The position numbers and the translations under genes were made by a program. The notes under the pieces are model-generated. The model was not told the DNA's origin. It saw nothing but the letters and a program-made list of their open reading frames with translations, and ran no database searches. A DNA stretch of 64,000 nt from a virus (lineage: Duplodnaviria > Caudoviricetes): IMG/VR virus record IMGVR_UViG_2558860984_000001, positions 32,001-96,000 of that record; one strand, 5' to 3'. Positions 1-64,000 of the stretch are shown here, in pieces. Within the stretch, counting starts at the first letter, position 1, and each line of letters opens with the position of its first letter.

Positions 1-2
1 CC

Positions 3-170
3 ACCGTCATCGCGGCCGCCATGACCGGCCGCCGGGCCCACTGGGTGCTCGGCGCCCGGTTCCTGCCCGACGGCGCGCACGCCTGGGCCGAAGTCCCCGA
101 AGGCGCTGTGGGCCGGGACGAGGGCGACGCCGTGGACCGGCCGTGGCTGCCCGTCCTCACCGTGCCGTAG
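3..170 (+). CDS. lasso peptide biosynthesis B2 protein (leader peptidase), C-terminal fragment; truncated by window edge
   Basis: Frame 3 reads TVIAAAMTGRRAHWVLGARFLPDGAHAWAEVPEGAVG...TVP*; W-x-x-G-x-R-x-x-P-x-x-AHAW-x-E is typical of the transglutaminase-like lasso B2 peptidase; followed by a peptide-type ABC exporter. Confidence 0.7.
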   Translation, partial: TVIAAAMTGRRAHWVLGARFLPDGAHAWAEVPEGAVGRDEGDAVDRPWLPVLTVP

Positions 171-280
171 CCCGCGGAACCGCCGCGGCCCCGAGGGGCG
201 GTGCAGCCCCCCGCCACCCCCCGGGGCCTGACTCACCCGAACGGGTGAATGACGGGGCGCATGGCTGACGACGGTGGGCC

Positions 281-2239
281 GTGACCGGCAGCGATCCGCA
301 AGACCCGGAACAAATCCGTTGTCCGGCTCAGGGCCCGGCCGCCTTGATGGGGGCCGTGACTACCTCCGCATCCCCGCCGGCGGCCGCCGGCGCGGGCCAG
401 CCGCCCGTGATGCGCCTGGCCTCCGACCCGCACCTCACCTCGAACGTCACCATGTCCACGTGGGCGATAGCACGCCGCCTGCCCCGCACGCTCGCCGCCG
501 CGGCACGCCTCGCGTGGCGCACCGACCGCCGCGCGGCCCTGGCCCTGCTCGGCTGCCAGATCGGCGCCGCCGTCCTCACCGCGACCGCCCTCGCAGCCAC
601 CACCCGCGTGCTGGCCGCGGTGTTCACCGGCGGCGACATCGCCGCCGGGCTGCGCGACAACCTGACGGCAGTCCTCATCCTCACCGCCGCCGGGGGCGGC
701 CGCTACCTCCTCGACGCCGCCGCCCGCGCCGCCGCGGCCCAGCTCGCGCCGAAGGCCGTACGCGAAGCCGACCTCGCGGTCATCACCGCCGCCACCGCCG
801 CCGAGCTGGTCGCCTACGAGGACCCCGCCTTCGAAGACGCCCACGCCGCCGCCTCCGACGGGGCGGACAAGACCGGCGACCTCATCGTCGAAGGCCAGCT
901 GCTGACGTCCGCCGCCGCCCAGCTCGCCGCCGCCGCGACGGTCGTCACCGTGCTGCACCCGGTGCTGCTGCCGCTCCTCGTCGCATCCGTCATCCCCTGT
1001 GCGTGGGGCGCCGTACGCGGCGCGCGCATCGAGCACGCCGCGCACCACCGCAACCTCGGCGACTCCCGGCTGCGCAGCGTCTTCCGCTCCTACACCACCG
1101 AGCGGAACACCGCCGACGAAGTGCGCGCCGGCACGATGGCCGGATTCCTCACCCGGCAGTACCGGATCGTGTCCGGCCGCCTGGAGGCCGAGCAGCTCGC
1201 CGCCACCCGGCAGGCCCTGCTCGTGCAGGGCGCTGGCGACGCCCTCACCGCCGTCGGGACCCTCGCCACCTGGACCACGCTCGTGCTCCTGGTGTCCGCC
1301 GGCCGCATGGAACTCGCCGCCGCCGGGACCGCCGCGCTCGCCGTGCGGGCTTCCGGCGCCGCGCTCACCACGACGGTCTGGGCCGGCGCCCGGCTGTTCC
1401 GCACCTCACTGTCCCTCGACGACTGGACCCGGTTCCTTGCCGTGGCCGAGGAGTGGACCGCCCGCCGCGGCACTGCCGCCGTCGCAGACGACGGCCCGCA
1501 CATCATCGCCGCCCACGGCGTCTCCTTCACCTACCCCGGCGCCGCCCGGCCCGCGCTCGACGACATCGACCTCGACCTCAAGCGCGGCGAAGTCATCGCC
1601 CTCGTCGGCGAGAACGGCGCAGGCAAAAGCACCCTCGCCCGCATCCTCACCGGCCTGTACCTCCCCACCACCGGCACCGTGCGATGGGACGGCGTCGACC
1701 TCGCGGAAGCGGACCCCGCCACCGTGCTGTCCAAGGTCGCGCTCGTCCCCCAGGACTACACCCGGTGGCCGCTGGCCGCCCGCGAGAACATCACCCTCGG
1801 TCAGCCCCGCCCCGAAGGCGACACCGCCGTGCACGCCGCTGCCGAAGCCGCCGGCGCCGACAGTGTCATCGCCGACCTGCCGAACGGTCTGGGTACCTCC
1901 CTGGCTCGCTCCTGGTGGGGCGGCCACGACCTGTCCGGCGGGCAGTGGCAACGCATCGCCGTCGCGCGAGCCTTCCACCGCGACGCACCCGTTCTCGTCA
2001 TGGACGAGCCCACCGCAGCGCTCGACGCCCGCGCAGAGCACCGCATCTACACCCGACTCAAGGCGCTGGCCGCCGGCCGCGCCGCCGTCTTCATCACCCA
2101 TCGGCTCGCCAACACCCGCCTCGCCGACCGCATCATCGTCCTGGACCACGGCCGCGTATCCGAAGCGGGAACCTACGACGAGCTGATGGACCAGGCCGGG
2201 GACTTTGCAGAGATGGTGAAGCTCCAGGAGGACAGGTAG
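281..2239 (+). CDS. ABC transporter, fused permease/ATP-binding (probable lasso peptide exporter)
   Basis: N-terminal hydrophobic helices; Walker A GENGAGKST, signature LSGGQ, Walker B VLVMDE, ITHRL; true start may be ATG 347 or 410. Confidence 0.92.
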   Translation: MTGSDPQDPEQIRCPAQGPAALMGAVTTSASPPAAAGAGQPPVMRLASDPHLTSNVTMSTWAIARRLPRTLAAAARLAWRTDRRAALALLGCQIGAAVLTATALAATTRVLAAVFTGGDIAAGLRDNLTAVLILTAAGGGRYLLDAAARAAAAQLAPKAVREADLAVITAATAAELVAYEDPAFEDAHAAASDGADKTGDLIVEGQLLTSAAAQLAAAATVVTVLHPVLLPLLVASVIPCAWGAVRGARIEHAAHHRNLGDSRLRSVFRSYTTERNTADEVRAGTMAGFLTRQYRIVSGRLEAEQLAATRQALLVQGAGDALTAVGTLATWTTLVLLVSAGRMELAAAGTAALAVRASGAALTTTVWAGARLFRTSLSLDDWTRFLAVAEEWTARRGTAAVADDGPHIIAAHGVSFTYPGAARPALDDIDLDLKRGEVIALVGENGAGKSTLARILTGLYLPTTGTVRWDGVDLAEADPATVLSKVALVPQDYTRWPLAARENITLGQPRPEGDTAVHAAAEAAGADSVIADLPNGLGTSLARSWWGGHDLSGGQWQRIAVARAFHRDAPVLVMDEPTAALDARAEHRIYTRLKALAAGRAAVFITHRLANTRLADRIIVLDHGRVSEAGTYDELMDQAGDFAEMVKLQEDR

Positions 2240-2454
2240 CCCTTCGTCCGCGCATGGGCCCGCCATGAGCATGCCGCGCGTGTCGACGGGCTGGCTGGCT
2301 CAGAACGCCGCTTCCGTGGTGGCCACGGGGTGGCAGCTTGGACAGCGGCTGATGTGCGGGCTGCCGCCGCGGTCTGTCTCGACCTGCCGTGTCGACTCCT
2401 CGCACGCGCCGCACCACGGCGCGGTCGGCGTCCTCTGGGCTGGGTGTTGCTTCT

Positions 2455-2495
2455 CCCTAGAAAGGTGTCACAATAGGTGTGACACCTTTCTAGGG
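2455..2495. promoter_or_regulatory. perfect 18-bp inverted repeat CCCTAGAAAGGTGTCACA-ATAGG-TGTGACACCTTTCTAGGG
   Basis: Arms 2455-2472 and 2478-2495 are exact reverse complements; AT-richer than surroundings; ends 6 bp before ATG 2502. Confidence 0.8.
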
Positions 2496-2501
2496 GGGCT
2501 A

Positions 2502-3431
2502 ATGCCGACCGATGACCTGATCACCCGCATTCCTGACGACGCCACCCGTATCCGCACCCACCTGGGGTGGTACGTGGAACCGGTCAGTGCCCGCCGCGCC
2601 ATGGAGCGCTACCCCGGTATCCGGCTGAACCCGGTGACCTGCGAAAGCGGACCCGTCCTACTCCACGTCAGCAACGTGGACCGCAACCGCCTGATGGGCT
2701 TGGCCCCCGGCCGCCTCAAGGTGTGGTCGGACGGCCTCCTCACCACCCGCGAGCTTCACCTTCCCGCCGATATCCACCCGGTTCCCGCCGATATCCTCCC
2801 GGACAGACAGGCTGCAGAGGACTGGTGCGCTCAATATGAAGCTTTCACCGCCACCGAGCGCCTGCTGAACCGGATCAAACGCGCCGCCAACGACGAGCTG
2901 ACGCCGCGGCTGTGGATGCCCTGGCGGGACGCCACCGGCTGGAACGAAGAGGAGACGGACCGGCGCACCACACGGCGCGCGCTGGCCGCCGATATCCAGG
3001 CAATCCGCCGACTGACCCTCATCCGCCACACAGTCGACCAGGCCGACGGCACGCCAGCCACCGTCTGGGAGGTCGTCTTCCTGGTGAAGGCGGTTGAGGG
3101 CGCCGCTGAGCACGGCATCCGCTTCGGCCAGCGCCGGTGGCTCTTCACCGAGGAAACCCGTGCACGCGCCCGCCTGGCGGACCTGGACACCGACGTCCCT
3201 CCGCTGGTCACCATGGCAGAAAGCGCCGCGCTGCTGAACACCACCCGGGACGCGCTCGCCCAGGCCCACTCCCGCGCCAAGCAGCGGCACCACGAGAACC
3301 CCTTCTTGTACGACCTGCCGCCGGTGCCCCTGGTGACCACCGGGCGCACCAACTGGTACGAGCCGCACGAACTCGCCACCTTCTGGCGACAGCGTCCCGG
3401 CCACGGGCCCGGACGCGGCCACACCTCCTAA
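2502..3431 (+). CDS. hypothetical protein with C-terminal AlpA/excisionase-like DNA-binding region
   Basis: C-terminus LVTMAESAALLNTTRDALAQ...GRTNWYEPHELATFWRQRPGHG resembles actinobacterial AlpA-like HTH tails; ATG directly after the palindrome. Confidence 0.55.
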   Translation: MPTDDLITRIPDDATRIRTHLGWYVEPVSARRAMERYPGIRLNPVTCESGPVLLHVSNVDRNRLMGLAPGRLKVWSDGLLTTRELHLPADIHPVPADILPDRQAAEDWCAQYEAFTATERLLNRIKRAANDELTPRLWMPWRDATGWNEEETDRRTTRRALAADIQAIRRLTLIRHTVDQADGTPATVWEVVFLVKAVEGAAEHGIRFGQRRWLFTEETRARARLADLDTDVPPLVTMAESAALLNTTRDALAQAHSRAKQRHHENPFLYDLPPVPLVTTGRTNWYEPHELATFWRQRPGHGPGRGHTS

Positions 3432-3818
3432 CTCTGGGACGAAGCGAATTACATGGGGGCCGTCGTGCTCGTCGCCACGCGCGGCCGGGGCCGGGGCCGG
3501 CACCACGGTGGCCTGCGGCTCGTGGTCGAGGTCATGCTGCGCCTGGTCCTCCACGTCCGGCCCGTGGTCGACGTCGCCGCGCTGGAGGTCGAGGATGCGG
3601 CGGCAGCGGTCGAGGATCCGTTCCGGCCGGCCGTCCGCGCGGCGCAGCTCGGGGTGGCCGGCGGCGGCCTCTTGGCGGTCCGGCTCGACGGCGGCGACGG
3701 CGTCGTGCTCCTCGGGCGCCGCCGGCGGCGGAGGGCTCCCGTCGTGAGGTGAACGTCTGGGACCCGGGTGGCGGGATGGGCATTGGTGCACCGGTCTCCC
3801 TGCTGGGGGCCATACTCA

Positions 3819-5099
3819 TCAGCAGTTGATGATCATGTTGCTGCCGCTGCTGTACTCCTTCATCAGCGCCGTGTCGACGAACTGGTCGGTGTAGAGCCTG
3901 CGGGCAGCCGGCTCGCCCATGTTCTCGATGGCGGCCAGGACCAGCCCCGGGTCTGCGGCGGCGGCTGAGCGGAGATCGATCACCTCTTCATGGGTCAGCT
4001 GCTCGACGTCGATGGTGTCGTTCTCGCCGTGCACGGTGGCGTATCCGTTGCTGGCGATCTGCTGGGCCAGTTCGGTCCGGGCCTGCCGGAATGCCTCGTT
4101 GGGCTCGGTCGGTGCGGCAGGCGGACGCCTATGGGTGCGGCGGCGCAGCTCGGCGGTGATGAAGGCGGCAGGGCGGGCCGGGCGCCAGCCCAGCCACCAC
4201 GAGGTGAGTTCGGCGGCGATGTCGTGGGCGTCGAGACCGCGGTCGATGAGGGGGCGGAACGCGAACGCGAGGCGCCGCAGGCCCTCGTGCTGCGTCCAGC
4301 CGACGAGCGGACGCACCCGGCGGGCCACGGCGATGTCCCGGGCTACCTGAACCGGTGACCGGCGTGGCCTGCTCGGGGTGGTCAAGGGGGGTGTTGTGCG
4401 GCGCCGCGCGTGCGCGGTGTCTTTCAACCCACCTCCCAACTGATCTCTACGGATACTGGGGTGAGTACTACGAGAATGGGGCTCACGACCCTGTGAACTG
4501 GTGCTTCCCGCAGCCGAGTTGGTCACGGGCCGGGCCGCGGCCGTGCGGGCATCCCGCGCTGCACGAGCGGCGCGGACGGCTCGTTCCCGGCCGGCCTGGG
4601 TGACGCCGACGACCCGCGCGTCGTAGCCGGTGCCGGACAGCCGGTTGCCCATCGCCTCGTCGAACACGGGCGGGATCACCGCGGCGTACACCGTCGCCGT
4701 GCCGGCGTACTTCCGGCCGGGCAGGTGCAGGTTCGCGCGGGAGCCGTGCCGCCACCACGCCAGCGCACCAAGCTCACGAAGCACCCGGACGTGCCGCTTC
4801 ACCGTCGCCCGGGACACGTCGAGGCGCGCTGCGGTGCCGTCGAGGTCGTACAGCACCAGGCCACGCCGGTAGTCCATCCGGCGCGCCAGATCCGCGGCCA
4901 CCGCCGCCGTGGTGGCGTTGGCACGCGGGTGCAGCCCGGCACCGAGCAGACAGCCGACGACACGCAGCCACGGGCGTGGCTCCACGCGGCGCGAACGGGT
5001 GGCCGCAGCCTCCTGGAGCGGGCGAGGCACCAAGGGCTGGGGGGTTTTGAGGCAGGGGGTATCTGCGCAGCACGAAGCCGCGCCCAGGCGGTGGCGCAA
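3819..5099 (-). CDS. putative plasmid replication initiator (N-terminal winged HTH)
   Basis: HTH LDGTAARLDVSRATVKRHVRVLRELGAL followed by ATVYAAVIPP, as in Streptomyces plasmid Rep-like proteins; start uncertain. Confidence 0.55.
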   Translation of the reverse strand: MRHRLGAASCCADTPCLKTPQPLVPRPLQEAAATRSRRVEPRPWLRVVGCLLGAGLHPRANATTAAVAADLARRMDYRRGLVLYDLDGTAARLDVSRATVKRHVRVLRELGALAWWRHGSRANLHLPGRKYAGTATVYAAVIPPVFDEAMGNRLSGTGYDARVVGVTQAGRERAVRAARAARDARTAAARPVTNSAAGSTSSQGREPHSRSTHPSIRRDQLGGGLKDTAHARRRTTPPLTTPSRPRRSPVQVARDIAVARRVRPLVGWTQHEGLRRLAFAFRPLIDRGLDAHDIAAELTSWWLGWRPARPAAFITAELRRRTHRRPPAAPTEPNEAFRQARTELAQQIASNGYATVHGENDTIDVEQLTHEEVIDLRSAAAADPGLVLAAIENMGEPAARRLYTDQFVDTALMKEYSSGSNMIINC

Positions 5100-5181
5100 G
5101 GTGAGAGCTGTCTCCCGGGATCAGGCGGGCGGGCCCATGCCTGCGGCGCGTGGTCCGCCCGTAACGTTCAGGCGGCCGGCA

Positions 5182-5619
5182 CTATCCGGCGTTGAGCACG
5201 AGCGGCGCAGCGGGGAATGCTGGGATGGCGGGTACGGCCTGGCGGTACGACGGGACGAGGCAGGGCGCCTCGGGCTGGATCACGAAGCTGCTGTCGATCT
5301 CGTCGGCGACGTCATCGAGCATGGCGTGCAGGTCACCACGCACGTACGGGTCCGGCTCCAGCTCGGCGCGGCGGCGGCCATCGGCCAGGGCCTGCCGCAG
5401 AAGAGCGGCCTGGTCTGCCTCAGTCAGGTATGGCTCGGCGGCCCGAGCAGCGAGGTCGACAAGGTCGAGCATCCGGTAGCGAGCCGACGGCAGCGGCTCC
5501 AGCAGCGCATCGGCGCGCAGGTCAGCCAGGACCTCCCGCACCCGCGCGGTGCGCTCCTCGACCGACATGGTGACGCGAGTCTCACTGGTGACCATGGACA
5601 GGCCAGCGGTACCGTGCAT
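5182..5619 (-). CDS. hypothetical protein upstream of rep-like gene
   Basis: ORF with high-GC3 codon pattern, same strand as rep-like gene; start uncertain. Confidence 0.55.
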   Translation of the reverse strand: MHGTAGLSMVTSETRVTMSVEERTARVREVLADLRADALLEPLPSARYRMLDLVDLAARAAEPYLTEADQAALLRQALADGRRRAELEPDPYVRGDLHAMLDDVADEIDSSFVIQPEAPCLVPSYRQAVPAIPAFPAAPLVLNAG

Positions 5620-5718
5620 GACGAGATCTCACTCTCTTGCGATGGTGGGTTTCTTGATCAGCGAGGTGCGAACTCGCTGGTTCTTCGGCCGGGCGGCTCC
5701 TACACCGCTCGGCCGTTC

Positions 5719-6045
5719 TCATTCGGCCGGCTTCTGGGCGGCCTTCTTCCTCGGGCGCTTACTGCCCGACCCGGAGTACCCCCGCTCGATGTCCTGCACG
5801 GTCCCAATCGAGACCCCGAGGCTCGCGGCGATCTCTCGGTACGTCACCTTCTTCGCCCGCAGGTCCAGAACCACCTTCCGACGCTGCTCCTTCAGGCGTT
5901 TGGTGCGCTCCGTCTGATCACGGAGGAGTCGGCTGATGACCTGCGCCTTTTCTAGTGACTCGTCCATCGCTTCGACGGCATCCAGAGCATCAAAGACACG
6001 TTGCGCCTCCTCCTCGATCGGCCCCTTTGGCTCCTGCTCGGCCAT
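5719..6045 (-). CDS. small HTH transcriptional repressor
   Basis: VTYREIAASLGVSIGTVQDIERG HTH; GAAGGA RBS; divergent from the spread operon. Confidence 0.8.
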   Translation of the reverse strand: MAEQEPKGPIEEEAQRVFDALDAVEAMDESLEKAQVISRLLRDQTERTKRLKEQRRKVVLDLRAKKVTYREIAASLGVSIGTVQDIERGYSGSGSKRPRKKAAQKPAE

Positions 6046-6070
6046 CCCGTTCCTTCGGATCGGGCGTGCC

Positions 6071-6113
6071 GCTTGACTCTGATTATGGGGGTCCCATAAA
6101 TTGGGAGTCAAGC
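6071..6113. promoter_or_regulatory. divergent promoter/operator
   Basis: TTGACT(6073)-18 bp-TAAATT(6097); nested inverted repeats GCTTGACTC/GAGTCAAGC and TTATGGG/CCCATAA. Confidence 0.65.
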
Positions 6114-6133
6114 AGCAACGCTGCTCAGCACAA

Positions 6134-6244
6134 AGCCCCGGCTCGCGGTCGGACGCGGCGCCGGGGCTGCTGAAAGCGGCAGGGCCCGGTGGTCGGACAC
6201 CGGACCCAGCCTCAACCCCGGACCACGGTCGGACGTGGGCCGGG
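6134..6244 (+). repeat. three tandem hairpins with identical GTCGGA loops in operon leader
   Basis: Hairpins 6134-6168, 6182-6207, 6217-6244; different stems, same G-GTCGGA-C loop. Confidence 0.75.
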
Positions 6245-6279
6245 CCAGCCAACCGCCTGAGCTACCAGGAGGCTGACCA

Positions 6280-6735
6280 GTGAGTCATCTTTCCACCCGA
6301 ACCCCACGACGTGTACCAGGCCGCGCCATGTCGCCCGCCGGGCGCCGCACCTTCCGCCACCACCACCTCACCACCGCGGCCAACACCGCCCGCGCCCTCG
6401 CCTACCGCGTCCTCTCCGGCACCATCGCCACCCGCGTCGACAACGGCGACCTCATCCGCACCGGCGACGCCCTCGCCCGCTTCGGCGGCGACCAGCTCCC
6501 CGACGGACAGCAGTCCTGGTACGGCCGCCACGTCGCCCGCGCCTACCGCAACACCCACGGCCACGACCCGGTCCGGTGCTGGCTCCAGCACCACACCACC
6601 GGCAGGTGGATCCACGTCTACGTGTACGACCCCGAGGACACCGCGCTCCTCGCCGGGCTCCGGTCCTACAAGGGCACCCAGCACCTCGCCGACGCGATCA
6701 GCGCCAGCAACACGACCTGGGCGGTGGCCGCCTGA
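6280..6735 (+). CDS. hypothetical protein, first gene of spread/transfer-type operon
   Basis: AGGAGG RBS before GTG; strong GC3 bias. Confidence 0.75.
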   Translation: MSHLSTRTPRRVPGRAMSPAGRRTFRHHHLTTAANTARALAYRVLSGTIATRVDNGDLIRTGDALARFGGDQLPDGQQSWYGRHVARAYRNTHGHDPVRCWLQHHTTGRWIHVYVYDPEDTALLAGLRSYKGTQHLADAISASNTTWAVAA

Positions 6736-6923
6736 TGGCCGCGCAGGACTCCGACTGGACCGAGAAGCCGGTCATCCCGACGATTCCCCGCCCCCGGCCG
6801 CCGCAGGACCGGCGCCTGGTCGCTGTCGGCGTCGTCCGCCGCTGCCGTGGCCGCGTCCTGCACCTGACTGCCACCGCGGCCGGGGCCACCGGCCGCATCC
6901 AGCAGCAGGGAGGCGGCCGGTGA
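6735..6923 (+). CDS. small hypothetical protein
   Basis: TGATG and GTGA translational coupling to both neighbours. Confidence 0.55.
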   Translation: MAAQDSDWTEKPVIPTIPRPRPPQDRRLVAVGVVRRCRGRVLHLTATAAGATGRIQQQGGGR

Positions 6924-7066
6924 GCGACAACACCCCCAAGACCCGTCCGTGCCACTCCTGCGGCGGCCGGGGAGTGACCGTTGAGGACACCAGCAGCGAC
7001 GGAGTCGCCCGCCAGCACTCGAAGACGTGCACCGCCTGCAACGGATCCGGGCAGGTCCCCGCATGA
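6920..7066 (+). CDS. DnaJ-type zinc-finger microprotein (48 aa)
   Basis: CHSCGGRG...CTACNGSG (two CxxCxGxG); GGGAGG RBS; GTGA coupling. Confidence 0.7.
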   Translation: MSDNTPKTRPCHSCGGRGVTVEDTSSDGVARQHSKTCTACNGSGQVPA

Positions 7067-7221
7067 GCAGGGAGATCACCGTCACCCAGCTCTGCCAGCC
7101 CTGCCAGGGACGCGGCCAGGTCAAGGACACCAAGGTCGAGATCCGCGGCGGCCGGCCGGTCGAGAGCACCGGCTGGCAGAACTGCACCGCGTGCGGCGGC
7201 TCTGGGCGGGTGCCCGCGTGA
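7063..7221 (+). CDS. DnaJ-type zinc-finger microprotein (52 aa)
   Basis: CQPCQGRG...CTACGGSG; ATGA coupling. Confidence 0.7.
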   Translation: MSREITVTQLCQPCQGRGQVKDTKVEIRGGRPVESTGWQNCTACGGSGRVPA

Positions 7222-7426
7222 TCGCCCGGCTGCTGGCGGTCGGCGATGAGCCGGAGCCCCGCCACGAAGACAACGAGGACGACCAGGACCCCGGCCACCC
7301 TCACCCGCACACCACGCGCGGCCGGGCTTCCTGACCCCTACTTCTCGCCCGTGCCCGGGGCGTACGGGCCCTCAGCGGCTCTACGTCTCGGGCACCGGCC
7401 ACCGACTCTCCCGGAGACACACCCCC

Positions 7427-7693
7427 ATGCACACCCACTCCGAACGCGCCGCACGGGCCGCCCGCGAGCTGCTGACCACCTGCGCCCGCCAGCTCGCCCA
7501 CAACCGCCCCGAATGGCAGCTCAACCCCACCCGCTGGAACGAGTGGCAGGCCCGGATCACCGACCGGCACCCCGCCATCGGCACCGCCATGAACACCCAC
7601 CTGGCCAGCATCACGATCACGCCCGGCATGACCCGCGGCGCCCTCGCCACCCACATCACCCGCGCCCTGTACCCGGAAGGCGGCACCCGGTGA
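7427..7693 (+). CDS. hypothetical protein
   Basis: GGAG RBS, GC3 bias, GTGA coupling to next gene. Confidence 0.65.
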   Translation: MHTHSERAARAARELLTTCARQLAHNRPEWQLNPTRWNEWQARITDRHPAIGTAMNTHLASITITPGMTRGALATHITRALYPEGGTR

Positions 7694-8142
7694 CCACCGA
7701 CCCAACCTCCAGCCCCGCGACCCCGATCGACATGCTCGACGCCGCCGCCGACGCCGTACGCGCCTTCAACCACGCCACCGCCAAGACCGGTCCCGGCTGG
7801 CAGACCCCCGCCGACACCTACGACGCCCTCGGCGCTCTCGCCGACATCGCCCACCGCCTCACCCAAGCCATCACCCAGGCCACCAGCCCCACCAGCCACG
7901 CGCTCCGCGACGACCGCCTTCGAGCCGCCGCCGGTATCGACCCAGACTCCATCGCCCGCCAGGCCATCGCCAGCCTCGACAACGCCATCATCCACGCCAC
8001 ACGCCTCACCACCGCTCTGCGCATCGGGCACAGCCTCACCGCCACCCTCGGCGCCACCGAGACCGCACCCGCCGAGCCCACCGCCAAGGAGCGCCCCCAC
8101 GACAGCGGCGCGTGCCGCCGCTGCGGCCAGGGCGGCCAATGA
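7690..8142 (+). CDS. hypothetical protein
   Basis: Coupled starts and stops on both sides; GC3 bias. Confidence 0.65.
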   Translation: MTTDPTSSPATPIDMLDAAADAVRAFNHATAKTGPGWQTPADTYDALGALADIAHRLTQAITQATSPTSHALRDDRLRAAAGIDPDSIARQAIASLDNAIIHATRLTTALRIGHSLTATLGATETAPAEPTAKERPHDSGACRRCGQGGQ

Positions 8143-8381
8143 GCGTGTTCTCCCGGCTGCGCCCGGGGCGCGGCCCCGACGACAAGGGCTCCGCCCGATA
8201 CCTGTCCGCCAGCGTCGCTGCCGAGCGGCAGACGCAGAGCCGGAGGGACACCCGGAGGACCCGCCGCGGCGGCGACACGATGGGCCGCGGCTCCCGCAAC
8301 CCCGGCAGCGACGGCGAGGAATTCCGCCTCCGAGACCGCGGTGACGCCAAACCCCGCCGCCGCGGCTGGCTCCGCGGCTGA
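8139..8381 (+). CDS. small basic hypothetical protein
   Basis: ATGA overlap with upstream gene. Confidence 0.5.
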   Translation: MSVFSRLRPGRGPDDKGSARYLSASVAAERQTQSRRDTRRTRRGGDTMGRGSRNPGSDGEEFRLRDRGDAKPRRRGWLRG

Positions 8382-8462
8382 CTACCCACACCACGCCCTG
8401 CCGCCTGCCACCCCACCACACAGACGGCAGGGCCCACCTCTACCCAGAGAGACACCACGTCC

Positions 8463-9338
8463 ATGAAGACCCGCACCGTCCGCCGCAAGCAGCTCGTCCC
8501 GCACACCGTCGACGGGCACACCGAATACGTCCTCGACGAGTACAAAGTCGACGTGCCGCTGCCGCCCCGTGACTGGGACAGCGTCGTCCGCGCCGGCGTC
8601 ACCGTCATCGCCTGCACGCTCGTCACCGTCTCGCTCGTCTGGACAACCGCGAGCATCGGCGACCTCCTCTCCTTGGCCACGATCCCCGCTGTCGCCTACG
8701 CCGCCGGCGTCGCTTTCGACCTGAGCTGGATCATGTGCATGGGCGTCGAGTGGCTCCTGCGCTTCGAGCCGAAGCGCGCCGCTGTCGCCCGTCGGGCCGG
8801 GTGGCTCGCGCTCACGATCTCCATGGCCGCCGTCGCTACCCACGGCACCATCGTCGGGCAGTGGCCTGTCGGCGCCGCCGGCGCCGCGGTCGCCCTGCTC
8901 GCCAAGGGCTGCTGGACCCTCGTCATGCGCACGCAGGCCCGCCCTCTCGACTCCCGTACCGCTCAGTGGGTCGCCAAGCGCCGCGCCGAGGTCGACGGCC
9001 AGCTCGCCATGATCCCGGTCCGTCGCGAGCTGCTGCGCGGGCAGCAGCTCGTCGAGGCCGAGCGCCAGGCCCTCGCTGCGGACTCCGAGGCTCCGTCCGG
9101 GTCCATGGGATCCGCCGGATCCGGATATCCGGACCCGTCCGCTGCCAGTCCGGACCTGCCCGGAGAGCCCTCCCCGGACAGGTCGCTGACCACCAAGGAC
9201 GCAGTCCGGATCGTCTGGGACGAAGGGATCCGCAACAAGGACGACGCCGTCCGCGCCGTCGCCGACCGCACCGGCCGCCCCGTCTCCCCGGACACCGTCC
9301 GCCGCTACCTGGACCAGCTGAAGGCGACCGCCTCATGA
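8463..9338 (+). CDS. SpdB-like plasmid spread membrane protein
   Basis: Four predicted TM segments, coiled coil, low-complexity linker and C-terminal HTH-like end (VSPDTVRRYL), the layout of Streptomyces Spd proteins. Confidence 0.65.
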   Translation: MKTRTVRRKQLVPHTVDGHTEYVLDEYKVDVPLPPRDWDSVVRAGVTVIACTLVTVSLVWTTASIGDLLSLATIPAVAYAAGVAFDLSWIMCMGVEWLLRFEPKRAAVARRAGWLALTISMAAVATHGTIVGQWPVGAAGAAVALLAKGCWTLVMRTQARPLDSRTAQWVAKRRAEVDGQLAMIPVRRELLRGQQLVEAERQALAADSEAPSGSMGSAGSGYPDPSAASPDLPGEPSPDRSLTTKDAVRIVWDEGIRNKDDAVRAVADRTGRPVSPDTVRRYLDQLKATAS

Positions 9339-9493
9339 ACGCCACCTACCTCGTGCTCCTCGCCGCCGTAACCACAACTGGCATGACCGTCGGCCCGAAC
9401 CTCCGGCACCCCGGGATCCGCCTGACCGTCGGCATGGTCACCGCCGTTGCGCTGCTCCTCCTGGCCGCCGAGCTGCTGCGGGAGGCCGTCTGA
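9335..9493 (+). CDS. small membrane protein (52 aa)
   Basis: Two hydrophobic stretches; coupled on both sides. Confidence 0.6.
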   Translation: MNATYLVLLAAVTTTGMTVGPNLRHPGIRLTVGMVTAVALLLLAAELLREAV

Positions 9494-10203
9494 TGTCCTC
9501 CGGTGATCTGCTCGTGCTGCTGCTCCTCGCCGCCCTGACGTACGCCCTCCACCGCCGCCGCACAGCCACCGGCCCCGGGGCGTCCGCCACCGACCGCGCC
9601 CGCCGGTTACGCACCTGGCCCGTGCGCCTCGCCGAACTGCTCGGCGTACGCACCGTCGCCGGCCAGCAGGCCCACCGGTACGCCGCCGGCGCCGCAGGAG
9701 AGCGCGCGGTCGCCGCCGCGCTCCGCCCCCTTGAGCGCCAGGGATGGACGCTGTTGCACGACCGGGCCCTGCCCGCCGGCCGCGCGAACCTCGACCTCCT
9801 CGCGATCTCCCCGCGCGGCACTGTCGCCGTCGTCGACGCCAAGAAGTGGTCCGCCCGCCTCCCTGTCACCGTGGCCGGCGGCCGGCTCGTCCACGGCCGC
9901 CACGATGTCACCGCGCGCCTGGACGGTCTCCGCCACGAAGCCGCCGTCGTCACCCAGCACCTCGGCGTCCGGGCCCGCGCGGTCGTCGTCCTCGACGGCC
10001 CCGCCCTCCACGACCACCTCGGGCGCGCAGCCGCGTTCGTAGTCCTCGACGGCATCACCCTCACGACCCGCGCAAATGCCGTGCAGGTCCTCGCCCACCT
10101 CGACAACCAGAACCCGGCTCGCCGATCCCCGCAGGCCGCGCGCCAGCTCGCCGCGCGGGCCGCCGACCTGTTCCCGCCCCACACCGCCAGGAGGCCGCGG
10201 TGA
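9493..10203 (+). CDS. NERD (nuclease-related) domain protein with N-terminal TM anchor
   Basis: GAAGERAVA...LHDRALP...NLDLLAISPRG..VVDAKKW is the NERD PD-(D/E)xK pattern. Confidence 0.85.
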   Translation: MSSGDLLVLLLLAALTYALHRRRTATGPGASATDRARRLRTWPVRLAELLGVRTVAGQQAHRYAAGAAGERAVAAALRPLERQGWTLLHDRALPAGRANLDLLAISPRGTVAVVDAKKWSARLPVTVAGGRLVHGRHDVTARLDGLRHEAAVVTQHLGVRARAVVVLDGPALHDHLGRAAAFVVLDGITLTTRANAVQVLAHLDNQNPARRSPQAARQLAARAADLFPPHTARRPR

Positions 10204-11132
10204 GCGACCACACCGCCCCCGGCCCCGACGAGCTGGCCGTACGCGCCCGCCTCGCCGCCGCCCTCGGCCACAACACCGCGCCCCGGGACACCGAGCCCGC
10301 GGACACCCGGGACACCGGGGCGCGCCGGCCGTGGTGGCGCCGCGCCCGCCGCCGCCCAGAGACCACGCCGGACACGTCGACGGACACCGCGGTGGATTCC
10401 GCGGAACCGGACCAGGATCCGGCGGACCCGGGCCCGGATCCCCGTCCGGACACGGCGGATCGGGATCCGCGCGTACGGCGCCTACGCGCCGACTGGTGGC
10501 GCCTGGCCAGCCCGGACACCGATCCGGATCCGTCCGAAGCCACCCCGGACAGCATCCCGGAAACCCCGGACCGCGGGCCGGACATGCGTAAGGACAGCCC
10601 GGACGCTCCGGACGATCCGGATCCGGCGGACGTCGACGACCACGACGACCACGACGACCACGAGGCCGCCGTCGACGAGGACCAGGACGACGAGCCCGCG
10701 GCCGGCCCGCTGCAGCCGCGGCGCCGCGGGCTCGACTGGAACCCGCCCCCGGCGCCGAACGTGCGCCAGTCCGCCGCGGAGTGGTGGCGCGGATTCTCCG
10801 TCGCCAACGAGTTCCTGCTCCTCAACGGCTCCGCCGTCGCCGCCGGCACCTGGGGCGCCGGCCTGTTCACCGGCGACTGGAGCACCGGTATCCCGCAGCT
10901 CACCCTCACTGCCATGCACGACGCCGCGGCCGAGTCGACCAGCACCTCCACGCCACTGATCCTCGGCGGGCTCATCGTCCTAGGCTCCGCCATCGCCGGA
11001 GCCGCCGCCGCCGGGTTCGCTCTGCGCGTCGTCGGCGCCTCACCGAGCCTCGCTCGCTTCGTGCACTGGGCGCTGGTCCGCGTGCCCGTCGCCTCCACCA
11101 TCACCGGCCTCTGCCTCTACACGACCCCCTGA
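10200..11132 (+). CDS. membrane protein with long Asp/Pro-rich region (transfer/spread operon)
   Basis: AGGAGG RBS, GTGA coupling; C-terminal hydrophobic helices. Confidence 0.7.
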   Translation: MSDHTAPGPDELAVRARLAAALGHNTAPRDTEPADTRDTGARRPWWRRARRRPETTPDTSTDTAVDSAEPDQDPADPGPDPRPDTADRDPRVRRLRADWWRLASPDTDPDPSEATPDSIPETPDRGPDMRKDSPDAPDDPDPADVDDHDDHDDHEAAVDEDQDDEPAAGPLQPRRRGLDWNPPPAPNVRQSAAEWWRGFSVANEFLLLNGSAVAAGTWGAGLFTGDWSTGIPQLTLTAMHDAAAESTSTSTPLILGGLIVLGSAIAGAAAAGFALRVVGASPSLARFVHWALVRVPVASTITGLCLYTTP

Positions 11133-11143
11133 AGAGAGGATCC

Positions 11144-11590
11144 ATGTCTCACACGATCACCACGGCAGCCGGCGAACTGACCACCGCCGTCGGGCCCGTA
11201 TCCGCGACCGGCCTGGCGCTGCTGACCGGGACCATGCTCGTCCTCGGCGTCGCCGGCAAGGGCAAGAAGCGGCTCGCCTCCGGGCCTGCCCAGCTCGTCG
11301 GCGTCGTCACGGAGCTGGCGTTCCTGCGCTCCGGCGCCCCGTTCGCCGACATCGGCGTGGCGTTCCAGTCCATCGCCCAGGGCATCGCCTCGAACCCGGA
11401 CCTCGGCGCGCCCGGGATGGGCGCCGTGTGCCTGCTGTTCATCATCCTGAGCCTGTTCGCCCGGATCGTACCCGTCACCGGCGCGCTCCTCGGGCTCGTC
11501 CTCGGCGGCGCCATGGAGGCCGCCAACGGATCCATCTGGAACGCGCTGGTGGGACTGCTGTCCATCCCGCTCGGGTTCCTGGCGGTCTGA
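11144..11590 (+). CDS. integral membrane protein
   Basis: GAGAGGA RBS; several hydrophobic helices. Confidence 0.75.
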   Translation: MSHTITTAAGELTTAVGPVSATGLALLTGTMLVLGVAGKGKKRLASGPAQLVGVVTELAFLRSGAPFADIGVAFQSIAQGIASNPDLGAPGMGAVCLLFIILSLFARIVPVTGALLGLVLGGAMEAANGSIWNALVGLLSIPLGFLAV

Positions 11591-11591
11591 C

Positions 11592-12455
11592 ATGGGCGCG
11601 TGGAGGCAGACATTCAGCGTGCTGCGGGGAGCGCACCGGCTGGCGCCGGTGCTGGTGCGCTCCACCCGCGTCGTGGTCGTGGCCGCGGCTGGCGTGATCC
11701 GGGGACCGAAGAAGGGCAGCAGCTCCGGCGGGGAGACCTTCGGGCGGCTGCTGGCTGTGTGCGTAGTCGGATACCTGCTGGTGTACCTGACCAGCGGCCG
11801 GGTGTGGCTCTGGTACGTCTACGGCGCGCTGTGGCTGCTCGGCTGCCTGGTCCTGGCCGCCGTACGGCAGGACTTGCCCGAGGTGCTGGCTGCCCCTGAT
11901 GAGCCGCGGGAACACCGATCCCTAGGGGCCCGCCTACGCACCGCGCTGCGCCGCAGCGAAGCTGAGGAGCCGGAATACTCCCCCAAAGTCGATCTTGAAA
12001 AATCGGCAGGGGAGGAGGAGCACACACCTTCCCCGGAGGAGACAGCCGACCGCATCGCCCGCACCGTGATCAAGGCCGTGGCTGATGCAGAAGCACGCGG
12101 ATACCGAGGCATCCACGTCGCTGAACTCCTAGGCATCCTGACCGCTGAAGAACTCCCCGACTTCCGCGAAGTCAACCCCCTTCGGAAGTGGCTGGAGGAA
12201 TCGCACTTTCCCGTCAGCCGGAACCTGAAAGTGGGCGGGAAAGGGCCCACCTGGGGAGTACGCGCCGACGCCCTTTCAGGCGCTCTCGGAATGCCCCTGA
12301 ACGAGGCCCTGGAGACCCTCAGCGCCCCCACCGCCGAGGGGGCACTCGCCATCCCTGCGCCGGCCGCCTGCCCGGCACCCCGCGAGGGCACCCCCGCGGT
12401 CCCCGCAGCACCCTCCGCCGCCGACCCGCAGGAGGTGCCCCAGCGCGGCACCTGA
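11592..12455 (+). CDS. membrane protein with cytoplasmic C-terminal domain
   Basis: Two TM helices near the N-terminus; starts 1 bp after the upstream stop. Confidence 0.7.
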   Translation: MGAWRQTFSVLRGAHRLAPVLVRSTRVVVVAAAGVIRGPKKGSSSGGETFGRLLAVCVVGYLLVYLTSGRVWLWYVYGALWLLGCLVLAAVRQDLPEVLAAPDEPREHRSLGARLRTALRRSEAEEPEYSPKVDLEKSAGEEEHTPSPEETADRIARTVIKAVADAEARGYRGIHVAELLGILTAEELPDFREVNPLRKWLEESHFPVSRNLKVGGKGPTWGVRADALSGALGMPLNEALETLSAPTAEGALAIPAPAACPAPREGTPAVPAAPSAADPQEVPQRGT

Positions 12456-12689
12456 AGGCCGTTCCCAACCCCACTTCCGACCCCGCCGCGTGACCGCCCC
12501 TGGAGGCGGTTGACACCCAGGTCAGCGCCCATCTACCGGGCCCATCTGCCCGACATCTGCCAGGCATCTACCACCCCCATCTACCCGAGGCCGGCCGCCA
12601 TCCGAGAGGGGCTGTCGACCCCGGACCAGCCCCAGCCGCCGCCAGATCCCGCTACCGTCTCTCCTGACAGGCAGACCGGGAGGGACCTC

Positions 12690-12929
12690 ATGGCCTGGCG
12701 ATACGAATGCGACGACTGCCCCTGGCGCTCCACCTGGGGGGACCGCTTCGACGCCGAGCGCATCCAAGGGCAGCACTGGCGCGACGCACACAGCGGAAAG
12801 CCCTCCGCGCACGAACGATTCGTGCGGGACAACGCCAGCAGGGCCATCGAAAGCCCTCAGCAGATGATTTTCGTCGCGGCAGTAATCGCCCTGGCATTCC
12901 TCTACGCCATCTGGGAGAAACTCACCTGA
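12690..12929 (+). CDS. small zinc-finger membrane protein
   Basis: GGGAGG RBS; CDDC...H...H plus C-terminal TM helix. Confidence 0.65.
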   Translation: MAWRYECDDCPWRSTWGDRFDAERIQGQHWRDAHSGKPSAHERFVRDNASRAIESPQQMIFVAAVIALAFLYAIWEKLT

Positions 12930-12967
12930 CCCAGAGCCTGATTCAGCACCCGAGTCCGGCGAGCTGC

Positions 12968-13234
12968 CTACTCGGCAGCCTGACCGCCGGCGCCGCGTTC
13001 CTCCGTTCGTGTGACGAACGTGCCCTTCCCACGCACGGTGACGACCAGGCCGCGCGCACGCAACTCCTCGACCGCGCGGCGGGCCGTTGGTCGGGCCACC
13101 CCGAACTCCTCGCAGATGGCCGCCTCGGACGGGATACGGCGCCGTGGCGGGTACGTGCCGTCCTCGATCCGGGCCGCGAGTACGGCAGCGATCTGCTCGA
13201 ACAGCGGCTCCGGTCCGTCGAGGTCAATGGTCAC
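12968..13234 (-). CDS. GntR-family transcriptional regulator (Kor/TraR-like)
   Basis: PLFEQIAAVL..RI..GTYPP..RIPSEAAICEEFGVARPTARRAVEEL...GKGTFV is the GntR wHTH. Confidence 0.92.
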   Translation of the reverse strand: MTIDLDGPEPLFEQIAAVLAARIEDGTYPPRRRIPSEAAICEEFGVARPTARRAVEELRARGLVVTVRGKGTFVTRTEERGAGGQAAE

Positions 13235-13385
13235 ATTTTGACCGTAGGCGTCCTACGACGATGCTTCTCGTCATGTAACGCCAGGTGACGTCACGTGACA
13301 AGTCCGGCTAAGGTCGGTGGACAGCAAGGACCCCGGCGGTGCGCGAACACCCCGGGGTACGGACTTCCTGACAGGAGCAGGAGCC

Positions 13386-13640
13386 ATGAGCCACGCTACC
13401 GACCCCGTGCAGAGCAGCACCACCGGAAGAACCCGCCGAGCGCAGATCGGCGACAAGGTCCACGACCCGGCCGCCGGCCGCACGGGGATCGTGACGAACA
13501 TCGACCGCGCCGACGTGCACCTTCTACGCCCCGAGTACGGCGGCGGACTCATCGGCAGCGGCGAATGGGAAGCCACCGACCCCACGGCGCTCACGGTGCT
13601 CCAGACCGCGGCCGACCGTGCCAGGGAGGAACTCCCGTGA
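13386..13640 (+). CDS. hypothetical protein divergent from GntR gene
   Basis: AGGAG RBS; upstream hairpin at about 13331-13357; GC3 bias. Confidence 0.7.
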   Translation: MSHATDPVQSSTTGRTRRAQIGDKVHDPAAGRTGIVTNIDRADVHLLRPEYGGGLIGSGEWEATDPTALTVLQTAADRAREELP

Positions 13641-13852
13641 CCATGGGCCGCCACGCTGACGCTCCCCCAGGGCCGCGGGGAGCGCCTGGCGCTGCTGGTC
13701 CTCGCCAGCGTCCTCCTCGGGCTACTCCACTGATCTCAGATAGTCAGAAACGGTCAGTACGCGACATCTGTCCTCGACCACGCATACCGCCCAGTAGCCT
13801 GCCCGCGCACCGATCGCCGACGCCGACCGTGATCACCAACCAAGGGGGGCCC

Positions 13853-14617
13853 ATGACCAAGCTGCTCGGCATCGCCATCGCCGCCACCGCACTGCTCACC
13901 GCCTGCAGCAGCAACGACGACAGCGACACCAACGACAAGCCCAGCCGCACCGCAACCGCCGACGCCCAAGACGCGAAGAGCGGAGCAGACACCGGCGACC
14001 TCGCCACCACAGTCGAGACCTACATCAACAGCCTCTTCAACGGCCACGCCGCCGACGTCTACGACACCGTCTCCCAACGCTGCGTCCCCGCCGTCGGCGA
14101 CCGGGAGACCTTCGCCGAGAGCTGGGAGGACGCCGCCAGCTACGGCGACTTGAAAGCCGGAAACGTCGAGGCCACCGTCGACGGAGACTCCGGCCGCGCG
14201 TCCTACACCGTCGGCAACAGGGACAGCCTGACCCGCACCCGGCAGCAGTGGACCATGGAGGACGGCGCCTGGCGCTGGGACGCCTGCCCCACCACCGAAT
14301 CCGGCACGCCGTCGCCGGTCTCCCAAGACGTCACCATCACCCAGGCCGGCGTCGAGGACCACGAACTGTGGGGCGCCGGCACCTACGTCGTGCACTACGA
14401 GATCACCAACCACGGCACGGCCGACGCCTCGTACTTCGCGCAGCTCGCGTTCCTCGACGCCGACGGCGACCAGCTCGGCACCACCGGCATCACCGCCGAC
14501 AACCTCGGCCCCGGCAAGACCAAGGCCGGCGAAACGCGACCCTTGGAGCCAGAGATCGAGAACGGGCCCTTGGGCGCCGTCACGTCCGTGCAGGTCACCC
14601 AGGTAGAGCTGACCTGA
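13853..14617 (+). CDS. lipoprotein (FxLYD-like C-terminal domain)
   Basis: Signal peptide with lipobox LLTAC; C-terminal AFLDADGDQLG motif. Confidence 0.8.
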   Translation: MTKLLGIAIAATALLTACSSNDDSDTNDKPSRTATADAQDAKSGADTGDLATTVETYINSLFNGHAADVYDTVSQRCVPAVGDRETFAESWEDAASYGDLKAGNVEATVDGDSGRASYTVGNRDSLTRTRQQWTMEDGAWRWDACPTTESGTPSPVSQDVTITQAGVEDHELWGAGTYVVHYEITNHGTADASYFAQLAFLDADGDQLGTTGITADNLGPGKTKAGETRPLEPEIENGPLGAVTSVQVTQVELT

Positions 14618-14635
14618 CCCGGACGACCCCGAGAC

Positions 14636-14683
14636 GAGGCTCCGCTTCCTGCCCACCGCGCAACTCCCGGGAAGCGGGGCCTC
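14636..14683 (+). terminator. stem-loop after lipoprotein gene
   Basis: GAGGCTCCGCTTCCTG / CGGGAAGCGGGGCCTC. Confidence 0.5.
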
Positions 14684-14724
14684 TCACTGCACGCCCCCAG
14701 CCAACGGTAGGAGAGGATCAGTGC

Positions 14725-15147
14725 ATGACGGCGGATGACCTGATCGGCTTCCTGCGAGCGCGACTGGACGAGGACGAAGAATCGGCGAAGGCGTGTGGGG
14801 GAGCACCGTGGTCCGCCGAGGTCCAAGGCATGGTCCACGTCAGCTCGAAGGCAATTCGGGACGAGAAGTGGAAGTTCGGACGCCTCGGCTACGTCGCCAC
14901 AGTCGAGCACGACTGGGACGGGGAGCACATCGTCCGCCACGACCCGGCGCGGGTGCTCAACGAGATCGCCGCCAAGCGGGAGATCATCGAGCAGCACATG
15001 CCAGTAGGCGATGGCACCGTGTGCCTGTCGTACTGCCACACCCGGGCCCCCGGCGAAGCGCAGACCTGGCCGTGCCTCACGCTGCGCCTTCTGGCCATGC
15101 CGTATTCGGGCCACGAGGAGTTCCACGAAGAGTGGCGCCCCCGGTAG
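14725..15147 (+). CDS. DUF6221-like actinobacterial phage/plasmid protein
   Basis: FLRARLDEDE...HIVRHDPARVLNEIAAKREII...LRLLAMPYSGHEEFHEEWRP. Confidence 0.8.
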   Translation: MTADDLIGFLRARLDEDEESAKACGGAPWSAEVQGMVHVSSKAIRDEKWKFGRLGYVATVEHDWDGEHIVRHDPARVLNEIAAKREIIEQHMPVGDGTVCLSYCHTRAPGEAQTWPCLTLRLLAMPYSGHEEFHEEWRPR

Positions 15148-15280
15148 GTGTATCGCACAGAGGCGCCTGGCGTCATCGACTACCAGCGACCGCCGCCGGG
15201 TAGCGTACGAGCTGGTCTGAGCCGTAGTGGATCCAGACCATGGAGGACGCGCGCCGCAGCCGCTGGGTAGGGCGCCCGGT

Positions 15281-15547
15281 TCAGTCGTTGATCGACTTCA
15301 CGGTTGGCCGCCTCTTGGGGGGGACGCCGTACTCCCGGGCGATGTTGCGGATGGTCTGCTCGGTGTAGGGGGTGTGGGCGGCGAACCTGCCCTGACTCAG
15401 GCCGGACTGGGCGAGTTCCTCGGCGAGGACTTTCTGGTAGGCGCGGCGCTTCTTGTCTGCCTCATCGGCGGCATCGTTCATCTCCTTCTCGGCGTCCGTC
15501 ATCCGCTTCGGTGGCGTCCACTCGGGTTGGCGCTGCTTCGCGGTCAT
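15281..15547 (-). CDS. small HTH regulator
   Basis: LSQGRFAAHTPYTEQTIRNIAREYGVPP HTH; TTTTCCAAA box upstream (GTTTGGAAAA at 15571-15580). Confidence 0.7.
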   Translation of the reverse strand: MTAKQRQPEWTPPKRMTDAEKEMNDAADEADKKRRAYQKVLAEELAQSGLSQGRFAAHTPYTEQTIRNIAREYGVPPKRRPTVKSIND

Positions 15548-15841
15548 GCGACGAGTATCCCTCAAGCGTGGTTTGGAAAACGCACTACGCCGCGACCTGG
15601 AGCACGGCCAGATGCTCGACCGCCTCGCGGAGTGTATGAGCCGGGCCAGCCCGCGCATCGAGCTGATGCTTCGCAGTTCGCACTCGTGCACCGACCTGGC
15701 GATGAGAGGCACCTACCGCCGGCCATTCGGGCGCCGTCCGCCGGTGGACCGGCGGTGTCGAGTAGACCGGTCGGCGCCCCGTCCACCGCGAGGAGGACGG
15801 GGCGCCTCCGCGTAGAGGGGCACAATCCCGCCAAACACCTC

Positions 15842-15880
15842 TTCCAAAACTGCTTTTCCAAAGTTCATTTTGGATAGGAT
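15842..15880 (+). promoter_or_regulatory. TTCCAAA-box promoter/operator, copy 1
   Basis: TTCCAAA-N7-TTCCAAA-N6-TTTGGAT overlapping TAGGAT -10. Confidence 0.7.
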
Positions 15881-15917
15881 GTGATTGCACATCACATTCA
15901 AACCAGAAAGGACCGAG

Positions 15918-16793
15918 ATGTCACAAGGTGTTGAGTACGCGAAGGGGCTTGCTGCTACCTCCGCTCTGGCCTCCGCCGCGTACCAGCTGGGCGAGATCGT
16001 GGCCGAGGCGGGCCCGCGCGCCGAGGTCGCCGCACCGGCGATCCACTGCTTCGGGTCGACCGCCGACGCCCAGGACGCGACCGACAGCGACGAGCTGGTC
16101 GACGGCGACGTGCTCGTGGTTCCGTCCGAGGGCATCGTCGCGATTCTCAAGCTGGCCTGGCCCGCGGCCCTGACGGCCGCGCACGGCGAGCTGCACAGGC
16201 CCGTCGAGACGTACGCGGCCGGCGACCGCTTCGTGGGCTCCGACGGCGCGACGCGCACCGTCGACCGCACCGAGCACGGACGCGACGGGCGCCTGTGGCT
16301 GCGCACCGCCGAGGGCTCTGCCTGGCGCGCGGACCGCTGCGAGAAGGTCGACGTCTCCCGCGTCGATGAGGCCCGCAGGGCGGCGCGGCAGGCGGTTGCC
16401 ACGCTGCGGAACCCGACGTCGACCGCGGGCGACGAGGCCGCGGGCGCGATCAGCGAGCTGGGCGAGGCCCTGCGCTACCTCGCGCAGGCGTCCCCCGGCG
16501 CGCTCGACGAGCTGAGCGCCGAGTGCACGCGCCCGATCACCGCCGAGCTGCCCCGGCTCGACGTCGTACCGAGCGACATCGTCCACATGCTCGGCGTGCG
16601 GCTTCACGTCCTCGACACCGGTGTGCAACACGCCGCCGGCGAGAAGCCGCGCTGGTGGGCCGACGTGATCGGCGTCGACGAGGCGGACCGCCGCGCGACG
16701 TACCGGGCGCCGTGGCGCACCTCCATCGCCGTCGAGTACGCGACGTGGGACCTGCTGACCGTCGAACGCCTTTCCCCGCAGCAGCCGTTCTGA
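15918..16793 (+). CDS. hypothetical protein
   Basis: AAAGGA RBS, GC3 bias. Confidence 0.75.
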   Translation: MSQGVEYAKGLAATSALASAAYQLGEIVAEAGPRAEVAAPAIHCFGSTADAQDATDSDELVDGDVLVVPSEGIVAILKLAWPAALTAAHGELHRPVETYAAGDRFVGSDGATRTVDRTEHGRDGRLWLRTAEGSAWRADRCEKVDVSRVDEARRAARQAVATLRNPTSTAGDEAAGAISELGEALRYLAQASPGALDELSAECTRPITAELPRLDVVPSDIVHMLGVRLHVLDTGVQHAAGEKPRWWADVIGVDEADRRATYRAPWRTSIAVEYATWDLLTVERLSPQQPF

Positions 16794-16825
16794 CCTGCAC
16801 CGACCGACAGGAGAGGAAGATCAGC

Positions 16826-17329
16826 ATGTACAAGGTCACCATCGAGCACCCCGGCATCGACGACGAGCGGCTGTACACCTGCAAGAACGGCGGAGAGCTG
16901 CGCAACCTCGTCTACGACGTGCACCGGGCACAGAACCAGGAGATCACCGACCACGGCCAGGCCATCGTCGACGTCGGAGAACTGCGCGACCGCGCGGACA
17001 TCGAGGGCGTCGGCGTGCTCGACGTCGGCGCCGTGAAGGTCCGGGTCGAGCCCGCCGAACACGGCGACGGGGCGTGCGAGGGGCACGAGAGCCCGTACGC
17101 CGGACTCGGCGAGTCCGTGATGTGCGACGGGTCGTGCATCGTGCGCCCGCGCTTCGACCGCCAGGTGCAGATCGATCTTGCCTTGGCGCTCGACGACGCC
17201 GAGCTGGACGCCACGGGCGGGTGCAGCGCGTGCGGGCTGGAGGCCGGGCAGATGTGCGTCGGCTGCGGCCGGTGCAACTGCGAGGGGCACGAGGGTTGCG
17301 AGCGGCCGGCGGCCGAGCCTGCGCGGTAG
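16826..17329 (+). CDS. Cys-rich hypothetical protein
   Basis: GGAGAGG RBS; C-terminal CSACG...CVGCGRCNC..H..C. Confidence 0.75.
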   Translation: MYKVTIEHPGIDDERLYTCKNGGELRNLVYDVHRAQNQEITDHGQAIVDVGELRDRADIEGVGVLDVGAVKVRVEPAEHGDGACEGHESPYAGLGESVMCDGSCIVRPRFDRQVQIDLALALDDAELDATGGCSACGLEAGQMCVGCGRCNCEGHEGCERPAAEPAR

Positions 17330-17343
17330 GCCGCCGGCCAGTT

Positions 17344-17385
17344 CAGGACGCCCTGTCCTCCCTGGTGGGGGGGCAGGGCGTCCTG
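17344..17385 (+). terminator. GC-rich stem-loop terminator
   Basis: CAGGACGCCCTGTCCTCC / GGGGGGCAGGGCGTCCTG. Confidence 0.65.
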
Positions 17386-17466
17386 CTGTCCGCAGGGGGT
17401 GCCCGGCGGTTGTCCGGGATCCATGTCCAGCGTTCCGCTCTTTACCAATTTTTTACACACTCCAGT

Positions 17467-17505
17467 TTCCAAAGAGTATTTTCCAAAATTATCTTTGGAT
17501 AGGAT
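17467..17505 (+). promoter_or_regulatory. TTCCAAA-box promoter/operator, copy 2
   Basis: Same geometry as copy 1, including TTTGGATAGGAT. Confidence 0.7.
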
Positions 17506-17549
17506 TTCGAATGTAACACCCCACCACAAAGCAATGCGAAAGGGACCGG

Positions 17550-17900
17550 ATGAGTGCCACGGACACCACCACCGAACCGGCCAGGTGCCGGAAGTGCCAC
17601 CGGCCCCTGCGCAACACGAGCCCGGACGGACTCGGGCCGAAGTGCCGCCGGAACGTACGACGCGCGAACCGCGAGAACCGCGCCCGCTACCAGGGCTGGC
17701 AGGTCACCAAGGCCGCAGAGGCGTTGGAACTCGGCGCGGTCGTGCCGCTCCGCAAGACCAGCCGCACCCGCGTGTTCCTCGTCGTCAGCGACGACGGCAC
17801 CGAGATCTACCGGGCCGCGGCCTCCGGCCAATGCAACTGCCCGGCCGGCCTGCGCGGCATCCGCTGCTACCACGGCGCGGCGGCAGCCGCCGCGGCCTGA
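17550..17900 (+). CDS. zinc-ribbon (DUF6011-like) plus SWIM zinc-finger protein
   Basis: CRKCHRPL...GLGPKC and CNCPAG...CYH. Confidence 0.8.
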   Translation: MSATDTTTEPARCRKCHRPLRNTSPDGLGPKCRRNVRRANRENRARYQGWQVTKAAEALELGAVVPLRKTSRTRVFLVVSDDGTEIYRAAASGQCNCPAGLRGIRCYHGAAAAAAA

Positions 17901-17926
17901 CCGAACTTCCAGGGAGGGACAGCACC

Positions 17927-18583
17927 ATGAACGGCCACACGAAGGCAGCCACCCGCGCCCGCCTCCTCGCCAAGCTGATCCGGGGCCGCGCCGACGGCCA
18001 CCCCCGGCGGCGCCGCGCGCTGCTCACCGCCGCCCGCCACCTGCACGACGTCACCGCGAACCTCCTCGACGCCGACACCGACACCGACGGCATTCCGCAG
18101 GACGCCGACGCCTCGATCAGCGCCGCGTACCGCGCGCTGACGACCACCGGCACCGACGTGCCCCTCACGCTCCTGCACTACGTCACCGACCCGGTCACCG
18201 GCGCCCGCACGGAGCTGCCCGAGCTGGACCTGATCCACCCAGAGTTCCGCTACCGGGCACGCGAACTGCGCGCCCGCCACCTGTACGTCATCGAGATGGG
18301 CCACCTCGACAGCCGCGACGAAGACGTGGTCCTCGCCGCGCTCGGCGCACTGTGCGACCTGCACCGCGAATGGGACCAGCTCACCGAGGACGCCCGCGAC
18401 GAGCTGCGACGCGACCGCACCCGGCCCGTCATCTACCGCACCCAAGACGGCCTGCGCACCGCCGAGCACCTGCGCGGCCACCTGACCGTGCGCGACGGCA
18501 CCCGCGTCATCGCCTCCCTCGACGTGCCCGAGCACACCGCGCCCGGCGACATCTGGCAGCTCATCAACCAGGCCGCGGCCTGA
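17927..18583 (+). CDS. hypothetical protein
   Basis: GGGAGG RBS, GC3 bias. Confidence 0.75.
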   Translation: MNGHTKAATRARLLAKLIRGRADGHPRRRRALLTAARHLHDVTANLLDADTDTDGIPQDADASISAAYRALTTTGTDVPLTLLHYVTDPVTGARTELPELDLIHPEFRYRARELRARHLYVIEMGHLDSRDEDVVLAALGALCDLHREWDQLTEDARDELRRDRTRPVIYRTQDGLRTAEHLRGHLTVRDGTRVIASLDVPEHTAPGDIWQLINQAAA

Positions 18584-18651
18584 ACCCGATGGAAGGGGGG
18601 CCACGACGCACGCAGTGTTCCGCCCACACCGAGAAGAGAACGGAAGCTGAC

Positions 18652-19548
18652 ATGCCCATCTATCTGCGAGCACCTGAGGCGCCGGCCGGCGGCCCCGACG
18701 GGAAGGGCTGGAACCGCCTGAGCCTCAACGCTCACCTCGGCCTTCCGGCCCAGTGCGCACTGCGCCCCCGACGCTGGGGCGCGCTCCTGGAGTCCCAGGA
18801 CACACGCCGGGCTCGATGGGGCGGTTTCGGTCCCTGCGTGAACGGCGGGAGTTGCGACGAGTGCCCTGTCACGAAGGCACTGGACGAGCGGTGCACGGTC
18901 GTACCGGTGAACGCGCCGCGGGTTCTGGTGCGGATCGAGCCGATCTTCGCGTCCGACACGCTGTTCGGCGGCCCGGACGGGTACAAGCTGTGGGTCACGA
19001 CCGGGCCCGAAGACCAGAACTACCGCAATGGCCCGCCCTGGACCTGGGAAGACGCTGTGCGCGTCCGCGGCTGGGAACTGGGCCGTCCGTACCTGGACGA
19101 GCACGGTGTGGGCTTCTGGCTGGAACGCACGGCGCGCGTCCCCGCCCTCGGCTGCGTCATCACCAGCCGCCCTCGCTCCTCCTCTACCCGGCACGCGTTC
19201 CGGGTGGCCGGCTGCGGCGTCGCCCTCCTCCACTGCGCCGGCGGGTGCAGCCACGACACCGAGCTGCTGAACGCCATCTCGCATGCCTGCCCCGGCCCGG
19301 ACGGTGCCAACGAGGAGCGCGTACCGGTCCGATGGACGCAGGCGCCGGAGATGACGCCACCGCCCACCGGCCGCTTCCGGGTCCACGTCGACGTGCGCCC
19401 CATGAGCGTCGTGATCAGCGTCGTGGAGAGCGACCGGCGCGAACGGGCCCGACTGACGCTCACCGGTTCCGGGTGGACGGCTGAGCGTGTGCGAGCAGCC
19501 GGCGAGGCACTCTGCACGCTGGCGGTCCCGGCCCCGGCGACCGCATGA
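18652..19548 (+). CDS. hypothetical protein
   Basis: Purine-rich RBS region; ATGA coupling to next gene. Confidence 0.65.
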   Translation: MPIYLRAPEAPAGGPDGKGWNRLSLNAHLGLPAQCALRPRRWGALLESQDTRRARWGGFGPCVNGGSCDECPVTKALDERCTVVPVNAPRVLVRIEPIFASDTLFGGPDGYKLWVTTGPEDQNYRNGPPWTWEDAVRVRGWELGRPYLDEHGVGFWLERTARVPALGCVITSRPRSSSTRHAFRVAGCGVALLHCAGGCSHDTELLNAISHACPGPDGANEERVPVRWTQAPEMTPPPTGRFRVHVDVRPMSVVISVVESDRRERARLTLTGSGWTAERVRAAGEALCTLAVPAPATA

Positions 19549-19997
19549 ACGCGACCGGACACGCCCGGGCATGTCCCGGGGCGTGTCCGGGCGTCGCCGG
19601 ACCCGAGCGGCACGACGGCGAGAAGCCGTACACGTTCGTGGTGAACGAGTGCAGCACCGAGAAGGCGTGGGCCGCGGTACTCGCGTGGTTCATGGTCGAT
19701 ATGGAGACCGTCGATGCGCACGTGGTCGCCGGCGACTCCTGCGAGGGTGTCCCCGAGCCTGAGTGCGGCTACTTCTGGATCGACTTGCGGGCGGAGTTCG
19801 AGCGGCGGAAAGCCTTCGAAGATTCGGCCAGCCAGGCGGCGGAGGCGGTCGAATCGCTACGCGCACAAACCGAGCACATGGTGCGCGACGGTGATGTGCT
19901 CCCCAGCCACCAGACCGCATACGACACGGCGTTGGGTGATGCCGCGTACGCCGCGTGGCCGCTGGTGGTGTCGATGGCCGAGAACGCCGACCGGTGA
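19545..19997 (+). CDS. hypothetical protein
   Basis: ATGA overlap; GC3 bias. Confidence 0.65.
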   Translation: MNATGHARACPGACPGVAGPERHDGEKPYTFVVNECSTEKAWAAVLAWFMVDMETVDAHVVAGDSCEGVPEPECGYFWIDLRAEFERRKAFEDSASQAAEAVESLRAQTEHMVRDGDVLPSHQTAYDTALGDAAYAAWPLVVSMAENADR

Positions 19998-20052
19998 TCA
20001 GCGACAACGGCGGGACGTGCCCCGCACGGCAACGTGCGGGGCTGCCGTGCAT

Positions 20053-20340
20053 TCAGGCGCCGGGCTTGACCGTGCGGCGAGGGCCGCGCTGCCGTGAGTG
20101 GCCCTGGATGATGTCGCTGACCCGCTGGGGCTTGCAGTTGAGGTGCTCGGCGATCTCGTCGCGGCTGTGCGTGGCGCGCAGTTCGGCGACGACGCGGCTC
20201 CGGTGGGTCTTCAGCCAGCGCTGCAGGTCGGGGATCGCCTCCAGCGCCCGGGTCAGAGAGGCGGCCTGGGAGAGCGTCGGTTCGCCCTCGACCAGGCGGG
20301 CGATGTCGGCGAACTGCTGGGGAGGCTTGTCGTGATCCAT
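20053..20340 (-). CDS. small HTH regulator
   Basis: SRDEIAEHLNCKPQRVSDII HTH; near-palindrome TAGTGGGTCCCCAATA 10 bp upstream. Confidence 0.75.
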   Translation of the reverse strand: MDHDKPPQQFADIARLVEGEPTLSQAASLTRALEAIPDLQRWLKTHRSRVVAELRATHSRDEIAEHLNCKPQRVSDIIQGHSRQRGPRRTVKPGA

Positions 20341-20434
20341 AAACCCAGGGTAGTGGGTCCCCAATAGCCTTGACGATCAGCATCTGAGTCGTGTTTTCGC
20401 AGGTCAATGGACCGATATTCCGTCGCGATCCAGG

Positions 20435-20469
20435 TTCCAAAATGTAGTTTCCAAAGTCGATTTATGGAA
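20435..20469 (+). promoter_or_regulatory. TTCCAAA-box promoter/operator, copy 3
   Basis: TTCCAAA-N7-TTCCAAA-N7-TATGGAA. Confidence 0.6.
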
Positions 20470-20511
20470 TGATTTAAGTAGTTCAACCAAACCACCCTGA
20501 AAGGACACGAG

Positions 20512-20778
20512 ATGGACGCCGTGATAGCTGAAGTGCTCACCAAGGCCGGAACGGCGACCAACTGGACGCAAACCAACCTCGGCGCGATCACCGAGGTCAG
20601 CCACGGCGGCTACACCTGGACGGTGAACCTGCCGCCCGACACGGGCGAGGTCCCCCCCAAGGCGCGTGTCACCGGCCGGCTCGGCTACGGCGGCACCGAA
20701 CACCTGGACGTGGAAGCCACCTACGGCCAGACGATCGCCATCGTCGACTCCGTCATGGCGTCCCGGCGCCTGCACTGA
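20512..20778 (+). CDS. hypothetical protein
   Basis: AAAGGA RBS downstream of an AT-rich promoter. Confidence 0.75.
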   Translation: MDAVIAEVLTKAGTATNWTQTNLGAITEVSHGGYTWTVNLPPDTGEVPPKARVTGRLGYGGTEHLDVEATYGQTIAIVDSVMASRRLH

Positions 20779-20811
20779 CCTCCCCGCCCCTATCTCCTGG
20801 AAGGAATCCAC

Positions 20812-21480
20812 ATGGACGCCGCAACCGCCCTCAAGCACCTCACCTACTACGCCGAGATCCGCATCGAGGCCGACGAGAAGGCGCGCACCGCGCTGGCCGC
20901 CGCGCTCGCGAACACGCCTGCCACCGAACTGACTACTCAGATCGAACGCGCACTCAGGTCATCCGCGATCGCGAAGCCCTGGCGCCAGCTCATGCAGGCC
21001 GTGGAGCGCTACGGCGTGCGCGAGGGCCTGCTTAGGCAGCAAGGCGAGGCGCTGAACGCCCTGCTCTCCTACGGGATGGGCATGAGCACCTGCATGGTCG
21101 CCAACGCCGCGCGCCTGGCCGAGGAGGACGGACTGCGGCGCTTCCTCGGCCAGATCGACACGATCGAGATCGCTGAGGACGACGCCCCGGCCCCTGAGCC
21201 CGAGCCCACTCCTAAGCCGACCATGACCAGGGCCGCCAAGGCGACCCCGGCGCAGAAGCGGACCCTCACCGCTATCAAGGAAGCCGGTGTCGTCCTCAGT
21301 GAGCGCAGCGCCAGCGAGGGTCCGCGCGTGACGGTCAACTTGGGCCACGTGGCTCCGCGCCGGGACATGGTGGAGGCGGTCATCACCAAAGGCTGGGCGG
21401 CCCGTGACACCTCGACCTCACTGTTCAACGGGCAGGCCGTGACCCTCACCGCGGCCGGCGAGGCGATCCTCACGAGCTGA
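20812..21480 (+). CDS. hypothetical protein, C-terminal wHTH-like region
   Basis: GAAGGA RBS; TPAQKRTL...VTLTAAGEAIL end. Confidence 0.7.
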   Translation: MDAATALKHLTYYAEIRIEADEKARTALAAALANTPATELTTQIERALRSSAIAKPWRQLMQAVERYGVREGLLRQQGEALNALLSYGMGMSTCMVANAARLAEEDGLRRFLGQIDTIEIAEDDAPAPEPEPTPKPTMTRAAKATPAQKRTLTAIKEAGVVLSERSASEGPRVTVNLGHVAPRRDMVEAVITKGWAARDTSTSLFNGQAVTLTAAGEAILTS

Positions 21481-21545
21481 CCGGCAGCACGCCGGGAGGG
21501 GGCATCGGCCCTCTCAACCCCCCCACACCCCAAGGAGGTCCCCCC

Positions 21546-21995
21546 ATGCCCCACCGGCAGCTCACCCCCGACCAGGCCCAGCAGCTCGGCGAGGCCACCG
21601 GCAAGATCGCCGCACTCGCGGCGAAGGCCCTCCACCACACGTGGCCGCACCTGGACTTGGAGGCCCTCGTCGCGCTGTTCACCCGGGACAGCGCCCTGGA
21701 GATGATCGCCGCCACCTACCTCGCCGGGATTGACCGTGGCCGCACGCCGGGCGAAGCGGCCGGCGACGCAGGCACCGCCCTGATCCGCGTATGGGCGGAT
21801 GCGCGGCTGGCCGCCCGCGCCCAGCTCGACGCGCAGCGCGCGGACGACCCGGCCGCCGAACCGCGCGTCGTCTGCGGCTGCGGCATCTCCGTCCACGACA
21901 ACGACGACGCGCGCCAAGGGCACGCGGATTACTGGCACTCCGAGGCGATCCCCGCCGTGTGGGGACCGCCGGTGATCCCCGGTCGGGCCGTCTGA
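21546..21995 (+). CDS. hypothetical protein
   Basis: AAGGAGG RBS; CGCG...H..H at C-terminus. Confidence 0.7.
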   Translation: MPHRQLTPDQAQQLGEATGKIAALAAKALHHTWPHLDLEALVALFTRDSALEMIAATYLAGIDRGRTPGEAAGDAGTALIRVWADARLAARAQLDAQRADDPAAEPRVVCGCGISVHDNDDARQGHADYWHSEAIPAVWGPPVIPGRAV

Positions 21996-22032
21996 CCGGC
22001 GGCCCGCCATCCAATAGAGAGGAGGTCGCCGC

Positions 22033-23460
22033 ATGGCGACCATCACGATCACGCACAGCCGAGCCGAGGGAACCCTGATCGAGGGCTCCGTGAAGGGAGA
22101 CGGCGTCTGGGAGGTCGTCCGGCAGCACCGGTTCCGCTCGTCCCGCATGGTCGGCCTTTACCTGCCGCACTCCCGCGACCGCGAGGCCGACACGTGGCGG
22201 ATCAACAGGGCGAAGGCCGCGCTGGAGGCGGCCGGGCACGCCGTGACCGTCGAGATCGACGAGGAGACGCGGAGGACCTTCGCCGAGGCCGAAGCCGGCC
22301 GCGTCGAGCGCGCCGAGGGCCGCGCCGAGCGGTTCAGCGGCTACGCCGACAACGCGGCCCGGTCCTCGGACGCCCGCCGCAAGAAGGCCGACGACATCTC
22401 AAGGCGCTTCGAGTTCGGGCAGCCGATCCTGGTGGGGCACCACAGTGAGAGGCGTGCCCGCAGGGATCAGGAGCGCATCCACGACAACATGCACCGGTCG
22501 TTCGAGGACGCGGACCGTGCCGGGCACTTCCAGAACCGGGTGGACGCGGCCGAGCGGTACGAGGAGCACCGCAACAACCCGTACCGGACGATGCGGCGCC
22601 TGGAGAAGCTGCGCGCCGAACTGCGGGCCGAGCAGCGCCGCCACGGCTGCGCCGACGGCACGGAGCACCCGGTGTCCGACCGGCATGCGCGGGCGGTCCG
22701 TGACCTGACGGAGGAGATCGAGTATTGGGAGGAGCTGATCGCCAAGGTCGAAGCGGACGGCGTGAAGATCTGGCGGCCCGACGACTTCGCCCCCGGGGAC
22801 TTCGCGCTGCTCCGCGGTGACTGGTACCAGGTGGCCCGGGTCAACCCCAAGACGCTGTCGATCGCGTGGAACCTGCGGCTGGTGCCGACGCCGGTGATGA
22901 CGCTGGAGGACGCCACGGATGAGGACGGGCGGGTCGGGACGCATACCGCCGACTACAGCAACGTACGCGCACGCTGCCCCGAGGAGGCGATGCGCACCTT
23001 CCTCGCCGACGGCAAGGTGCCCGGCACCCGGTCGGCCAGCGCGGCGTCGGCGGCGGCCCCGGCAGAGGACATCCGCCGGGAGCAGGCCGAGGCGAAGAAG
23101 GCCAGGCCGAAGGCGAAGAAGAAGCGCAGCGACCCGAGGATCCCGAAGCGTCTGCAGGTGAGGTGCAAGGTCGGCGACGGTGAGGCCACGCTGACGTGGC
23201 TGAACGGCAACAGCCAGCCGCACCCCGACCACGAGCCGGAGACACTCACCGCCCCCGAGGGGGAGAAGTACCGCCGGGCAACGTGGTCGCGGAACCTGCG
23301 GGCGCAGGTGGACGAGCTGCTGGCCGAGCGTGGGTACGTACGCACCGGAGAGTTCATGCCCCGCCGAGACGGGACCGGGGTCGCCACGATCGAGCCGGCC
23401 CCGGCCAAGGACGAGGAGCCGAAGCAGGAGGAGCTGGTGTGGTCCTCCGACGCCGAGTAG
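22033..23460 (+). CDS. DUF3560 domain protein
   Basis: FGQPILVGHHSERRARRDQERI signature; GAGGAGG RBS. Confidence 0.9.
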   Translation: MATITITHSRAEGTLIEGSVKGDGVWEVVRQHRFRSSRMVGLYLPHSRDREADTWRINRAKAALEAAGHAVTVEIDEETRRTFAEAEAGRVERAEGRAERFSGYADNAARSSDARRKKADDISRRFEFGQPILVGHHSERRARRDQERIHDNMHRSFEDADRAGHFQNRVDAAERYEEHRNNPYRTMRRLEKLRAELRAEQRRHGCADGTEHPVSDRHARAVRDLTEEIEYWEELIAKVEADGVKIWRPDDFAPGDFALLRGDWYQVARVNPKTLSIAWNLRLVPTPVMTLEDATDEDGRVGTHTADYSNVRARCPEEAMRTFLADGKVPGTRSASAASAAAPAEDIRREQAEAKKARPKAKKKRSDPRIPKRLQVRCKVGDGEATLTWLNGNSQPHPDHEPETLTAPEGEKYRRATWSRNLRAQVDELLAERGYVRTGEFMPRRDGTGVATIEPAPAKDEEPKQEELVWSSDAE

Positions 23461-23513
23461 GCATCTGACCTGCGAAAATACGTGGATTTTCGCGGATCAC
23501 CAACTGTACGGGG

Positions 23514-23529
23514 TATTGGGTACCCAATA
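23514..23529. promoter_or_regulatory. 16-bp palindrome TATTGGGTACCCAATA overlapping TAGTAT -10
   Basis: Perfect palindrome; identical copy at 25729-25744. Confidence 0.75.
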
Positions 23530-23619
23530 GTATTGATCTTGTTCACCTCCTCCCAACACCGGCTGGGAGGAGGCGGGACTCGCGACCCAACCGCTCCTCA
23601 AGCCCGAGAGGAACAGACG

Positions 23620-24795
23620 ATGACCACCAAGACCGACACCCCGAAGAAGCCCGCAAGGCGCAAGGCGCCCACGAAGAAGACCGCGAGCGCTACCGCTCCG
23701 GCCCGAGCCCAGAAGGACCCTGAGCCGGCGGAGGTCAGCAAGCGCCGCGAGGTGGTCGCCGAGGAGGCAGCGAAGGCGGCCGAGCAGGTGCGCACCGTGC
23801 TGAAGCGCGTCCCGGTCGACCGGATCGACCGCGACCCGAACCAACCGCGCGAGCACTTCGACGAGGCCAAGCTGAACGAGCTGGCCGGCTCCCTGCGCCG
23901 GATCGGTCAGCAGCAGCCGATCAGCGTTCGGTACCACCGGGGCACGCGCCGGTACACGCTCATCATGGGCGAGCGCCGCTGGCGGGCGGCGAAGATCGCC
24001 GGTCTGACCGAGCTGGACGCCGTCGTGCAGCACGGCATCAACGACGGCGACCGCTCGACGCTGATGCGGGCCGTCGCCGAGAACGTCGGCCGCGCCGACA
24101 TGACCGCCATGGAAGAGGCCAAGGCGTTCCAGCGGCTCATCACTGACGACGGCTACACGCTCGACGAGGTCGCCGAGGGTGTCGGCCGCTCGGCCGCGTA
24201 CGTCAAGTGGCGGATCGACCTGCTGGACCTGTGCCCGACCGCCCAGGAGGCCATGAGCAAGGGCCACCTGCCGCCTGCGCTGGCCTGGTACGTGGCCAAG
24301 CTGTCGACCCACAACCAGAACCGGTTCCTCGCGAAGTACCTCGGCGGGGCGTTCCCCACCACGCGCGACGCCGAGGCATTCGTCAACGCGTGCCGGACCG
24401 AGGAGGAGCGGCGACAGTCGCAGGGCAGCTTCTTCGTCCTCGCGGATGAGGCGGAGAAGCCCGCGGCGCGGTCTGGTTCGCAGGACGCGCTTCCGGGCGC
24501 GCACGACCTGCCGGAGGAGGAGCGCGAGCGGATCACCGCGGACCGTACGCGGCTCATCAAGCGCGTCGAGAAGCTGCACACGGCCGGGGAGATCCTGTCG
24601 GAGCTGGTTGCCGCGGACCCCGACGAGCTGGCCGTGCTCCTCGCGGGCGCCGCCGGCGGCGTCGCCGGTTACCAGCAGCGCATCGAGCACCTGCGGGACC
24701 TGACGACCAAGGCGATCAAGAACCTGCGGGACGCGAAGGCCATCGCCGCCGTCCGCGCGGACGGCATCGAGATCAACCCCGACGCCGCGGCCTGA
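23620..24795 (+). CDS. ParB/RepB/Spo0J family protein
   Basis: DPNQPREHF, GQQQPI, GERRWRAA, ENVGR, and HTH (TLDEVAEGVGRSAAYV). Confidence 0.92.
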   Translation: MTTKTDTPKKPARRKAPTKKTASATAPARAQKDPEPAEVSKRREVVAEEAAKAAEQVRTVLKRVPVDRIDRDPNQPREHFDEAKLNELAGSLRRIGQQQPISVRYHRGTRRYTLIMGERRWRAAKIAGLTELDAVVQHGINDGDRSTLMRAVAENVGRADMTAMEEAKAFQRLITDDGYTLDEVAEGVGRSAAYVKWRIDLLDLCPTAQEAMSKGHLPPALAWYVAKLSTHNQNRFLAKYLGGAFPTTRDAEAFVNACRTEEERRQSQGSFFVLADEAEKPAARSGSQDALPGAHDLPEEERERITADRTRLIKRVEKLHTAGEILSELVAADPDELAVLLAGAAGGVAGYQQRIEHLRDLTTKAIKNLRDAKAIAAVRADGIEINPDAAA

Positions 24796-24861
24796 CGCTC
24801 TGCCGGCCGGGGCGGCTCGACATCGCCCCGGCCCGACCCGCTCTCTGCACCTGGAGGTGCC

Positions 24862-25692
24862 ATGCAGTTCCCGCCCGACGTGCTGCGCGTGCTCACCGAC
24901 CCGCGCACGATCATCCGAGACGACAAGGTCGCTGTGCCGTTCGAGATCGACCGGCCGGTGTACGAGCAGATGAACAAGGTGCTGAAGGAGATGGGCGGCG
25001 CCTGGGACGGCCGGAAAGCCGTACGCGCGCACGTCTTCCCGTACCGCATTGAGGAGTTCATGCGGCAGTGCCTCGCGGCCGGCGAGTACCCGACCCGAAC
25101 CGAGCAGGGCTGGTTCCCGACCCCGCCGAGCCTGGTCATGCAGGTCTGCGACCTGGCAGGGATCTCCGCCGGTATGACCGTGCTGGAGCCCTCGGCCGGG
25201 GCGGGAGCGCTGACCGCCGAGATCGCCCGGCGCGGCGCGGTGGTGGACGCTGTCGAGCTGGACGAGCGGCGTGCGGAGGTCCTGCGCTCCCAGAATGACG
25301 CGCGGACCGTGACGCGCGCCAACTTCCTCGACCTGGACCCGCTGGACCTCGCCGAGCCGTACGACCGGATCGTGATGAACCCGCCGTTCTCCGGAGGGCT
25401 CGACCACATCCGGCACGCGGTGGGATTCATGGCCGACGACGGGATTCTCGTCTCGGTCATGTCCAACGGACTGATGTGGTGGAGCGACAGGGAGACCGTT
25501 GCGTTCCGTGAGCTGGTCGACGAGGTCGGCGGCGATATCCAGCCCTTGCCGGACGACACGTTCGCGGTGTGCGGGAAGGAGGGGGTTCGTACGTGCCTGC
25601 TGTTCCTGCCGGGCTACGCGGGCAGCCGCCTACCGACGTACGACTGGCTGATGCGGCAGCCGCGGCAGCTCGACCTGTTCGGCGCCGCGTGA
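24862..25692 (+). CDS. SAM-dependent N6-adenine DNA methyltransferase-like protein
   Basis: WFPTP, VLEPSAGAG (motif I), IVMNPPF (motif IV); C-terminal QLDLF. Confidence 0.85.
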   Translation: MQFPPDVLRVLTDPRTIIRDDKVAVPFEIDRPVYEQMNKVLKEMGGAWDGRKAVRAHVFPYRIEEFMRQCLAAGEYPTRTEQGWFPTPPSLVMQVCDLAGISAGMTVLEPSAGAGALTAEIARRGAVVDAVELDERRAEVLRSQNDARTVTRANFLDLDPLDLAEPYDRIVMNPPFSGGLDHIRHAVGFMADDGILVSVMSNGLMWWSDRETVAFRELVDEVGGDIQPLPDDTFAVCGKEGVRTCLLFLPGYAGSRLPTYDWLMRQPRQLDLFGAA

Positions 25693-25728
25693 TTGCCGGA
25701 ACTTCAGGGGCTGTTCCGCTGATCGACA

Positions 25729-25744
25729 TATTGGGTACCCAATA
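25729..25744. promoter_or_regulatory. 16-bp palindrome TATTGGGTACCCAATA overlapping TAGAAT -10
   Basis: Identical to 23514-23529; both followed by G(T/A)ATTGATC. Confidence 0.75.
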
Positions 25745-25818
25745 GAATTGATCGCGGAATATGGCTACACCCCCGGCCCGCCCGGGCCGGGGGAGCGCAA
25801 CGAGAAGGCGAGAGCAGC

Positions 25819-26247
25819 GTGATCCAACAGATCAAGTTGGCGACCTGCACGTATCAGGAATTCACCCCCACCATGGGCACCCCCGTGCGCACCACCGCGG
25901 GTCACCCGCGATTCCCCCTCACCTACCAGCTCGGCGGCATCGCGCGCTCCGTGACGCCCACACGGGATCTGCTGAAGATCGAAGCCGAGGACGCGTACGA
26001 GTGGGCGTACCGGCGGCTGCTGGCCGCGCGGGGACTCGACACGATCCGCGAGGAACTGACGGCCATCGCCGGAGTGAACGACCTCGACAGTCCGCTGGTC
26101 CTGCTGTGCTTCGACAAGCTCAGCAAGCCCGGCAACTGGTGCCACCGCACCATGTTCGCCCGCTGGTGGACCGAGGAGACCGGCGAGCCGGTGCCCGAGC
26201 TGGGCGCCTCGCCCGCGCCGAGGTCGGCGCCCCCATCCCTGTTCTGA
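25819..26247 (+). CDS. DUF488-family protein
   Basis: LVLLCFD...WCHR motif. Confidence 0.75.
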   Translation: MIQQIKLATCTYQEFTPTMGTPVRTTAGHPRFPLTYQLGGIARSVTPTRDLLKIEAEDAYEWAYRRLLAARGLDTIREELTAIAGVNDLDSPLVLLCFDKLSKPGNWCHRTMFARWWTEETGEPVPELGASPAPRSAPPSLF

Positions 26248-26325
26248 CGACGACATTCGACCCCCGGGGCGGGCTGGCACGGACAGTGCCAGACCCGCCC
26301 CGACCCATGAGCGAAGGAGGAGACC

Positions 26326-26760
26326 GTGCACCGCGTCATGGTCAGCAACAACGACAAGGACAAGTACCCGGCGTACGTCGACCCGCGAGAGTGGGACGGC
26401 GACGGCTGGGTGAAGCCGTACTTCGACCTGGACACCGTGCGAAAGCTGGCCGCGAACACCCAGTCCGCCGCTGCGGAGTTCGGACATGGCTCGATCGACA
26501 CCGTGCACGTCGTCGACGGCGACGCGAACGGCAACCCGCCCGCCCTGGTCGTTGTCGTGACCTGGATGGACGTCGACTCCAAGGGCATCGACGAGGCCAC
26601 CACGATCGTCGAGCCGATCCGCCACCCCGAGCACGACGGCCAGGACGACGACGAAGACGACGGCGAACGGCTCTGGCCGGTCGGCGGCTTCCGCTGGCGC
26701 TGGTACGCGATCGCCCCCGACGGCATCCACCCGCAGATCCCGTACGAGCCCGAGCAGTAG
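26326..26760 (+). CDS. hypothetical protein (paralogue of the N-terminus of the next gene)
   Basis: AAGGAGGAG RBS; YPAYVDP..W.GDGWVKPYF...GGFRWRWY. Confidence 0.8.
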   Translation: MHRVMVSNNDKDKYPAYVDPREWDGDGWVKPYFDLDTVRKLAANTQSAAAEFGHGSIDTVHVVDGDANGNPPALVVVVTWMDVDSKGIDEATTIVEPIRHPEHDGQDDDEDDGERLWPVGGFRWRWYAIAPDGIHPQIPYEPEQ

Positions 26761-26774
26761 CAGCCGGGCCACCA

Positions 26775-26811
26775 CCGGGCGGGCGCGGGCCGGGAATCCC
26801 CGCCCGCCCGG
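26775..26811 (+). repeat. 37-bp hairpin repeat, copy 1
   Basis: CCGGGCGGGCGCGGGCCGGGAATCCCCGCCCGCCCGG, identical to 27996-28032. Confidence 0.85.
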
Positions 26812-26846
26812 CAGCAGCGACAAACCTCACCCCAAGGAGAACAGCG

Positions 26847-27929
26847 ATGGCTGTGATCGACACCTACGTGTGCGTGGACGACGTGCACCTTTACCCGGCC
26901 CTGGTGGACCCCACCGATCGGTGGAACGGCTGGGTCAACCCCGGCTTCACCATCGACGCTGCGCGCCAACTCGCCGCGCACACCGAAGAGATGGCCGAGA
27001 AGTACGGCCGCGACTGCACCGACCAGATCCACGTCATCGAGGGCGGCCCCGTCCCCGTCGTGCTGCACATCCGGTGGATGTACCTCGCCGACGAGCCCGC
27101 TACCGCCGCGAACGTCATCAAGCCCGATGAGGACGGCCTGTACTGGATCGGCGGCTACGAGTGGACCTGGTACATCGTCGAGGAGGGCCCGACGCTGTTC
27201 CACAGTAAGAACACCGCCTTCAACGCCTGGCGCGAGATGCTCGACGCCACCGCCCGCCGCATCGGCGAAGTCGTGCGCACCCAGATGCCCGACGCGCTCG
27301 CCGCGCTCGTCGACCTCCACGGCCCCGGACACATCCGGGCCATCGCCGCCTCCGCGAGCGGAACCGGCTGGCCGACCTACGACGAGCATGACGGCCAGGA
27401 CGGCTGCGGACCGTTCGACAGCGAGACGCTGGGCGAAGCCGACGAACTGATGCGCAAGGCCCTCGGCTTCCGCCGCGACCCGATCATGCTGGAAATGGGC
27501 GGCTGGCGCCGCGCCCGCGACATCGCCCCGGGCATGCACCGCATCGTGTTCGCGCCGCAGGATGCCGAACCGGCCGGCGACGGCCCGCTGGAGGAAGCCC
27601 GCGAGCGGTTCACCGAAGCCCGGCGGCAGCTCATGACCGACTGCGTGCCGAGTCTCGCCGCCACCTGCCGCGAGGCAGTTCCCGACGCAACCGGTGTCGT
27701 CGCCTCGCTCACCGACCCCGTTCGGCTGCTGTGGTTCGCGACTGCCGACGAGGGAGTTCGGACGTGGGCCATCAGCATCCCCGCCGACAAGACGCAGGCC
27801 GTCATCGACCGGCTGATGGACATCTTCGCGTACGGGCCGACCGCTGAAGACCTGGTCGCGTGCGGCTGGAAGCCGGTCAGCGGCGAAGAGGACATCGACG
27901 CGCACCTGCTGGTGCTCCCCTCCGCGTAA
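26847..27929 (+). CDS. hypothetical protein
   Basis: AAGGAG RBS; YPALVDP...WNGWVNPGF...GGYEWTWY then two related C-terminal segments. Confidence 0.8.
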   Translation: MAVIDTYVCVDDVHLYPALVDPTDRWNGWVNPGFTIDAARQLAAHTEEMAEKYGRDCTDQIHVIEGGPVPVVLHIRWMYLADEPATAANVIKPDEDGLYWIGGYEWTWYIVEEGPTLFHSKNTAFNAWREMLDATARRIGEVVRTQMPDALAALVDLHGPGHIRAIAASASGTGWPTYDEHDGQDGCGPFDSETLGEADELMRKALGFRRDPIMLEMGGWRRARDIAPGMHRIVFAPQDAEPAGDGPLEEARERFTEARRQLMTDCVPSLAATCREAVPDATGVVASLTDPVRLLWFATADEGVRTWAISIPADKTQAVIDRLMDIFAYGPTAEDLVACGWKPVSGEEDIDAHLLVLPSA

Positions 27930-27995
27930 CCGCCTGTCTGCCCTCACCGGGGCGGCCTTCGTGCCGCCCCGGCCTTACCCCTGCCTTGCCACATC

Positions 27996-28032
27996 CCGGG
28001 CGGGCGCGGGCCGGGAATCCCCGCCCGCCCGG
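27996..28032 (+). repeat. 37-bp hairpin repeat, copy 2
   Basis: Identical to 26775-26811. Confidence 0.85.
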
Positions 28033-28075
28033 ACGCCAGCAGCGATCACCCCTACCCAGGAAGGCCCACACAGGA

Positions 28076-29794
28076 ATGGCTTACCGGCACGACGGCTCCG
28101 ACCTCACCGTTCAGGACTGGTTCTGCGGAGCTGGAGGCTCCAGTCAGGCGGCCGAGAAGGTGCCTGGTCTCCGGGTGTGCTTCGCGGCGAACCACTGGAA
28201 ACAGGCGATCAAGTCCCACATGTTCAACTTCCCCGGCATCGCGCACTACACGGGGGACATCCGCCGCGCCCCGGTGTGGTCCTGGCCGGTCGCTGACCTG
28301 CACTGGGGATCTCCGGAGTGCACGAACTGGTCCATGGCGAAGGGCCAGAAGCGCAGCTTCGCGAAGGCCGTGCAGGGCGACCTGCTGGAGCTGTACGCGG
28401 ACGAGGAAGCGGACAAGTTCCGCACGGCCGGCGACGGCGACCCGGACGGCCCGACGAAGGAAGAGAAGGAATCGCGGGCGCTGATGGAGGAGGTGCCGCT
28501 CTACCTCCGCGGGGTGCAAGAACGCGGCGGGCTCGTGAAGGCGGGCGTCGTCGAGAACGTGATCGACGTCCGTGACTGGGCGGAATGGGACCGGTGGCGC
28601 GCCGAGTTCCACAAGCTCGGCTACCACACCAGGCTGATCGCGCTGAACTCGATGCACGCCGACCCGCGCAGCGTGGACCGCGCCCCGCAGAGCCGAGACC
28701 GGCTGTACCTGGCGTACTGGCACCGCAGCCTCGGACGGACACCGAACTGGGACAAGTGGCTCAGGCCGCGGGCACGCTGCATGGCGTGCGACGAAGTCGT
28801 GGCCGCCGAGCAGGTGTTCCGGAAGCCGGGCCAGGACATGGGCCGCTACCGGCAGGCGTACGACTACCGGTGCCCGCGGAAACACTGCCGGGCCATCGTG
28901 GAACCGAAGACGCTGCCCGCGGCCGCGGCGATCGACTGGACCATCAAGGGCACGCCGATCGGCAGCCGCCCCAAGAGCAAGGACTGCCCCGAGGGCCTGG
29001 CCCCGGCGACGATGGCCCGCATCCGGGCCGGCGTCGCCAAGTTCTGGCCGCAGCCCGACGCCGTCGACGAATGCGACGGGCAGGGCGCGCTGTTCGACGA
29101 CCACGGCGAAGCGGCGCCCGCCGGGGGAGCCCCGCCGCTCCTCGTGCCGACCGGCGGCACCTGGCGCACCGGCGCGAGCAGCGTGGACGTCCCGATGCCC
29201 ACGCGGACCACGACCGAAGGCGACGCGCTGACGGTCCCGCCGCTGCTGATCCCGTGCGAGGGAAGGGACGGCAAGCGGGCCATGCCGCTGGATGAGCCGC
29301 TGCGCACCCAGACGACGCGATCGGAAACCGCCATCGCTTACGCCCCGTTCGTGGTGCCCATGCGCGGGGGCGGCGACAAGGAGAAGGCCCGGGACATCCG
29401 GCAGCCGCTCCACACCGTGACCGCCGGCGGCAACCACCACGGCCTCGTGACCCCGCCGCTGCTGGTGCCGTACTACGGCAACGGACAGGCCCGCACCACG
29501 AACGAGCCGATCGGCGCCCTGCCCACCCGCGACCGCTACGCGCTGCTGGAGAACGGCGAGTACGACGTCTCCAAGATCCTCTTCAGGATGCTGCAGCCGA
29601 GTGAGATCGGCCGGGCCATGGCGTTCGCGGCCAACTATCGCGTCCTCGGCACCAAGCGGCAGCAGGTCAAGCAGTACGGGAATGCGGTGACCCCTCCGGC
29701 GGCCGAGGTGCTGCTGTGCGCGCTCGTCGAGTGCATCACCGGCGAGGACATCGACCGGTACGCCGACCCGAACCGCATGGCACTGGTCGCCTGA
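28076..29794 (+). CDS. DNA (cytosine-5)-methyltransferase, phage/plasmid type
   Basis: DWFCGAGG (I), SPEC (IV), VENV (VI), QSRDR (VIII), QYGNAVTP (X); repeated PLxTxT units. Confidence 0.92.
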   Translation: MAYRHDGSDLTVQDWFCGAGGSSQAAEKVPGLRVCFAANHWKQAIKSHMFNFPGIAHYTGDIRRAPVWSWPVADLHWGSPECTNWSMAKGQKRSFAKAVQGDLLELYADEEADKFRTAGDGDPDGPTKEEKESRALMEEVPLYLRGVQERGGLVKAGVVENVIDVRDWAEWDRWRAEFHKLGYHTRLIALNSMHADPRSVDRAPQSRDRLYLAYWHRSLGRTPNWDKWLRPRARCMACDEVVAAEQVFRKPGQDMGRYRQAYDYRCPRKHCRAIVEPKTLPAAAAIDWTIKGTPIGSRPKSKDCPEGLAPATMARIRAGVAKFWPQPDAVDECDGQGALFDDHGEAAPAGGAPPLLVPTGGTWRTGASSVDVPMPTRTTTEGDALTVPPLLIPCEGRDGKRAMPLDEPLRTQTTRSETAIAYAPFVVPMRGGGDKEKARDIRQPLHTVTAGGNHHGLVTPPLLVPYYGNGQARTTNEPIGALPTRDRYALLENGEYDVSKILFRMLQPSEIGRAMAFAANYRVLGTKRQQVKQYGNAVTPPAAEVLLCALVECITGEDIDRYADPNRMALVA

Positions 29795-30098
29795 CCTGCG
29801 CATGTGTGCGGCCGACGGGCGAAAGCCTGGGAATCCCGTCGGCCGCGCGCCCAGCAGCGATGGGCCTCACGACCCGACCAGGCGTCGCCCACCGTACCCG
29901 CCCCGGCGCAGCTCCGGCCGCCGCACCAGCCCCTCGGCGCCCCCGCCCGCCTGACCTGCCCCGGACAGAGGGACACACGCCTCCCTCAGCCCTCCACCCC
30001 CTGACGGTCCACCTCCCCCCAAGCGGTAGCCCCGCGGCCGTCACAGCCCCGGCCACCGCCTCCCTGCCCCAGATCCGGGCCAATCCGAAAGCCCCGAG

Positions 30099-31046
30099 AT
30101 GACCACCGGACAACTCGCCTTCGAACTCCCCGGCCTCGATGACGCCGGCCCCGACCTCGCCTCGTACCGGTGGCTGCTGGCGAACATCAGCGGCGGCAAG
30201 GACTCGATGGCGATGCTCCACGAACTCGTCCGCCAGGCCGACGCCGCCGGCGTCCCCCGCGACCGCATCGTCTGCGTGCACGCCGACCTCGTCCGCGCCG
30301 AGTGGGAAGGCGTCCGCGAACTCGCCGCCGCGCCCGCCGCCGCGTACGGCCTGCGGTTCGAGGTCGTGGCACGCATCGGCCTCGACCTGATCGACCGCAT
30401 CGCCGAGCGCGGCATGTTCCCCGACGCATCGAACCGCTGGTGCACGAGCGACTTCAAGCGAGGCCCCGTCCGGCGCCTGATGACCGCCCTCGTCCGCGAA
30501 GCCGAAGCCGCCGGACACCTCTGCCGAGTCCGCATCCTCAACGTGATGGGCCTGCGCGCCGACGAGTCACCGGCCCGCCGCCGACTGCGCGCCTTCTCCC
30601 ACGACGGCGCCCTCACCTGCCCCTGCCCAGACTGCCTTTCCCGCCGTGCCGCGCTGGAGAGCGCCGAACGACGCGGCGTACCCTGCCCGAAGCACAAGAA
30701 GCCCGGCCACGGCGCGTCGAACACACTGCGGCACGTCGACACCTGGCACCCCGTGCACTCCTGGTCGACCAGAGACGTGTGGGCGGCCGTCGAGCGGTCC
30801 GGCCTCCGCCCGCACCCCGCCTACGCCAACGGCATGCCCCGCCTGTCGTGTTCGTTCTGCGTTCTAGCGTCGCGGCCGGCGCTCGTGCGCGCCGCGCAGC
30901 TCCGGCCCGAACTGGCCGCCGAGTACGCCACCATCGAGAAGCGAATCGGCCACCGCTTCAGGAACGACGTGTCGATGGCAGAGATCATCGACGAGGCTGC
31001 TGAGGCATCGTCCGAGGTCACAGCAATTCCCTGCTGGACAGGGTGA
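30099..31046 (+). CDS. PAPS reductase (PP-loop) family protein
   Basis: ISGGKDS, RWCTSDFK, GLRADESPAR, HPAY..GMPRLSCSFC. Confidence 0.9.
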   Translation: MTTGQLAFELPGLDDAGPDLASYRWLLANISGGKDSMAMLHELVRQADAAGVPRDRIVCVHADLVRAEWEGVRELAAAPAAAYGLRFEVVARIGLDLIDRIAERGMFPDASNRWCTSDFKRGPVRRLMTALVREAEAAGHLCRVRILNVMGLRADESPARRRLRAFSHDGALTCPCPDCLSRRAALESAERRGVPCPKHKKPGHGASNTLRHVDTWHPVHSWSTRDVWAAVERSGLRPHPAYANGMPRLSCSFCVLASRPALVRAAQLRPELAAEYATIEKRIGHRFRNDVSMAEIIDEAAEASSEVTAIPCWTG

Positions 31047-31210
31047 TCACCAATCGTGTGTATCATCCAAGATGCGATCGGCCGTCCTGTGCAGCGGCGC
31101 GGCCGACGCAGGCGCCGGTGGTCGCAACGCAGCACGATCGCCTTCCGGGCGATAGGTCCAGGTGCAAACCCTGGCCGGCGCTCTCCCCACACCCTTCCAG
31201 GGGGCGCGCC

Positions 31211-33334
31211 ATGTTCCACGGATCAATCCCCGCCCCCCTCCGCTCGATCATCTACGAGCACGCCGGCGCCTGGCCCGAGACCGACATCTACATCGGCTGC
31301 AGCGGGAACTTCACCATCGAGCGCGTCCTGCACTCCCGATTCGGCAACACGCGACCGGTGCACGGCAACGACATCACCGCCTACTCGTGCGCGCTCGGCT
31401 GGTTCCTCGCTGGGGAGGACCTGCCGTACGAGCTGCGCGAGGAGTACGAAGACGAGCTGGGGTGGGTAGCCCCCTACCTGGAGGACCGCACCGACCGGCT
31501 CGCCACCCTGATGCTCGGCACCCGCTTCCTCCAGTACGTCGGCAAGGAAGGCACCTACTACCGGCGGATGCTCGACGCCACCCGCGATCAATGGCCGCGG
31601 ATGCACGAGAAGACCGCGGCGAAGCTCCACGCACTGGAGACCCGCCTCGGCAGCTTCTACGCCGGCGACGTCCGCACGTACCTCAGCGAAGAGGTCCCCG
31701 AGCGTGCCCCGGTCGTCATGTTCCCGCCGTTCTACTGCCTGTCGCCCGAGCACCGGCTACTCACCGCGGATCTGCGATGGGTGCCCTGCGGCGACCTGCG
31801 GGCCGGTGACCGCCTCCTCGCCTTCGATGAAGAGACGCCCAAGGGCTCCACGCACCGGCGACTTCGCTGGTCACAGATCGTCCGTTCGGAGCCCGCCATG
31901 AAGGAGTGCGTGCGGGTCATCCTGGAGGACGGAACCGACATCGTGTGCACTGCGGACCACCCGTGGCTCGCCGACCGGCACAACCGGCCGAGCAGAACAC
32001 CGAGGCGGTGGGTTCGCGCGGACCGCCTGTTCGACGAAGCGCCGTACGTGATCCGGCTGACGGACACCTGGGAGCCAGCCCGGACGTACGAGGCCGGATG
32101 GCTGGCCGGGATCTTCGACGGCGAAGGATCGGTGTACCTGGGCAAGTCGGCATCCAAGGCCGGGATCTCACAGCGCCCCGGCCCGGTCGCCGACCAGTTC
32201 GCCGTCTGGCTCAAGAAGATGGGCTTCGACACCAGCGTGTCCCCGCGCCCCAGCGGTGTGCAGTCCATCGACGTTGCGGGCGGCTGGCCGGCGATGCTGC
32301 GGTCGCTCGGCACCCTGCGACCCGAGCGGCTGATCGCCCGCCTGCAACAGCTGGAGATCGAGCGGCTGAGCATCCGATCGCGCGGCAACCCGCGCTTGAA
32401 GGTCGTCGCGGTCGAGCGTATCGGCGACCGCCCGATCCAGTCGATCACGACGACGACCGGCACATACATCGGCGAGGGCTTCGCCATGCACAACAGCGGC
32501 GACTACACCAGCCAGTTCGCGCCCATCGACGCCGCGTTCTCCTGGCCCGAGCCGCAGTTCGGCGAGCTGACCGAGGACGGCAAGGAAGAGATCATCCACC
32601 AGGTGCAGGACCGGCCGCACTGGGTGCTCGGCCTGCACATCGAACGCCCGGAGCTGCGCCACCGGCTCGCCGGCGTCGTGCAGACCGCGAACCGCGGCCT
32701 GCCGATCTACGTGTACGCCGCAGCCGGGCCCCGCCGCATCGTCCGCCCCCGGCAACCCGTCGAGCCGATCCCCATGCAGAAGATCGGCGTGGGCGATGAC
32801 CTCGGCGACAAGATGACCCTCCACGTCCTGACAGGCGGCCAGTTCGCCGGCGTCCGCTCCCAGTTCATGTCCAAGAGCATCAAGCCCGGCAGCCCCCTGC
32901 TCGCCTGCGGCGTCGCCGTCGACGGGAAGCTGATCGGCGCGTTCGCGTACCTCCCGCCGAAGTTCGACCCGGCGACCGCCTACCTCATGTCCGACTTCCC
33001 GGTGTCGTGGACGAAGTACCGGCGCCTGGCCAAGCTCATCGTCATGGCCGCCTCGACCACCGAGGCGCAGCTGCTCCTCCAGCGCTCCCTCTCGAAGCGG
33101 CTCACCGGCTGGGCCACCACCGCGTTCACCGACCGGCCCAACAGCGCGAAGTACGGCCGCGGCATCCCCGGCGTGAAGCTCCAGAAGCGCACCGAGGCGA
33201 GCAGCAAGGACCCGGGCGACGGCATCCACCGCTACCAGCTCCAGTACGGCGGCCCCCTCGGCGGCTACACCCTCGCGGGCGCCCTGGACTTGTGGAAGCG
33301 GAAGCACGGCAGCGACATGAAGAAGGACAGCTGA
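31211..33334 (+). CDS. atypical adenine methyltransferase-like (putative antirestriction) protein containing an intein
   Basis: YIGCSGNFTIER, GND and FPPFY motifs; intein directly after FPPFY; C-terminal region VDGKLIGAFAY...YLMSDF is GNAT-like by eye. Confidence 0.75.
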   Translation: MFHGSIPAPLRSIIYEHAGAWPETDIYIGCSGNFTIERVLHSRFGNTRPVHGNDITAYSCALGWFLAGEDLPYELREEYEDELGWVAPYLEDRTDRLATLMLGTRFLQYVGKEGTYYRRMLDATRDQWPRMHEKTAAKLHALETRLGSFYAGDVRTYLSEEVPERAPVVMFPPFYCLSPEHRLLTADLRWVPCGDLRAGDRLLAFDEETPKGSTHRRLRWSQIVRSEPAMKECVRVILEDGTDIVCTADHPWLADRHNRPSRTPRRWVRADRLFDEAPYVIRLTDTWEPARTYEAGWLAGIFDGEGSVYLGKSASKAGISQRPGPVADQFAVWLKKMGFDTSVSPRPSGVQSIDVAGGWPAMLRSLGTLRPERLIARLQQLEIERLSIRSRGNPRLKVVAVERIGDRPIQSITTTTGTYIGEGFAMHNSGDYTSQFAPIDAAFSWPEPQFGELTEDGKEEIIHQVQDRPHWVLGLHIERPELRHRLAGVVQTANRGLPIYVYAAAGPRRIVRPRQPVEPIPMQKIGVGDDLGDKMTLHVLTGGQFAGVRSQFMSKSIKPGSPLLACGVAVDGKLIGAFAYLPPKFDPATAYLMSDFPVSWTKYRRLAKLIVMAASTTEAQLLLQRSLSKRLTGWATTAFTDRPNSAKYGRGIPGVKLQKRTEASSKDPGDGIHRYQLQYGGPLGGYTLAGALDLWKRKHGSDMKKDS
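31736..32494 (+). mobile_element. intein (253 aa) with LAGLIDADG-type endonuclease motif
   Basis: Block A CLSPEHRLL, block B CTADHPW, WLAGIFDGEGSV, terminal MHN followed by Ser +1. Confidence 0.92.
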
Positions 33335-34290
33335 TGACCGACAGCGCCCCGCCTCCGCCCGCACAGACGATCCGGCCCCGCCTCGTCCGCCGAGACCCCC
33401 GCACCCTGACCCCCCTCGACATGAACGCCCGCTACATGCGCAAGGAGGAGTGGGACAGGCTCGTCGACAACGTGAAGGCGGACGGCTGCCTCACCTCCGT
33501 ACCGCTCATCTACGGCGCCGGGGAGTACGAAGAAGGCCGCGAACTGATCCTCTCGGGGAACCACCGCACCGCCGCGGCCGTGGAAGTCGGCTTGGACGAG
33601 ATCGACTGCATGCTGATTGACGACCCGCAGCAGAAAGACGAACTCCTCGCCCGGCAGCTCTCGCACAACTCGATCGCCGGCCAGGACGACCCCGCCACCC
33701 TGAAGGCCCTGTACGACCAGATCGAGGACGTCGACTGGCGCGCCTACTCCGGCCTCGACGACGACCAGCTCAACCTGCTCGCCGAAGTCTCGCCCGAGGG
33801 CCTGTCGGAGGCGAACTTGGACTTCGCCACCGTGAGCCTGATCTTCCTGCCCAATGAGCTGGAGGCCGCGCGCACCGCGTTCGCCGACGCCAAGATGGGC
33901 CAGAACGAGAGCTGGCTCGCCGCCCGCGCCGACTACGACCAGACCTTGGACACGCTCGCGTCCACGCACGCCGCGCACAAGGTCGGCAACGTCGCCACCG
34001 CGCTCCACGCCATCCTCGCCATCGTCGAGAACCACCTGACCGACCTCCAGGCCGGCTACCAGTCCCCGGACGGCGAGCCCCTGCACACCGGGCACGTCGG
34101 GCTGGAGACCGTCCTCGGCACCCGCACCCTGCCCGCCCCCGCGGCCGTCACCCTCAACAGGGCCATAGCCGCGGCCGAAGGGCGGGGCGAGATCGACTCC
34201 GGGCAGGGCTGGCGCCTTCTGGAACGCCTCGCAGGCGAATACCTCTCTGGCCCCAACCACACCCCCGCAGCGCCCACGCCCACGTCATGA
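33334..34290 (+). CDS. ParB/Sulfiredoxin-like N-terminal domain protein
   Basis: NARYM, ILSGNHR, QLSHNSIAGQDD; TGATG coupling to the MTase gene. Confidence 0.8.
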   Translation: MTDSAPPPPAQTIRPRLVRRDPRTLTPLDMNARYMRKEEWDRLVDNVKADGCLTSVPLIYGAGEYEEGRELILSGNHRTAAAVEVGLDEIDCMLIDDPQQKDELLARQLSHNSIAGQDDPATLKALYDQIEDVDWRAYSGLDDDQLNLLAEVSPEGLSEANLDFATVSLIFLPNELEAARTAFADAKMGQNESWLAARADYDQTLDTLASTHAAHKVGNVATALHAILAIVENHLTDLQAGYQSPDGEPLHTGHVGLETVLGTRTLPAPAAVTLNRAIAAAEGRGEIDSGQGWRLLERLAGEYLSGPNHTPAAPTPTS

Positions 34291-34919
34291 GCGCCCCCAC
34301 GCCCATCACGCTCGACTCCGCGCTACCCCCGTGGGACCAGCAGCCGAGCGAGACCGCGAAGAAGCACGGCCAATTCGTCACCTACCGGGACCTAGGGCGC
34401 GCCCGCACGCTACCCAGGGCTGCGGAACTGCTACAGCGGCATCCGGTGACGATCCGGAAGATCAGCGCCGAGTTCCGCTGGCTGGAGCGCGCCGAAGCGT
34501 ACGACCGGCACCTGGACAAGCTGTACGAGGTGATGTGGCTGGAGGAGCGCCGCAAGGCCGCCGAAGCCGACGCGAAGATCCTCGGCGCCGCCATTGGCAA
34601 GGTCGCGCAACGGCTGCCGTCGCTGAACGCTCAGGAGATGAGCGCGGGCGACGTGATCCGGCTGATGGACGTCGCCATGCGGCACCGCCGCGCGCTGTTC
34701 GGCGACCCCACGGAGACGATCGTCGTCACCAGCGAATCCCGGTCGCCGCTCGCCGGGAAGTTGGAGGAGTTCGCCGGGCTGCCCGCCGACCAGCGCAATG
34801 CCCGCCTGGCGGAGCTGGCCGCGACCGTCACCCGCCGCGTACGGGCCATCGAAGGCGGCGATGACGACGAGGAGGACTATCCGGCCGGGCACGACGCGCA
34901 GGACGCCGACGAGGAGTGA
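34287..34919 (+). CDS. terminase small subunit (putative)
   Basis: PWDQQPSET...YRDLG..RTL...WLERAEAYD; directly upstream of and coupled to TerL. Confidence 0.7.
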   Translation: MSAPTPITLDSALPPWDQQPSETAKKHGQFVTYRDLGRARTLPRAAELLQRHPVTIRKISAEFRWLERAEAYDRHLDKLYEVMWLEERRKAAEADAKILGAAIGKVAQRLPSLNAQEMSAGDVIRLMDVAMRHRRALFGDPTETIVVTSESRSPLAGKLEEFAGLPADQRNARLAELAATVTRRVRAIEGGDDDEEDYPAGHDAQDADEE

Positions 34920-36490
34920 GCACCCGCGCCGTTGCCGACGAGCTGGCCTACCTCGACGACGTCGCGGTGTACCAGCAGCTCACCGCCGCCGAGCAGGCCG
35001 TGAGCCGGGACCTGCTGCGCGACCCGGTCACGCTCGCCCGCGGCTTGGACCCGACCTTCCGGATGCGCCCGCACCTGCGGGTCATCGGCAACGCGCTGGC
35101 GGATGTGGAGCGCGGCGACTACGACAGGCTGCTGATCCTGACCCCGCCCCAGGTCGGGAAGTCGACGACGGTCGCGGAGTGGTTCCCGTTCTGGTGGCTG
35201 GCGCTGCACGACCGCGACCGGGTCGCGGTCACCTCCTACTCCGACGACCTGGCGCTGAAGCGCGGCAAGACGATCCGGTCGTACGTGGAGCAGCACGGTG
35301 CCGAGTACGAGCTGCTGATGAAAGCCGGGTCCGGCGCCATGCAGGACTGGGAGATCACTCAGGGCGGCGGCGTGCGCTCCGTGTCCGTCGGCAAGGGTCT
35401 GACCGGCCACTCGGTGAACCTGCTGATCGTCGATGACCCGCACAAGGACCGCGCGGACGCCGAGTCCGAGGCCAGCCGGCGGGCCCTGCACGACTGGTAC
35501 AGCTCGACCGCGCTGAAGCGGCTCCAGCCGGACCGCAACGCCGTGGTGAGCATCATGACCCGCTGGCACCCGGACGACTTCGCCGGGCGTCGCATCGCCG
35601 ACGAAGGCCGCTTGGAGGACGGCGGCCGGTGGCGCGTCATCCACCTGCCGGCGATCGCCGACCCGAAGTTCGGGCCGGACCCCCTCGGCCGCGAGCCGGG
35701 CGAACCGCTGCCGCACCCGAAGATCGCCACCCGGGACCGGCGGGCGCTCCGGGCGTGGTGGGCGGACATGAAGCGCACGTCGATCGTGCGGGACTGGCAC
35801 GCGCTCGCCCAGGGCGACCCGCAGCCTGCAGAGGGCGCGTTGGTGTCGGAGGAACTGCTGCGACTCCTCCGGGACACGTCAACCCGGGTCGAGCCACAGA
35901 AGGTCGCTGTCGCCATCGACCCATCAGGTGGGGGCAGGGACGTGGCTGGCGTCGTCGGCGGATTCCTCGGCGACGACGGCCGCGTATGGGTCACCCACGA
36001 CCGGTCCGGCGTCATGTCATCGGCCGACTGGTCGACCGCTGCGTGCCGGCTCGCGCACGAAACCGAAGCGGCGATCATCTACGTCGAGACGAACTACGGC
36101 GGCGACATGTGCTCCCTGGCCATCCGCACCTCGTGGGAAGCGCTCCAGGCGGCCGACGAGATCCCGGCGAAGGTGCTGCCGCCGATGGTGCAGACCGTCC
36201 GCGCGAAGCAGGGCAAACTGTTGCGCGCCGAGCCTGTGGCGCAGCAGATGGTGCAGGACAAGGTGCGGCTGCGCGGCGTGTTCACCGATCTCGAAAGAGA
36301 GTGGTCCACCTGGATGTCCACCGACCCGGACTCGCCGGGCCGGATCGACGCATCGACGATCCTCGTGTACGGCCTGATCCCCGAGGCGAACCAAGGGGCG
36401 ATCGTGCACGCACCGCTGCCGCGGGCGCCGACGCCGGGTCGTGGTCAGACGTCGTCGGCGGCGTCGGCGTACGGCCGCCGTATCGGCTGA
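34916..36490 (+). CDS. terL: terminase large subunit
   Basis: Walker A PPQVGKST, Walker B LLIVDDP, IMTRWH, nuclease VAIDPS, ETNYGG, SPGRIDA. Confidence 0.93.
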   Translation: MSTRAVADELAYLDDVAVYQQLTAAEQAVSRDLLRDPVTLARGLDPTFRMRPHLRVIGNALADVERGDYDRLLILTPPQVGKSTTVAEWFPFWWLALHDRDRVAVTSYSDDLALKRGKTIRSYVEQHGAEYELLMKAGSGAMQDWEITQGGGVRSVSVGKGLTGHSVNLLIVDDPHKDRADAESEASRRALHDWYSSTALKRLQPDRNAVVSIMTRWHPDDFAGRRIADEGRLEDGGRWRVIHLPAIADPKFGPDPLGREPGEPLPHPKIATRDRRALRAWWADMKRTSIVRDWHALAQGDPQPAEGALVSEELLRLLRDTSTRVEPQKVAVAIDPSGGGRDVAGVVGGFLGDDGRVWVTHDRSGVMSSADWSTAACRLAHETEAAIIYVETNYGGDMCSLAIRTSWEALQAADEIPAKVLPPMVQTVRAKQGKLLRAEPVAQQMVQDKVRLRGVFTDLEREWSTWMSTDPDSPGRIDASTILVYGLIPEANQGAIVHAPLPRAPTPGRGQTSSAASAYGRRIG

Positions 36491-36736
36491 CTCCCCAGTC
36501 CGGCAGCCGCAGACTGCAATCCAGGAGTGCCGCAGTCGCCTCTCCCTCCACGGCGGACCGGGGCAGGCCGTGCGGTGTCGGCAGCGTGGCCGCACCTGAG
36601 TCTCGTACGGGCGGCAGTGCCCCGAACTTTCCAAAAATCCCTGGTCAAACCGGGTTTTTTCACTGGACGGGGTGGTGGCCACCCCCTAGATTGAAAGTAG
36701 ATCAAAACATACCAACTTCCTTCAAAGGAGAATGAA

Positions 36737-36928
36737 ATGGCCACCAAGATGCCGAGCGAGTGCCCCCACCCCGCCACCGCCCGCTCCAACTGGGGCGACC
36801 GCAACTATGGGTGCGGCGACTGCGGCCTCACCCCCATCCAGCTCGAATGGCAGGCATACCGCAGGGCCCACCCCGTTGACTGGGACGCCGTCAGCAGCCC
36901 GAGCACCACTCAGATCGACGCCGACTGA
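36737..36928 (+). CDS. small zinc-ribbon hypothetical protein with its own promoter
   Basis: AAAGGAG RBS; AT-rich upstream with TAGATT; CPH...CGDCG; hairpin downstream. Confidence 0.65.
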   Translation: MATKMPSECPHPATARSNWGDRNYGCGDCGLTPIQLEWQAYRRAHPVDWDAVSSPSTTQIDAD

Positions 36929-37126
36929 CCAACCAATTGGCGACCTAGCCCCCTCGTCGTTCGAGGGGGCGTCGTCCTATCGCAGATCCCTCCACGGCTG
37001 TCGGGCACTCGGCCGCCTTGGAGGTGACGCCTCCGCTGCTAAGATCACCAAGAAGTCGCGCGTCAGCGCGGCGCGCGACCGCTGGTGCTAGGCCGGGTCC
37101 CCGCACACACCCCTGCGGGAGCACCT

Positions 37127-37375
37127 GTGCCCTCCCCGTCGCCCCTCACCCCCCACGCCCGCCCCGAACGGGAACGCGCCCGCGCCCGCCTCGCCGGCCT
37201 CGTCCGCCACCGGCCCCCGGACGACCCGGACATCGACCGGGCGCGCCGTGACCTCGCCGCCGCCCGCGTGCAGGGCCTCCTTCAGGCGGCGCTGGCCGAA
37301 CTCGCCCTCGTCACCGGCAACCCGGGCGCCAGCGACGGCGACACCGTCAAGGGGGCCGACCATGGGGCTCGTTGA
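37127..37375 (+). CDS. small phage protein
   Basis: GGGAG RBS, GTG start; RARLAGLVRHRPPDDPDIDRARRDL. Confidence 0.6.
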   Translation: MPSPSPLTPHARPERERARARLAGLVRHRPPDDPDIDRARRDLAAARVQGLLQAALAELALVTGNPGASDGDTVKGADHGAR

Positions 37376-37703
37376 GGTCCTCGTCCTCGGTCTGGCCGCG
37401 TACCGCGGAACCCAGCTCGCCGTGCACGACACCGTGCTCGACCCCGCACGGGACCGCGTGTTCGCCTGGCAGGCCCGCCGGCCGGAGTCCCGCCCACGCC
37501 AGTGGGTCATCACGCTGATCTCGTGCACGTACTGCATGGGCTGGTGGGTCGCCGGCGCCGCGCTCGGCATCTACGTCCTGGCCGCCGACACCTGGCCCGG
37601 CGTCCCGGAGTTCGCGCTGTACTGGTTCGCCGTCGCCGGCGTACAGGCGCTCCTCAACCGCTGGGACGACACCCGGCCCTCGTCTGCAGGGGCCGGGGAA
37701 TGA
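37362..37703 (+). CDS. DUF1360-like membrane protein
   Basis: LAAYRGTQL..HD.VLDP.R...LISCTYCMGWW. Confidence 0.85.
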   Translation: MGLVEVLVLGLAAYRGTQLAVHDTVLDPARDRVFAWQARRPESRPRQWVITLISCTYCMGWWVAGAALGIYVLAADTWPGVPEFALYWFAVAGVQALLNRWDDTRPSSAGAGE

Positions 37704-39160
37704 AGCTCACCCGCAGCCGGTCCCTGTCTGCCGCCGCGGCACGGTTCACCACCCGCATCTTCGGCAGCGGCAGCGGCAAGTCCACGGCACCAGACCAGTC
37801 GTGGCAGAAACGCGCCTGGGACATGTACAAGACGACGCCTGAGGTCAGGTTCGTCGCGACCTGGACCGGGAACGCCATGTCCCACCTCCGGCTGACCGCT
37901 GGCCTGATCCAGCCCGACGGCAGCATCGAGGAGGCGCCCGAAGGCTCCCGCGCCGCCGAACTCGTTGCCTCGATTGCCGGAGGCCCCGAAGGCCAGTCTG
38001 AACTCATGGCCGCCTTCGGCAGGCACCTGACGGTCGCCGGAGAAGGCTGGACCGTTATCCGCCCCGCTGACACCAGCGAGGCGGGCGCCGTGCCAGGAGG
38101 GATGCAGGGGGAAGAGTGGCACGTGCTGTCCACCTCTGAGGTGCAGCACAGACGCGGCAAACTCACAGCGGAGATCAACGGCGACGAAGTTGACATTCCC
38201 GCCGCCGACCCAGATACCCCACCCACGCCGGACACCCCACTCGCGATCCGCGTATGGACACCGTCCCCCGAGCGCCACATCGAGGCCGACTCCCCGATGC
38301 GGTCGTGCCTAGAGCTGCTGGAGGAACTGCGACTCCTCCACGCCGCAGTCAAGGCCATCATCCGCAGCAGGATCACCGGCCGCGGCGTCCTTATGATCCC
38401 CAAAGGCGCCCGATTCCCGACCACCCCCGGCCAAGGCGACGCAGAAGACAGCCTGATCGACGTGTTTATGGAAGTCGCCGAAACCGCCATCAGAGAGCCG
38501 GAATCCGCCGCAGCGACCGTCCCGATCATCCTGGAAATGCCGCAGGACGCTATCGATGGCCTGAAGTGGCAAACATTCGAGTCCGCCTTCGACGAACTCG
38601 CCATCCGGTTGCGTGAGGAGGCCATCCGTCGCTACGCCCTCGGGCAGGACATCCCACCTGAGGTACTGCTAGGCATGGGCGCCTCCGTCAATCACTGGAA
38701 CGTGTGGGCGCTGAGCGAGGAAGCCGTTCGTCTCGGAGTCCTCCCCAAAGGCAAAACCGTCGCCCACGCCTTCACCACCCAATGGCTGCGCCCCATGCTC
38801 GCCGCCGAAGGCGACCCTGAGGCACACACGTGGGTGGTGCAGGTCGACTCCAGCACTCTCCGCGTCCGCGCCAACCGCGCCCAGACCGCCCTCGACGTCT
38901 ACGACCGCGGCGGCATCAGCGCCACCGCCCTCCGCCGAGAGACCGGATTCGACGAAGCCGACGCGCCCACACCGGAAGAGTCCGCTGCCCGCCGACCCAC
39001 GGCCAGCACAGCCACACCGCCGCGGCTACCCGTAGACGAGACCGGCGCCGAACCTGCCACCCAACCCGACTCGGGTCAGCCCCCACCGGCCGAGCGCACC
39101 ACCAGCACGGCCCCCACCACCCAGCCCACCGCGGAGACCAGGCCGGAGGAACCTCGATGA
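37700..39160 (+). CDS. portal protein
   Basis: Position between TerL and MuF; WQKRAWDMY...HLTVAGEGW...PPEVLLG...NHWNVW as in actinophage portals. Confidence 0.85.
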   Translation: MKLTRSRSLSAAAARFTTRIFGSGSGKSTAPDQSWQKRAWDMYKTTPEVRFVATWTGNAMSHLRLTAGLIQPDGSIEEAPEGSRAAELVASIAGGPEGQSELMAAFGRHLTVAGEGWTVIRPADTSEAGAVPGGMQGEEWHVLSTSEVQHRRGKLTAEINGDEVDIPAADPDTPPTPDTPLAIRVWTPSPERHIEADSPMRSCLELLEELRLLHAAVKAIIRSRITGRGVLMIPKGARFPTTPGQGDAEDSLIDVFMEVAETAIREPESAAATVPIILEMPQDAIDGLKWQTFESAFDELAIRLREEAIRRYALGQDIPPEVLLGMGASVNHWNVWALSEEAVRLGVLPKGKTVAHAFTTQWLRPMLAAEGDPEAHTWVVQVDSSTLRVRANRAQTALDVYDRGGISATALRRETGFDEADAPTPEESAARRPTASTATPPRLPVDETGAEPATQPDSGQPPPAERTTSTAPTTQPTAETRPEEPR

Positions 39161-39564
39161 CCACCCCCACCACGAACCCGGCACGCGCCGCGCTCATAGC
39201 CGCCGCGGACGGCGCGATCTGGGCCGCGCTCACCCAGGCCGGGATCAAGCTCCGCGGCACCGCCCTGTGCCCGCGCAGCCGCCGCGCCCAGGCACGGACC
39301 GTCACCCCCGCCCTCCTCCACACGACGCTGCCCATGACCGCCGAGGCCATCGACCACTACAAGGTCCTCGCCGGGGCCTGGGACCGTATCCCCGAGCTGG
39401 CCGCCCGCCACGGCGTCGACGCCGGATGCCTCACCACCGCCCTCGACTCGTACTGCCGCGAGCTGCTGGCCGCCGGCCAGCCCCACGACGCCGCGTACGT
39501 CCCCCGCATCATCGCCTCCTGCCGCACCCTCCGCGCCCACGACACCGAGACCGCCCATGGCTGA
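39157..39564 (+). CDS. hypothetical protein, portal-associated
   Basis: GGAGG RBS, ATGA coupling. Confidence 0.7.
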   Translation: MTTPTTNPARAALIAAADGAIWAALTQAGIKLRGTALCPRSRRAQARTVTPALLHTTLPMTAEAIDHYKVLAGAWDRIPELAARHGVDAGCLTTALDSYCRELLAAGQPHDAAYVPRIIASCRTLRAHDTETAHG

Positions 39565-39736
39565 CTGCCCGTACTGCTGGGGCGGCCACGGCTGCGATCT
39601 CGACGAACACCATCCCGGCGACCACGAGTGCCGCACCGGGCACGTAGAGCAGGGCGACGAACCTGACACCCGCCCCCGCCGTCACCCCGATGTCTTCCAC
39701 TGCCGCACCGACGAGCCGGAGCATGCCCATGGCTGA
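39557..39736 (+). CDS. 59-aa Cys/His-rich microprotein (not in the ORF track)
   Basis: MADCPYCWGGHGCDLDEHHPGDHECRTGH...; overlaps both neighbours by 8 bp. Confidence 0.55.
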   Translation: MADCPYCWGGHGCDLDEHHPGDHECRTGHVEQGDEPDTRPRRHPDVFHCRTDEPEHAHG

Positions 39737-42700
39737 CCCCCTCGCCGCTGCCGAGCAGGACATCGCCGATGCCGTCGCCGCAGCGCTTGCCGACACCGCC
39801 GATGAATACGGCCGCGCCCTCAACGGCGCTACCGAGCTGGTCGCGGCCCGCTTCAGCGTTGGCCGTATCGCCGGCATGTGGGCGCGCCGTGTCCCGGCCC
39901 TGGTGCGCCGGCTCCTCGGCGTAGCGGAGACCGCGGCACAGCAGACCGCCACGGATGTCGACGCCGAGCTGCCCGACGGCTGGACGGACCTCCCCGCCCG
40001 GCACCAGGACGGCCGCCGGCTGCCCGACGGCATCGGCCGGTACGCCACAGCTACGGAGGCCCTGCTGAACGCCGTCGGCGACCGCCTCGCCGACGCCGCC
40101 GTCCGCGAACTCGCCGCCGGCCTCAACCGGGACGAGTCTGTCGACCAGCTCCGCGCCCGCCTCCTGGAGGCATTCGCCCGCGACGGCGCCCAGCTCGGGC
40201 CCGGCCGCGAACAGCGGATCGCCCAGACCGAAGCCGTACGGGCGTGGAACACCGCCGTCCTGGCCGCCGCCCGCGACCTCACCACCCCGGACAGGCCCCT
40301 GGTCAAGCAGTGGCTCACGAGGAACGACAGCAGTGTGCGCAGCGCGCACCGAGCGGCGGCAGGCCAGCTCCGCCTCCTCGATGAACCGTTCAGGGTCGCC
40401 GGCACGAGCATGCAGGCCCCCGGCGACCCCAGCGCACCGCCGGCCCTCACCGTCAACTGCCGCTGCCGCCTGGCAATCGCACCAGAACCGCGTACCGCAT
40501 CCTTGGAATCTCACGCGGCGCCGTCGGCAGCATGTTCAGATCCAAGGGAGAGTCGAGTGGACAAGACCGCGGCCAGCAGCGCGCACACCGGCGCGATGAT
40601 CGCCCTGGCGCCGACCGTCGAGGACGCGCAACGCCTTGCCCTGGACTCACCCGGCGCCGAACCCGCCGGCGAGCTGCACCTGACCCTCTTCTACCTGGGC
40701 GAGGCATCCGACTGGGACGAGGAGCACCGCGCCGACCTCCTCCAGCGCCTCACCGACCGGGCCCAGGACCTGCTGCCCCTCACCGGGCAGGCGTTCGGCG
40801 CGAACCAGTGGAACGCCAACGGCGACGAGCCGTGCTGGGTGTGGGCCGTCGGCGACGACCGCGACACAGACGGCCCGGGTCTGGAGACGACCCGCGCCGC
40901 GGCCGTGAACGCGCTGGAGGACCAGCTCCGGCAGCCGCAGTTGCCGGCGCAGCACTCGCCGTGGCAGCCGCATGTCTGTGCCGCGTACTCCCGCAGTCCG
41001 GCCCTGCTCACGGCGATGAACGAACGCCTCGGCCCCGTCCGCTTCGACCGGCTGCGCGTCGCGTTCGCAGGCGAGTACACCGACATCCCGCTGGGACCGC
41101 CGACGCAGGAGGACCCCATGGACAACGACCAGCACAACCAGCCGCAGCACCTCGCGGCACGCCGATGGTCCACTCCCGGCGACGCTGGCCTGGCATTCGA
41201 GAACCAGCAGACCGGAGACGGCCGCGTGTTCCGCGCCGGTGCGCTCTACTGGGACGGGGCCGGCCCGTGGCCGCTGCAGTACGCCGAGGAGATGCTCACG
41301 GGCCACGAAGGCGCCGAGCTGGCGGGTGCTATCGAGCTGTTGGAGCGAGACGACTACCGCCTCGCCTCCAACGGCGTTCTCTACCCCGGTCGCCCCGCCG
41401 GCGCCGACGCGCTGATGCTGCTTGAAGAGGGCGCCCCGCTCGGAGTGTCCGTCGACCTGGACAACGTCACCGTCGAGTTCGTCGACACCACCGGGCGGGC
41501 CGTAGGCGATCCCGACGACGAGGTGGTGCTGCTTGCCGCGGCGCTGCCGTCCGCGTCGTTCCTCCGCCTCGCCGATGGCTCGTGGGCGGTCACCGCCACG
41601 GCGACCGCCGGGTGGACCGCCTCCGGACAGGTCATGTCCCGCACCGCTGCCGGCGCGCAGATCATCACCGGCCCCGACGGGCGTATCCCCGCCACCGCCG
41701 TACAAGCCGCGTTCGGCCCGACCGGCACCCTCACTGCCGGCGCAGGCGCCCCAGACCCGGAGGACGGCATCGTGCTGCACTCCGAATCGGCAGGCGACCT
41801 GCTGATGCGGGTGACCCGAGCCCGGGTCCGCGGCGCCACCCTCGTCAGCGTGCCGGCATTCGACCAGGCCCGCATCGTCCTCGACCCCCAGCCAGGCACC
41901 GAGCCGGTCGCTGACCCGCAGGGGAACGACCAGGGCCGGGACGACGAGGAGATGACCGCCGCAGCCGCGGGCACCCTCCTGCGTCGCGTCGTCGACTACG
42001 TCACCACCGCGCCGCATCCCGTCGGCGCCCGCGACACCGGCCAAGCGCTGGACATCACGATGACCTCTGCCCGCGGCGCGCTGAACCGTGCCGCCGCGAA
42101 GGAGCTGATCGTCCGTCTGGCCCGCGGCCTGTACGTCGGCAACCCCAGCCTCGGCGAGGACAAGACCCGCACCGCCGCCCCAGTGACAGCCCCGTTGACG
42201 GCTGCGGTGTCCGGTGACCTCGACCTGCCGGTTCTCCCCGAACGCGACGCCGAGTGGGACGGCGACAAGGCCGCTTCCCGGATCCTCGCGTGGGCCACCG
42301 ACGAAGACGGCAACGTCGACGCCGACAAGCTCTCCCAAGGGTTCCTCTACCGCGACGACACCGCGAACCCCGCGACCGTGAGCGCGTACAAGCTGCCGTT
42401 CGCTGACGCCATCACACGCGGCGACACCCAGCACCTGGAGATCATCGACACCGCCGTCTACACCATCGCCAACGTCCTCCAAGGCGGCATGGGCGGCGTC
42501 GATCTGCCCGACGATGACCGGGAGGCCATCCGAGGCCGCGTCGAGGAACTGTACGCCCGTCTCGCAGGCGAGTTCGACGACGACTCGATCGCTCCGCCCT
42601 GGGCCGACGACAAGAACACCAGCGACGACCAGCCGGACGACAGCGGGGAGGAACAGGCGTCAGCAGCTCTGGTCGCCTCCGCTTGGACCGCCATGCGCGA

Positions 42701-43505
42701 AGCCCCACCCATGCCCGCCGAATGGTTCCGCGAGCCAACCGCGGCCGAGCTTCCGCCTGGCTCCGGTGGTGTCCACGTCGACGGCGGACGCATCTACGGC
42801 TGGGTTGCCCAGGTCGGAGAACCCCACGCCGGAATGCCCGGCCGCAACCTCACCATCGAATCGCTCGGCGACATCGACCTCAGCCACTTCAACCGGGCCC
42901 ACTTCAAGCTCGATGACGGCTCAGTGGTCCGGGCCGGCGCCATGACGATGAATGCCGGCCATCACAACGACGGCGCCACGTGCGAAACCTCCGCCTGTCA
43001 ATTCGACGACACGCGAACGGTCGCAGGAATCGTGCGAGTCGGCCAGAACGACCGCGGCCTGTGGTTCAGCGGTGCAGCAGCTCCGTGGCTGGACACCTGG
43101 GACGACCTGACTTTCCGGGCATGCCAGCCCAGCTACCACATGATCCAGGGCCGTGACGGACGCTGGCAGCTCCGCGCAGTCCTCTCCGTACCCGTCCCCG
43201 GCCACTCCAGCCCGCTGCTGGCCGCGTTCGCCGAGCGCTCCAACCTCGCCCTCACCGCAGCCAGCACCGCGCCCACACCGGATGACTCACCGATCAGCAC
43301 CGCGCAGCGGCGGCAGATCGGCGAGATCACCGCCACTCTGGCGACGATCAACGACCAGATCAGCGGGCTCCGCGACCAGATCGCCGCCCTCAACCAGCCT
43401 CCGGCACCGGCCCCCACCGGCGACCCGGTCCAAGACGAGATCAATGCCCTGGCCGCGCGAGTCGAACTCGCAGCCTCTGCCGCACCGACACGAGAAAGGC
43501 CCTGA
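39729..43505 (+). CDS. MuF-like minor head protein fused to 2H phosphodiesterase and capsid maturation protease regions
   Basis: RIAQTE, KQWLTRND..VR..H, NCRC (MuF); HLT and HVC (2H); TGDGR, GVSVDLD, GATLV..PAF (prohead protease). Confidence 0.85.
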   Translation: MADPLAAAEQDIADAVAAALADTADEYGRALNGATELVAARFSVGRIAGMWARRVPALVRRLLGVAETAAQQTATDVDAELPDGWTDLPARHQDGRRLPDGIGRYATATEALLNAVGDRLADAAVRELAAGLNRDESVDQLRARLLEAFARDGAQLGPGREQRIAQTEAVRAWNTAVLAAARDLTTPDRPLVKQWLTRNDSSVRSAHRAAAGQLRLLDEPFRVAGTSMQAPGDPSAPPALTVNCRCRLAIAPEPRTASLESHAAPSAACSDPRESRVDKTAASSAHTGAMIALAPTVEDAQRLALDSPGAEPAGELHLTLFYLGEASDWDEEHRADLLQRLTDRAQDLLPLTGQAFGANQWNANGDEPCWVWAVGDDRDTDGPGLETTRAAAVNALEDQLRQPQLPAQHSPWQPHVCAAYSRSPALLTAMNERLGPVRFDRLRVAFAGEYTDIPLGPPTQEDPMDNDQHNQPQHLAARRWSTPGDAGLAFENQQTGDGRVFRAGALYWDGAGPWPLQYAEEMLTGHEGAELAGAIELLERDDYRLASNGVLYPGRPAGADALMLLEEGAPLGVSVDLDNVTVEFVDTTGRAVGDPDDEVVLLAAALPSASFLRLADGSWAVTATATAGWTASGQVMSRTAAGAQIITGPDGRIPATAVQAAFGPTGTLTAGAGAPDPEDGIVLHSESAGDLLMRVTRARVRGATLVSVPAFDQARIVLDPQPGTEPVADPQGNDQGRDDEEMTAAAAGTLLRRVVDYVTTAPHPVGARDTGQALDITMTSARGALNRAAAKELIVRLARGLYVGNPSLGEDKTRTAAPVTAPLTAAVSGDLDLPVLPERDAEWDGDKAASRILAWATDEDGNVDADKLSQGFLYRDDTANPATVSAYKLPFADAITRGDTQHLEIIDTAVYTIANVLQGGMGGVDLPDDDREAIRGRVEELYARLAGEFDDDSIAPPWADDKNTSDDQPDDSGEEQASAALVASAWTAMREAPPMPAEWFREPTAAELPPGSGGVHVDGGRIYGWVAQVGEPHAGMPGRNLTIESLGDIDLSHFNRAHFKLDDGSVVRAGAMTMNAGHHNDGATCETSACQFDDTRTVAGIVRVGQNDRGLWFSGAAAPWLDTWDDLTFRACQPSYHMIQGRDGRWQLRAVLSVPVPGHSSPLLAAFAERSNLALTAASTAPTPDDSPISTAQRRQIGEITATLATINDQISGLRDQIAALNQPPAPAPTGDPVQDEINALAARVELAASAAPTRERP

Positions 43506-43507
43506 CC

Positions 43508-43762
43508 ATGGCCTGTGCCTGCAACAAGAACAACCCCAGGTGGGAAGTCGTCACGAGCAGCGGCGCCACCGAGCGGATCGTCTACAGCGCCAGCACTGAG
43601 TCGAGGGCCCGCTCGATCGCCAAGCGCTACCCCGGCAGCACCGTGCGGAGGAACCCGCCCGCCGCGCAGCCGGCTGGGCAGACCACCCAGCCGGCCGCCC
43701 GCACGGCGGCCGGCCGCACTCCTCCGCGGGCCGCGAAAGTCAGCCCCACGACCCACGGCTGA
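43508..43762 (+). CDS. small virion-region protein (MACAC N-terminus)
   Basis: GAAAGG RBS; N-terminal CxC. Confidence 0.7.
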   Translation: MACACNKNNPRWEVVTSSGATERIVYSASTESRARSIAKRYPGSTVRRNPPAAQPAGQTTQPAARTAAGRTPPRAAKVSPTTHG

Positions 43763-43900
43763 CCCCTGGACACCCCCGGGTAGCGGCAGCGTGCGCCACC
43801 TCAGCTCGCTCCCGCCCGGGGACTAAGATCGAACTCCCAACTGAATAACCGCTGGTTCTGGGCCGGGTATCTCTCGTGAACTCCACTGGAGAGCCCACCC

Positions 43901-45613
43901 ATGACGTTCGAAGTCCCCGAGGACATCACCCAGCTCAACGACGACGAACTCGCCCAGGCCCTCGACGGCGCCCGCGAAGCGTTCCACGCGATGTCGACGG
44001 CCCAGGCCGTCACCGCGGACGACCTGACGCAGATGCGTGAACTGGCTACCGTCGTGGAGTCCATCCGCGGCGAGCAGACCGCCCGCCTGGAGGCCGCGCA
44101 GCAAGCCGCCGCCGAGATCGACGCCCTGGCCGCGCAGGTCCGCGGCACCGACCCGGATCCCGACACCGACGCGGCCGACGGCGACGCGGACGAGACCGAC
44201 AGCACCGCAGAGGCCACCGCCTCCGCCGACACCGAGCCCGAGACCGCCCCCGAGCCGGAGACCGCCACCGCCACCGCCTCCGCCGGCGTCGTCAACCCCA
44301 ACGGCGGCGGCACCCTCATGCCCCGGCGCCGCGCCCTGGACCTCTCCGCCGTCCGCCGCGCCCAGCCCCGCGTCCTGCCCCCGGACCCCAACCCGCGCCC
44401 GGAGATCACCGCCAGCGTGGACGTGCCCGGCTACCAGCCCGGCCAGCCGCTGGACATGGAAGGCGTGACCGAGGGCATCATCCGCCGCGCGAACGCCCTC
44501 AAGACCGCCGGCGGGGGCGTGGGCCTGACCGCGAGCTACCGCCTGCCGTTCGACAAGAGCCTGATCGTCAACGACAGCTCGTCGGGTACCGAGGGAACCC
44601 GGTCCGTCATCCTCGCCGCTGACCAGTCCCGCCTGAACGGCGGCAACATCGTCGCGTCCGGCGGCTGGTGCGCGCCCAGTGAAACGGTCTACGACCTCGC
44701 GTCCATCGCCTGCCCCGAAATGCTGTGGGACGCCCCGGAAATCATGCTCGCCCGCGGCGGCCTGCGGTTCTTCCCCATCCCGTCGCTCGACGTCGCGTCC
44801 ATGACGTGGGTCCACACCGAGGCCGACGACATCGCCGGCTCCGAAAAGCCCTGCTTCCGCATCCCGTGCCCGGAACCCGTCGAGGTCAGGTGCGACGCGA
44901 TCGGCGTCTGCCTGGAGTCGGGGATCTTGACCCAGAGGCATTTTCCCGAACTCGTCGCCTGGTACCAGAGCAACATCATGGTCGCCCACGAACTCAGGAT
45001 CAGGCAGCACCTGTTCGAGCAGGCGATCACCCAGGCCACCCCCGTCACCCTCCCGGAGACCTTCGGCGCCCTGTCGGCCGTCTACCACGCCATCGCCATG
45101 CAGGCCGCCGACATGGTCGAGCGCCACGCCCTGTGCGACAGCATCAACATCGAGGTCGTCCTGCCCTGGTGGAGCCGCTCGCTGATGCTTGCCGACCTCG
45201 CCCGCCAGAACGGCCGCGCCCTCGAAGAGGTGTCCGTCGAGCAGCTCGTGGCTCTCTTCGCGTCGCTCGGCGTCGGCATCCAGTGGGCCCGCGGCCTCGG
45301 CCCCGCCGTCCCGACCGATATCGGCGGCCAGACCCCCATCACCTCCTGGCCCGCGCAGATCCAGATGCTCATGTACGTCGCCGGGTCCCTGCAGATCGGT
45401 CGCGGCGGCGAGATCAGCCTCGGCGTCGTACACGACTCGACGAAATTCTCGACGAACGATTACACCGCCCTCTTCTCAGAGGAGTGCGTCGCGCTGATCA
45501 ACAGGGGCCCGGACCTGCGCCTGATCACCTTGCCCGTCTGCCCGAGCGGCGAGACCGGCGCCCAGACCCTCATGCTCTGCGACGCCTCTCCGGGCGAGCA
45601 GTCCCCGTCTTGA
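43901..45613 (+). CDS. major capsid (hexamer) protein
   Basis: N-terminal coiled scaffold-like region; ASGGWCAPSETVYD, ARGG, HDS...NDY..LFSEE typical of actinophage hexamer capsid proteins. Confidence 0.9.
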   Translation: MTFEVPEDITQLNDDELAQALDGAREAFHAMSTAQAVTADDLTQMRELATVVESIRGEQTARLEAAQQAAAEIDALAAQVRGTDPDPDTDAADGDADETDSTAEATASADTEPETAPEPETATATASAGVVNPNGGGTLMPRRRALDLSAVRRAQPRVLPPDPNPRPEITASVDVPGYQPGQPLDMEGVTEGIIRRANALKTAGGGVGLTASYRLPFDKSLIVNDSSSGTEGTRSVILAADQSRLNGGNIVASGGWCAPSETVYDLASIACPEMLWDAPEIMLARGGLRFFPIPSLDVASMTWVHTEADDIAGSEKPCFRIPCPEPVEVRCDAIGVCLESGILTQRHFPELVAWYQSNIMVAHELRIRQHLFEQAITQATPVTLPETFGALSAVYHAIAMQAADMVERHALCDSINIEVVLPWWSRSLMLADLARQNGRALEEVSVEQLVALFASLGVGIQWARGLGPAVPTDIGGQTPITSWPAQIQMLMYVAGSLQIGRGGEISLGVVHDSTKFSTNDYTALFSEECVALINRGPDLRLITLPVCPSGETGAQTLMLCDASPGEQSPS

Positions 45614-45632
45614 CCTCGCCCCTTCCGGAAAC

Positions 45633-45670
45633 GCCGGGCCCTGTCCTCCCCCCCCGGGACAGGGCCCGGC
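45633..45670 (+). terminator. 14-bp stem-loop after the capsid gene
   Basis: GCCGGGCCCTGTCC / GGACAGGGCCCGGC. Confidence 0.65.
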
Positions 45671-45698
45671 ACACCCCACCCGAAGGAGGTGAGGCACC

Positions 45699-46541
45699 GT
45701 GGCGCTGTACCAAGTCGTCGAGGCCATCGAAGGCAGTCCGCTTCCCCACGGGCTGCTGAACTCGTGCGCCCAGGTCGCCGACGTCGCTGATCCGCATGAG
45801 CTGATGGGCGTGGAGTGGCTCGCCCTCGGTTGCTGCCCGGTCAACGTGTGGGAGGACCCCTGCACCACCGACTCCCCAGGCGAAGTCAGTCCGGGGGAGG
45901 AGTCGCCTGGCTCCCGCGAAAAGGAGTTCTGTCGGCCCACGGTCGAACACGCCCGCCCGCTGACGGTGTATGCGGCGGCGGAGTGCGGGGCGATCGGCTG
46001 GTCCTACGCCGAGGCACGGGAGCAGGTCCTCGCCACTCTCGAACTCGGAGAGCAGCGCGCCGTCGAGGAGGGCTTCTGGCGCAACACCCTCGCCCCCACC
46101 GCGATCGACCTGACCCCACCCGAGGGCCCCGTGTCCATAGCCCAGGGCGTCGCAGCGCTTGAGGGCTGCCTTGCCGAGTCGTACGGATCTCAGGGCCTGT
46201 TGCACGTGCCCGCGGGGGCGGCGGCTCTGCTGGGCTGCTGCAACGTTGTCCACCGCGACCCGGACGGGACGCTGTCCACCCTGGCGGGGAACTGCGTCAC
46301 CATCTCCTCTGGCGCATCCGCCATCAACGAGGGCCCCGACGGCATGCCGGCGGAGGCGGGCACGGCATGGCTGGCGATCTCCGGGCCGGTCGTGGTGCGC
46401 CGCGGCCCGGTTCACGTCGTCCCGGACCGTCCGAGCGCAGCCATCGACCGGTTCAACACGCTGCGCCTCATCGCGGAGCGCACATACGTCGCGGCCACCA
46501 CATGCACCACCTGCATGATCCGAATCGAGCTGTGTCCATGA
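45699..46541 (+). CDS. major capsid pentamer-like protein
   Basis: AAGGAGGT RBS; follows MCP; LELGEQRAVEEGFW, AERTYV motifs. Confidence 0.75.
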   Translation: MALYQVVEAIEGSPLPHGLLNSCAQVADVADPHELMGVEWLALGCCPVNVWEDPCTTDSPGEVSPGEESPGSREKEFCRPTVEHARPLTVYAAAECGAIGWSYAEAREQVLATLELGEQRAVEEGFWRNTLAPTAIDLTPPEGPVSIAQGVAALEGCLAESYGSQGLLHVPAGAAALLGCCNVVHRDPDGTLSTLAGNCVTISSGASAINEGPDGMPAEAGTAWLAISGPVVVRRGPVHVVPDRPSAAIDRFNTLRLIAERTYVAATTCTTCMIRIELCP

Positions 46542-47134
46542 ACACGAACCAGTCGACGATCCATGTACAGCCGGCCCCGCCGATGCGCCGCCGGTTCGCT
46601 CAGTGGGCGGTCGCGCAGCGACCTAAGGTGCGCACCATCAGCACGCACGAGTTCGCTGTGCCTCCACGGCTGTACGTGGACATGCCGGAAGAGCTGCTGC
46701 GCGGCTCCACGGTCGACGGGCACCCCTACGTCTCGCCGGAAGAGCCCACGGCACCCACGGTGGCGACAGCGGCGACGAAGAACGCACAGCCCCCTGGCCC
46801 CGACAGCGGCGCGGGCGGGGCCAGGGCTGCTGCCGCGCACGAGGAGGAACCGTCTACCGCCCCCGTCGAGCCGGCGGTTGACGGAACGACCGGCAGCAGT
46901 GTTCCGGTCCCGGAGAGGGCGCCGGGACCGGAACACCACCCCACCACCGCTCTTGCATCGGACGATCCGGCGTTCAGCCTCCCCGGGCCATCGGGGGAGC
47001 AGGAGCCGGCGGAGGAGTCGCCTGGGGACGCCGACAGCGCCGCGTTCGAGTGCGCTGAGTGCGACCGGCCGTTCACCTCTGCACGCGGCCGAGAGATGCA
47101 CCGCCGCCGAGTCCACGTATCCCGAGAGGCGTGA
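46538..47134 (+). CDS. hypothetical protein with C-terminal C2H2-like zinc finger
   Basis: ATGA coupling; FECAECDRPFTSARGREMHRRRVH. Confidence 0.7.
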   Translation: MNTNQSTIHVQPAPPMRRRFAQWAVAQRPKVRTISTHEFAVPPRLYVDMPEELLRGSTVDGHPYVSPEEPTAPTVATAATKNAQPPGPDSGAGGARAAAAHEEEPSTAPVEPAVDGTTGSSVPVPERAPGPEHHPTTALASDDPAFSLPGPSGEQEPAEESPGDADSAAFECAECDRPFTSARGREMHRRRVHVSREA

Positions 47135-47137
47135 GCA

Positions 47138-48085
47138 GTGCCGATCGAGCCTCTACCCTGCGGCCCGGAGGGTCCCCCTCCGGGCCCCGGTGAGCCGTCG
47201 TGCTGCTCGCCGTCGATCAGCGCCGTGCCGCTGTGCAGGACGGACGGCAGCATGGTGCTGCTGGTGCTGCGCTCGATATGTGGGTGCGAAGGCGGGCCGG
47301 AGCCGGAGCCGGAGGCGGTTGGCTGGATCGACCCGGCCACCGGCGTGTTCACGCCCGGCCTGGCCCCGGACGGCGCCGGGCCCTGCAGCCCCGGACCGGG
47401 GCCGAGCCCGGAGTCGTGCGCCACGGTCGCCGTCCTGCGCCTGTGCGACCACACCACCGACCCCGACACCGGGGAGACGGCGTGCACGGAGTTCCTCCGG
47501 TTTCTCCCGGTGGACTGCGAGGGCACCCCGGGCACGCCGGTCGACCGCGACCGTGACGGCGTCACGCCGTATCTCCCCGACGGCGAGGTCGTCGACTGCT
47601 CAGACTGCGCATGCACGAGCAACACGAAGACGCTCGTGCTATGCGACTGGCAGCTCGACGGTACGAAGATGCCGTTCGTACGCACCCTCACGTACGACTG
47701 CGATACCGGCGAGGTGCTGCAGCAGGCCGACTCCACCCCGAGCGGGGAGCCGTACACGCCGGTCGGGGAGGTAGACGACTGCGATGCCTGCCATCCGCTC
47801 CCGATGTGCCCGCAGCTGGTCGGAATCTCCGGCCCTGACACCTGGACGATGCCCACCCGGACGGAGTCCGTCACGGTCACCGTGGTGTGTGGTCCCGTCG
47901 ACATCACGGACTGCGCCGGCGCTACGACGACCGTGAACGAGTGCGGGACGGGCTTCACATGGTCGGCACCGCCCGGCGACTGCATCCCGGGGCGTCTCTG
48001 CGGCCCCTTCACTGTCGACGTTCCTTACGGATCGGCCGCCTACATCCAGCTCCTCGGCCCCTGCGATCTGGGAGACGTGTCGTGA
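47138..48085 (+). CDS. Cys-rich virion structural/decoration protein
   Basis: Two LCD...FLR/FVR...PYxPxGEVxDC repeats shared with 49199..53773. Confidence 0.75.
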   Translation: MPIEPLPCGPEGPPPGPGEPSCCSPSISAVPLCRTDGSMVLLVLRSICGCEGGPEPEPEAVGWIDPATGVFTPGLAPDGAGPCSPGPGPSPESCATVAVLRLCDHTTDPDTGETACTEFLRFLPVDCEGTPGTPVDRDRDGVTPYLPDGEVVDCSDCACTSNTKTLVLCDWQLDGTKMPFVRTLTYDCDTGEVLQQADSTPSGEPYTPVGEVDDCDACHPLPMCPQLVGISGPDTWTMPTRTESVTVTVVCGPVDITDCAGATTTVNECGTGFTWSAPPGDCIPGRLCGPFTVDVPYGSAAYIQLLGPCDLGDVS

Positions 48086-49101
48086 GCGACAACTGCTGCT
48101 GCCCGAGTGTGATCTTCGGTAGGGGTGAGGGGGCACCCGGCCCGCCCGGACCCGAAGGACCTGCCGGCCCTGCCGGACCGCAGGGCGAGCCTGGCGAGTC
48201 CGCGTGCGTGTCCACGGACTCCGGTAACCAACTCCGCGTCGGACAGGACGGCTGCCTGTATGTGCCGCCGGCCGTGCCGCCGGAGCCGGTGCTGCCGGTC
48301 ATCTCGCTGACCAACACCACCATCGTGGCTACCGAAGACGGAGTGTTCGACCCGGCCGACTACCCGGGCTTGCAGTACATCAAGGTCCGCGCCGTCGGCG
48401 GCGGTGGCGGCGGCGCCGGGGTGGAAGAGGTCGTCTACGGCACCACTGTGGCCGTCGGCATGTCCGGCTCCGGCGGCTCGTATGCCGAGTCGACGTTCCA
48501 CGCTGCGGACCTGCCCGGCCCCATCACCTACACCGTCGGCCAGGGCGGCGCCGGGCTCCCCCAGGGCGCCGCGCAGGGCGACATGGCAGGCGACGGCGGC
48601 AACACCGTCTTCGGCCCGGGGGAGACAGTTCTCGACGCCATGCTCCTCGCTCTCGGTGGCGGCGGCGGTGGTGCGATCCGCGACTCCACGGACCTGTCGC
48701 AGTCCAACACCGCGAGGCCGTTCATGGCGATCCGCGGCGCCGCCAACCCGGACCACGGCACCGGGCTGCTGGCCTCGATCGGCGACATCACCATCCCCGG
48801 CGGCGCTGGCACCACCGGCCTGTCTCTCGGCGCTGCCGTGCTCGGCGCCGGTAACACGCTGGTGATCGGCGGCGCTGGCGGCACCACCCACATGTCGGGG
48901 CGCACCGCCGACGATGTGACGCTGCACCGCGGCGCCCAGGGCTGGGCGCAGGGCACCTCAACCGTGGACGGCACGATCCGCTACGGTGCCGGCGGAACTG
49001 GCCGCGCAAGCGCGTTCGACGGCATCGACGAGAACGGCTACGACGGCGCCGACGGCATCCTGTTCATCGAGGTCGTGCAGCTGCAGGTGTCCGTGCCCTG
49101 A
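48082..49101 (+). CDS. collagen-like and glycine-rich domain structural protein
   Basis: Short GXY run (GAPGPPGPEGPAGPAGPQGEPGE); VGGGGGG...YTVGQGG...GADGI. Confidence 0.75.
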   Translation: MSDNCCCPSVIFGRGEGAPGPPGPEGPAGPAGPQGEPGESACVSTDSGNQLRVGQDGCLYVPPAVPPEPVLPVISLTNTTIVATEDGVFDPADYPGLQYIKVRAVGGGGGGAGVEEVVYGTTVAVGMSGSGGSYAESTFHAADLPGPITYTVGQGGAGLPQGAAQGDMAGDGGNTVFGPGETVLDAMLLALGGGGGGAIRDSTDLSQSNTARPFMAIRGAANPDHGTGLLASIGDITIPGGAGTTGLSLGAAVLGAGNTLVIGGAGGTTHMSGRTADDVTLHRGAQGWAQGTSTVDGTIRYGAGGTGRASAFDGIDENGYDGADGILFIEVVQLQVSVP

Positions 49102-49198
49102 CCTCCTGGCAAGAGCATCCCCTGCTTCCCGTCGACCGCTGGCTGTGGGCCGGGTCCCATCCGCACCTCCCCCAGTCGTGGGGCGATAGGAGACCACC

Positions 49199-52100
49199 GT
49201 GCCCACTGGCGGCAACTTCTCGTGCCCTTCGGGCACCGGCCCCGTCGTCGACAACGAGCTGCGCGTCCTCTGCGACGCCGGCGGGGCCGTATTCCTGCGC
49301 CGCTACGTCATCACTGACGGCACCGCCGCGACGGTCGATACCGAACTCGACGGCATCACCCCCGTCATCGCCGCCGAGCCGGTCGGTCTGTGCGCTCAGG
49401 GCCCGGCAGAGGAGTCGCCAGGGGAGCTGTGCGAGACGACGACCCCGACGGCGACGCTCGGGCTGTGCCTTGCGGACGGCACCCCGATCGCCGTCGTGGT
49501 CACCCGCGGCTGCGACGGCACCGTCACCCAGGACGGTTGGATCAACCTCACGTCAGGCGCCTGGTCGGCAGGCACCCCTCCGGCCGGCACCGTGGCGTGC
49601 GGCAGCAGCCGCAGTATCGAGGTCTCCGGCGTGTTCTGCGACATGCTCCCGGATGGCACGGTCGCCGGGCTGGTGCTGATTGAGTACCAGTACGCGGCGG
49701 ACGGAACGATCGCCGGCGTGCGCCTGGTCGACGCCACCACCGGCGATACCTACATCCCGCAAGGTGAGGTCACCACCTGCCCGGCCGGGGTGGAGCAGCC
49801 CGAGCGGGACCTGCTAGCGCTGTGCGACGTCACCGATGACGAGTCGGGCATGGTCCTCAGCGAGCCGTTCGTACGGGACTATCAGCGCGACCAGAACGGC
49901 GCCATTACCGGGCACACGGACTACACCCTCGACGGCCAGCCGTACACCCCGGTCGGCACGGTCGGAGTGTGCCAGGAGCAGCCGGATGAGCCGTGCCCGT
50001 CGACGGTGACGGTGCTGCACCTGTGTGACCTCGACCCGGACGTTGAACCGAACGATGAGGGCAAGCGGTGCGCGGTGCCGTTCCTGCGCCACCTCGTCTA
50101 CGACTGCACGGGTGCCCTCACCGAGACCCGCGACACCACCCCGGACGGGTCGACCCCGTACACGCCCGTGGAGGCCGTCGACTGCGGCACCGGCGGGACC
50201 CCGGCGTTGGTCGAGGTGCCGTGGGAAGTCGTGAGCATCGAGCAGGACCCGGACAGCGACGAGGGCCGCGGCCTGGTGTTCACCCTGTCGCCGACTGACG
50301 ACCCGTCGACGGTCGGCACGGTGACGGTGACGACGAGCAGCATCTACAACCCGTCCTCCTGCCCCGGGGTGCCGCCGAACTACCAGTACCGCAACCCGAC
50401 GACGTACACGTTTACCCCGGACCAGGTGCTGCGGGACGCGGCGACGTACGTCCGCGTGGACCTCGAAGACTTCGACACGTTCGAGCCCGTCACCGGCCTC
50501 ACGCCGGCGCCGGACCGGCTCGGCGGCACCGCCTACTGGGACGGGACAACCGTCCGGCCGACCGAGAACAACGGCACCGGGGAGATGTACTACGACGGCC
50601 CCCCGGAGGCGTGGTCGTACCGGGTCGGGAACACCGGTGGCGGCAACTCCTGCTCCAGCCTCAGCTTCGCCGCCGTGTCGCTGCGCGCCGAGGGCTGCTG
50701 CGCCCCATGCGGGCAGACCGAGGGCGGCGGCGACGGGCGCACCGTGCAGCCGGTGTGTGTGATCGCGACGGCCGCGCCGGAGGACGTGCAGCGGTGGACG
50801 CGGGTCATCGACGCGGACGGCACGGCGTACTACCTCGACCCGAGCGGCGCCCGTTACGACGACGCGCTCCCCGCCGGCTACGAGATCACCGCATGCCCGG
50901 AGGAGGAGCCGCAGCCCTGCCGTGACACCTCCACGCTCCTCCTCTGTGACGCGGCATCCGGCACGGAGACCGTTACTCCGACCGTCACCAGCACGACACT
51001 TGACGGGCTCGACCTCGGAGCGAACCCGGCCTACCCGCTTCTCGAAGGCTCATGGGCGGCGCTGTGGGCCGGCGGGGCGCTCACGTTCCCGCAGGACCCG
51101 GACGCCTCCGCGGGCGACGGCCGATTCCAGGTGTACCGGACCATCGCGGGGCAGATCACGGGCACCGTCCCGGAGGAATGCGCGACCGCGTCCGGGACGC
51201 TGACCGTCTCCGTGCGGGTCACCAACGACGGCCCGAACCCCGGGGCAGGAGGCTCCGGACTGCTGCGGCTCTACCGGGACGGCGTCGCCCTGGCGAGCGC
51301 CGGGCCAGTGGTGGACACCCCTGTGGGGCACGTGCAGACCCTCACCGTCACCGCGCCGGTCACCCCGGCCGACCTGGCGAGCGGCGCGCTCGTCGTGCTC
51401 ATGTCCCTGGAGACCTTCCACACCACGCCGAAGTCCTGGACGGCCGATCAATTCATGATCGCTGGCGACATGGCCGGGTGTCAGGTGCAGTTCCTTCGCA
51501 CCGTGACGACGGACTGCGAGACGGGCGAGGTCGTTGCGGTCACGGACACGACCCTTGACGGCACGCCGTACACCGTCACCGGTGACGTCGGGCAGTGCAC
51601 GACGGTCACGCCGCCGGAGGCGGAGGAGTGCACGCACTGCGAGACGCTGACCCTGTGCGACGCCGCCCCGGACGAGTCACCGGGCGCGCCGGACGTCGCG
51701 TACGAGACGGTTCCGCTCGCCGAGCTCGGACCGGCCCCCGCCACGGGCGTTCTGCCCAACGGTGTCGGCTATTCGGTGAACGTCGGAGCGTGGGGCGCCG
51801 CGCAGGGGCACTACACCTTCTACCCGCCGGAGGGCACCCAGCTCTGGACGTTCGACCAGCCGGTGTATGTGCGGTTCGGGCTGCGCGGCCTGAACGTCTC
51901 TCCGCCGGAGTGCTTGCGCGTGCCGGAGGGCGCGGTCGCGGAGTCGATCAGTCCCGTCCACACGTGGGATGAGGACTCGCGCCTGCTGTGCGGGATCGTC
52001 GGCGAGTCCGACGCGGCGGACGAGTCGGTGTTCTACTTCCCCGAGCCCGTCACCGAGCTGCCGCTCGTTGCGGTGCAGAGCGACACCGGCGGGCGCGGCC

Positions 52101-53773
52101 CCGGCCTGATTCAAGCGGGTTTTGCCGTCGATGCGCCGGCGCCCGGCACGTCCGTGCCGTTCGGCCGCACGGTCTGCCGCGACTGCTCCGGCACCGTCAC
52201 GAGCATCACGGACACCACGCTGGACGGCCAGCCGTACACGGTCACCGGTGAAGTCGGCCAGTGCCAGCCGGTCGTCGAGTGCTGCGAGCAGCCGCTGCCG
52301 GAGGAGCGCGTCGACGTCGAGTCTGACGTCATGTGCATCCGCGACGCGGCCGGCGAGATCGTGCAGCAGGTCGTGGTCGAGCGGGTCTACGACGACCAGA
52401 CCGGCGAGCGCACGCTGCAGCGCCTCACGGAACCGACCACCGGCGCCCCCGTGGAACTCCCCGCCGGCGCAACCCTCGTGCTGTGCACCGAGCCGGAGTG
52501 CCCGGTGGCGTTCTCCACGGAATGCGTGGGCGTGGTCGAGCGCACGGAGGCGTCGTACGACAACACGAGCCTGATCGGCGGCCTGCCGGGACTGTGCGGC
52601 AGTGTCCAGGGCCCGGACGGGCAGTTCCCGTGCACGGCCCCGGACGATACGCCGTTCACCATCGTCAGTTGGATCGTGAACGGCGAGGAGGTAATGGGCG
52701 AGGGCGGCGGCCGGCAGTTCAACGGCGGCGCCTGCGGCCCCGGCACCGACGACGCACTCGGCATGCACCGGAGCTGGGCCGAGGCGCTCACCAACCTCGA
52801 CCCGACCGGCGCCACGTGGGAGGTGAAGTCGGCCGACTCCTGCGCCTGGTTCGTCGGCTCGGCCGGCGGCACCGACACCGTGTACGGGCCGATGACGGTC
52901 GTCGGCACCAGCTACGGCGGCGTACCCGAGTCCCGGTGGGTCCTCGGCCCCGCCCAGAGCTGCACCGAGACCCCGTACACCAAGGTGTACACGCAGGACT
53001 GCGACGGTACGGTTTCCGTGTCGTGGCTGACCGAGCAGGGCGTGCCGACCGACGCGCCGACCGGCGATCTCGTGCCGTGCGGCACCGGATGCGGCAAGGG
53101 CGGCGGCGAGGGCCTGGACGTCGAGGTCCTCACCGTCTGCGACGTCAACGACGACGAGTCCGGCGCTGTCGCCGCGGTGCCGTTCCTGCGGCACTTGGTT
53201 TATGACACGGGTGGCGCCGTCGCGTACGTCGTCGACACCGGCCTCGACGGGCTCACTCCGTACACGCCGTCCGGCACCGTCGGTGTGTGCCCGGCCGGCG
53301 GTGACCAGCCGGTCACCGTCCTGGAGCAGTGCCGCTGCGACGACACCGACGGCGACGGCGTCGCCGACACCAGCTACGTCGAACTCGTCGGGGTGGCCGC
53401 GGACGGCACGCTGACGAGCCTGGGCACCCACACGCCCGACCTCAGCGCCCCGTACGAGCCCGTCGCCCCCGTCGAATGCGCCACGGACGGAGCGCCAGCG
53501 CCCGTGGCGACCGTGCAGGCGCACCGGGTGGAAGTCCCGGCGGGCGGATCATGGACCGCGGACGGGGTACCGCTGCTGCACGCCGTCACCCTCACCGCGT
53601 GGGGCGCCGGGGCGCAGATCACCACCGAGGACGGCACCAGCACCCTCCACGACGGCGAGTCGGCGTCGTGGTCGATCAGCCGCGACGGCGACGCGTTCCT
53701 GACGGGACCGCTGTCGGTGACTGCCACCGCGGGGACCGTGACCGTCACCTACACCACCGGGGGAACTGCATGA
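49199..53773 (+). CDS. large Cys-rich repetitive virion protein (1524 aa)
   Basis: AGGAG RBS; about ten degenerate Cys-bounded repeats with inserted unrelated domains. Confidence 0.8.
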   Translation: MPTGGNFSCPSGTGPVVDNELRVLCDAGGAVFLRRYVITDGTAATVDTELDGITPVIAAEPVGLCAQGPAEESPGELCETTTPTATLGLCLADGTPIAVVVTRGCDGTVTQDGWINLTSGAWSAGTPPAGTVACGSSRSIEVSGVFCDMLPDGTVAGLVLIEYQYAADGTIAGVRLVDATTGDTYIPQGEVTTCPAGVEQPERDLLALCDVTDDESGMVLSEPFVRDYQRDQNGAITGHTDYTLDGQPYTPVGTVGVCQEQPDEPCPSTVTVLHLCDLDPDVEPNDEGKRCAVPFLRHLVYDCTGALTETRDTTPDGSTPYTPVEAVDCGTGGTPALVEVPWEVVSIEQDPDSDEGRGLVFTLSPTDDPSTVGTVTVTTSSIYNPSSCPGVPPNYQYRNPTTYTFTPDQVLRDAATYVRVDLEDFDTFEPVTGLTPAPDRLGGTAYWDGTTVRPTENNGTGEMYYDGPPEAWSYRVGNTGGGNSCSSLSFAAVSLRAEGCCAPCGQTEGGGDGRTVQPVCVIATAAPEDVQRWTRVIDADGTAYYLDPSGARYDDALPAGYEITACPEEEPQPCRDTSTLLLCDAASGTETVTPTVTSTTLDGLDLGANPAYPLLEGSWAALWAGGALTFPQDPDASAGDGRFQVYRTIAGQITGTVPEECATASGTLTVSVRVTNDGPNPGAGGSGLLRLYRDGVALASAGPVVDTPVGHVQTLTVTAPVTPADLASGALVVLMSLETFHTTPKSWTADQFMIAGDMAGCQVQFLRTVTTDCETGEVVAVTDTTLDGTPYTVTGDVGQCTTVTPPEAEECTHCETLTLCDAAPDESPGAPDVAYETVPLAELGPAPATGVLPNGVGYSVNVGAWGAAQGHYTFYPPEGTQLWTFDQPVYVRFGLRGLNVSPPECLRVPEGAVAESISPVHTWDEDSRLLCGIVGESDAADESVFYFPEPVTELPLVAVQSDTGGRGPGLIQAGFAVDAPAPGTSVPFGRTVCRDCSGTVTSITDTTLDGQPYTVTGEVGQCQPVVECCEQPLPEERVDVESDVMCIRDAAGEIVQQVVVERVYDDQTGERTLQRLTEPTTGAPVELPAGATLVLCTEPECPVAFSTECVGVVERTEASYDNTSLIGGLPGLCGSVQGPDGQFPCTAPDDTPFTIVSWIVNGEEVMGEGGGRQFNGGACGPGTDDALGMHRSWAEALTNLDPTGATWEVKSADSCAWFVGSAGGTDTVYGPMTVVGTSYGGVPESRWVLGPAQSCTETPYTKVYTQDCDGTVSVSWLTEQGVPTDAPTGDLVPCGTGCGKGGGEGLDVEVLTVCDVNDDESGAVAAVPFLRHLVYDTGGAVAYVVDTGLDGLTPYTPSGTVGVCPAGGDQPVTVLEQCRCDDTDGDGVADTSYVELVGVAADGTLTSLGTHTPDLSAPYEPVAPVECATDGAPAPVATVQAHRVEVPAGGSWTADGVPLLHAVTLTAWGAGAQITTEDGTSTLHDGESASWSISRDGDAFLTGPLSVTATAGTVTVTYTTGGTA

Positions 53774-54366
53774 CCCGCCCAGAGCCGTCGCGGGCCGTCA
53801 GCGATGGCGTCGACGAGTTCCAGACCCGCTACCTCGACCACCAGGCGCGGAAGCGGGAGGTTCTGATCGAGATCATGCGGCAGCGGCACTCGGACCGCAT
53901 GTACGACACCCGGCCGGTCGAGGACGACGTGCGCGCTCAGGTGCGTGAGGCGATCGGGCTGGTCCCGTCGAGCTGCAACCGCCGTGGCGTCACCGTGCGG
54001 GAGGTCGACGGCCGCGACGAACTCGCCCTCCTCGGAGGGCTCCTCGTCGGCGGCGTCGGGTGGATCCACCGCGCGCCGTGGGTGCTGCTGCTCCTCGCCA
54101 ACCCGGTGGCATACAAGGCCGGCGACGAAGTTCAGTTCATGCCGTTCCTGGACGCGGGATGCGTGATCCAGCAGATCATGCTGAGGGCCACTGACCTGGG
54201 GCTCGCCTCCGCGTACGCGAACCCGAACATCCGTGACCACAACCGCGCCCACTTCAGCGCGATGTTCGGCGAGGGCGTGTTCTGCGGAGCGGTGGCCATC
54301 GGCTACCCGCATCCCGACTCGCCGGATCGCGCGCACCACGAGAAGCGCACGCAGGCCGCTCTGTGA
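53770..54366 (+). CDS. nitroreductase-family protein
   Basis: RQRHSDRMY, PSSCNR, DAG...Q..ML.ATDLGLAS, AVAIGYP. Confidence 0.88.
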   Translation: MTRPEPSRAVSDGVDEFQTRYLDHQARKREVLIEIMRQRHSDRMYDTRPVEDDVRAQVREAIGLVPSSCNRRGVTVREVDGRDELALLGGLLVGGVGWIHRAPWVLLLLANPVAYKAGDEVQFMPFLDAGCVIQQIMLRATDLGLASAYANPNIRDHNRAHFSAMFGEGVFCGAVAIGYPHPDSPDRAHHEKRTQAAL

Positions 54367-55310
54367 CCGGCCGGCCGCGGATCTTCGCTGTCGCCGGCTG
54401 GCGGTACGAACCTGCGTGGCTCGTCGACGAGCTGCGCGACAACTTGTCGTGGGTCGATGAGTTGGTCATTGTCGACGACCGTGCCCGTACGGACGAGTTG
54501 TGGGTGCATGAGGGGGAGTACCGGCTGATGCAGCGCCGCGCCCTGGAGGCCGCCGGCATCCGCCCGTGGGACCTCGTCCTCGTCACCTCCCCCGACGAGC
54601 GGTGGGGGCGCCGCGCCGGCCGTATCCTCCGCGGTCTGGCCGCCGCCTACCCCCGCCGTAAGAGGATCTATGAGTTCCCGCTGCGGGAGCTGTGGACCCC
54701 GACCCGATACCGAATCGACGGGTTCTGGGGCAACAAGTGGCGCCCCAGAGTGTTTCCCTACCTGTCGCGGCAGGTGTTCACCAGCCGAGCGATCCAGACC
54801 GTTCCCGTGCCGGTCGACCGTGGATACCATCGCGTCCGCGTGCCCAAGGTCCCCATCTATCACCTGGAGAACGTCGCCCCTGCGAGCAGGGCGGAGCGCG
54901 CCATCGTCTACGAAGCCCTCAGCCCGGGGTCGCAGCACCGCGCCGCTCGCTCCCCGTACTGGAAGCGGCACGACCCCACCGGCCGGTACATGCGAGCGTA
55001 TGGCTACGCCTACCTGGCCGACTCCCGCGGCCTGCGCTGTGCCCCCGTCCCGGCCGGTGACATCACCCCGCCTCCGGTCAGGCCCTACGTGTTCCGCGTA
55101 CCTGACGACCTCTTGGAGGCCGCATCCGTGGAGAACGGCGCACCCGCCCGCACGCGCGCAGAGTGGGAGCGCTGGCTACGCTCCACCCTGGCCGGCCCGC
55201 CGGCCACCCGTCCCGCGGCCAGTCCCACGATGCGCGTACGGACTCGCCGCCGTCCCCTTCCGACCGGACAGCCGGTGTACGGCGGCCTGAGCCGCGCGGG
55301 ACCACGATGA
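54363..55310 (+). CDS. glycosyltransferase family 2-like protein
   Basis: VDELVIVDD and VLVTSPDERW (DxD-equivalent), IYHL. Confidence 0.6.
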   Translation: MTGRPRIFAVAGWRYEPAWLVDELRDNLSWVDELVIVDDRARTDELWVHEGEYRLMQRRALEAAGIRPWDLVLVTSPDERWGRRAGRILRGLAAAYPRRKRIYEFPLRELWTPTRYRIDGFWGNKWRPRVFPYLSRQVFTSRAIQTVPVPVDRGYHRVRVPKVPIYHLENVAPASRAERAIVYEALSPGSQHRAARSPYWKRHDPTGRYMRAYGYAYLADSRGLRCAPVPAGDITPPPVRPYVFRVPDDLLEAASVENGAPARTRAEWERWLRSTLAGPPATRPAASPTMRVRTRRRPLPTGQPVYGGLSRAGPR

Positions 55311-55451
55311 AAGCCAGCTGCTCGGCGCCGCGTCCTCGGTAGCACGGCGCGGCTAGACTGGTCCACGAGCTGCTGGCGGTAGGCCGAGCGGAACGCCTCA
55401 CGGCGCCGCTGGTTCTGGGCCGGGCATCCAACGCACCTGTTGGAGGCCCGG

Positions 55452-56153
55452 ATGCCGGCCCCTCTCATCTCCAACGCGGCCACCGTCCGCGTTACCCGCG
55501 TTGATGGCTGCGGGCGCCCTGTCTGTGGTGATGACGCGAGCTTCGTCACCGACTGCTTCGCCAGCGTGCAGATGGAAGCGAACATCGAAGAAGGCGAAGA
55601 TATTTCGTTCATCGCCGCCAACGGCAGGCAGTGCGGATTCAAGAAGGGCTGCCCGTCGCTGAACGGGTACGACCTGACGTTCACCTTCTTCCAGGCAAGC
55701 CCTGAGCTGCTGGAAATCATGACCGGATCGCCGGTGTACTTCGATTACAACGGTGACCCCGTCGGGTTCGACAGCTGCTCCATTTCCTGCCGCACCGGTT
55801 TCGCGCTGGAAGTCTGGGCCGACGTCCTCGGCGAGGACGTGTGCCCGGAAGAAGACATCGGTGAGGGCGCCTGGACCTACTTCCTTCTTCCCTGGGTTAG
55901 CAACGGCATCATCGGCGACCTTGAACTGGCGAACGAGGCAGTGAACTTGGAATTGACGGGCGCCACGCGAGCCGGCGGACGATGGGGCGTCGGTCCCTAC
56001 GACGTCGTCGCCCAGGACGCCTCCGGAACCCCGGGCCCGATGCTCACCCCGCTGGCCTCGAACTGCCACCGCCGTATGATCATCACGACCGTGGCCCCGC
56101 CCGAGCCCAGCACCACGTACGTGCCGGTGCTCTGCGACGCCTCCCTGTCATGA
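55452..56153 (+). CDS. major tail (tube) protein
   Basis: GGAGG RBS; RVTRVDGCG.P...GFALEVW...YFLLPW...WGVGPYDV. Confidence 0.85.
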   Translation: MPAPLISNAATVRVTRVDGCGRPVCGDDASFVTDCFASVQMEANIEEGEDISFIAANGRQCGFKKGCPSLNGYDLTFTFFQASPELLEIMTGSPVYFDYNGDPVGFDSCSISCRTGFALEVWADVLGEDVCPEEDIGEGAWTYFLLPWVSNGIIGDLELANEAVNLELTGATRAGGRWGVGPYDVVAQDASGTPGPMLTPLASNCHRRMIITTVAPPEPSTTYVPVLCDASLS

Positions 56154-56992
56154 TGGGGCTGCCTGACATCGTCGTCCCCGTCCGCGAAGGGCCGGCGAAC
56201 CAGCAACTGCGCTACGCGCTACGCAGCTGGGCGGTGCATGTTCCGCATCGGCGGGTGTGGATTGTGGGTCATCGGCCGCCGTGGGTGGCCGACAACGTGG
56301 GCCACATCCCCACCCAGCAGGCCGGGAAGACGAAGTACAAGAACACCACGACCGCAGTGCGTGCGGCCTGTCTGCACCCCGCAGTGTCACAGAGTTTCCT
56401 GCTGTGCAATGACGACTTCTTCATCATGAAGAAGCTCCGCGCGATGCCTGTGCTCCACCGAGGCCCCGTCGCCGAGGTGGAGCGGTACTACGCGGCGCGG
56501 GCGTCGGGCGCCTATCTGCGGGGGATGCGGGAGACACGGGAGCTGCTGGAGTCCCTCGGCGTGAACGAGCCGCTGTCGTACGAGCTTCACGTTCCCCTGC
56601 CGGTCGACAAGACGGGCATGCTCGCTGCACTGGACAGGGCCCGGCACCTGGACGTCGTGCACAAGCGCACCCTCTACGGCAACCTCGCCGGCCTGAGCGG
56701 GCGCCGCATCCGGGACGTGAAGATCATGAACCGCGGCGGCAACTTCGCCCGCGATGGTGCGTTCCTGTCGACGATGCTCGACTCCTTCGCCCACGGCCTG
56801 GTGGGTGCGCACATCCGCAGGTCGTTCCCGCGGCCGGGCCCGTACGAGAAGCCCGGAGTCCGCGTACCCGCCGCCGCGGCCCGCCCTGCGCGTGCAGCCG
56901 GGCCGGGCCGGGCCGGTGCGCCGCGCTCGAAAGCGGCTGGCGGCGGGGTCCGCCGCCCCGCACCCCGCGTCCCGCCCCCCAGGGGCGGCTGA
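56150..56992 (+). CDS. Stealth-family-like sugar-phosphotransferase
   Basis: DIVV, QLRYALRS, VWIVG..P.W, SQSFLLCNDDFF, HVPLP correspond to Stealth CR1-CR3. Confidence 0.7.
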   Translation: MMGLPDIVVPVREGPANQQLRYALRSWAVHVPHRRVWIVGHRPPWVADNVGHIPTQQAGKTKYKNTTTAVRAACLHPAVSQSFLLCNDDFFIMKKLRAMPVLHRGPVAEVERYYAARASGAYLRGMRETRELLESLGVNEPLSYELHVPLPVDKTGMLAALDRARHLDVVHKRTLYGNLAGLSGRRIRDVKIMNRGGNFARDGAFLSTMLDSFAHGLVGAHIRRSFPRPGPYEKPGVRVPAAAARPARAAGPGRAGAPRSKAAGGGVRRPAPRVPPPRGG

Positions 56993-57807
56993 TGCCGCTG
57001 AGTCCGGCGCCGTGTGAGCCGTGGCCGTTCGATCCGTCGTGCTGCGACGTTCCCGATGGTGTCAAGCAGAGCGACATCGACCGATGGCGGCAAGTGGCCA
57101 CCAGCATCCTGTTCTTCCTGTCCGGTCGACGCTGGGGGCCGTCGTGCCCCCTGACGGTTCGCCCGTGCGGACGGTCGTGCATCGAGGCGCTGCTGCCGCT
57201 GACGCCCTCGGGCTACAGAGGGCCACAGACCGGGGGGCGCGTCCCGTACCTGCACGATGGGGCGTGGTTCAACGCCGTGTGCGGCTGCACCACGGACTGC
57301 TCCTGCACACAGCTGTGCAGCCTGCGCTTGGTCGGCCCGGTACACGACGTCGTCGAGGTCCTGGTCGACGGAGTCGTGTTGCCGCCGGAGGCATACCGGG
57401 TGGACTCGGCGAACATGCTGATCCGGCTGGACGGCGAATGCTGGGACGCCTGTCAAGATCTTCAGGCTCCGCCGACGGAGCCGGGCACGGCAGCGGTGAC
57501 ATACCGGGTGGGGCTACCGCTTGACGCCGCGGCCATCGCGGCTGTCTCCGAGCTGACCTGTCACCTGCTGAAGGGGTGCAACGGCGGCTCATGCGGCTGC
57601 GGCGTCTCCCGGCAAAACGTGTCCCGGGTACAGCGGCAGGGCGTGACCCTAGAGATGGCCGACATTGGCCTTCTGTACCGGGAAGGGAGGACGGGGTTGC
57701 CGGTCACGGATATGTGGCTGGCGGCCGTGAACCCCTACGGGCAGCACAGCCCTTCAACCGTCCGGAGCGTGGATCACCGACGTCCTCGCCAGCAAACCTG
57801 GCCCTGA
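56992..57807 (+). CDS. head-to-tail adaptor
   Basis: LSGRRWG..C..TVRPC, RQGVT, TGLP..D.WLAAVNP. Confidence 0.8.
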   Translation: MPLSPAPCEPWPFDPSCCDVPDGVKQSDIDRWRQVATSILFFLSGRRWGPSCPLTVRPCGRSCIEALLPLTPSGYRGPQTGGRVPYLHDGAWFNAVCGCTTDCSCTQLCSLRLVGPVHDVVEVLVDGVVLPPEAYRVDSANMLIRLDGECWDACQDLQAPPTEPGTAAVTYRVGLPLDAAAIAAVSELTCHLLKGCNGGSCGCGVSRQNVSRVQRQGVTLEMADIGLLYREGRTGLPVTDMWLAAVNPYGQHSPSTVRSVDHRRPRQQTWP

Positions 57808-57818
57808 GAGCGAGACCG

Positions 57819-58415
57819 ATGATGCCGCTATCACCGTTGTCCGTGCACGACCTCACCGAGGCCGTTCTTGCGTGCGTGTGCGCCCACCTGGAGGAGACCG
57901 CCGCGCAGACCGAGGGACAGCCCGGCTGCCCCTGCCGTACGTGCGTCGTGCCCGGCGCTGTCGCCTTCGACTCGTGCGAAGACCCGTGCAGCGGTGAAGC
58001 CGGCGGCCAACTCACCGTCAGCCTCGCCCGCCTCTACCCGGCGTCGCCAAGCGACTTCCCCGCCGAGGACCGCACGGTGCGCGGGCTGCGAGGCTGTCCC
58101 GGCATCTCACTGAACGCAGCTGAACTCATCGTCACGCTGCTGCGCTGCGCTCCGATCGGTGACGACAACGGCTGCCCACCAACGTGCGAGGAACTGGCCG
58201 CCGCCGCCCGCGTCATGCACATCGATGCCGTGACCGTGCAGACGGCGCTGCTGTGCTGCTTTCCGGCTACTGCGCCATCTCGCCGAGGGCGCCGCTTCGT
58301 CCTCGGGCCCCAGCGCACCATCGGCCCCCAGGGCGGCTGCGTCGGGGTCGAGCAGCGGGTGACGATCGCGCTGCCCGGTTGCGCTTCGTGCCCTGGGGAG
58401 GACAGCCCGAGTTGA
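57819..58415 (+). CDS. tail terminator-like protein
   Basis: Cys-rich; LRCAP, GPQGGCVG; position after adaptor. Confidence 0.7.
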   Translation: MMPLSPLSVHDLTEAVLACVCAHLEETAAQTEGQPGCPCRTCVVPGAVAFDSCEDPCSGEAGGQLTVSLARLYPASPSDFPAEDRTVRGLRGCPGISLNAAELIVTLLRCAPIGDDNGCPPTCEELAAAARVMHIDAVTVQTALLCCFPATAPSRRGRRFVLGPQRTIGPQGGCVGVEQRVTIALPGCASCPGEDSPS

Positions 58416-58494
58416 CAGGCGCGCCGCTGCCAACATGCTCCCCCGGCCCGATCCCGGGCGGGGCCCGCACACGCCAGGGAAGGAGGGAAGCAAG

Positions 58495-58563
58495 ATGATC
58501 GTTCTGAACGAGGTGCTGACCAACGTGCTCCAGTACGCCGTGATCTTCGTCGACGTCCTGTAA
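58495..58563 (+). CDS. 22-aa hydrophobic peptide
   Basis: AAGGAGG RBS; MIVLNEVLTNVLQYAVIFVDVL*; followed by hairpin 58572-58602. Confidence 0.45.
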   Translation: MIVLNEVLTNVLQYAVIFVDVL

Positions 58564-58619
58564 GGGCGCCGGGCCCCGCGGCCGCGGCCGGGCTGCGGGG
58601 CCACCGACGCGCAGGCGTC

Positions 58620-58856
58620 TCAGAACAAGGCTGGCTCGGCGCCGTGGGGCGTGAGGTCGAGGAGGAGCTGCAGCGCGCTGGGCAGCGGACTGAGGGGAAC
58701 GGTATCCAGACTCCCAGGGCAGGAGACGAGGGAACCCATGAAGGAGCGGTGCATGCCGGGCTCGTCGTGGCGGCGTAGCCGGACCCGGCCTGTGGTGACC
58801 GGATCGCCGGCTATCGGGCGCCCGCAGCGCGGGCATTGGGCACGTGGTAGGCGCAT
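58620..58856 (-). CDS. small zinc-ribbon hypothetical protein
   Basis: CPRCGR...RRH...CPGS. Confidence 0.6.
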   Translation of the reverse strand: MRLPRAQCPRCGRPIAGDPVTTGRVRLRRHDEPGMHRSFMGSLVSCPGSLDTVPLSPLPSALQLLLDLTPHGAEPALF

Positions 58857-58922
58857 GGGCAGGATTTTGCCCGCTATGGTCTGATCAACTCAGGTGGTTT
58901 GTCCTGCCGCGAGGAGGCTGTG

Positions 58923-59276
58923 ATGTCGGTTCGGGTGAGCATCGACCGCGCGGCGCTCCGCCGCGCTGTGGCCGGCCGTGGCGGCTACCTGGAGAACGTC
59001 ACCGACCGGGCGGCGCGCAACGCCCGCCAGCTGGCGCCGGGCTCCATGCCGAGCCAGATCACCTCACGGGTCGAGGGCGAGACGGGCATCGTCACGAGCC
59101 ACCACCCGGCCAGCACCTTCGTCGTGTTCGGGACCCGGCCGCACCGGATCGTGGCGCGGCGTGCCAAGGCGCTGCGGTTCGAGGTCGGCGGGCGGACGGT
59201 GTTCGCGAAGTCCGTCAACCACCCCGGGACGCGGCCGAACAACTTCCTCATGGAAGCGGCTCGTGCGGCCCTGTGA
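58923..59276 (+). CDS. tail-completion / neck protein (HK97 gp10-like)
   Basis: GAGGAGG RBS; FGTRPH.I...KALRF...VNHPGTRPNNFL. Confidence 0.8.
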   Translation: MSVRVSIDRAALRRAVAGRGGYLENVTDRAARNARQLAPGSMPSQITSRVEGETGIVTSHHPASTFVVFGTRPHRIVARRAKALRFEVGGRTVFAKSVNHPGTRPNNFLMEAARAAL

Positions 59277-59438
59277 TCGGGAAATCTCGGCTCGCTCCCC
59301 GGACTTCGGGTAGCGTGCTGGTATCCGCCTTGGGCGATGCCCGGCGGTTCTCTACGCTGATGGCCGCGGGCCTGGCGATGAGACTTCTTGGTCGCGTGTG
59401 CCGACCGACGCGAAGCTAGCCAGAGAGGTCCGTCCCCC

Positions 59439-59999
59439 ATGCGTAAGATCCCGACGCTGTTCGTCCGTGACCCCGATGACCTTCGCCGTGTGCTGCCGGA
59501 GGCCACGCCAGGGTGCGAATGGGTCCTCGCTGGCGAGGGCGTCCCAACCCGCAAGTACGACGGGACGTGCGTGATGCTCGACGCCTCGGGAGAGTGGTGG
59601 GCGCGCCGCGAGGTCAAGCCCGGGAAGGCCGCGCCGGACCGCTTCGTCCAGGTCGACCACGATCCGGTCACGGGTAAGTCGGTGGGCTGGGAGCCGATCA
59701 GCCAGTCGGCCTTCGCGAAGTTCCACGCCGAGGCGGTCGCCGACGTTTCGGCTGTGTTCGAGCCCGGCACCTACGAGCTGATTGGCCCGAAGATCAACGG
59801 GAATCCGGAGGGTGAAGGGCACCACCGGCTCCGGCCGCATGCGTCCGCGCAGCGCCTGGAGGTCGCGGAGCGTTCCTTCGACGGCATCCGGGAGGCCGTG
59901 CTGACGCTGCGGGCGGTCGACGGTGCGGAGGGTGTGGTGTTCCACCACCCTGACGGGCGCATGGCGAAGATCAAGGCGCGCGACTTCCGCGTGCTCTGA
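59439..59999 (+). CDS. ATP-dependent RNA ligase-like protein (DUF5565/Rlig1-like)
   Basis: TRKYDGT (motif I), TYELIGPKINGNP, EGVVF, MAKIK. Confidence 0.8.
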   Translation: MRKIPTLFVRDPDDLRRVLPEATPGCEWVLAGEGVPTRKYDGTCVMLDASGEWWARREVKPGKAAPDRFVQVDHDPVTGKSVGWEPISQSAFAKFHAEAVADVSAVFEPGTYELIGPKINGNPEGEGHHRLRPHASAQRLEVAERSFDGIREAVLTLRAVDGAEGVVFHHPDGRMAKIKARDFRVL

Positions 60000-60118
60000 C
60001 TCCCGACCCTCCGGGTCAGGCAACAGAGGTCCTTCGCTGCTGGTCACGGGCCGGGCGGAGGGCCTTCTGCTGCTCGGCTCGGGCTCGTCTGTCCTCTTCG
60101 TCGAGCAGGATGTGCCGC

Positions 60119-60545
60119 ATGGCGCGCCCCACTGGAACCGCCGATGTCGTTCCGCTGTCCCGGTTCACGTGGCGGACCCAAGCCGTCCTCGACGTGCTCC
60201 TCGACGGGGTGTGACCCAGCGCGGGAGGTGTGGCCGGGGCTGGTGGACCGGTACTGGCGAAGGCAGTTGGTCAGCGGTCCGATCCTCAAGCGGCTGGCCC
60301 GATTGGGCTGACTGGAGATCCGCCGGGAGCCGGACGGGGACGACGGCGCGCCGGGACGGCTGCTGTACCGGCTCACGGCCGGTGGCGAGCGGCTGGCGCG
60401 TGAGGCGGCCGGGCAGGCGGTGGTGTGGCCGGCTCGGGTGGACCGTGGATGTCCAGATACAGAGCCGCTGTATCTAGAGACCGTCGAGTATCCGCGCGGG
60501 CTGATCACGTATGTGCTTGCCGTCGCCCTGGACGAGCGGGCTTGA
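60119..60545 (+). pseudogene. PadR-like regulator pseudogene
   Basis: TQAVLDVLL / DPAREVW...PILKRLARLG*LEIRRE...GRLLYRLTAGG; frameshift near 60210 and in-frame TGA at 60309. Confidence 0.6.
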
Positions 60546-60798
60546 GCCAATGAAGTTGGTGCGCCAGCTGCTGCCGCCGGATCGCCTGTTCCCTGCGGCC
60601 GGGCCGGAGGCTGCAGCCTTGGCGCTGCGGATGCTCGGTGCGCGGCCGGGTAGCGGCGTGGAGGAGACGGTCACCGCCCTGTTCGACGGCAGCTGACCGC
60701 AGCCGGTGCGCCGTACGGCCGCGCTGAGAGCTGGCTACTCTGGTTGGTGACGTTGCTGGTGCTAGGCCGGACGTGGCCGCCCTCGCCAGGAGCACCTG

Positions 60799-61230
60799 AT
60801 GCGTCGTTCCTTCGCCCTCGCCACCGAGCCGCACACCGCCGACATCGGCGGCACCGAACTGGAGTTCCAGCCTGAGATCCCCGCAGACGAGTTCCTCGAC
60901 GCCTACGAACGGGTTCGGGAAGCATCGCAGGCGGCGACAACGCCGGAGTCGGTGACGACCGATCAACTCCGCGACGCCAACCGCGCGGTCCGCGAGTTCC
61001 TGGGCGACCTGATGCTGCCGGAGTCGGCCCAGGTCTTCGCGGAGATGCGGCTGCCCTCGCGCGTCTACGCCGAGCTGCTGGAGTGGGTCCTGGAGCTGTA
61101 CGGCGGCGGGGCGTCGGGGGAGCGCCCTACTGGGTCGTCCAGCGCCTCTGCGCCGCCGTCGCGGAGGGCTGGGACGAGTGGGAGGGGAGCCTCGCCCTCG
61201 AAGGGGTCACCCCGCGGGCGTGGTCGCTGA
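60799..61230 (+). CDS. tail assembly chaperone (short form)
   Basis: AGGAG RBS; before tape measure; EWVLELYG...RPT end. Confidence 0.8.
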   Translation: MRRSFALATEPHTADIGGTELEFQPEIPADEFLDAYERVREASQAATTPESVTTDQLRDANRAVREFLGDLMLPESAQVFAEMRLPSRVYAELLEWVLELYGGGASGERPTGSSSASAPPSRRAGTSGRGASPSKGSPRGRGR

Positions 61231-61463
61231 GGACGCTGCTGTCCGCGGCTGAGCAGGCGATGATGCGGGCTGCGACGGACGACGCCGACCGTGAGCGGCA
61301 GCGCACCCGGTTGTACGCGCCGCCGCACGGCGCCGAACTCCGCGGCCGGCGTGGTGCCCGCCGCGGGGCCGGAGGGATCCCGGGTGGGGTGAGTCACGGC
61401 CAGGCGCAGGCGCTCATCGCGCAGCTGGCGGCCGAGGACACCCGGTACGGCGGCGGTGTGTAG
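61123..61463 (+). CDS. tail assembly chaperone -1 frameshift extension
   Basis: -1 frame ORF PYWVVQRLC...RLYAPP opens at CGCCCTAC (61123-61130) and ends before the tape measure gene. Confidence 0.65.
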
Positions 61464-61564
61464 AGCTGCTCGGGATGGGTGTGTGCGCCGGATACCCTGA
61501 GTACGACGTACGACGCTGCTGGCGGTAGGCCGGGCCCCGCGAATTTCCGCGAGGCGGTGGGCCG

Positions 61565-64000
61565 GTGGCAGATGGCGAGCTGGCAGGCGCCGCCCACATC
61601 CGCATCGAGCTGGATGACAGCGGCCTGGACACTGCCGGTCGGCGTGCCGGTGAGCGGGCCGGGCGCGACTTCGAGCAGGCGCTCAACCGGGCGGGCCAGC
61701 GCAGTGCACGCAGGATGCGGCGCATCCTGCAGAACGCGGCACGTGACCTGACGGTCCGGGTGCGGGTCGAGCCGGACCTGAGCCGCCTGGGCAGTGTCAC
61801 CGTCCCGGTCGAGCCGGACGTCAGCCTGTTCATGGCGCGGCTGCGTTCGGCGCTGGCTGATGAGGAGGTTGCGATCCGGGTCGTCCCAGACCTGGATCGT
61901 TTTGACTCCGCCCTGCTGTCCGGGCTGTCGAGCCTGACCAGCATCAACATTCCTGTCGAGCCGGACACAACGTTCTTCGTGGCGCGGTTGCAGGACGCGC
62001 TCGTCGGCGAGCAGGTCGCTATCGAGGTCATCCCGGACCTTTCCGGCTTCGATGCGCGGCTGCGCACGGTGTTGGCGAGTATGCCCGCGGTCGAGATTCC
62101 GGTCCGGCCGAACGCAGCGCTCTTCCGCCAGTGGCTGGCGAACGATCTGCGTGGTCTGGCGGCGGTTGAGGTTCCGGTCAGCCCAGATATGACCGGGCTC
62201 GATGCGCAGGTTCGTGCTCACCGGGCGCCAGCTATCGGGGTATCGGTGGATGCGGATCCGGCCGGGCTGGACCGGATGTCGGCGTCGTTGGAGAGGCTGG
62301 GATCGGTCCTCGGGATCACTGCCCGCGTCACGGCCCTGACGCTGGCCCTTGGGCTCCTCGGTGGCGCCGCCGCAGCGTCGGCCGCGTCGCTCATCGGCGT
62401 CGGTGCCGCGCTCGCTCCTGCCGCCGGGATCCTGGCTGCGTTCCCGGCGGCGGTTCTTGGTGCCTCGGCCGCGCTCGGCGCGCTGCGCCTGGCGACGTTG
62501 GGTGTCAGCGAGGCGTTCGAGGCCGCGCTCACCGGCGACGCCGAGGAATTCGAGGAGGCCCTGGAGGGTCTGAGCCCAGCGGCGCGGGCGGCGGCCCGGG
62601 AAGTGCGGGCGCTCACGCCGGAGTTCCAGCGGCTCCGGTCAGCGGTTCAGGACGCGTTCTTCTCGCGCATCGAGGGCGACATCACCCGTGTCGCCGAAGC
62701 CCTGGGCGGACCGCTGCGCCGCGGACTGCGGGAGATCGCAGCGGATTGGGGGGTTGCCGCATCGGCCGCGGCCGGCTTCCTGGCTTCGACGCAGGGCGTC
62801 ACCCGTATCTCGCAGGTCCTCGCGGGCACCCAGCGGGTCACCGGCGCCCTCGCGGGCGAGGTCCGCGGGCTGGTCGCCGGGTTCCTCAACCTCGCCGGCG
62901 CCATCAGCCGGGCGTTCGGTGCCCGAGCGGCGACCGCGCTCGGCGATCTCGCAGGAGGGCTCGGCGACTTCCTCAACCGCATCGCCAACTCCGGGCAGGC
63001 GGTCGCATGGGTCGACGACGCCGTCTTCACTTTCCGGCAGCTCGGCGCTGTCATCTCGAACGTCGCCAGCATCATCGGGTCCGTCTTCCAGGCGGCCAAC
63101 GCCGCTGGCGGTGATGTTCTCGGCGTCCTGGGGAGCCTGACCGGCGAGGCTGCGCGGTTCCTGAACACCGCGGAGGGCTCTGGCGCCCTCGTCGGCGTCT
63201 TCGAGACCCTCGCCGCGGTCGGAGCCGCGCTGGGGCCGATCCTGACGGAGCTGGTCACGCAGATCGGAGCCCTCGCACCAGCGTTCGTACCGATCATCCA
63301 GGCCCTCGGCCCGGCGCTCACCCGGGTCCTGGCCGCCCTGGGCCCCGCCCTACAGGCGGTCATGCCCGGCCTCCAGGCCATCGCCGCCGGGCTCGCCGAC
63401 GGGCTGGGCGCCCTCGGCCCGGCGCTGCAGCCCCTCGGCGCGGCCCTCGGCCAGGCGCTCGCTGCACTGGCGCCGCTGCTGCCCCTGCTGGGGGAGTTCG
63501 CCGCGTTCGTCGGGACCGCCCTGACCGGCTCGCTGGGGGTCCTGACCGCTGCGCTCTCCCCGGTCATCGACGCGCTCGCCAGCTCGTTCGCCCCGGTGAT
63601 CCGGCAGCTCGTGCCGATCCTTCGGCAGATGACAGCTGCTGCCATGCCGCTGGCCGCAGCGTTCGGGCAGAGTCTCGCGTTGGCCCTACAGCAGCTCCTG
63701 CCCCCGGTACTGGAGCTGATCCCGCAGCTGCTCACGGGGCTGCTACCTGCGTTCCAGCAGCTCGTCGCGGCGATCGTGCCGCTTCTCCCGCTGCTCGCCG
63801 AGCTGGTGGTGGTTGCCCTGCAGCCGGTGATCGCGGTGCTGCCGCAGGCGATCACCCTGTTCGTCGCGCTGGTCAACGGGCTCACCCCGCTGCTGCACCT
63901 GCTGAACCAGATCCTGCCGCCGGCGCTCCGCTTCTACACCGCGGTGTTGGGATGGGTGAACATGCAGGTCGTCGTCCCGGCGCTGAGGTTGATTGTCGGG
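61565..64000 (+). CDS. tape measure protein, N-terminal part (runs off window)
   Basis: GTG start after GAGG; open to window end; G.AHIRIELD N-terminus, LSPAARAAA..VQDAFF, Leu/Pro/Ala amphipathic repeats. Confidence 0.9.
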   Translation, partial: MADGELAGAAHIRIELDDSGLDTAGRRAGERAGRDFEQALNRAGQRSARRMRRILQNAARDLTVRVRVEPDLSRLGSVTVPVEPDVSLFMARLRSALADEEVAIRVVPDLDRFDSALLSGLSSLTSINIPVEPDTTFFVARLQDALVGEQVAIEVIPDLSGFDARLRTVLASMPAVEIPVRPNAALFRQWLANDLRGLAAVEVPVSPDMTGLDAQVRAHRAPAIGVSVDADPAGLDRMSASLERLGSVLGITARVTALTLALGLLGGAAAASAASLIGVGAALAPAAGILAAFPAAVLGASAALGALRLATLGVSEAFEAALTGDAEEFEEALEGLSPAARAAAREVRALTPEFQRLRSAVQDAFFSRIEGDITRVAEALGGPLRRGLREIAADWGVAASAAAGFLASTQGVTRISQVLAGTQRVTGALAGEVRGLVAGFLNLAGAISRAFGARAATALGDLAGGLGDFLNRIANSGQAVAWVDDAVFTFRQLGAVISNVASIIGSVFQAANAAGGDVLGVLGSLTGEAARFLNTAEGSGALVGVFETLAAVGAALGPILTELVTQIGALAPAFVPIIQALGPALTRVLAALGPALQAVMPGLQAIAAGLADGLGALGPALQPLGAALGQALAALAPLLPLLGEFAAFVGTALTGSLGVLTAALSPVIDALASSFAPVIRQLVPILRQMTAAAMPLAAAFGQSLALALQQLLPPVLELIPQLLTGLLPAFQQLVAAIVPLLPLLAELVVVALQPVIAVLPQAITLFVALVNGLTPLLHLLNQILPPALRFYTAVLGWVNMQVVVPALRLIVG

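What the first reader, a model, noticed from the sequence alone, without database searches (positions are those of the whole stretch)
37077..61535. Eight-copy covarying RNA hairpin marking the late (virion) transcription units
Seen: the motif [stem]-GCU-GGY-(NNYRG loop)-GCC-G-[stem'] occurs at 37077 (GACC/GGUC), 43848 (ACC/GGU), 49134 (GACC/GGUC), 55369 (GCU/AGC), 55405 (GCC/GGC), 60028 (GGUCCUUCGCU/GGCGGAGGGCC), 60750 (ACGUU/GACGU) and 61515 (GCU/GGC). The core is invariant, while the outer stem changes sequence yet keeps pairing, including G-U pairs, which points to RNA structure. All copies are on the sense strand between genes. Six end about 24-42 nt before a start codon (portal operon, major capsid, 1524-aa protein, tail tube, tail chaperone, tape measure), and the tail tube leader has a second copy further upstream. 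Five of these leaders have a TANNNT hexamer upstream (TAAGAT 37040, TAAGAT 43824, TAGACT 55354, TACTCT 60736, TACCCT 61493) with no obvious -35. Inference: a cis-acting element bound by a phage protein, such as a boxB-like antitermination signal or a late translational activator/operator that sets virion protein stoichiometry. I do not recognise it as a named RNA family.
Basis: partly seen in the sequence, partly recalled or inferred. Interest (0 to 1): 0.88.

Follow-up and report, generated by a model that had tools for sequence, protein, structure and literature searches.

The report
Conserved leader RNA hairpin of actinophage late genes
A short, bulged RNA hairpin with a nearly fixed core sits just after a promoter-like hexamer and about 30 bases before the start codons of capsid, tail and lysis genes in a wide family of phages of Streptomyces and related bacteria, and it probably controls how these late messages are translated or kept stable.

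Summary
All eight copies are at the stated coordinates, on the sense strand and between genes. Two more strict copies lie just beyond the window.

The motif is an RNA hairpin (H1): a 3-bp outer stem, a bulged G, a C-G pair, a bulged U, then GGY/GCC closing a 5-nt loop. Over 193 distinct copies, 577 of 579 outer-stem cells pair, with 39 G-U wobbles and no A-C. The inner C-G pair switches to A-U or U-A in four copies.

H1 usually begins 6-10 nt after a GnTAnnCT (-10-like) hexamer and ends about 30 nt before a start codon. In about 70% of leaders a second hairpin (H2) sequesters the Shine-Dalgarno sequence. H2 reuses the 3' strand of H1, so the two helices exclude each other, and both show covariation.

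The element occurs only in late (virion and lysis) regions. I found it in Streptomyces phages (TurkishDelight, cluster BG, phage-plasmids), in Gordonia phage Phlop, and in prophages of Micromonospora, Actinomadura and Rhodococcus. It matches no Rfam family and I found no paper describing it.

My best reading is a factor-stabilised translational and stability switch at the 5' end of late mRNAs. The factor is unknown, and transcription start sites are not mapped.

The parts
37040..37045 (+). -10-like hexamer TAAGAT, 31 nt upstream of copy 1. This is further than usual.
37077..37099 (+). H1 copy 1 (GACC/GGUC outer stem). It leads the small Arg-rich ORF 37127-37375, followed by DUF1360 and the portal gene.
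   Evidence: 33 bits, E 8e-6
37095..37126 (+). H2. This hairpin starts at the last core G, reuses the H1 3' strand, and pairs with the SD region before GTG 37127.
   Evidence: MFE -15.1, z -2.6
43824..43829 (+). -10-like hexamer TAAGAT.
43848..43868 (+). H1 copy 2, in the major capsid protein leader (start 43901).
   Evidence: 32.9 bits
43865..43896 (+). H2 of the capsid leader. CUCUC pairs with the SD GGAGAG.
   Evidence: MFE -15.5, z -3.6
49134..49156 (+). H1 copy 3, in the leader of the 1524-aa protein (phrog_18824, start 49199). No TANNNT lies nearby, and the copy sits 33 nt after the upstream stop.
   Evidence: 34.6 bits
55354..55359 (+). -10-like hexamer TAGACT, 9 nt before copy 4.
55369..55389 (+). 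H1 copy 4, the distal copy of a tandem pair (GCU/AGC stem).
55405..55425 (+). H1 copy 5, the proximal copy in the major tail protein leader (ATG 55452).
   Evidence: 41.4 bits, the best hit
55422..55449 (+). H2 of the tail-tube leader. GGGC/GCCC and CCAAC/GUUGG enclose the SD GGAGG.
59348..59385 (+). Weak H1-like variant (AUGG...GGCCU, so the inner pair is A-U), upstream of the RNA-ligase-like ORF 59388-59999.
   Evidence: (18.9 bits, E 0.034)
60028..60064 (+). Atypical copy 6. The core sits in the loop of an 11-bp stem with three G-U pairs. It lies just after the RNA-ligase-like ORF, and no clear ORF follows for about 450 nt.
   Evidence: (24.3 bits)
60736..60741 (+). -10-like hexamer TACTCT, 8 nt before copy 7.
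60750..60774 (+). H1 copy 7, in the leader of the 143-aa protein at the tail-chaperone position (phrog_12617, start 60799).
   Evidence: 29.9 bits
61493..61498 (+). -10-like hexamer TACCCT.
61515..61535 (+). H1 copy 8, in the tape-measure leader (GTG 61565).
   Evidence: 31 bits
61532..61563 (+). Predicted H2 of the tape-measure leader. It is weak in this phage (z -0.1) but strong in relatives (GGGCGACC/GGUUGCCC).

Best explanation
The motif is a cis-acting RNA module in the 5' leader of late (virion and lysis) mRNAs.

Architecture. Each unit has a sigma-A-type -10 element (GnTAnnCT) with no recognisable -35. Transcription would then start 0-4 nt before hairpin H1. H1 consists of a 3-bp outer stem, a bulged G (sometimes GA or GU), a C-G pair, a bulged U, GGY/GCC, and a 5-nt loop. 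In most leaders a second hairpin, H2, follows. H2 locks the Shine-Dalgarno sequence against an anti-SD, and its base is built from the same four nucleotides (G + GGC) that form the 3' strand of H1.

Energetics. H1 is weak on its own, and thermodynamically H2 wins. In that state the message has a closed ribosome-binding site and a loose 5' end.

Proposed mechanism. A trans-acting factor recognises the invariant core, the bulges and the U-G pair and clamps H1. That removes four G-C pairs from H2, lowering the cost of opening the ribosome-binding site by roughly 9 kcal/mol, and tucks in the 5' end. The message then becomes translatable and more stable. Tandem copies before the tail-tube and tape-measure genes would add binding sites.

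Shown: the hairpin, its strand, its placement, the competing helices, and its distribution.

Inferred: the transcription start, the existence and identity of the factor, and the direction of the effect.
For: RNA hairpin:
- Across 148 distinct copies, pair 10-28 is CG 130 / UA 15 / UG 3 with no mispair. The inner pair is CG 144 / AU 3 / UA 1. No shuffle of 500 reaches the observed covariation score.
- After register correction, 577 of 579 outer-stem cells pair, with 39 G-U wobbles and 0 A-C.

Strand and place:
- Relaxed core pattern: 256 forward against 29 reverse matches in 1.68 Mb.
- Class-restricted core pattern: 223 forward against 3 reverse.
- 27 of 27 and 22 of 22 covariance-model hits are on the late-gene strand.

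Promoter:
- 146 of 202 distinct copies have a TANNNT ending 0-20 nt upstream; 121 of these are at 6-10 nt. The background rate is 0.00068 per nt.
- An unbiased EM search recovers G.TA..CT.

Translation link:
- The start codon lies 27-33 nt after the core in 111 of the 165 copies with a callable start.
- In 100 of 142 leaders, at least 3 of the 4 shared nucleotides pair with bases just before the start codon.
- In 42 tail-tube leaders, H1 is 99.3% paired with 18 double-change cells. H2 is 75.5% paired, all 11 pairs show compensatory changes, and 0 of 500 shuffles match it.
- Columns 23-26 belong to both helices. Where the last core base is U, it is matched by A on both sides (L049 and L052).

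Need for a partner:
- H1 alone is about -3 kcal/mol.
- Forcing H1 costs 9.7 kcal/mol on average.
- The predicted probability of the outer stem forming is 0.01.
- The unpaired probability of the SD region rises from 0.30 to 0.44 when H1 is forced.

Precedent: Mu Com binds a short hairpin next to the translation-inhibition hairpin of mom and melts it (PMC6483171; abstract and passages).
Against: - No transcription start, RNA end or expression data exist for any carrier, and no RNA run was listed.
- No binding factor was found. The only non-structural protein shared by this phage, TurkishDelight and YDN12 is a membrane protein.
- With H1 forced, the SD is still mostly inside the inner part of H2.
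- The tail-chaperone class of leaders (32 of 156) and some others have no H2.
- In this phage several copies lie 16-31 nt from the hexamer, one copy (49134) has no hexamer, and one (60028) has no gene at the usual distance.
- The sequences are related by descent, so the shuffle controls overstate independence.
Confidence: 0.45

Rival explanations
1. Nascent-RNA signal for transcription elongation control. H1 (alone or with H2) would act on RNA polymerase soon after initiation, either through a bound factor (N-boxB or Tat-TAR logic) or directly (HK022 put logic). This would make late transcription resistant to pausing or termination.
For: - H1 sits immediately after the predicted start in most units.
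- The two-hairpin leader of about 55-60 nt resembles the layout of put (recalled, not tested).
- The core is conserved across phages of several host orders, with no shared phage regulator. That fits a partner as conserved as RNA polymerase.
- Bulges and a fixed loop are typical protein or polymerase contact features.
Against: - Each unit already has its own promoter-like hexamer.
- No terminators with U-tracts were found beyond the number expected by chance.
- The tight spacing to start codons and the SD pairing of H2 have no role in antitermination.
- The loop is not GNRA-like, and no boxA-like partner element was seen. No dedicated search for one was made.
Confidence: 0.2
2. Passive 5' stabiliser or RNase processing module. 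The hairpin at or near the 5' end would protect late mRNAs from 5'-end-dependent RNases. Alternatively, the AU-containing hexamer between structures would be a cleavage site that leaves H1 at the new 5' end.
For: - H1 starts 6-10 nt after the hexamer in 121 of 202 copies, so at most about 4 unpaired nucleotides would precede it. That matches the known requirement for 5' stabiliser hairpins (recalled from work on ompA).
- The hexamer is one of the few A/U-containing stretches in 70% GC leaders.
Against: - A stabiliser needs a stable stem, not a fixed sequence. H1 is weak (-3 kcal/mol), has an invariant core, and is predicted to lose to H2.
- Second copies of tandem pairs lie 23-45 nt further in.
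- The hexamer has the T-A-n-n-n-T signature plus a G two bases upstream, which is typical of actinobacterial -10 elements rather than of RNase sites.
Confidence: 0.15
3. A double-stranded DNA site (an operator or a promoter element downstream of the -10) bound by a repressor or activator, as with the oriented stoperators of cluster A mycobacteriophages.
For: - Strict orientation with transcription and an intergenic position next to promoter-like hexamers.
- An invariant core of about 14 bp.
Against: - Within a single genome the flanks differ between copies but stay complementary.
- Wobble pairs are G-U only: 39 against 0 A-C.
- The inner pair changes C-G to A-U or U-A.
- The element also occurs in cluster BG phages. 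The cluster BG relative Geonosis is described as virulent with no lysogeny genes (PMC11536984, passages).
- A DNA site has no reason to keep 27-33 nt from start codons.
Confidence: 0.07

Closest known systems
Phage Mu Com protein and the mom mRNA leader (PMC6483171; abstract and passages read)
   Same: A short hairpin with a sequence-specific core lies directly beside a hairpin that hides the translation start signals. Binding at the first destabilises the second.
   Different: - Mu has one target gene. Here at least 10 late units per genome carry the element.
- No Com-like zinc-finger protein was identified.
- Here the two helices share four nucleotides.
- Here the module sits at the predicted 5' end, next to a promoter.
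Lambda N-boxB/nut and HK022 put antitermination RNAs (recalled)
   Same: Small promoter-proximal RNA hairpins on the sense strand with conserved loops that act in cis on the transcribing complex. put needs no phage protein.
   Different: - boxB is an unbulged 5-bp stem with a GNRA-like pentaloop.
- nut and put occur once per early operon, not before each late gene.
- Neither has a fixed distance to a start codon or pairs with an SD.
Start-Associated Sequences (SAS/ESAS) of cluster K mycobacteriophages (PMC3203893, passages read)
   Same: An oriented, repeated, intergenic motif next to start codons in actinobacteriophages. Its function is unknown, with a suspected role in translation initiation. 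It is absent from the host genome.
   Different: - SAS is the 13-mer GGGATAGGAGCCC, 3-7 bp from the start, and contains the SD.
- SAS lies in the non-structural half of the genome.
- The present element is a hairpin 27-33 nt upstream, in the structural half, and has a different sequence.
Stoperators of cluster A mycobacteriophages (PMC5559632 passages; listing abstract of PMC9283540)
   Same: Asymmetric sites of about 13 bp, many per genome, oriented with transcription and lying between genes.
   Different: Stoperators are DNA sites for the immunity repressor, spread over the whole genome. The present element shows RNA-type covariation, is confined to late genes, and occurs in phages reported as virulent.
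5'-terminal stabiliser hairpins such as that of ompA (recalled)
   Same: [quoted passage not shown]
   Different: Stabilisers are defined by stability and position, not by an invariant bulged core that is conserved across host orders.

Membership tests
Any Rfam family | A covariance-model match at the gathering score, or a low E-value | tested here: not met
   There were 0 matches at gathering score in the 64-kb window. At E<=1 on seven 3-kb stretches around the copies, the only hit was a spurious mir-598 match inside a coding region.
boxB / nut (lambdoid N antitermination) | An unbulged 5-bp stem capped by a GNRA-like pentaloop (feature recalled) | tested here: not met
   The stem has two bulges. 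The loops are UNUGG, UNAGG or GNUAG.
boxB / nut (lambdoid N antitermination) | A linear boxA element beside the hairpin and an arginine-rich N-like protein | not tested
   No dedicated boxA search was made. An Arg-rich 82-aa ORF (37127-37375) exists, but it has a homologue only in plasmid NZ_CP108279.
Com-mom type translational activation | A target hairpin adjacent to a hairpin that occludes the start signals | tested here: met
   H1 abuts or overlaps H2 in 100 of 142 leaders, and both helices covary.
Com-mom type translational activation | A dedicated small RNA-binding activator encoded by the phage | tested here: inconclusive
   No shared non-structural candidate was found. A small conserved CxC protein lies beside the capsid leader, but it is also present in relatives that lack H1.
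Cluster K SAS/ESAS | The 13-mer GGGATAGGAGCCC, 3-7 bp before the start, in non-structural genes | tested here: not met
   The sequence, distance (27-33 nt) and gene class all differ (PMC3203893 passages).
Cluster A stoperators | A duplex DNA site for the immunity repressor, spread genome-wide | tested here: not met
   The covariation is RNA-type, with 39 G-U and 0 A-C. The element is confined to late regions.
Intrinsic terminator | A stable GC-rich stem followed by a U-tract | tested here: not met
   H1 is about -3 kcal/mol and is followed by an SD and a start codon. The scan found no terminators at the copies. Only the 60028 copy has a long stem, and it has no U-tract.
Sigma-A (HrdB) type promoter | A -10 hexamer TAnnnT at a start-compatible distance; a -35 element is optional in actinobacteria | tested here: inconclusive
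   The hexamer G.TA..CT is strongly enriched and well positioned. The E. coli-type two-hexamer scan found nothing at the copies. No start sites are mapped.

The most novel reading that the evidence does not exclude
H1 may be a docking site for a universally conserved host machine (RNA polymerase, the ribosome or an RNase) rather than for a phage protein. If so, it is an RNA part that phages of at least four actinobacterial orders have kept almost letter for letter. It would couple promoter-proximal transcription, 5'-end protection and ribosome-binding-site opening in one module of about 55 nt. That would make it a previously unrecognised class of phage leader riboregulator in high-GC Gram-positive bacteria.
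Probability: 0.25. Interest if true: 0.85.

Novelty: new variant of a known kind. Interest (0 to 1): 0.72.

Why it matters
- **Late-gene control.** Control of late genes in actinobacteriophages is largely unknown. This element gives a concrete and testable handle. It marks the starts of late transcription units in many Streptomyces, Gordonia, Micromonospora, Rhodococcus and Actinomadura phages and prophages, including isolated, culturable phages.
- **RNA biology.** It has enough covariation to define a new RNA family. It also shows two mutually exclusive conserved helices, which is the signature of a switch.
- **Possible new factor.** Finding its partner could reveal a new RNA-binding regulator, or a new way in which phages use host polymerase or ribosomes.
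- **Practical uses.** It could improve annotation of prophages and phage-plasmids, and it could supply compact expression-control parts for Streptomyces engineering.

Tried and rejected
**Expression data.** No RNA holder was listed for window 52500-62400.

**Known families.** Rfam gave nothing at the gathering score or at E<=1.

**Close relatives by DNA.** There was no megablast match among 50,697 phage records. Three Streptomyces plasmids matched, but only over the capsid genes.

**Insulating hairpin before each hexamer.** By eye, many units have a GC-rich inverted repeat just upstream. However, the 50 nt upstream of 145 hexamers fold no better than shuffles (mean z -0.33; 14 of 145 below -2). 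I dropped the idea as a general feature.

**E. coli-type promoter and terminator scan of 43000-62000.** It found 1 promoter-like and 3 terminator-like sites, no more than shuffles give, and none at the copies.

**Phage-encoded partner.**
- tblastn and blastp of this phage's ORFs against TurkishDelight and YDN12 leave only structural proteins, DUF1360 and a membrane protein (phrog_2470) in common.
- The small basic CxC protein before the capsid leader looked promising, but it also occurs in relatives without H1.

**Pairing of H1 with 16S rRNA.** The best duplex sites scatter over the rRNA (positions 17, 223, 281, 471, 1381 and others), with z from -0.1 to -2.5. No specific site is supported.

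**Strict tetramer test for H2 covariation.** It showed only modest enrichment. The alignment-based count is the stronger test.

**IMG/VR scan for CGCTGGYNNNNGGCCGGGC.** I did not analyse these further.

**Earlier findings of this scan.** There were none by sequence.

**Literature.**
- No paper holds the 13-mer core strings in a phage context; 3 unrelated papers matched.
- The cluster BG announcement, the Geonosis paper and the Gordonia phage paper do not mention the element. I searched these by term only and did not read them in full.
- Supplementary files were not opened.

**Rows dropped before counts.**
- Cores with loops outside three classes (UU..G, YG.UA, CU..G, plus the window's UCACG) were excluded as probable coding or chance matches.
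- Four hits with unpaired first and last core bases were excluded.

Full report
**What the window is.** The window is bases 32001-96000 of a 113,569-bp IMG/VR record with 70.7% GC.

The late region runs on the + strand. PHROG matches identify these genes:
- small and large terminase (34287-36490)
- portal (37502-39160)
- a 1271-aa MuF-type head protein
- major capsid protein (43901-45613)
- a 1524-aa protein of unknown function
- major tail protein (true start 55452)
- head-tail adaptor
- a chaperone-position protein (60799)
- tape measure (61565 onward)

The closest DNA relatives are three roughly 100-kb circular Streptomyces plasmids with phage genes. By capsid protein, the closest isolated phages are Streptomyces phage TurkishDelight and the cluster BG phages such as YDN12.

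**Check of the observation.**
- All eight copies are at the stated places with the stated outer stems.
- The loose pattern occurs 13 times against 1.9 expected, and 0 of 100 shuffles reach 13.
- The strict pattern GCTGGYNNYRGGCCG occurs 9 times forward and 0 times reverse in the whole record.
- A covariance model built later finds a tenth good copy at genome 100811-100848. It also finds a weak variant at window 59348-59385 and a doubtful one at window 5665-5703.
- Every copy follows a stop codon.

**It is a conserved element, not a quirk of one genome.**
- The same core lies before the same genes in the three plasmids.
- TurkishDelight has about ten copies, again with tandem pairs before the tail-tube and tape-measure genes. 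YDN12 has two, before the capsid and tail-tube genes.
- Among 80 IMG/VR loci found with the tail-tube protein, nearly every locus with 50% or more identity has several copies.
- Over all these loci plus the record itself (1.68 Mb), the relaxed core occurs 256 times forward and 29 times reverse. After restricting to the recurrent loop classes, the counts are 223 forward and 3 reverse.
- Model hits in the annotated relatives are 27 of 27 on the late-gene strand. None lies in the non-structural half of TurkishDelight.
- In three Streptomyces genomes of about 10 Mb each, 30 of 32 hits fall in prophage or plasmid clusters. One singleton sits beside a transposase remnant and looks genuine. One lies in a coding region with an atypical loop. 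Only 150 first-look candidates per genome were scored, so these counts are rough.

**The structure.** An ungapped alignment of 148 distinct copies (A1) was scored against a structure written down beforehand.
- The three inner pairs of the outer stem, the pair between the first C and the last G of the core, and the GGY/GCC stem are all supported.
- Pair 10-28 is CG 130, UA 15 and UG 3, with no mispair.
- The C-G pair is CG 144, AU 3 and UA 1. The four switched copies lie in normal leader contexts in different loci.
- The closing pair is U-G in 135 copies and C-G in 13.
- Two further outer pairs that I tried are not supported.
- No shuffle of 500 reaches the observed covariation, and slid registers score far lower.
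- 161 copies have a one-base bulge (always G), and 32 have a two-base bulge (GA or GU). Allowing for that, 577 of 579 outer-stem cells pair. There are 39 G-U wobbles and no A-C.
- That asymmetry, together with stems that differ between copies of one genome yet stay complementary, indicates an RNA hairpin on the sense strand. It argues against a duplex DNA site or a cruciform.
- RNAalifold, run without guidance on 42 tail-tube leaders, also returns this hairpin as the consensus.

**Placement.**
- *Upstream.* 146 of 202 distinct copies have a TANNNT ending 0-20 nt before the hairpin, 121 of them at 6-10 nt. The background rate is 0.00068 per base, or about 1.4% per 20 nt. A second cluster at 31-36 nt corresponds to the second members of tandem pairs.
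- *Unbiased check.* An EM motif search on the 32 nt upstream, with no pattern imposed, recovers G.TA..CT (T 0.83, A 0.81, C 0.85, T 0.88, and G 0.73 two bases before). From my knowledge of actinobacterial promoters, this is the signature of a sigma-A -10 region.
- *Consequence.* A start 6-8 nt after the hexamer would put the hairpin 0-4 nt from the 5' end. This is an inference, because no start site has been mapped.
- *Downstream.* 165 of 199 distinct copies have an SD-preceded start codon within 120 nt. In 111 of those 165, the start lies 27-33 nt after the core.
- *Genes served in relatives.* Of 156 leaders: tail tube 56, chaperone-position protein 32, tape measure 23, a 283-aa late protein 16, minor tail proteins 9, capsid 6, the 1524-aa protein 2, one other, and 11 with no homologue in this phage. 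The loci were centred on the tail-tube gene, so the capsid is under-sampled.

**A second, competing helix.**
- In most leaders the stretch between H1 and the start codon forms a hairpin (H2). An anti-SD such as CCUCC, CUCCAA or CUCCUG pairs with the SD. Over 142 leaders the mean MFE is -13.3 kcal/mol and the mean z against shuffles is -2.0.
- In 100 of 142 leaders, the base of H2 uses at least three of the four nucleotides that form the last core G and the 3' strand of H1's outer stem.
- On a MAFFT alignment of 42 tail-tube leaders that was not fitted to any structure, H2 is 75.5% paired. All 11 pairs show compensatory changes, 0 of 500 shuffles match it, and slid registers are much weaker. 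On the same alignment H1 is 99.3% paired.
- Columns 23-26 belong to both helices. In L049 and L052 the last core base is U. It is matched by A in the H1 partner column and also by A in the H2 partner column. The two helices cannot form together, and both are under selection.
- H2 is not universal. The chaperone-class leaders and some others lack it.

**Energetics.**
- H1 alone is about -3 kcal/mol.
- In the full leader the predicted probability of its outer stem is 0.01, while the shared bases pair downstream with probability 0.7.
- Forcing H1 costs 9.7 kcal/mol on average and raises the unpaired probability of the SD region from 0.30 to 0.44.
- A helix that covaries but is predicted to lose must be held by something, or it must form first during transcription.

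**Mechanism proposed.** I read the unit as a late promoter followed by a two-state leader.
- *Off state.* H2 is complete, the ribosome-binding site is closed, and the 5' end is single-stranded.
- *On state.* H1 is clamped by a factor that reads the invariant core, the two bulges and the U-G pair. H2 then loses its four basal G-C pairs, and the 5' end is tucked in.
- *Precedent.* This is the logic described for Mu Com and mom (PMC6483171), applied here to ten or more late units at once. Tandem H1 copies (18 pairs among 219 copies) would add binding sites.
- I put 0.85 on 'sense-strand RNA hairpin in late leaders' and about 0.45 on this particular mechanism.

**Who binds it.** This is not resolved.
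- The proteins shared by this phage, TurkishDelight and YDN12 are the virion proteins, DUF1360 and one membrane protein.
- A small basic protein beginning M-A/G-C-x-C lies just before the capsid leader in all carriers. It is also present in relatives without H1, so it is not a specific candidate.
- The element reaches well beyond Streptomyces. The model finds it, always on the late strand (22 of 22 hits), in prophages of Actinomadura, Rhodococcus, Rhodococcoides, Streptacidiphilus, Micromonospora and Gordonia.
- It also finds four copies in the isolated Gordonia phage Phlop, before the capsid, tail-tube, tape-measure and endolysin genes.
- It is absent from mycobacteriophage Chah, which uses a different repeated leader, and from most metagenomic relatives at 40-45% tail-tube identity.
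- Conservation of the core across host orders, with no shared regulator, makes a host partner or a conserved virion protein at least as likely as a dedicated phage factor.
- Specific pairing with 16S rRNA is not supported.

**Rivals.**
- *Elongation control (N-boxB, Tat-TAR or put logic).* This fits the promoter-proximal place and the cross-order conservation. It does not explain the spacing to start codons or the SD pairing.
- *Passive 5' stabiliser or processing module.* This fits the distance from the hexamer. It does not explain a weak hairpin with an invariant core, or the internal tandem copies.
- *Duplex DNA site.* The wobble asymmetry and the within-genome covariation contradict this.

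**Comparison with what is known.**
- No Rfam family matches.
- No paper in the searched library prints the core in a phage context.
- The cluster BG, Geonosis and Gordonia phage papers do not mention it by any of the terms I searched.
- The nearest described actinophage repeats are the cluster K SAS/ESAS, the cluster A stoperators and the cluster O 17-bp palindromes. They differ in sequence, place, gene class and molecular nature.
- I therefore rate the element a new variant of a known kind: a cis-acting phage leader RNA operator.

**Limits.**
- There are no expression data.
- Energies come from nearest-neighbour models, which handle bulged helices poorly.
- The sequences are related by descent, so shuffle statistics are generous.
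- The copy set was filtered by loop class.
- The loci were centred on one gene.
- Supplementary files of papers were not available.

Noticed in passing
window 31112-31183: A tRNA-Gly (anticodon TCC) lies inside the 5' part of the long ORF call 31043-33334. The PHROG match of that ORF covers only residues 480-761, so the real gene probably starts later.
   Followed up: no
window 59388-59999: An RNA-ligase-like ORF (phrog_14301; Pfam RLIG1 at 32 bits) is inserted among the head-tail joining and tail genes. It is flanked by a weak H1 variant upstream and the atypical long-stem copy downstream. Gordonia phage Phlop also has an 'RNA ligase' in its head module (gp17).
   Followed up: partly
window 43508-43762: A small basic protein starting MACAC lies directly after the MuF-type gene and before the capsid leader. 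Homologues (M-A/G-C-x-C...) are found in Streptomyces, Gordonia and Micromonospora phages and in many metagenomic relatives, with or without the hairpin. Its function is unknown.
   Followed up: partly
L151 (Mycobacterium phage Chah), upstream of 17090, 20254 and 40531: Cluster B1 phage Chah lacks H1. It repeats a different leader before its adaptor, tape-measure and lysin A genes: a hairpin GGCGGGAC...GUCCCGCC, followed by TGACA and a conserved stretch of about 35 nt.
   Followed up: no
window 5665-5703: An H1-like sequence with a six-base loop (19.7 bits, E 0.02) lies on the + strand in the 660-nt gap between divergent early-region ORFs. It may be chance or a diverged copy.
   Followed up: no
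L272 (16S rRNA of a Streptomyces host), 3' end, compared with window 55405-55416: The 5' half of H1 (GCCGCUGGUUCU) resembles, rather than complements, the 3' strand of helix 45 at the end of 16S rRNA (GCGGCUGGAUCA). It is identical at 9 of 12 positions by eye. In both RNAs a CCUCC follows, after 0 nt in the rRNA and about 10 nt in many leaders. This may be coincidence.
   Followed up: partly
L147 (G001 chromosome, about 43 kb from the end): A lone, well-formed H1 copy with an SD and a small ORF sits directly after the 3' end of a transposase-like ORF. It is probably a phage remnant.
   Followed up: partly
window 49199-53773: A 1524-aa protein (phrog_18824, unknown function) lies between the head and tail modules and has its own H1 leader. 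Relatives carry versions of 2049-2139 aa, while TurkishDelight and YDN12 lack it.
   Followed up: no
window 37127-37375: The first ORF after copy 1 encodes an 82-aa Arg/Ala-rich protein. It has a homologue only in plasmid NZ_CP108279, where it also follows an H1 copy. It overlaps the start of the DUF1360 gene.
   Followed up: partly
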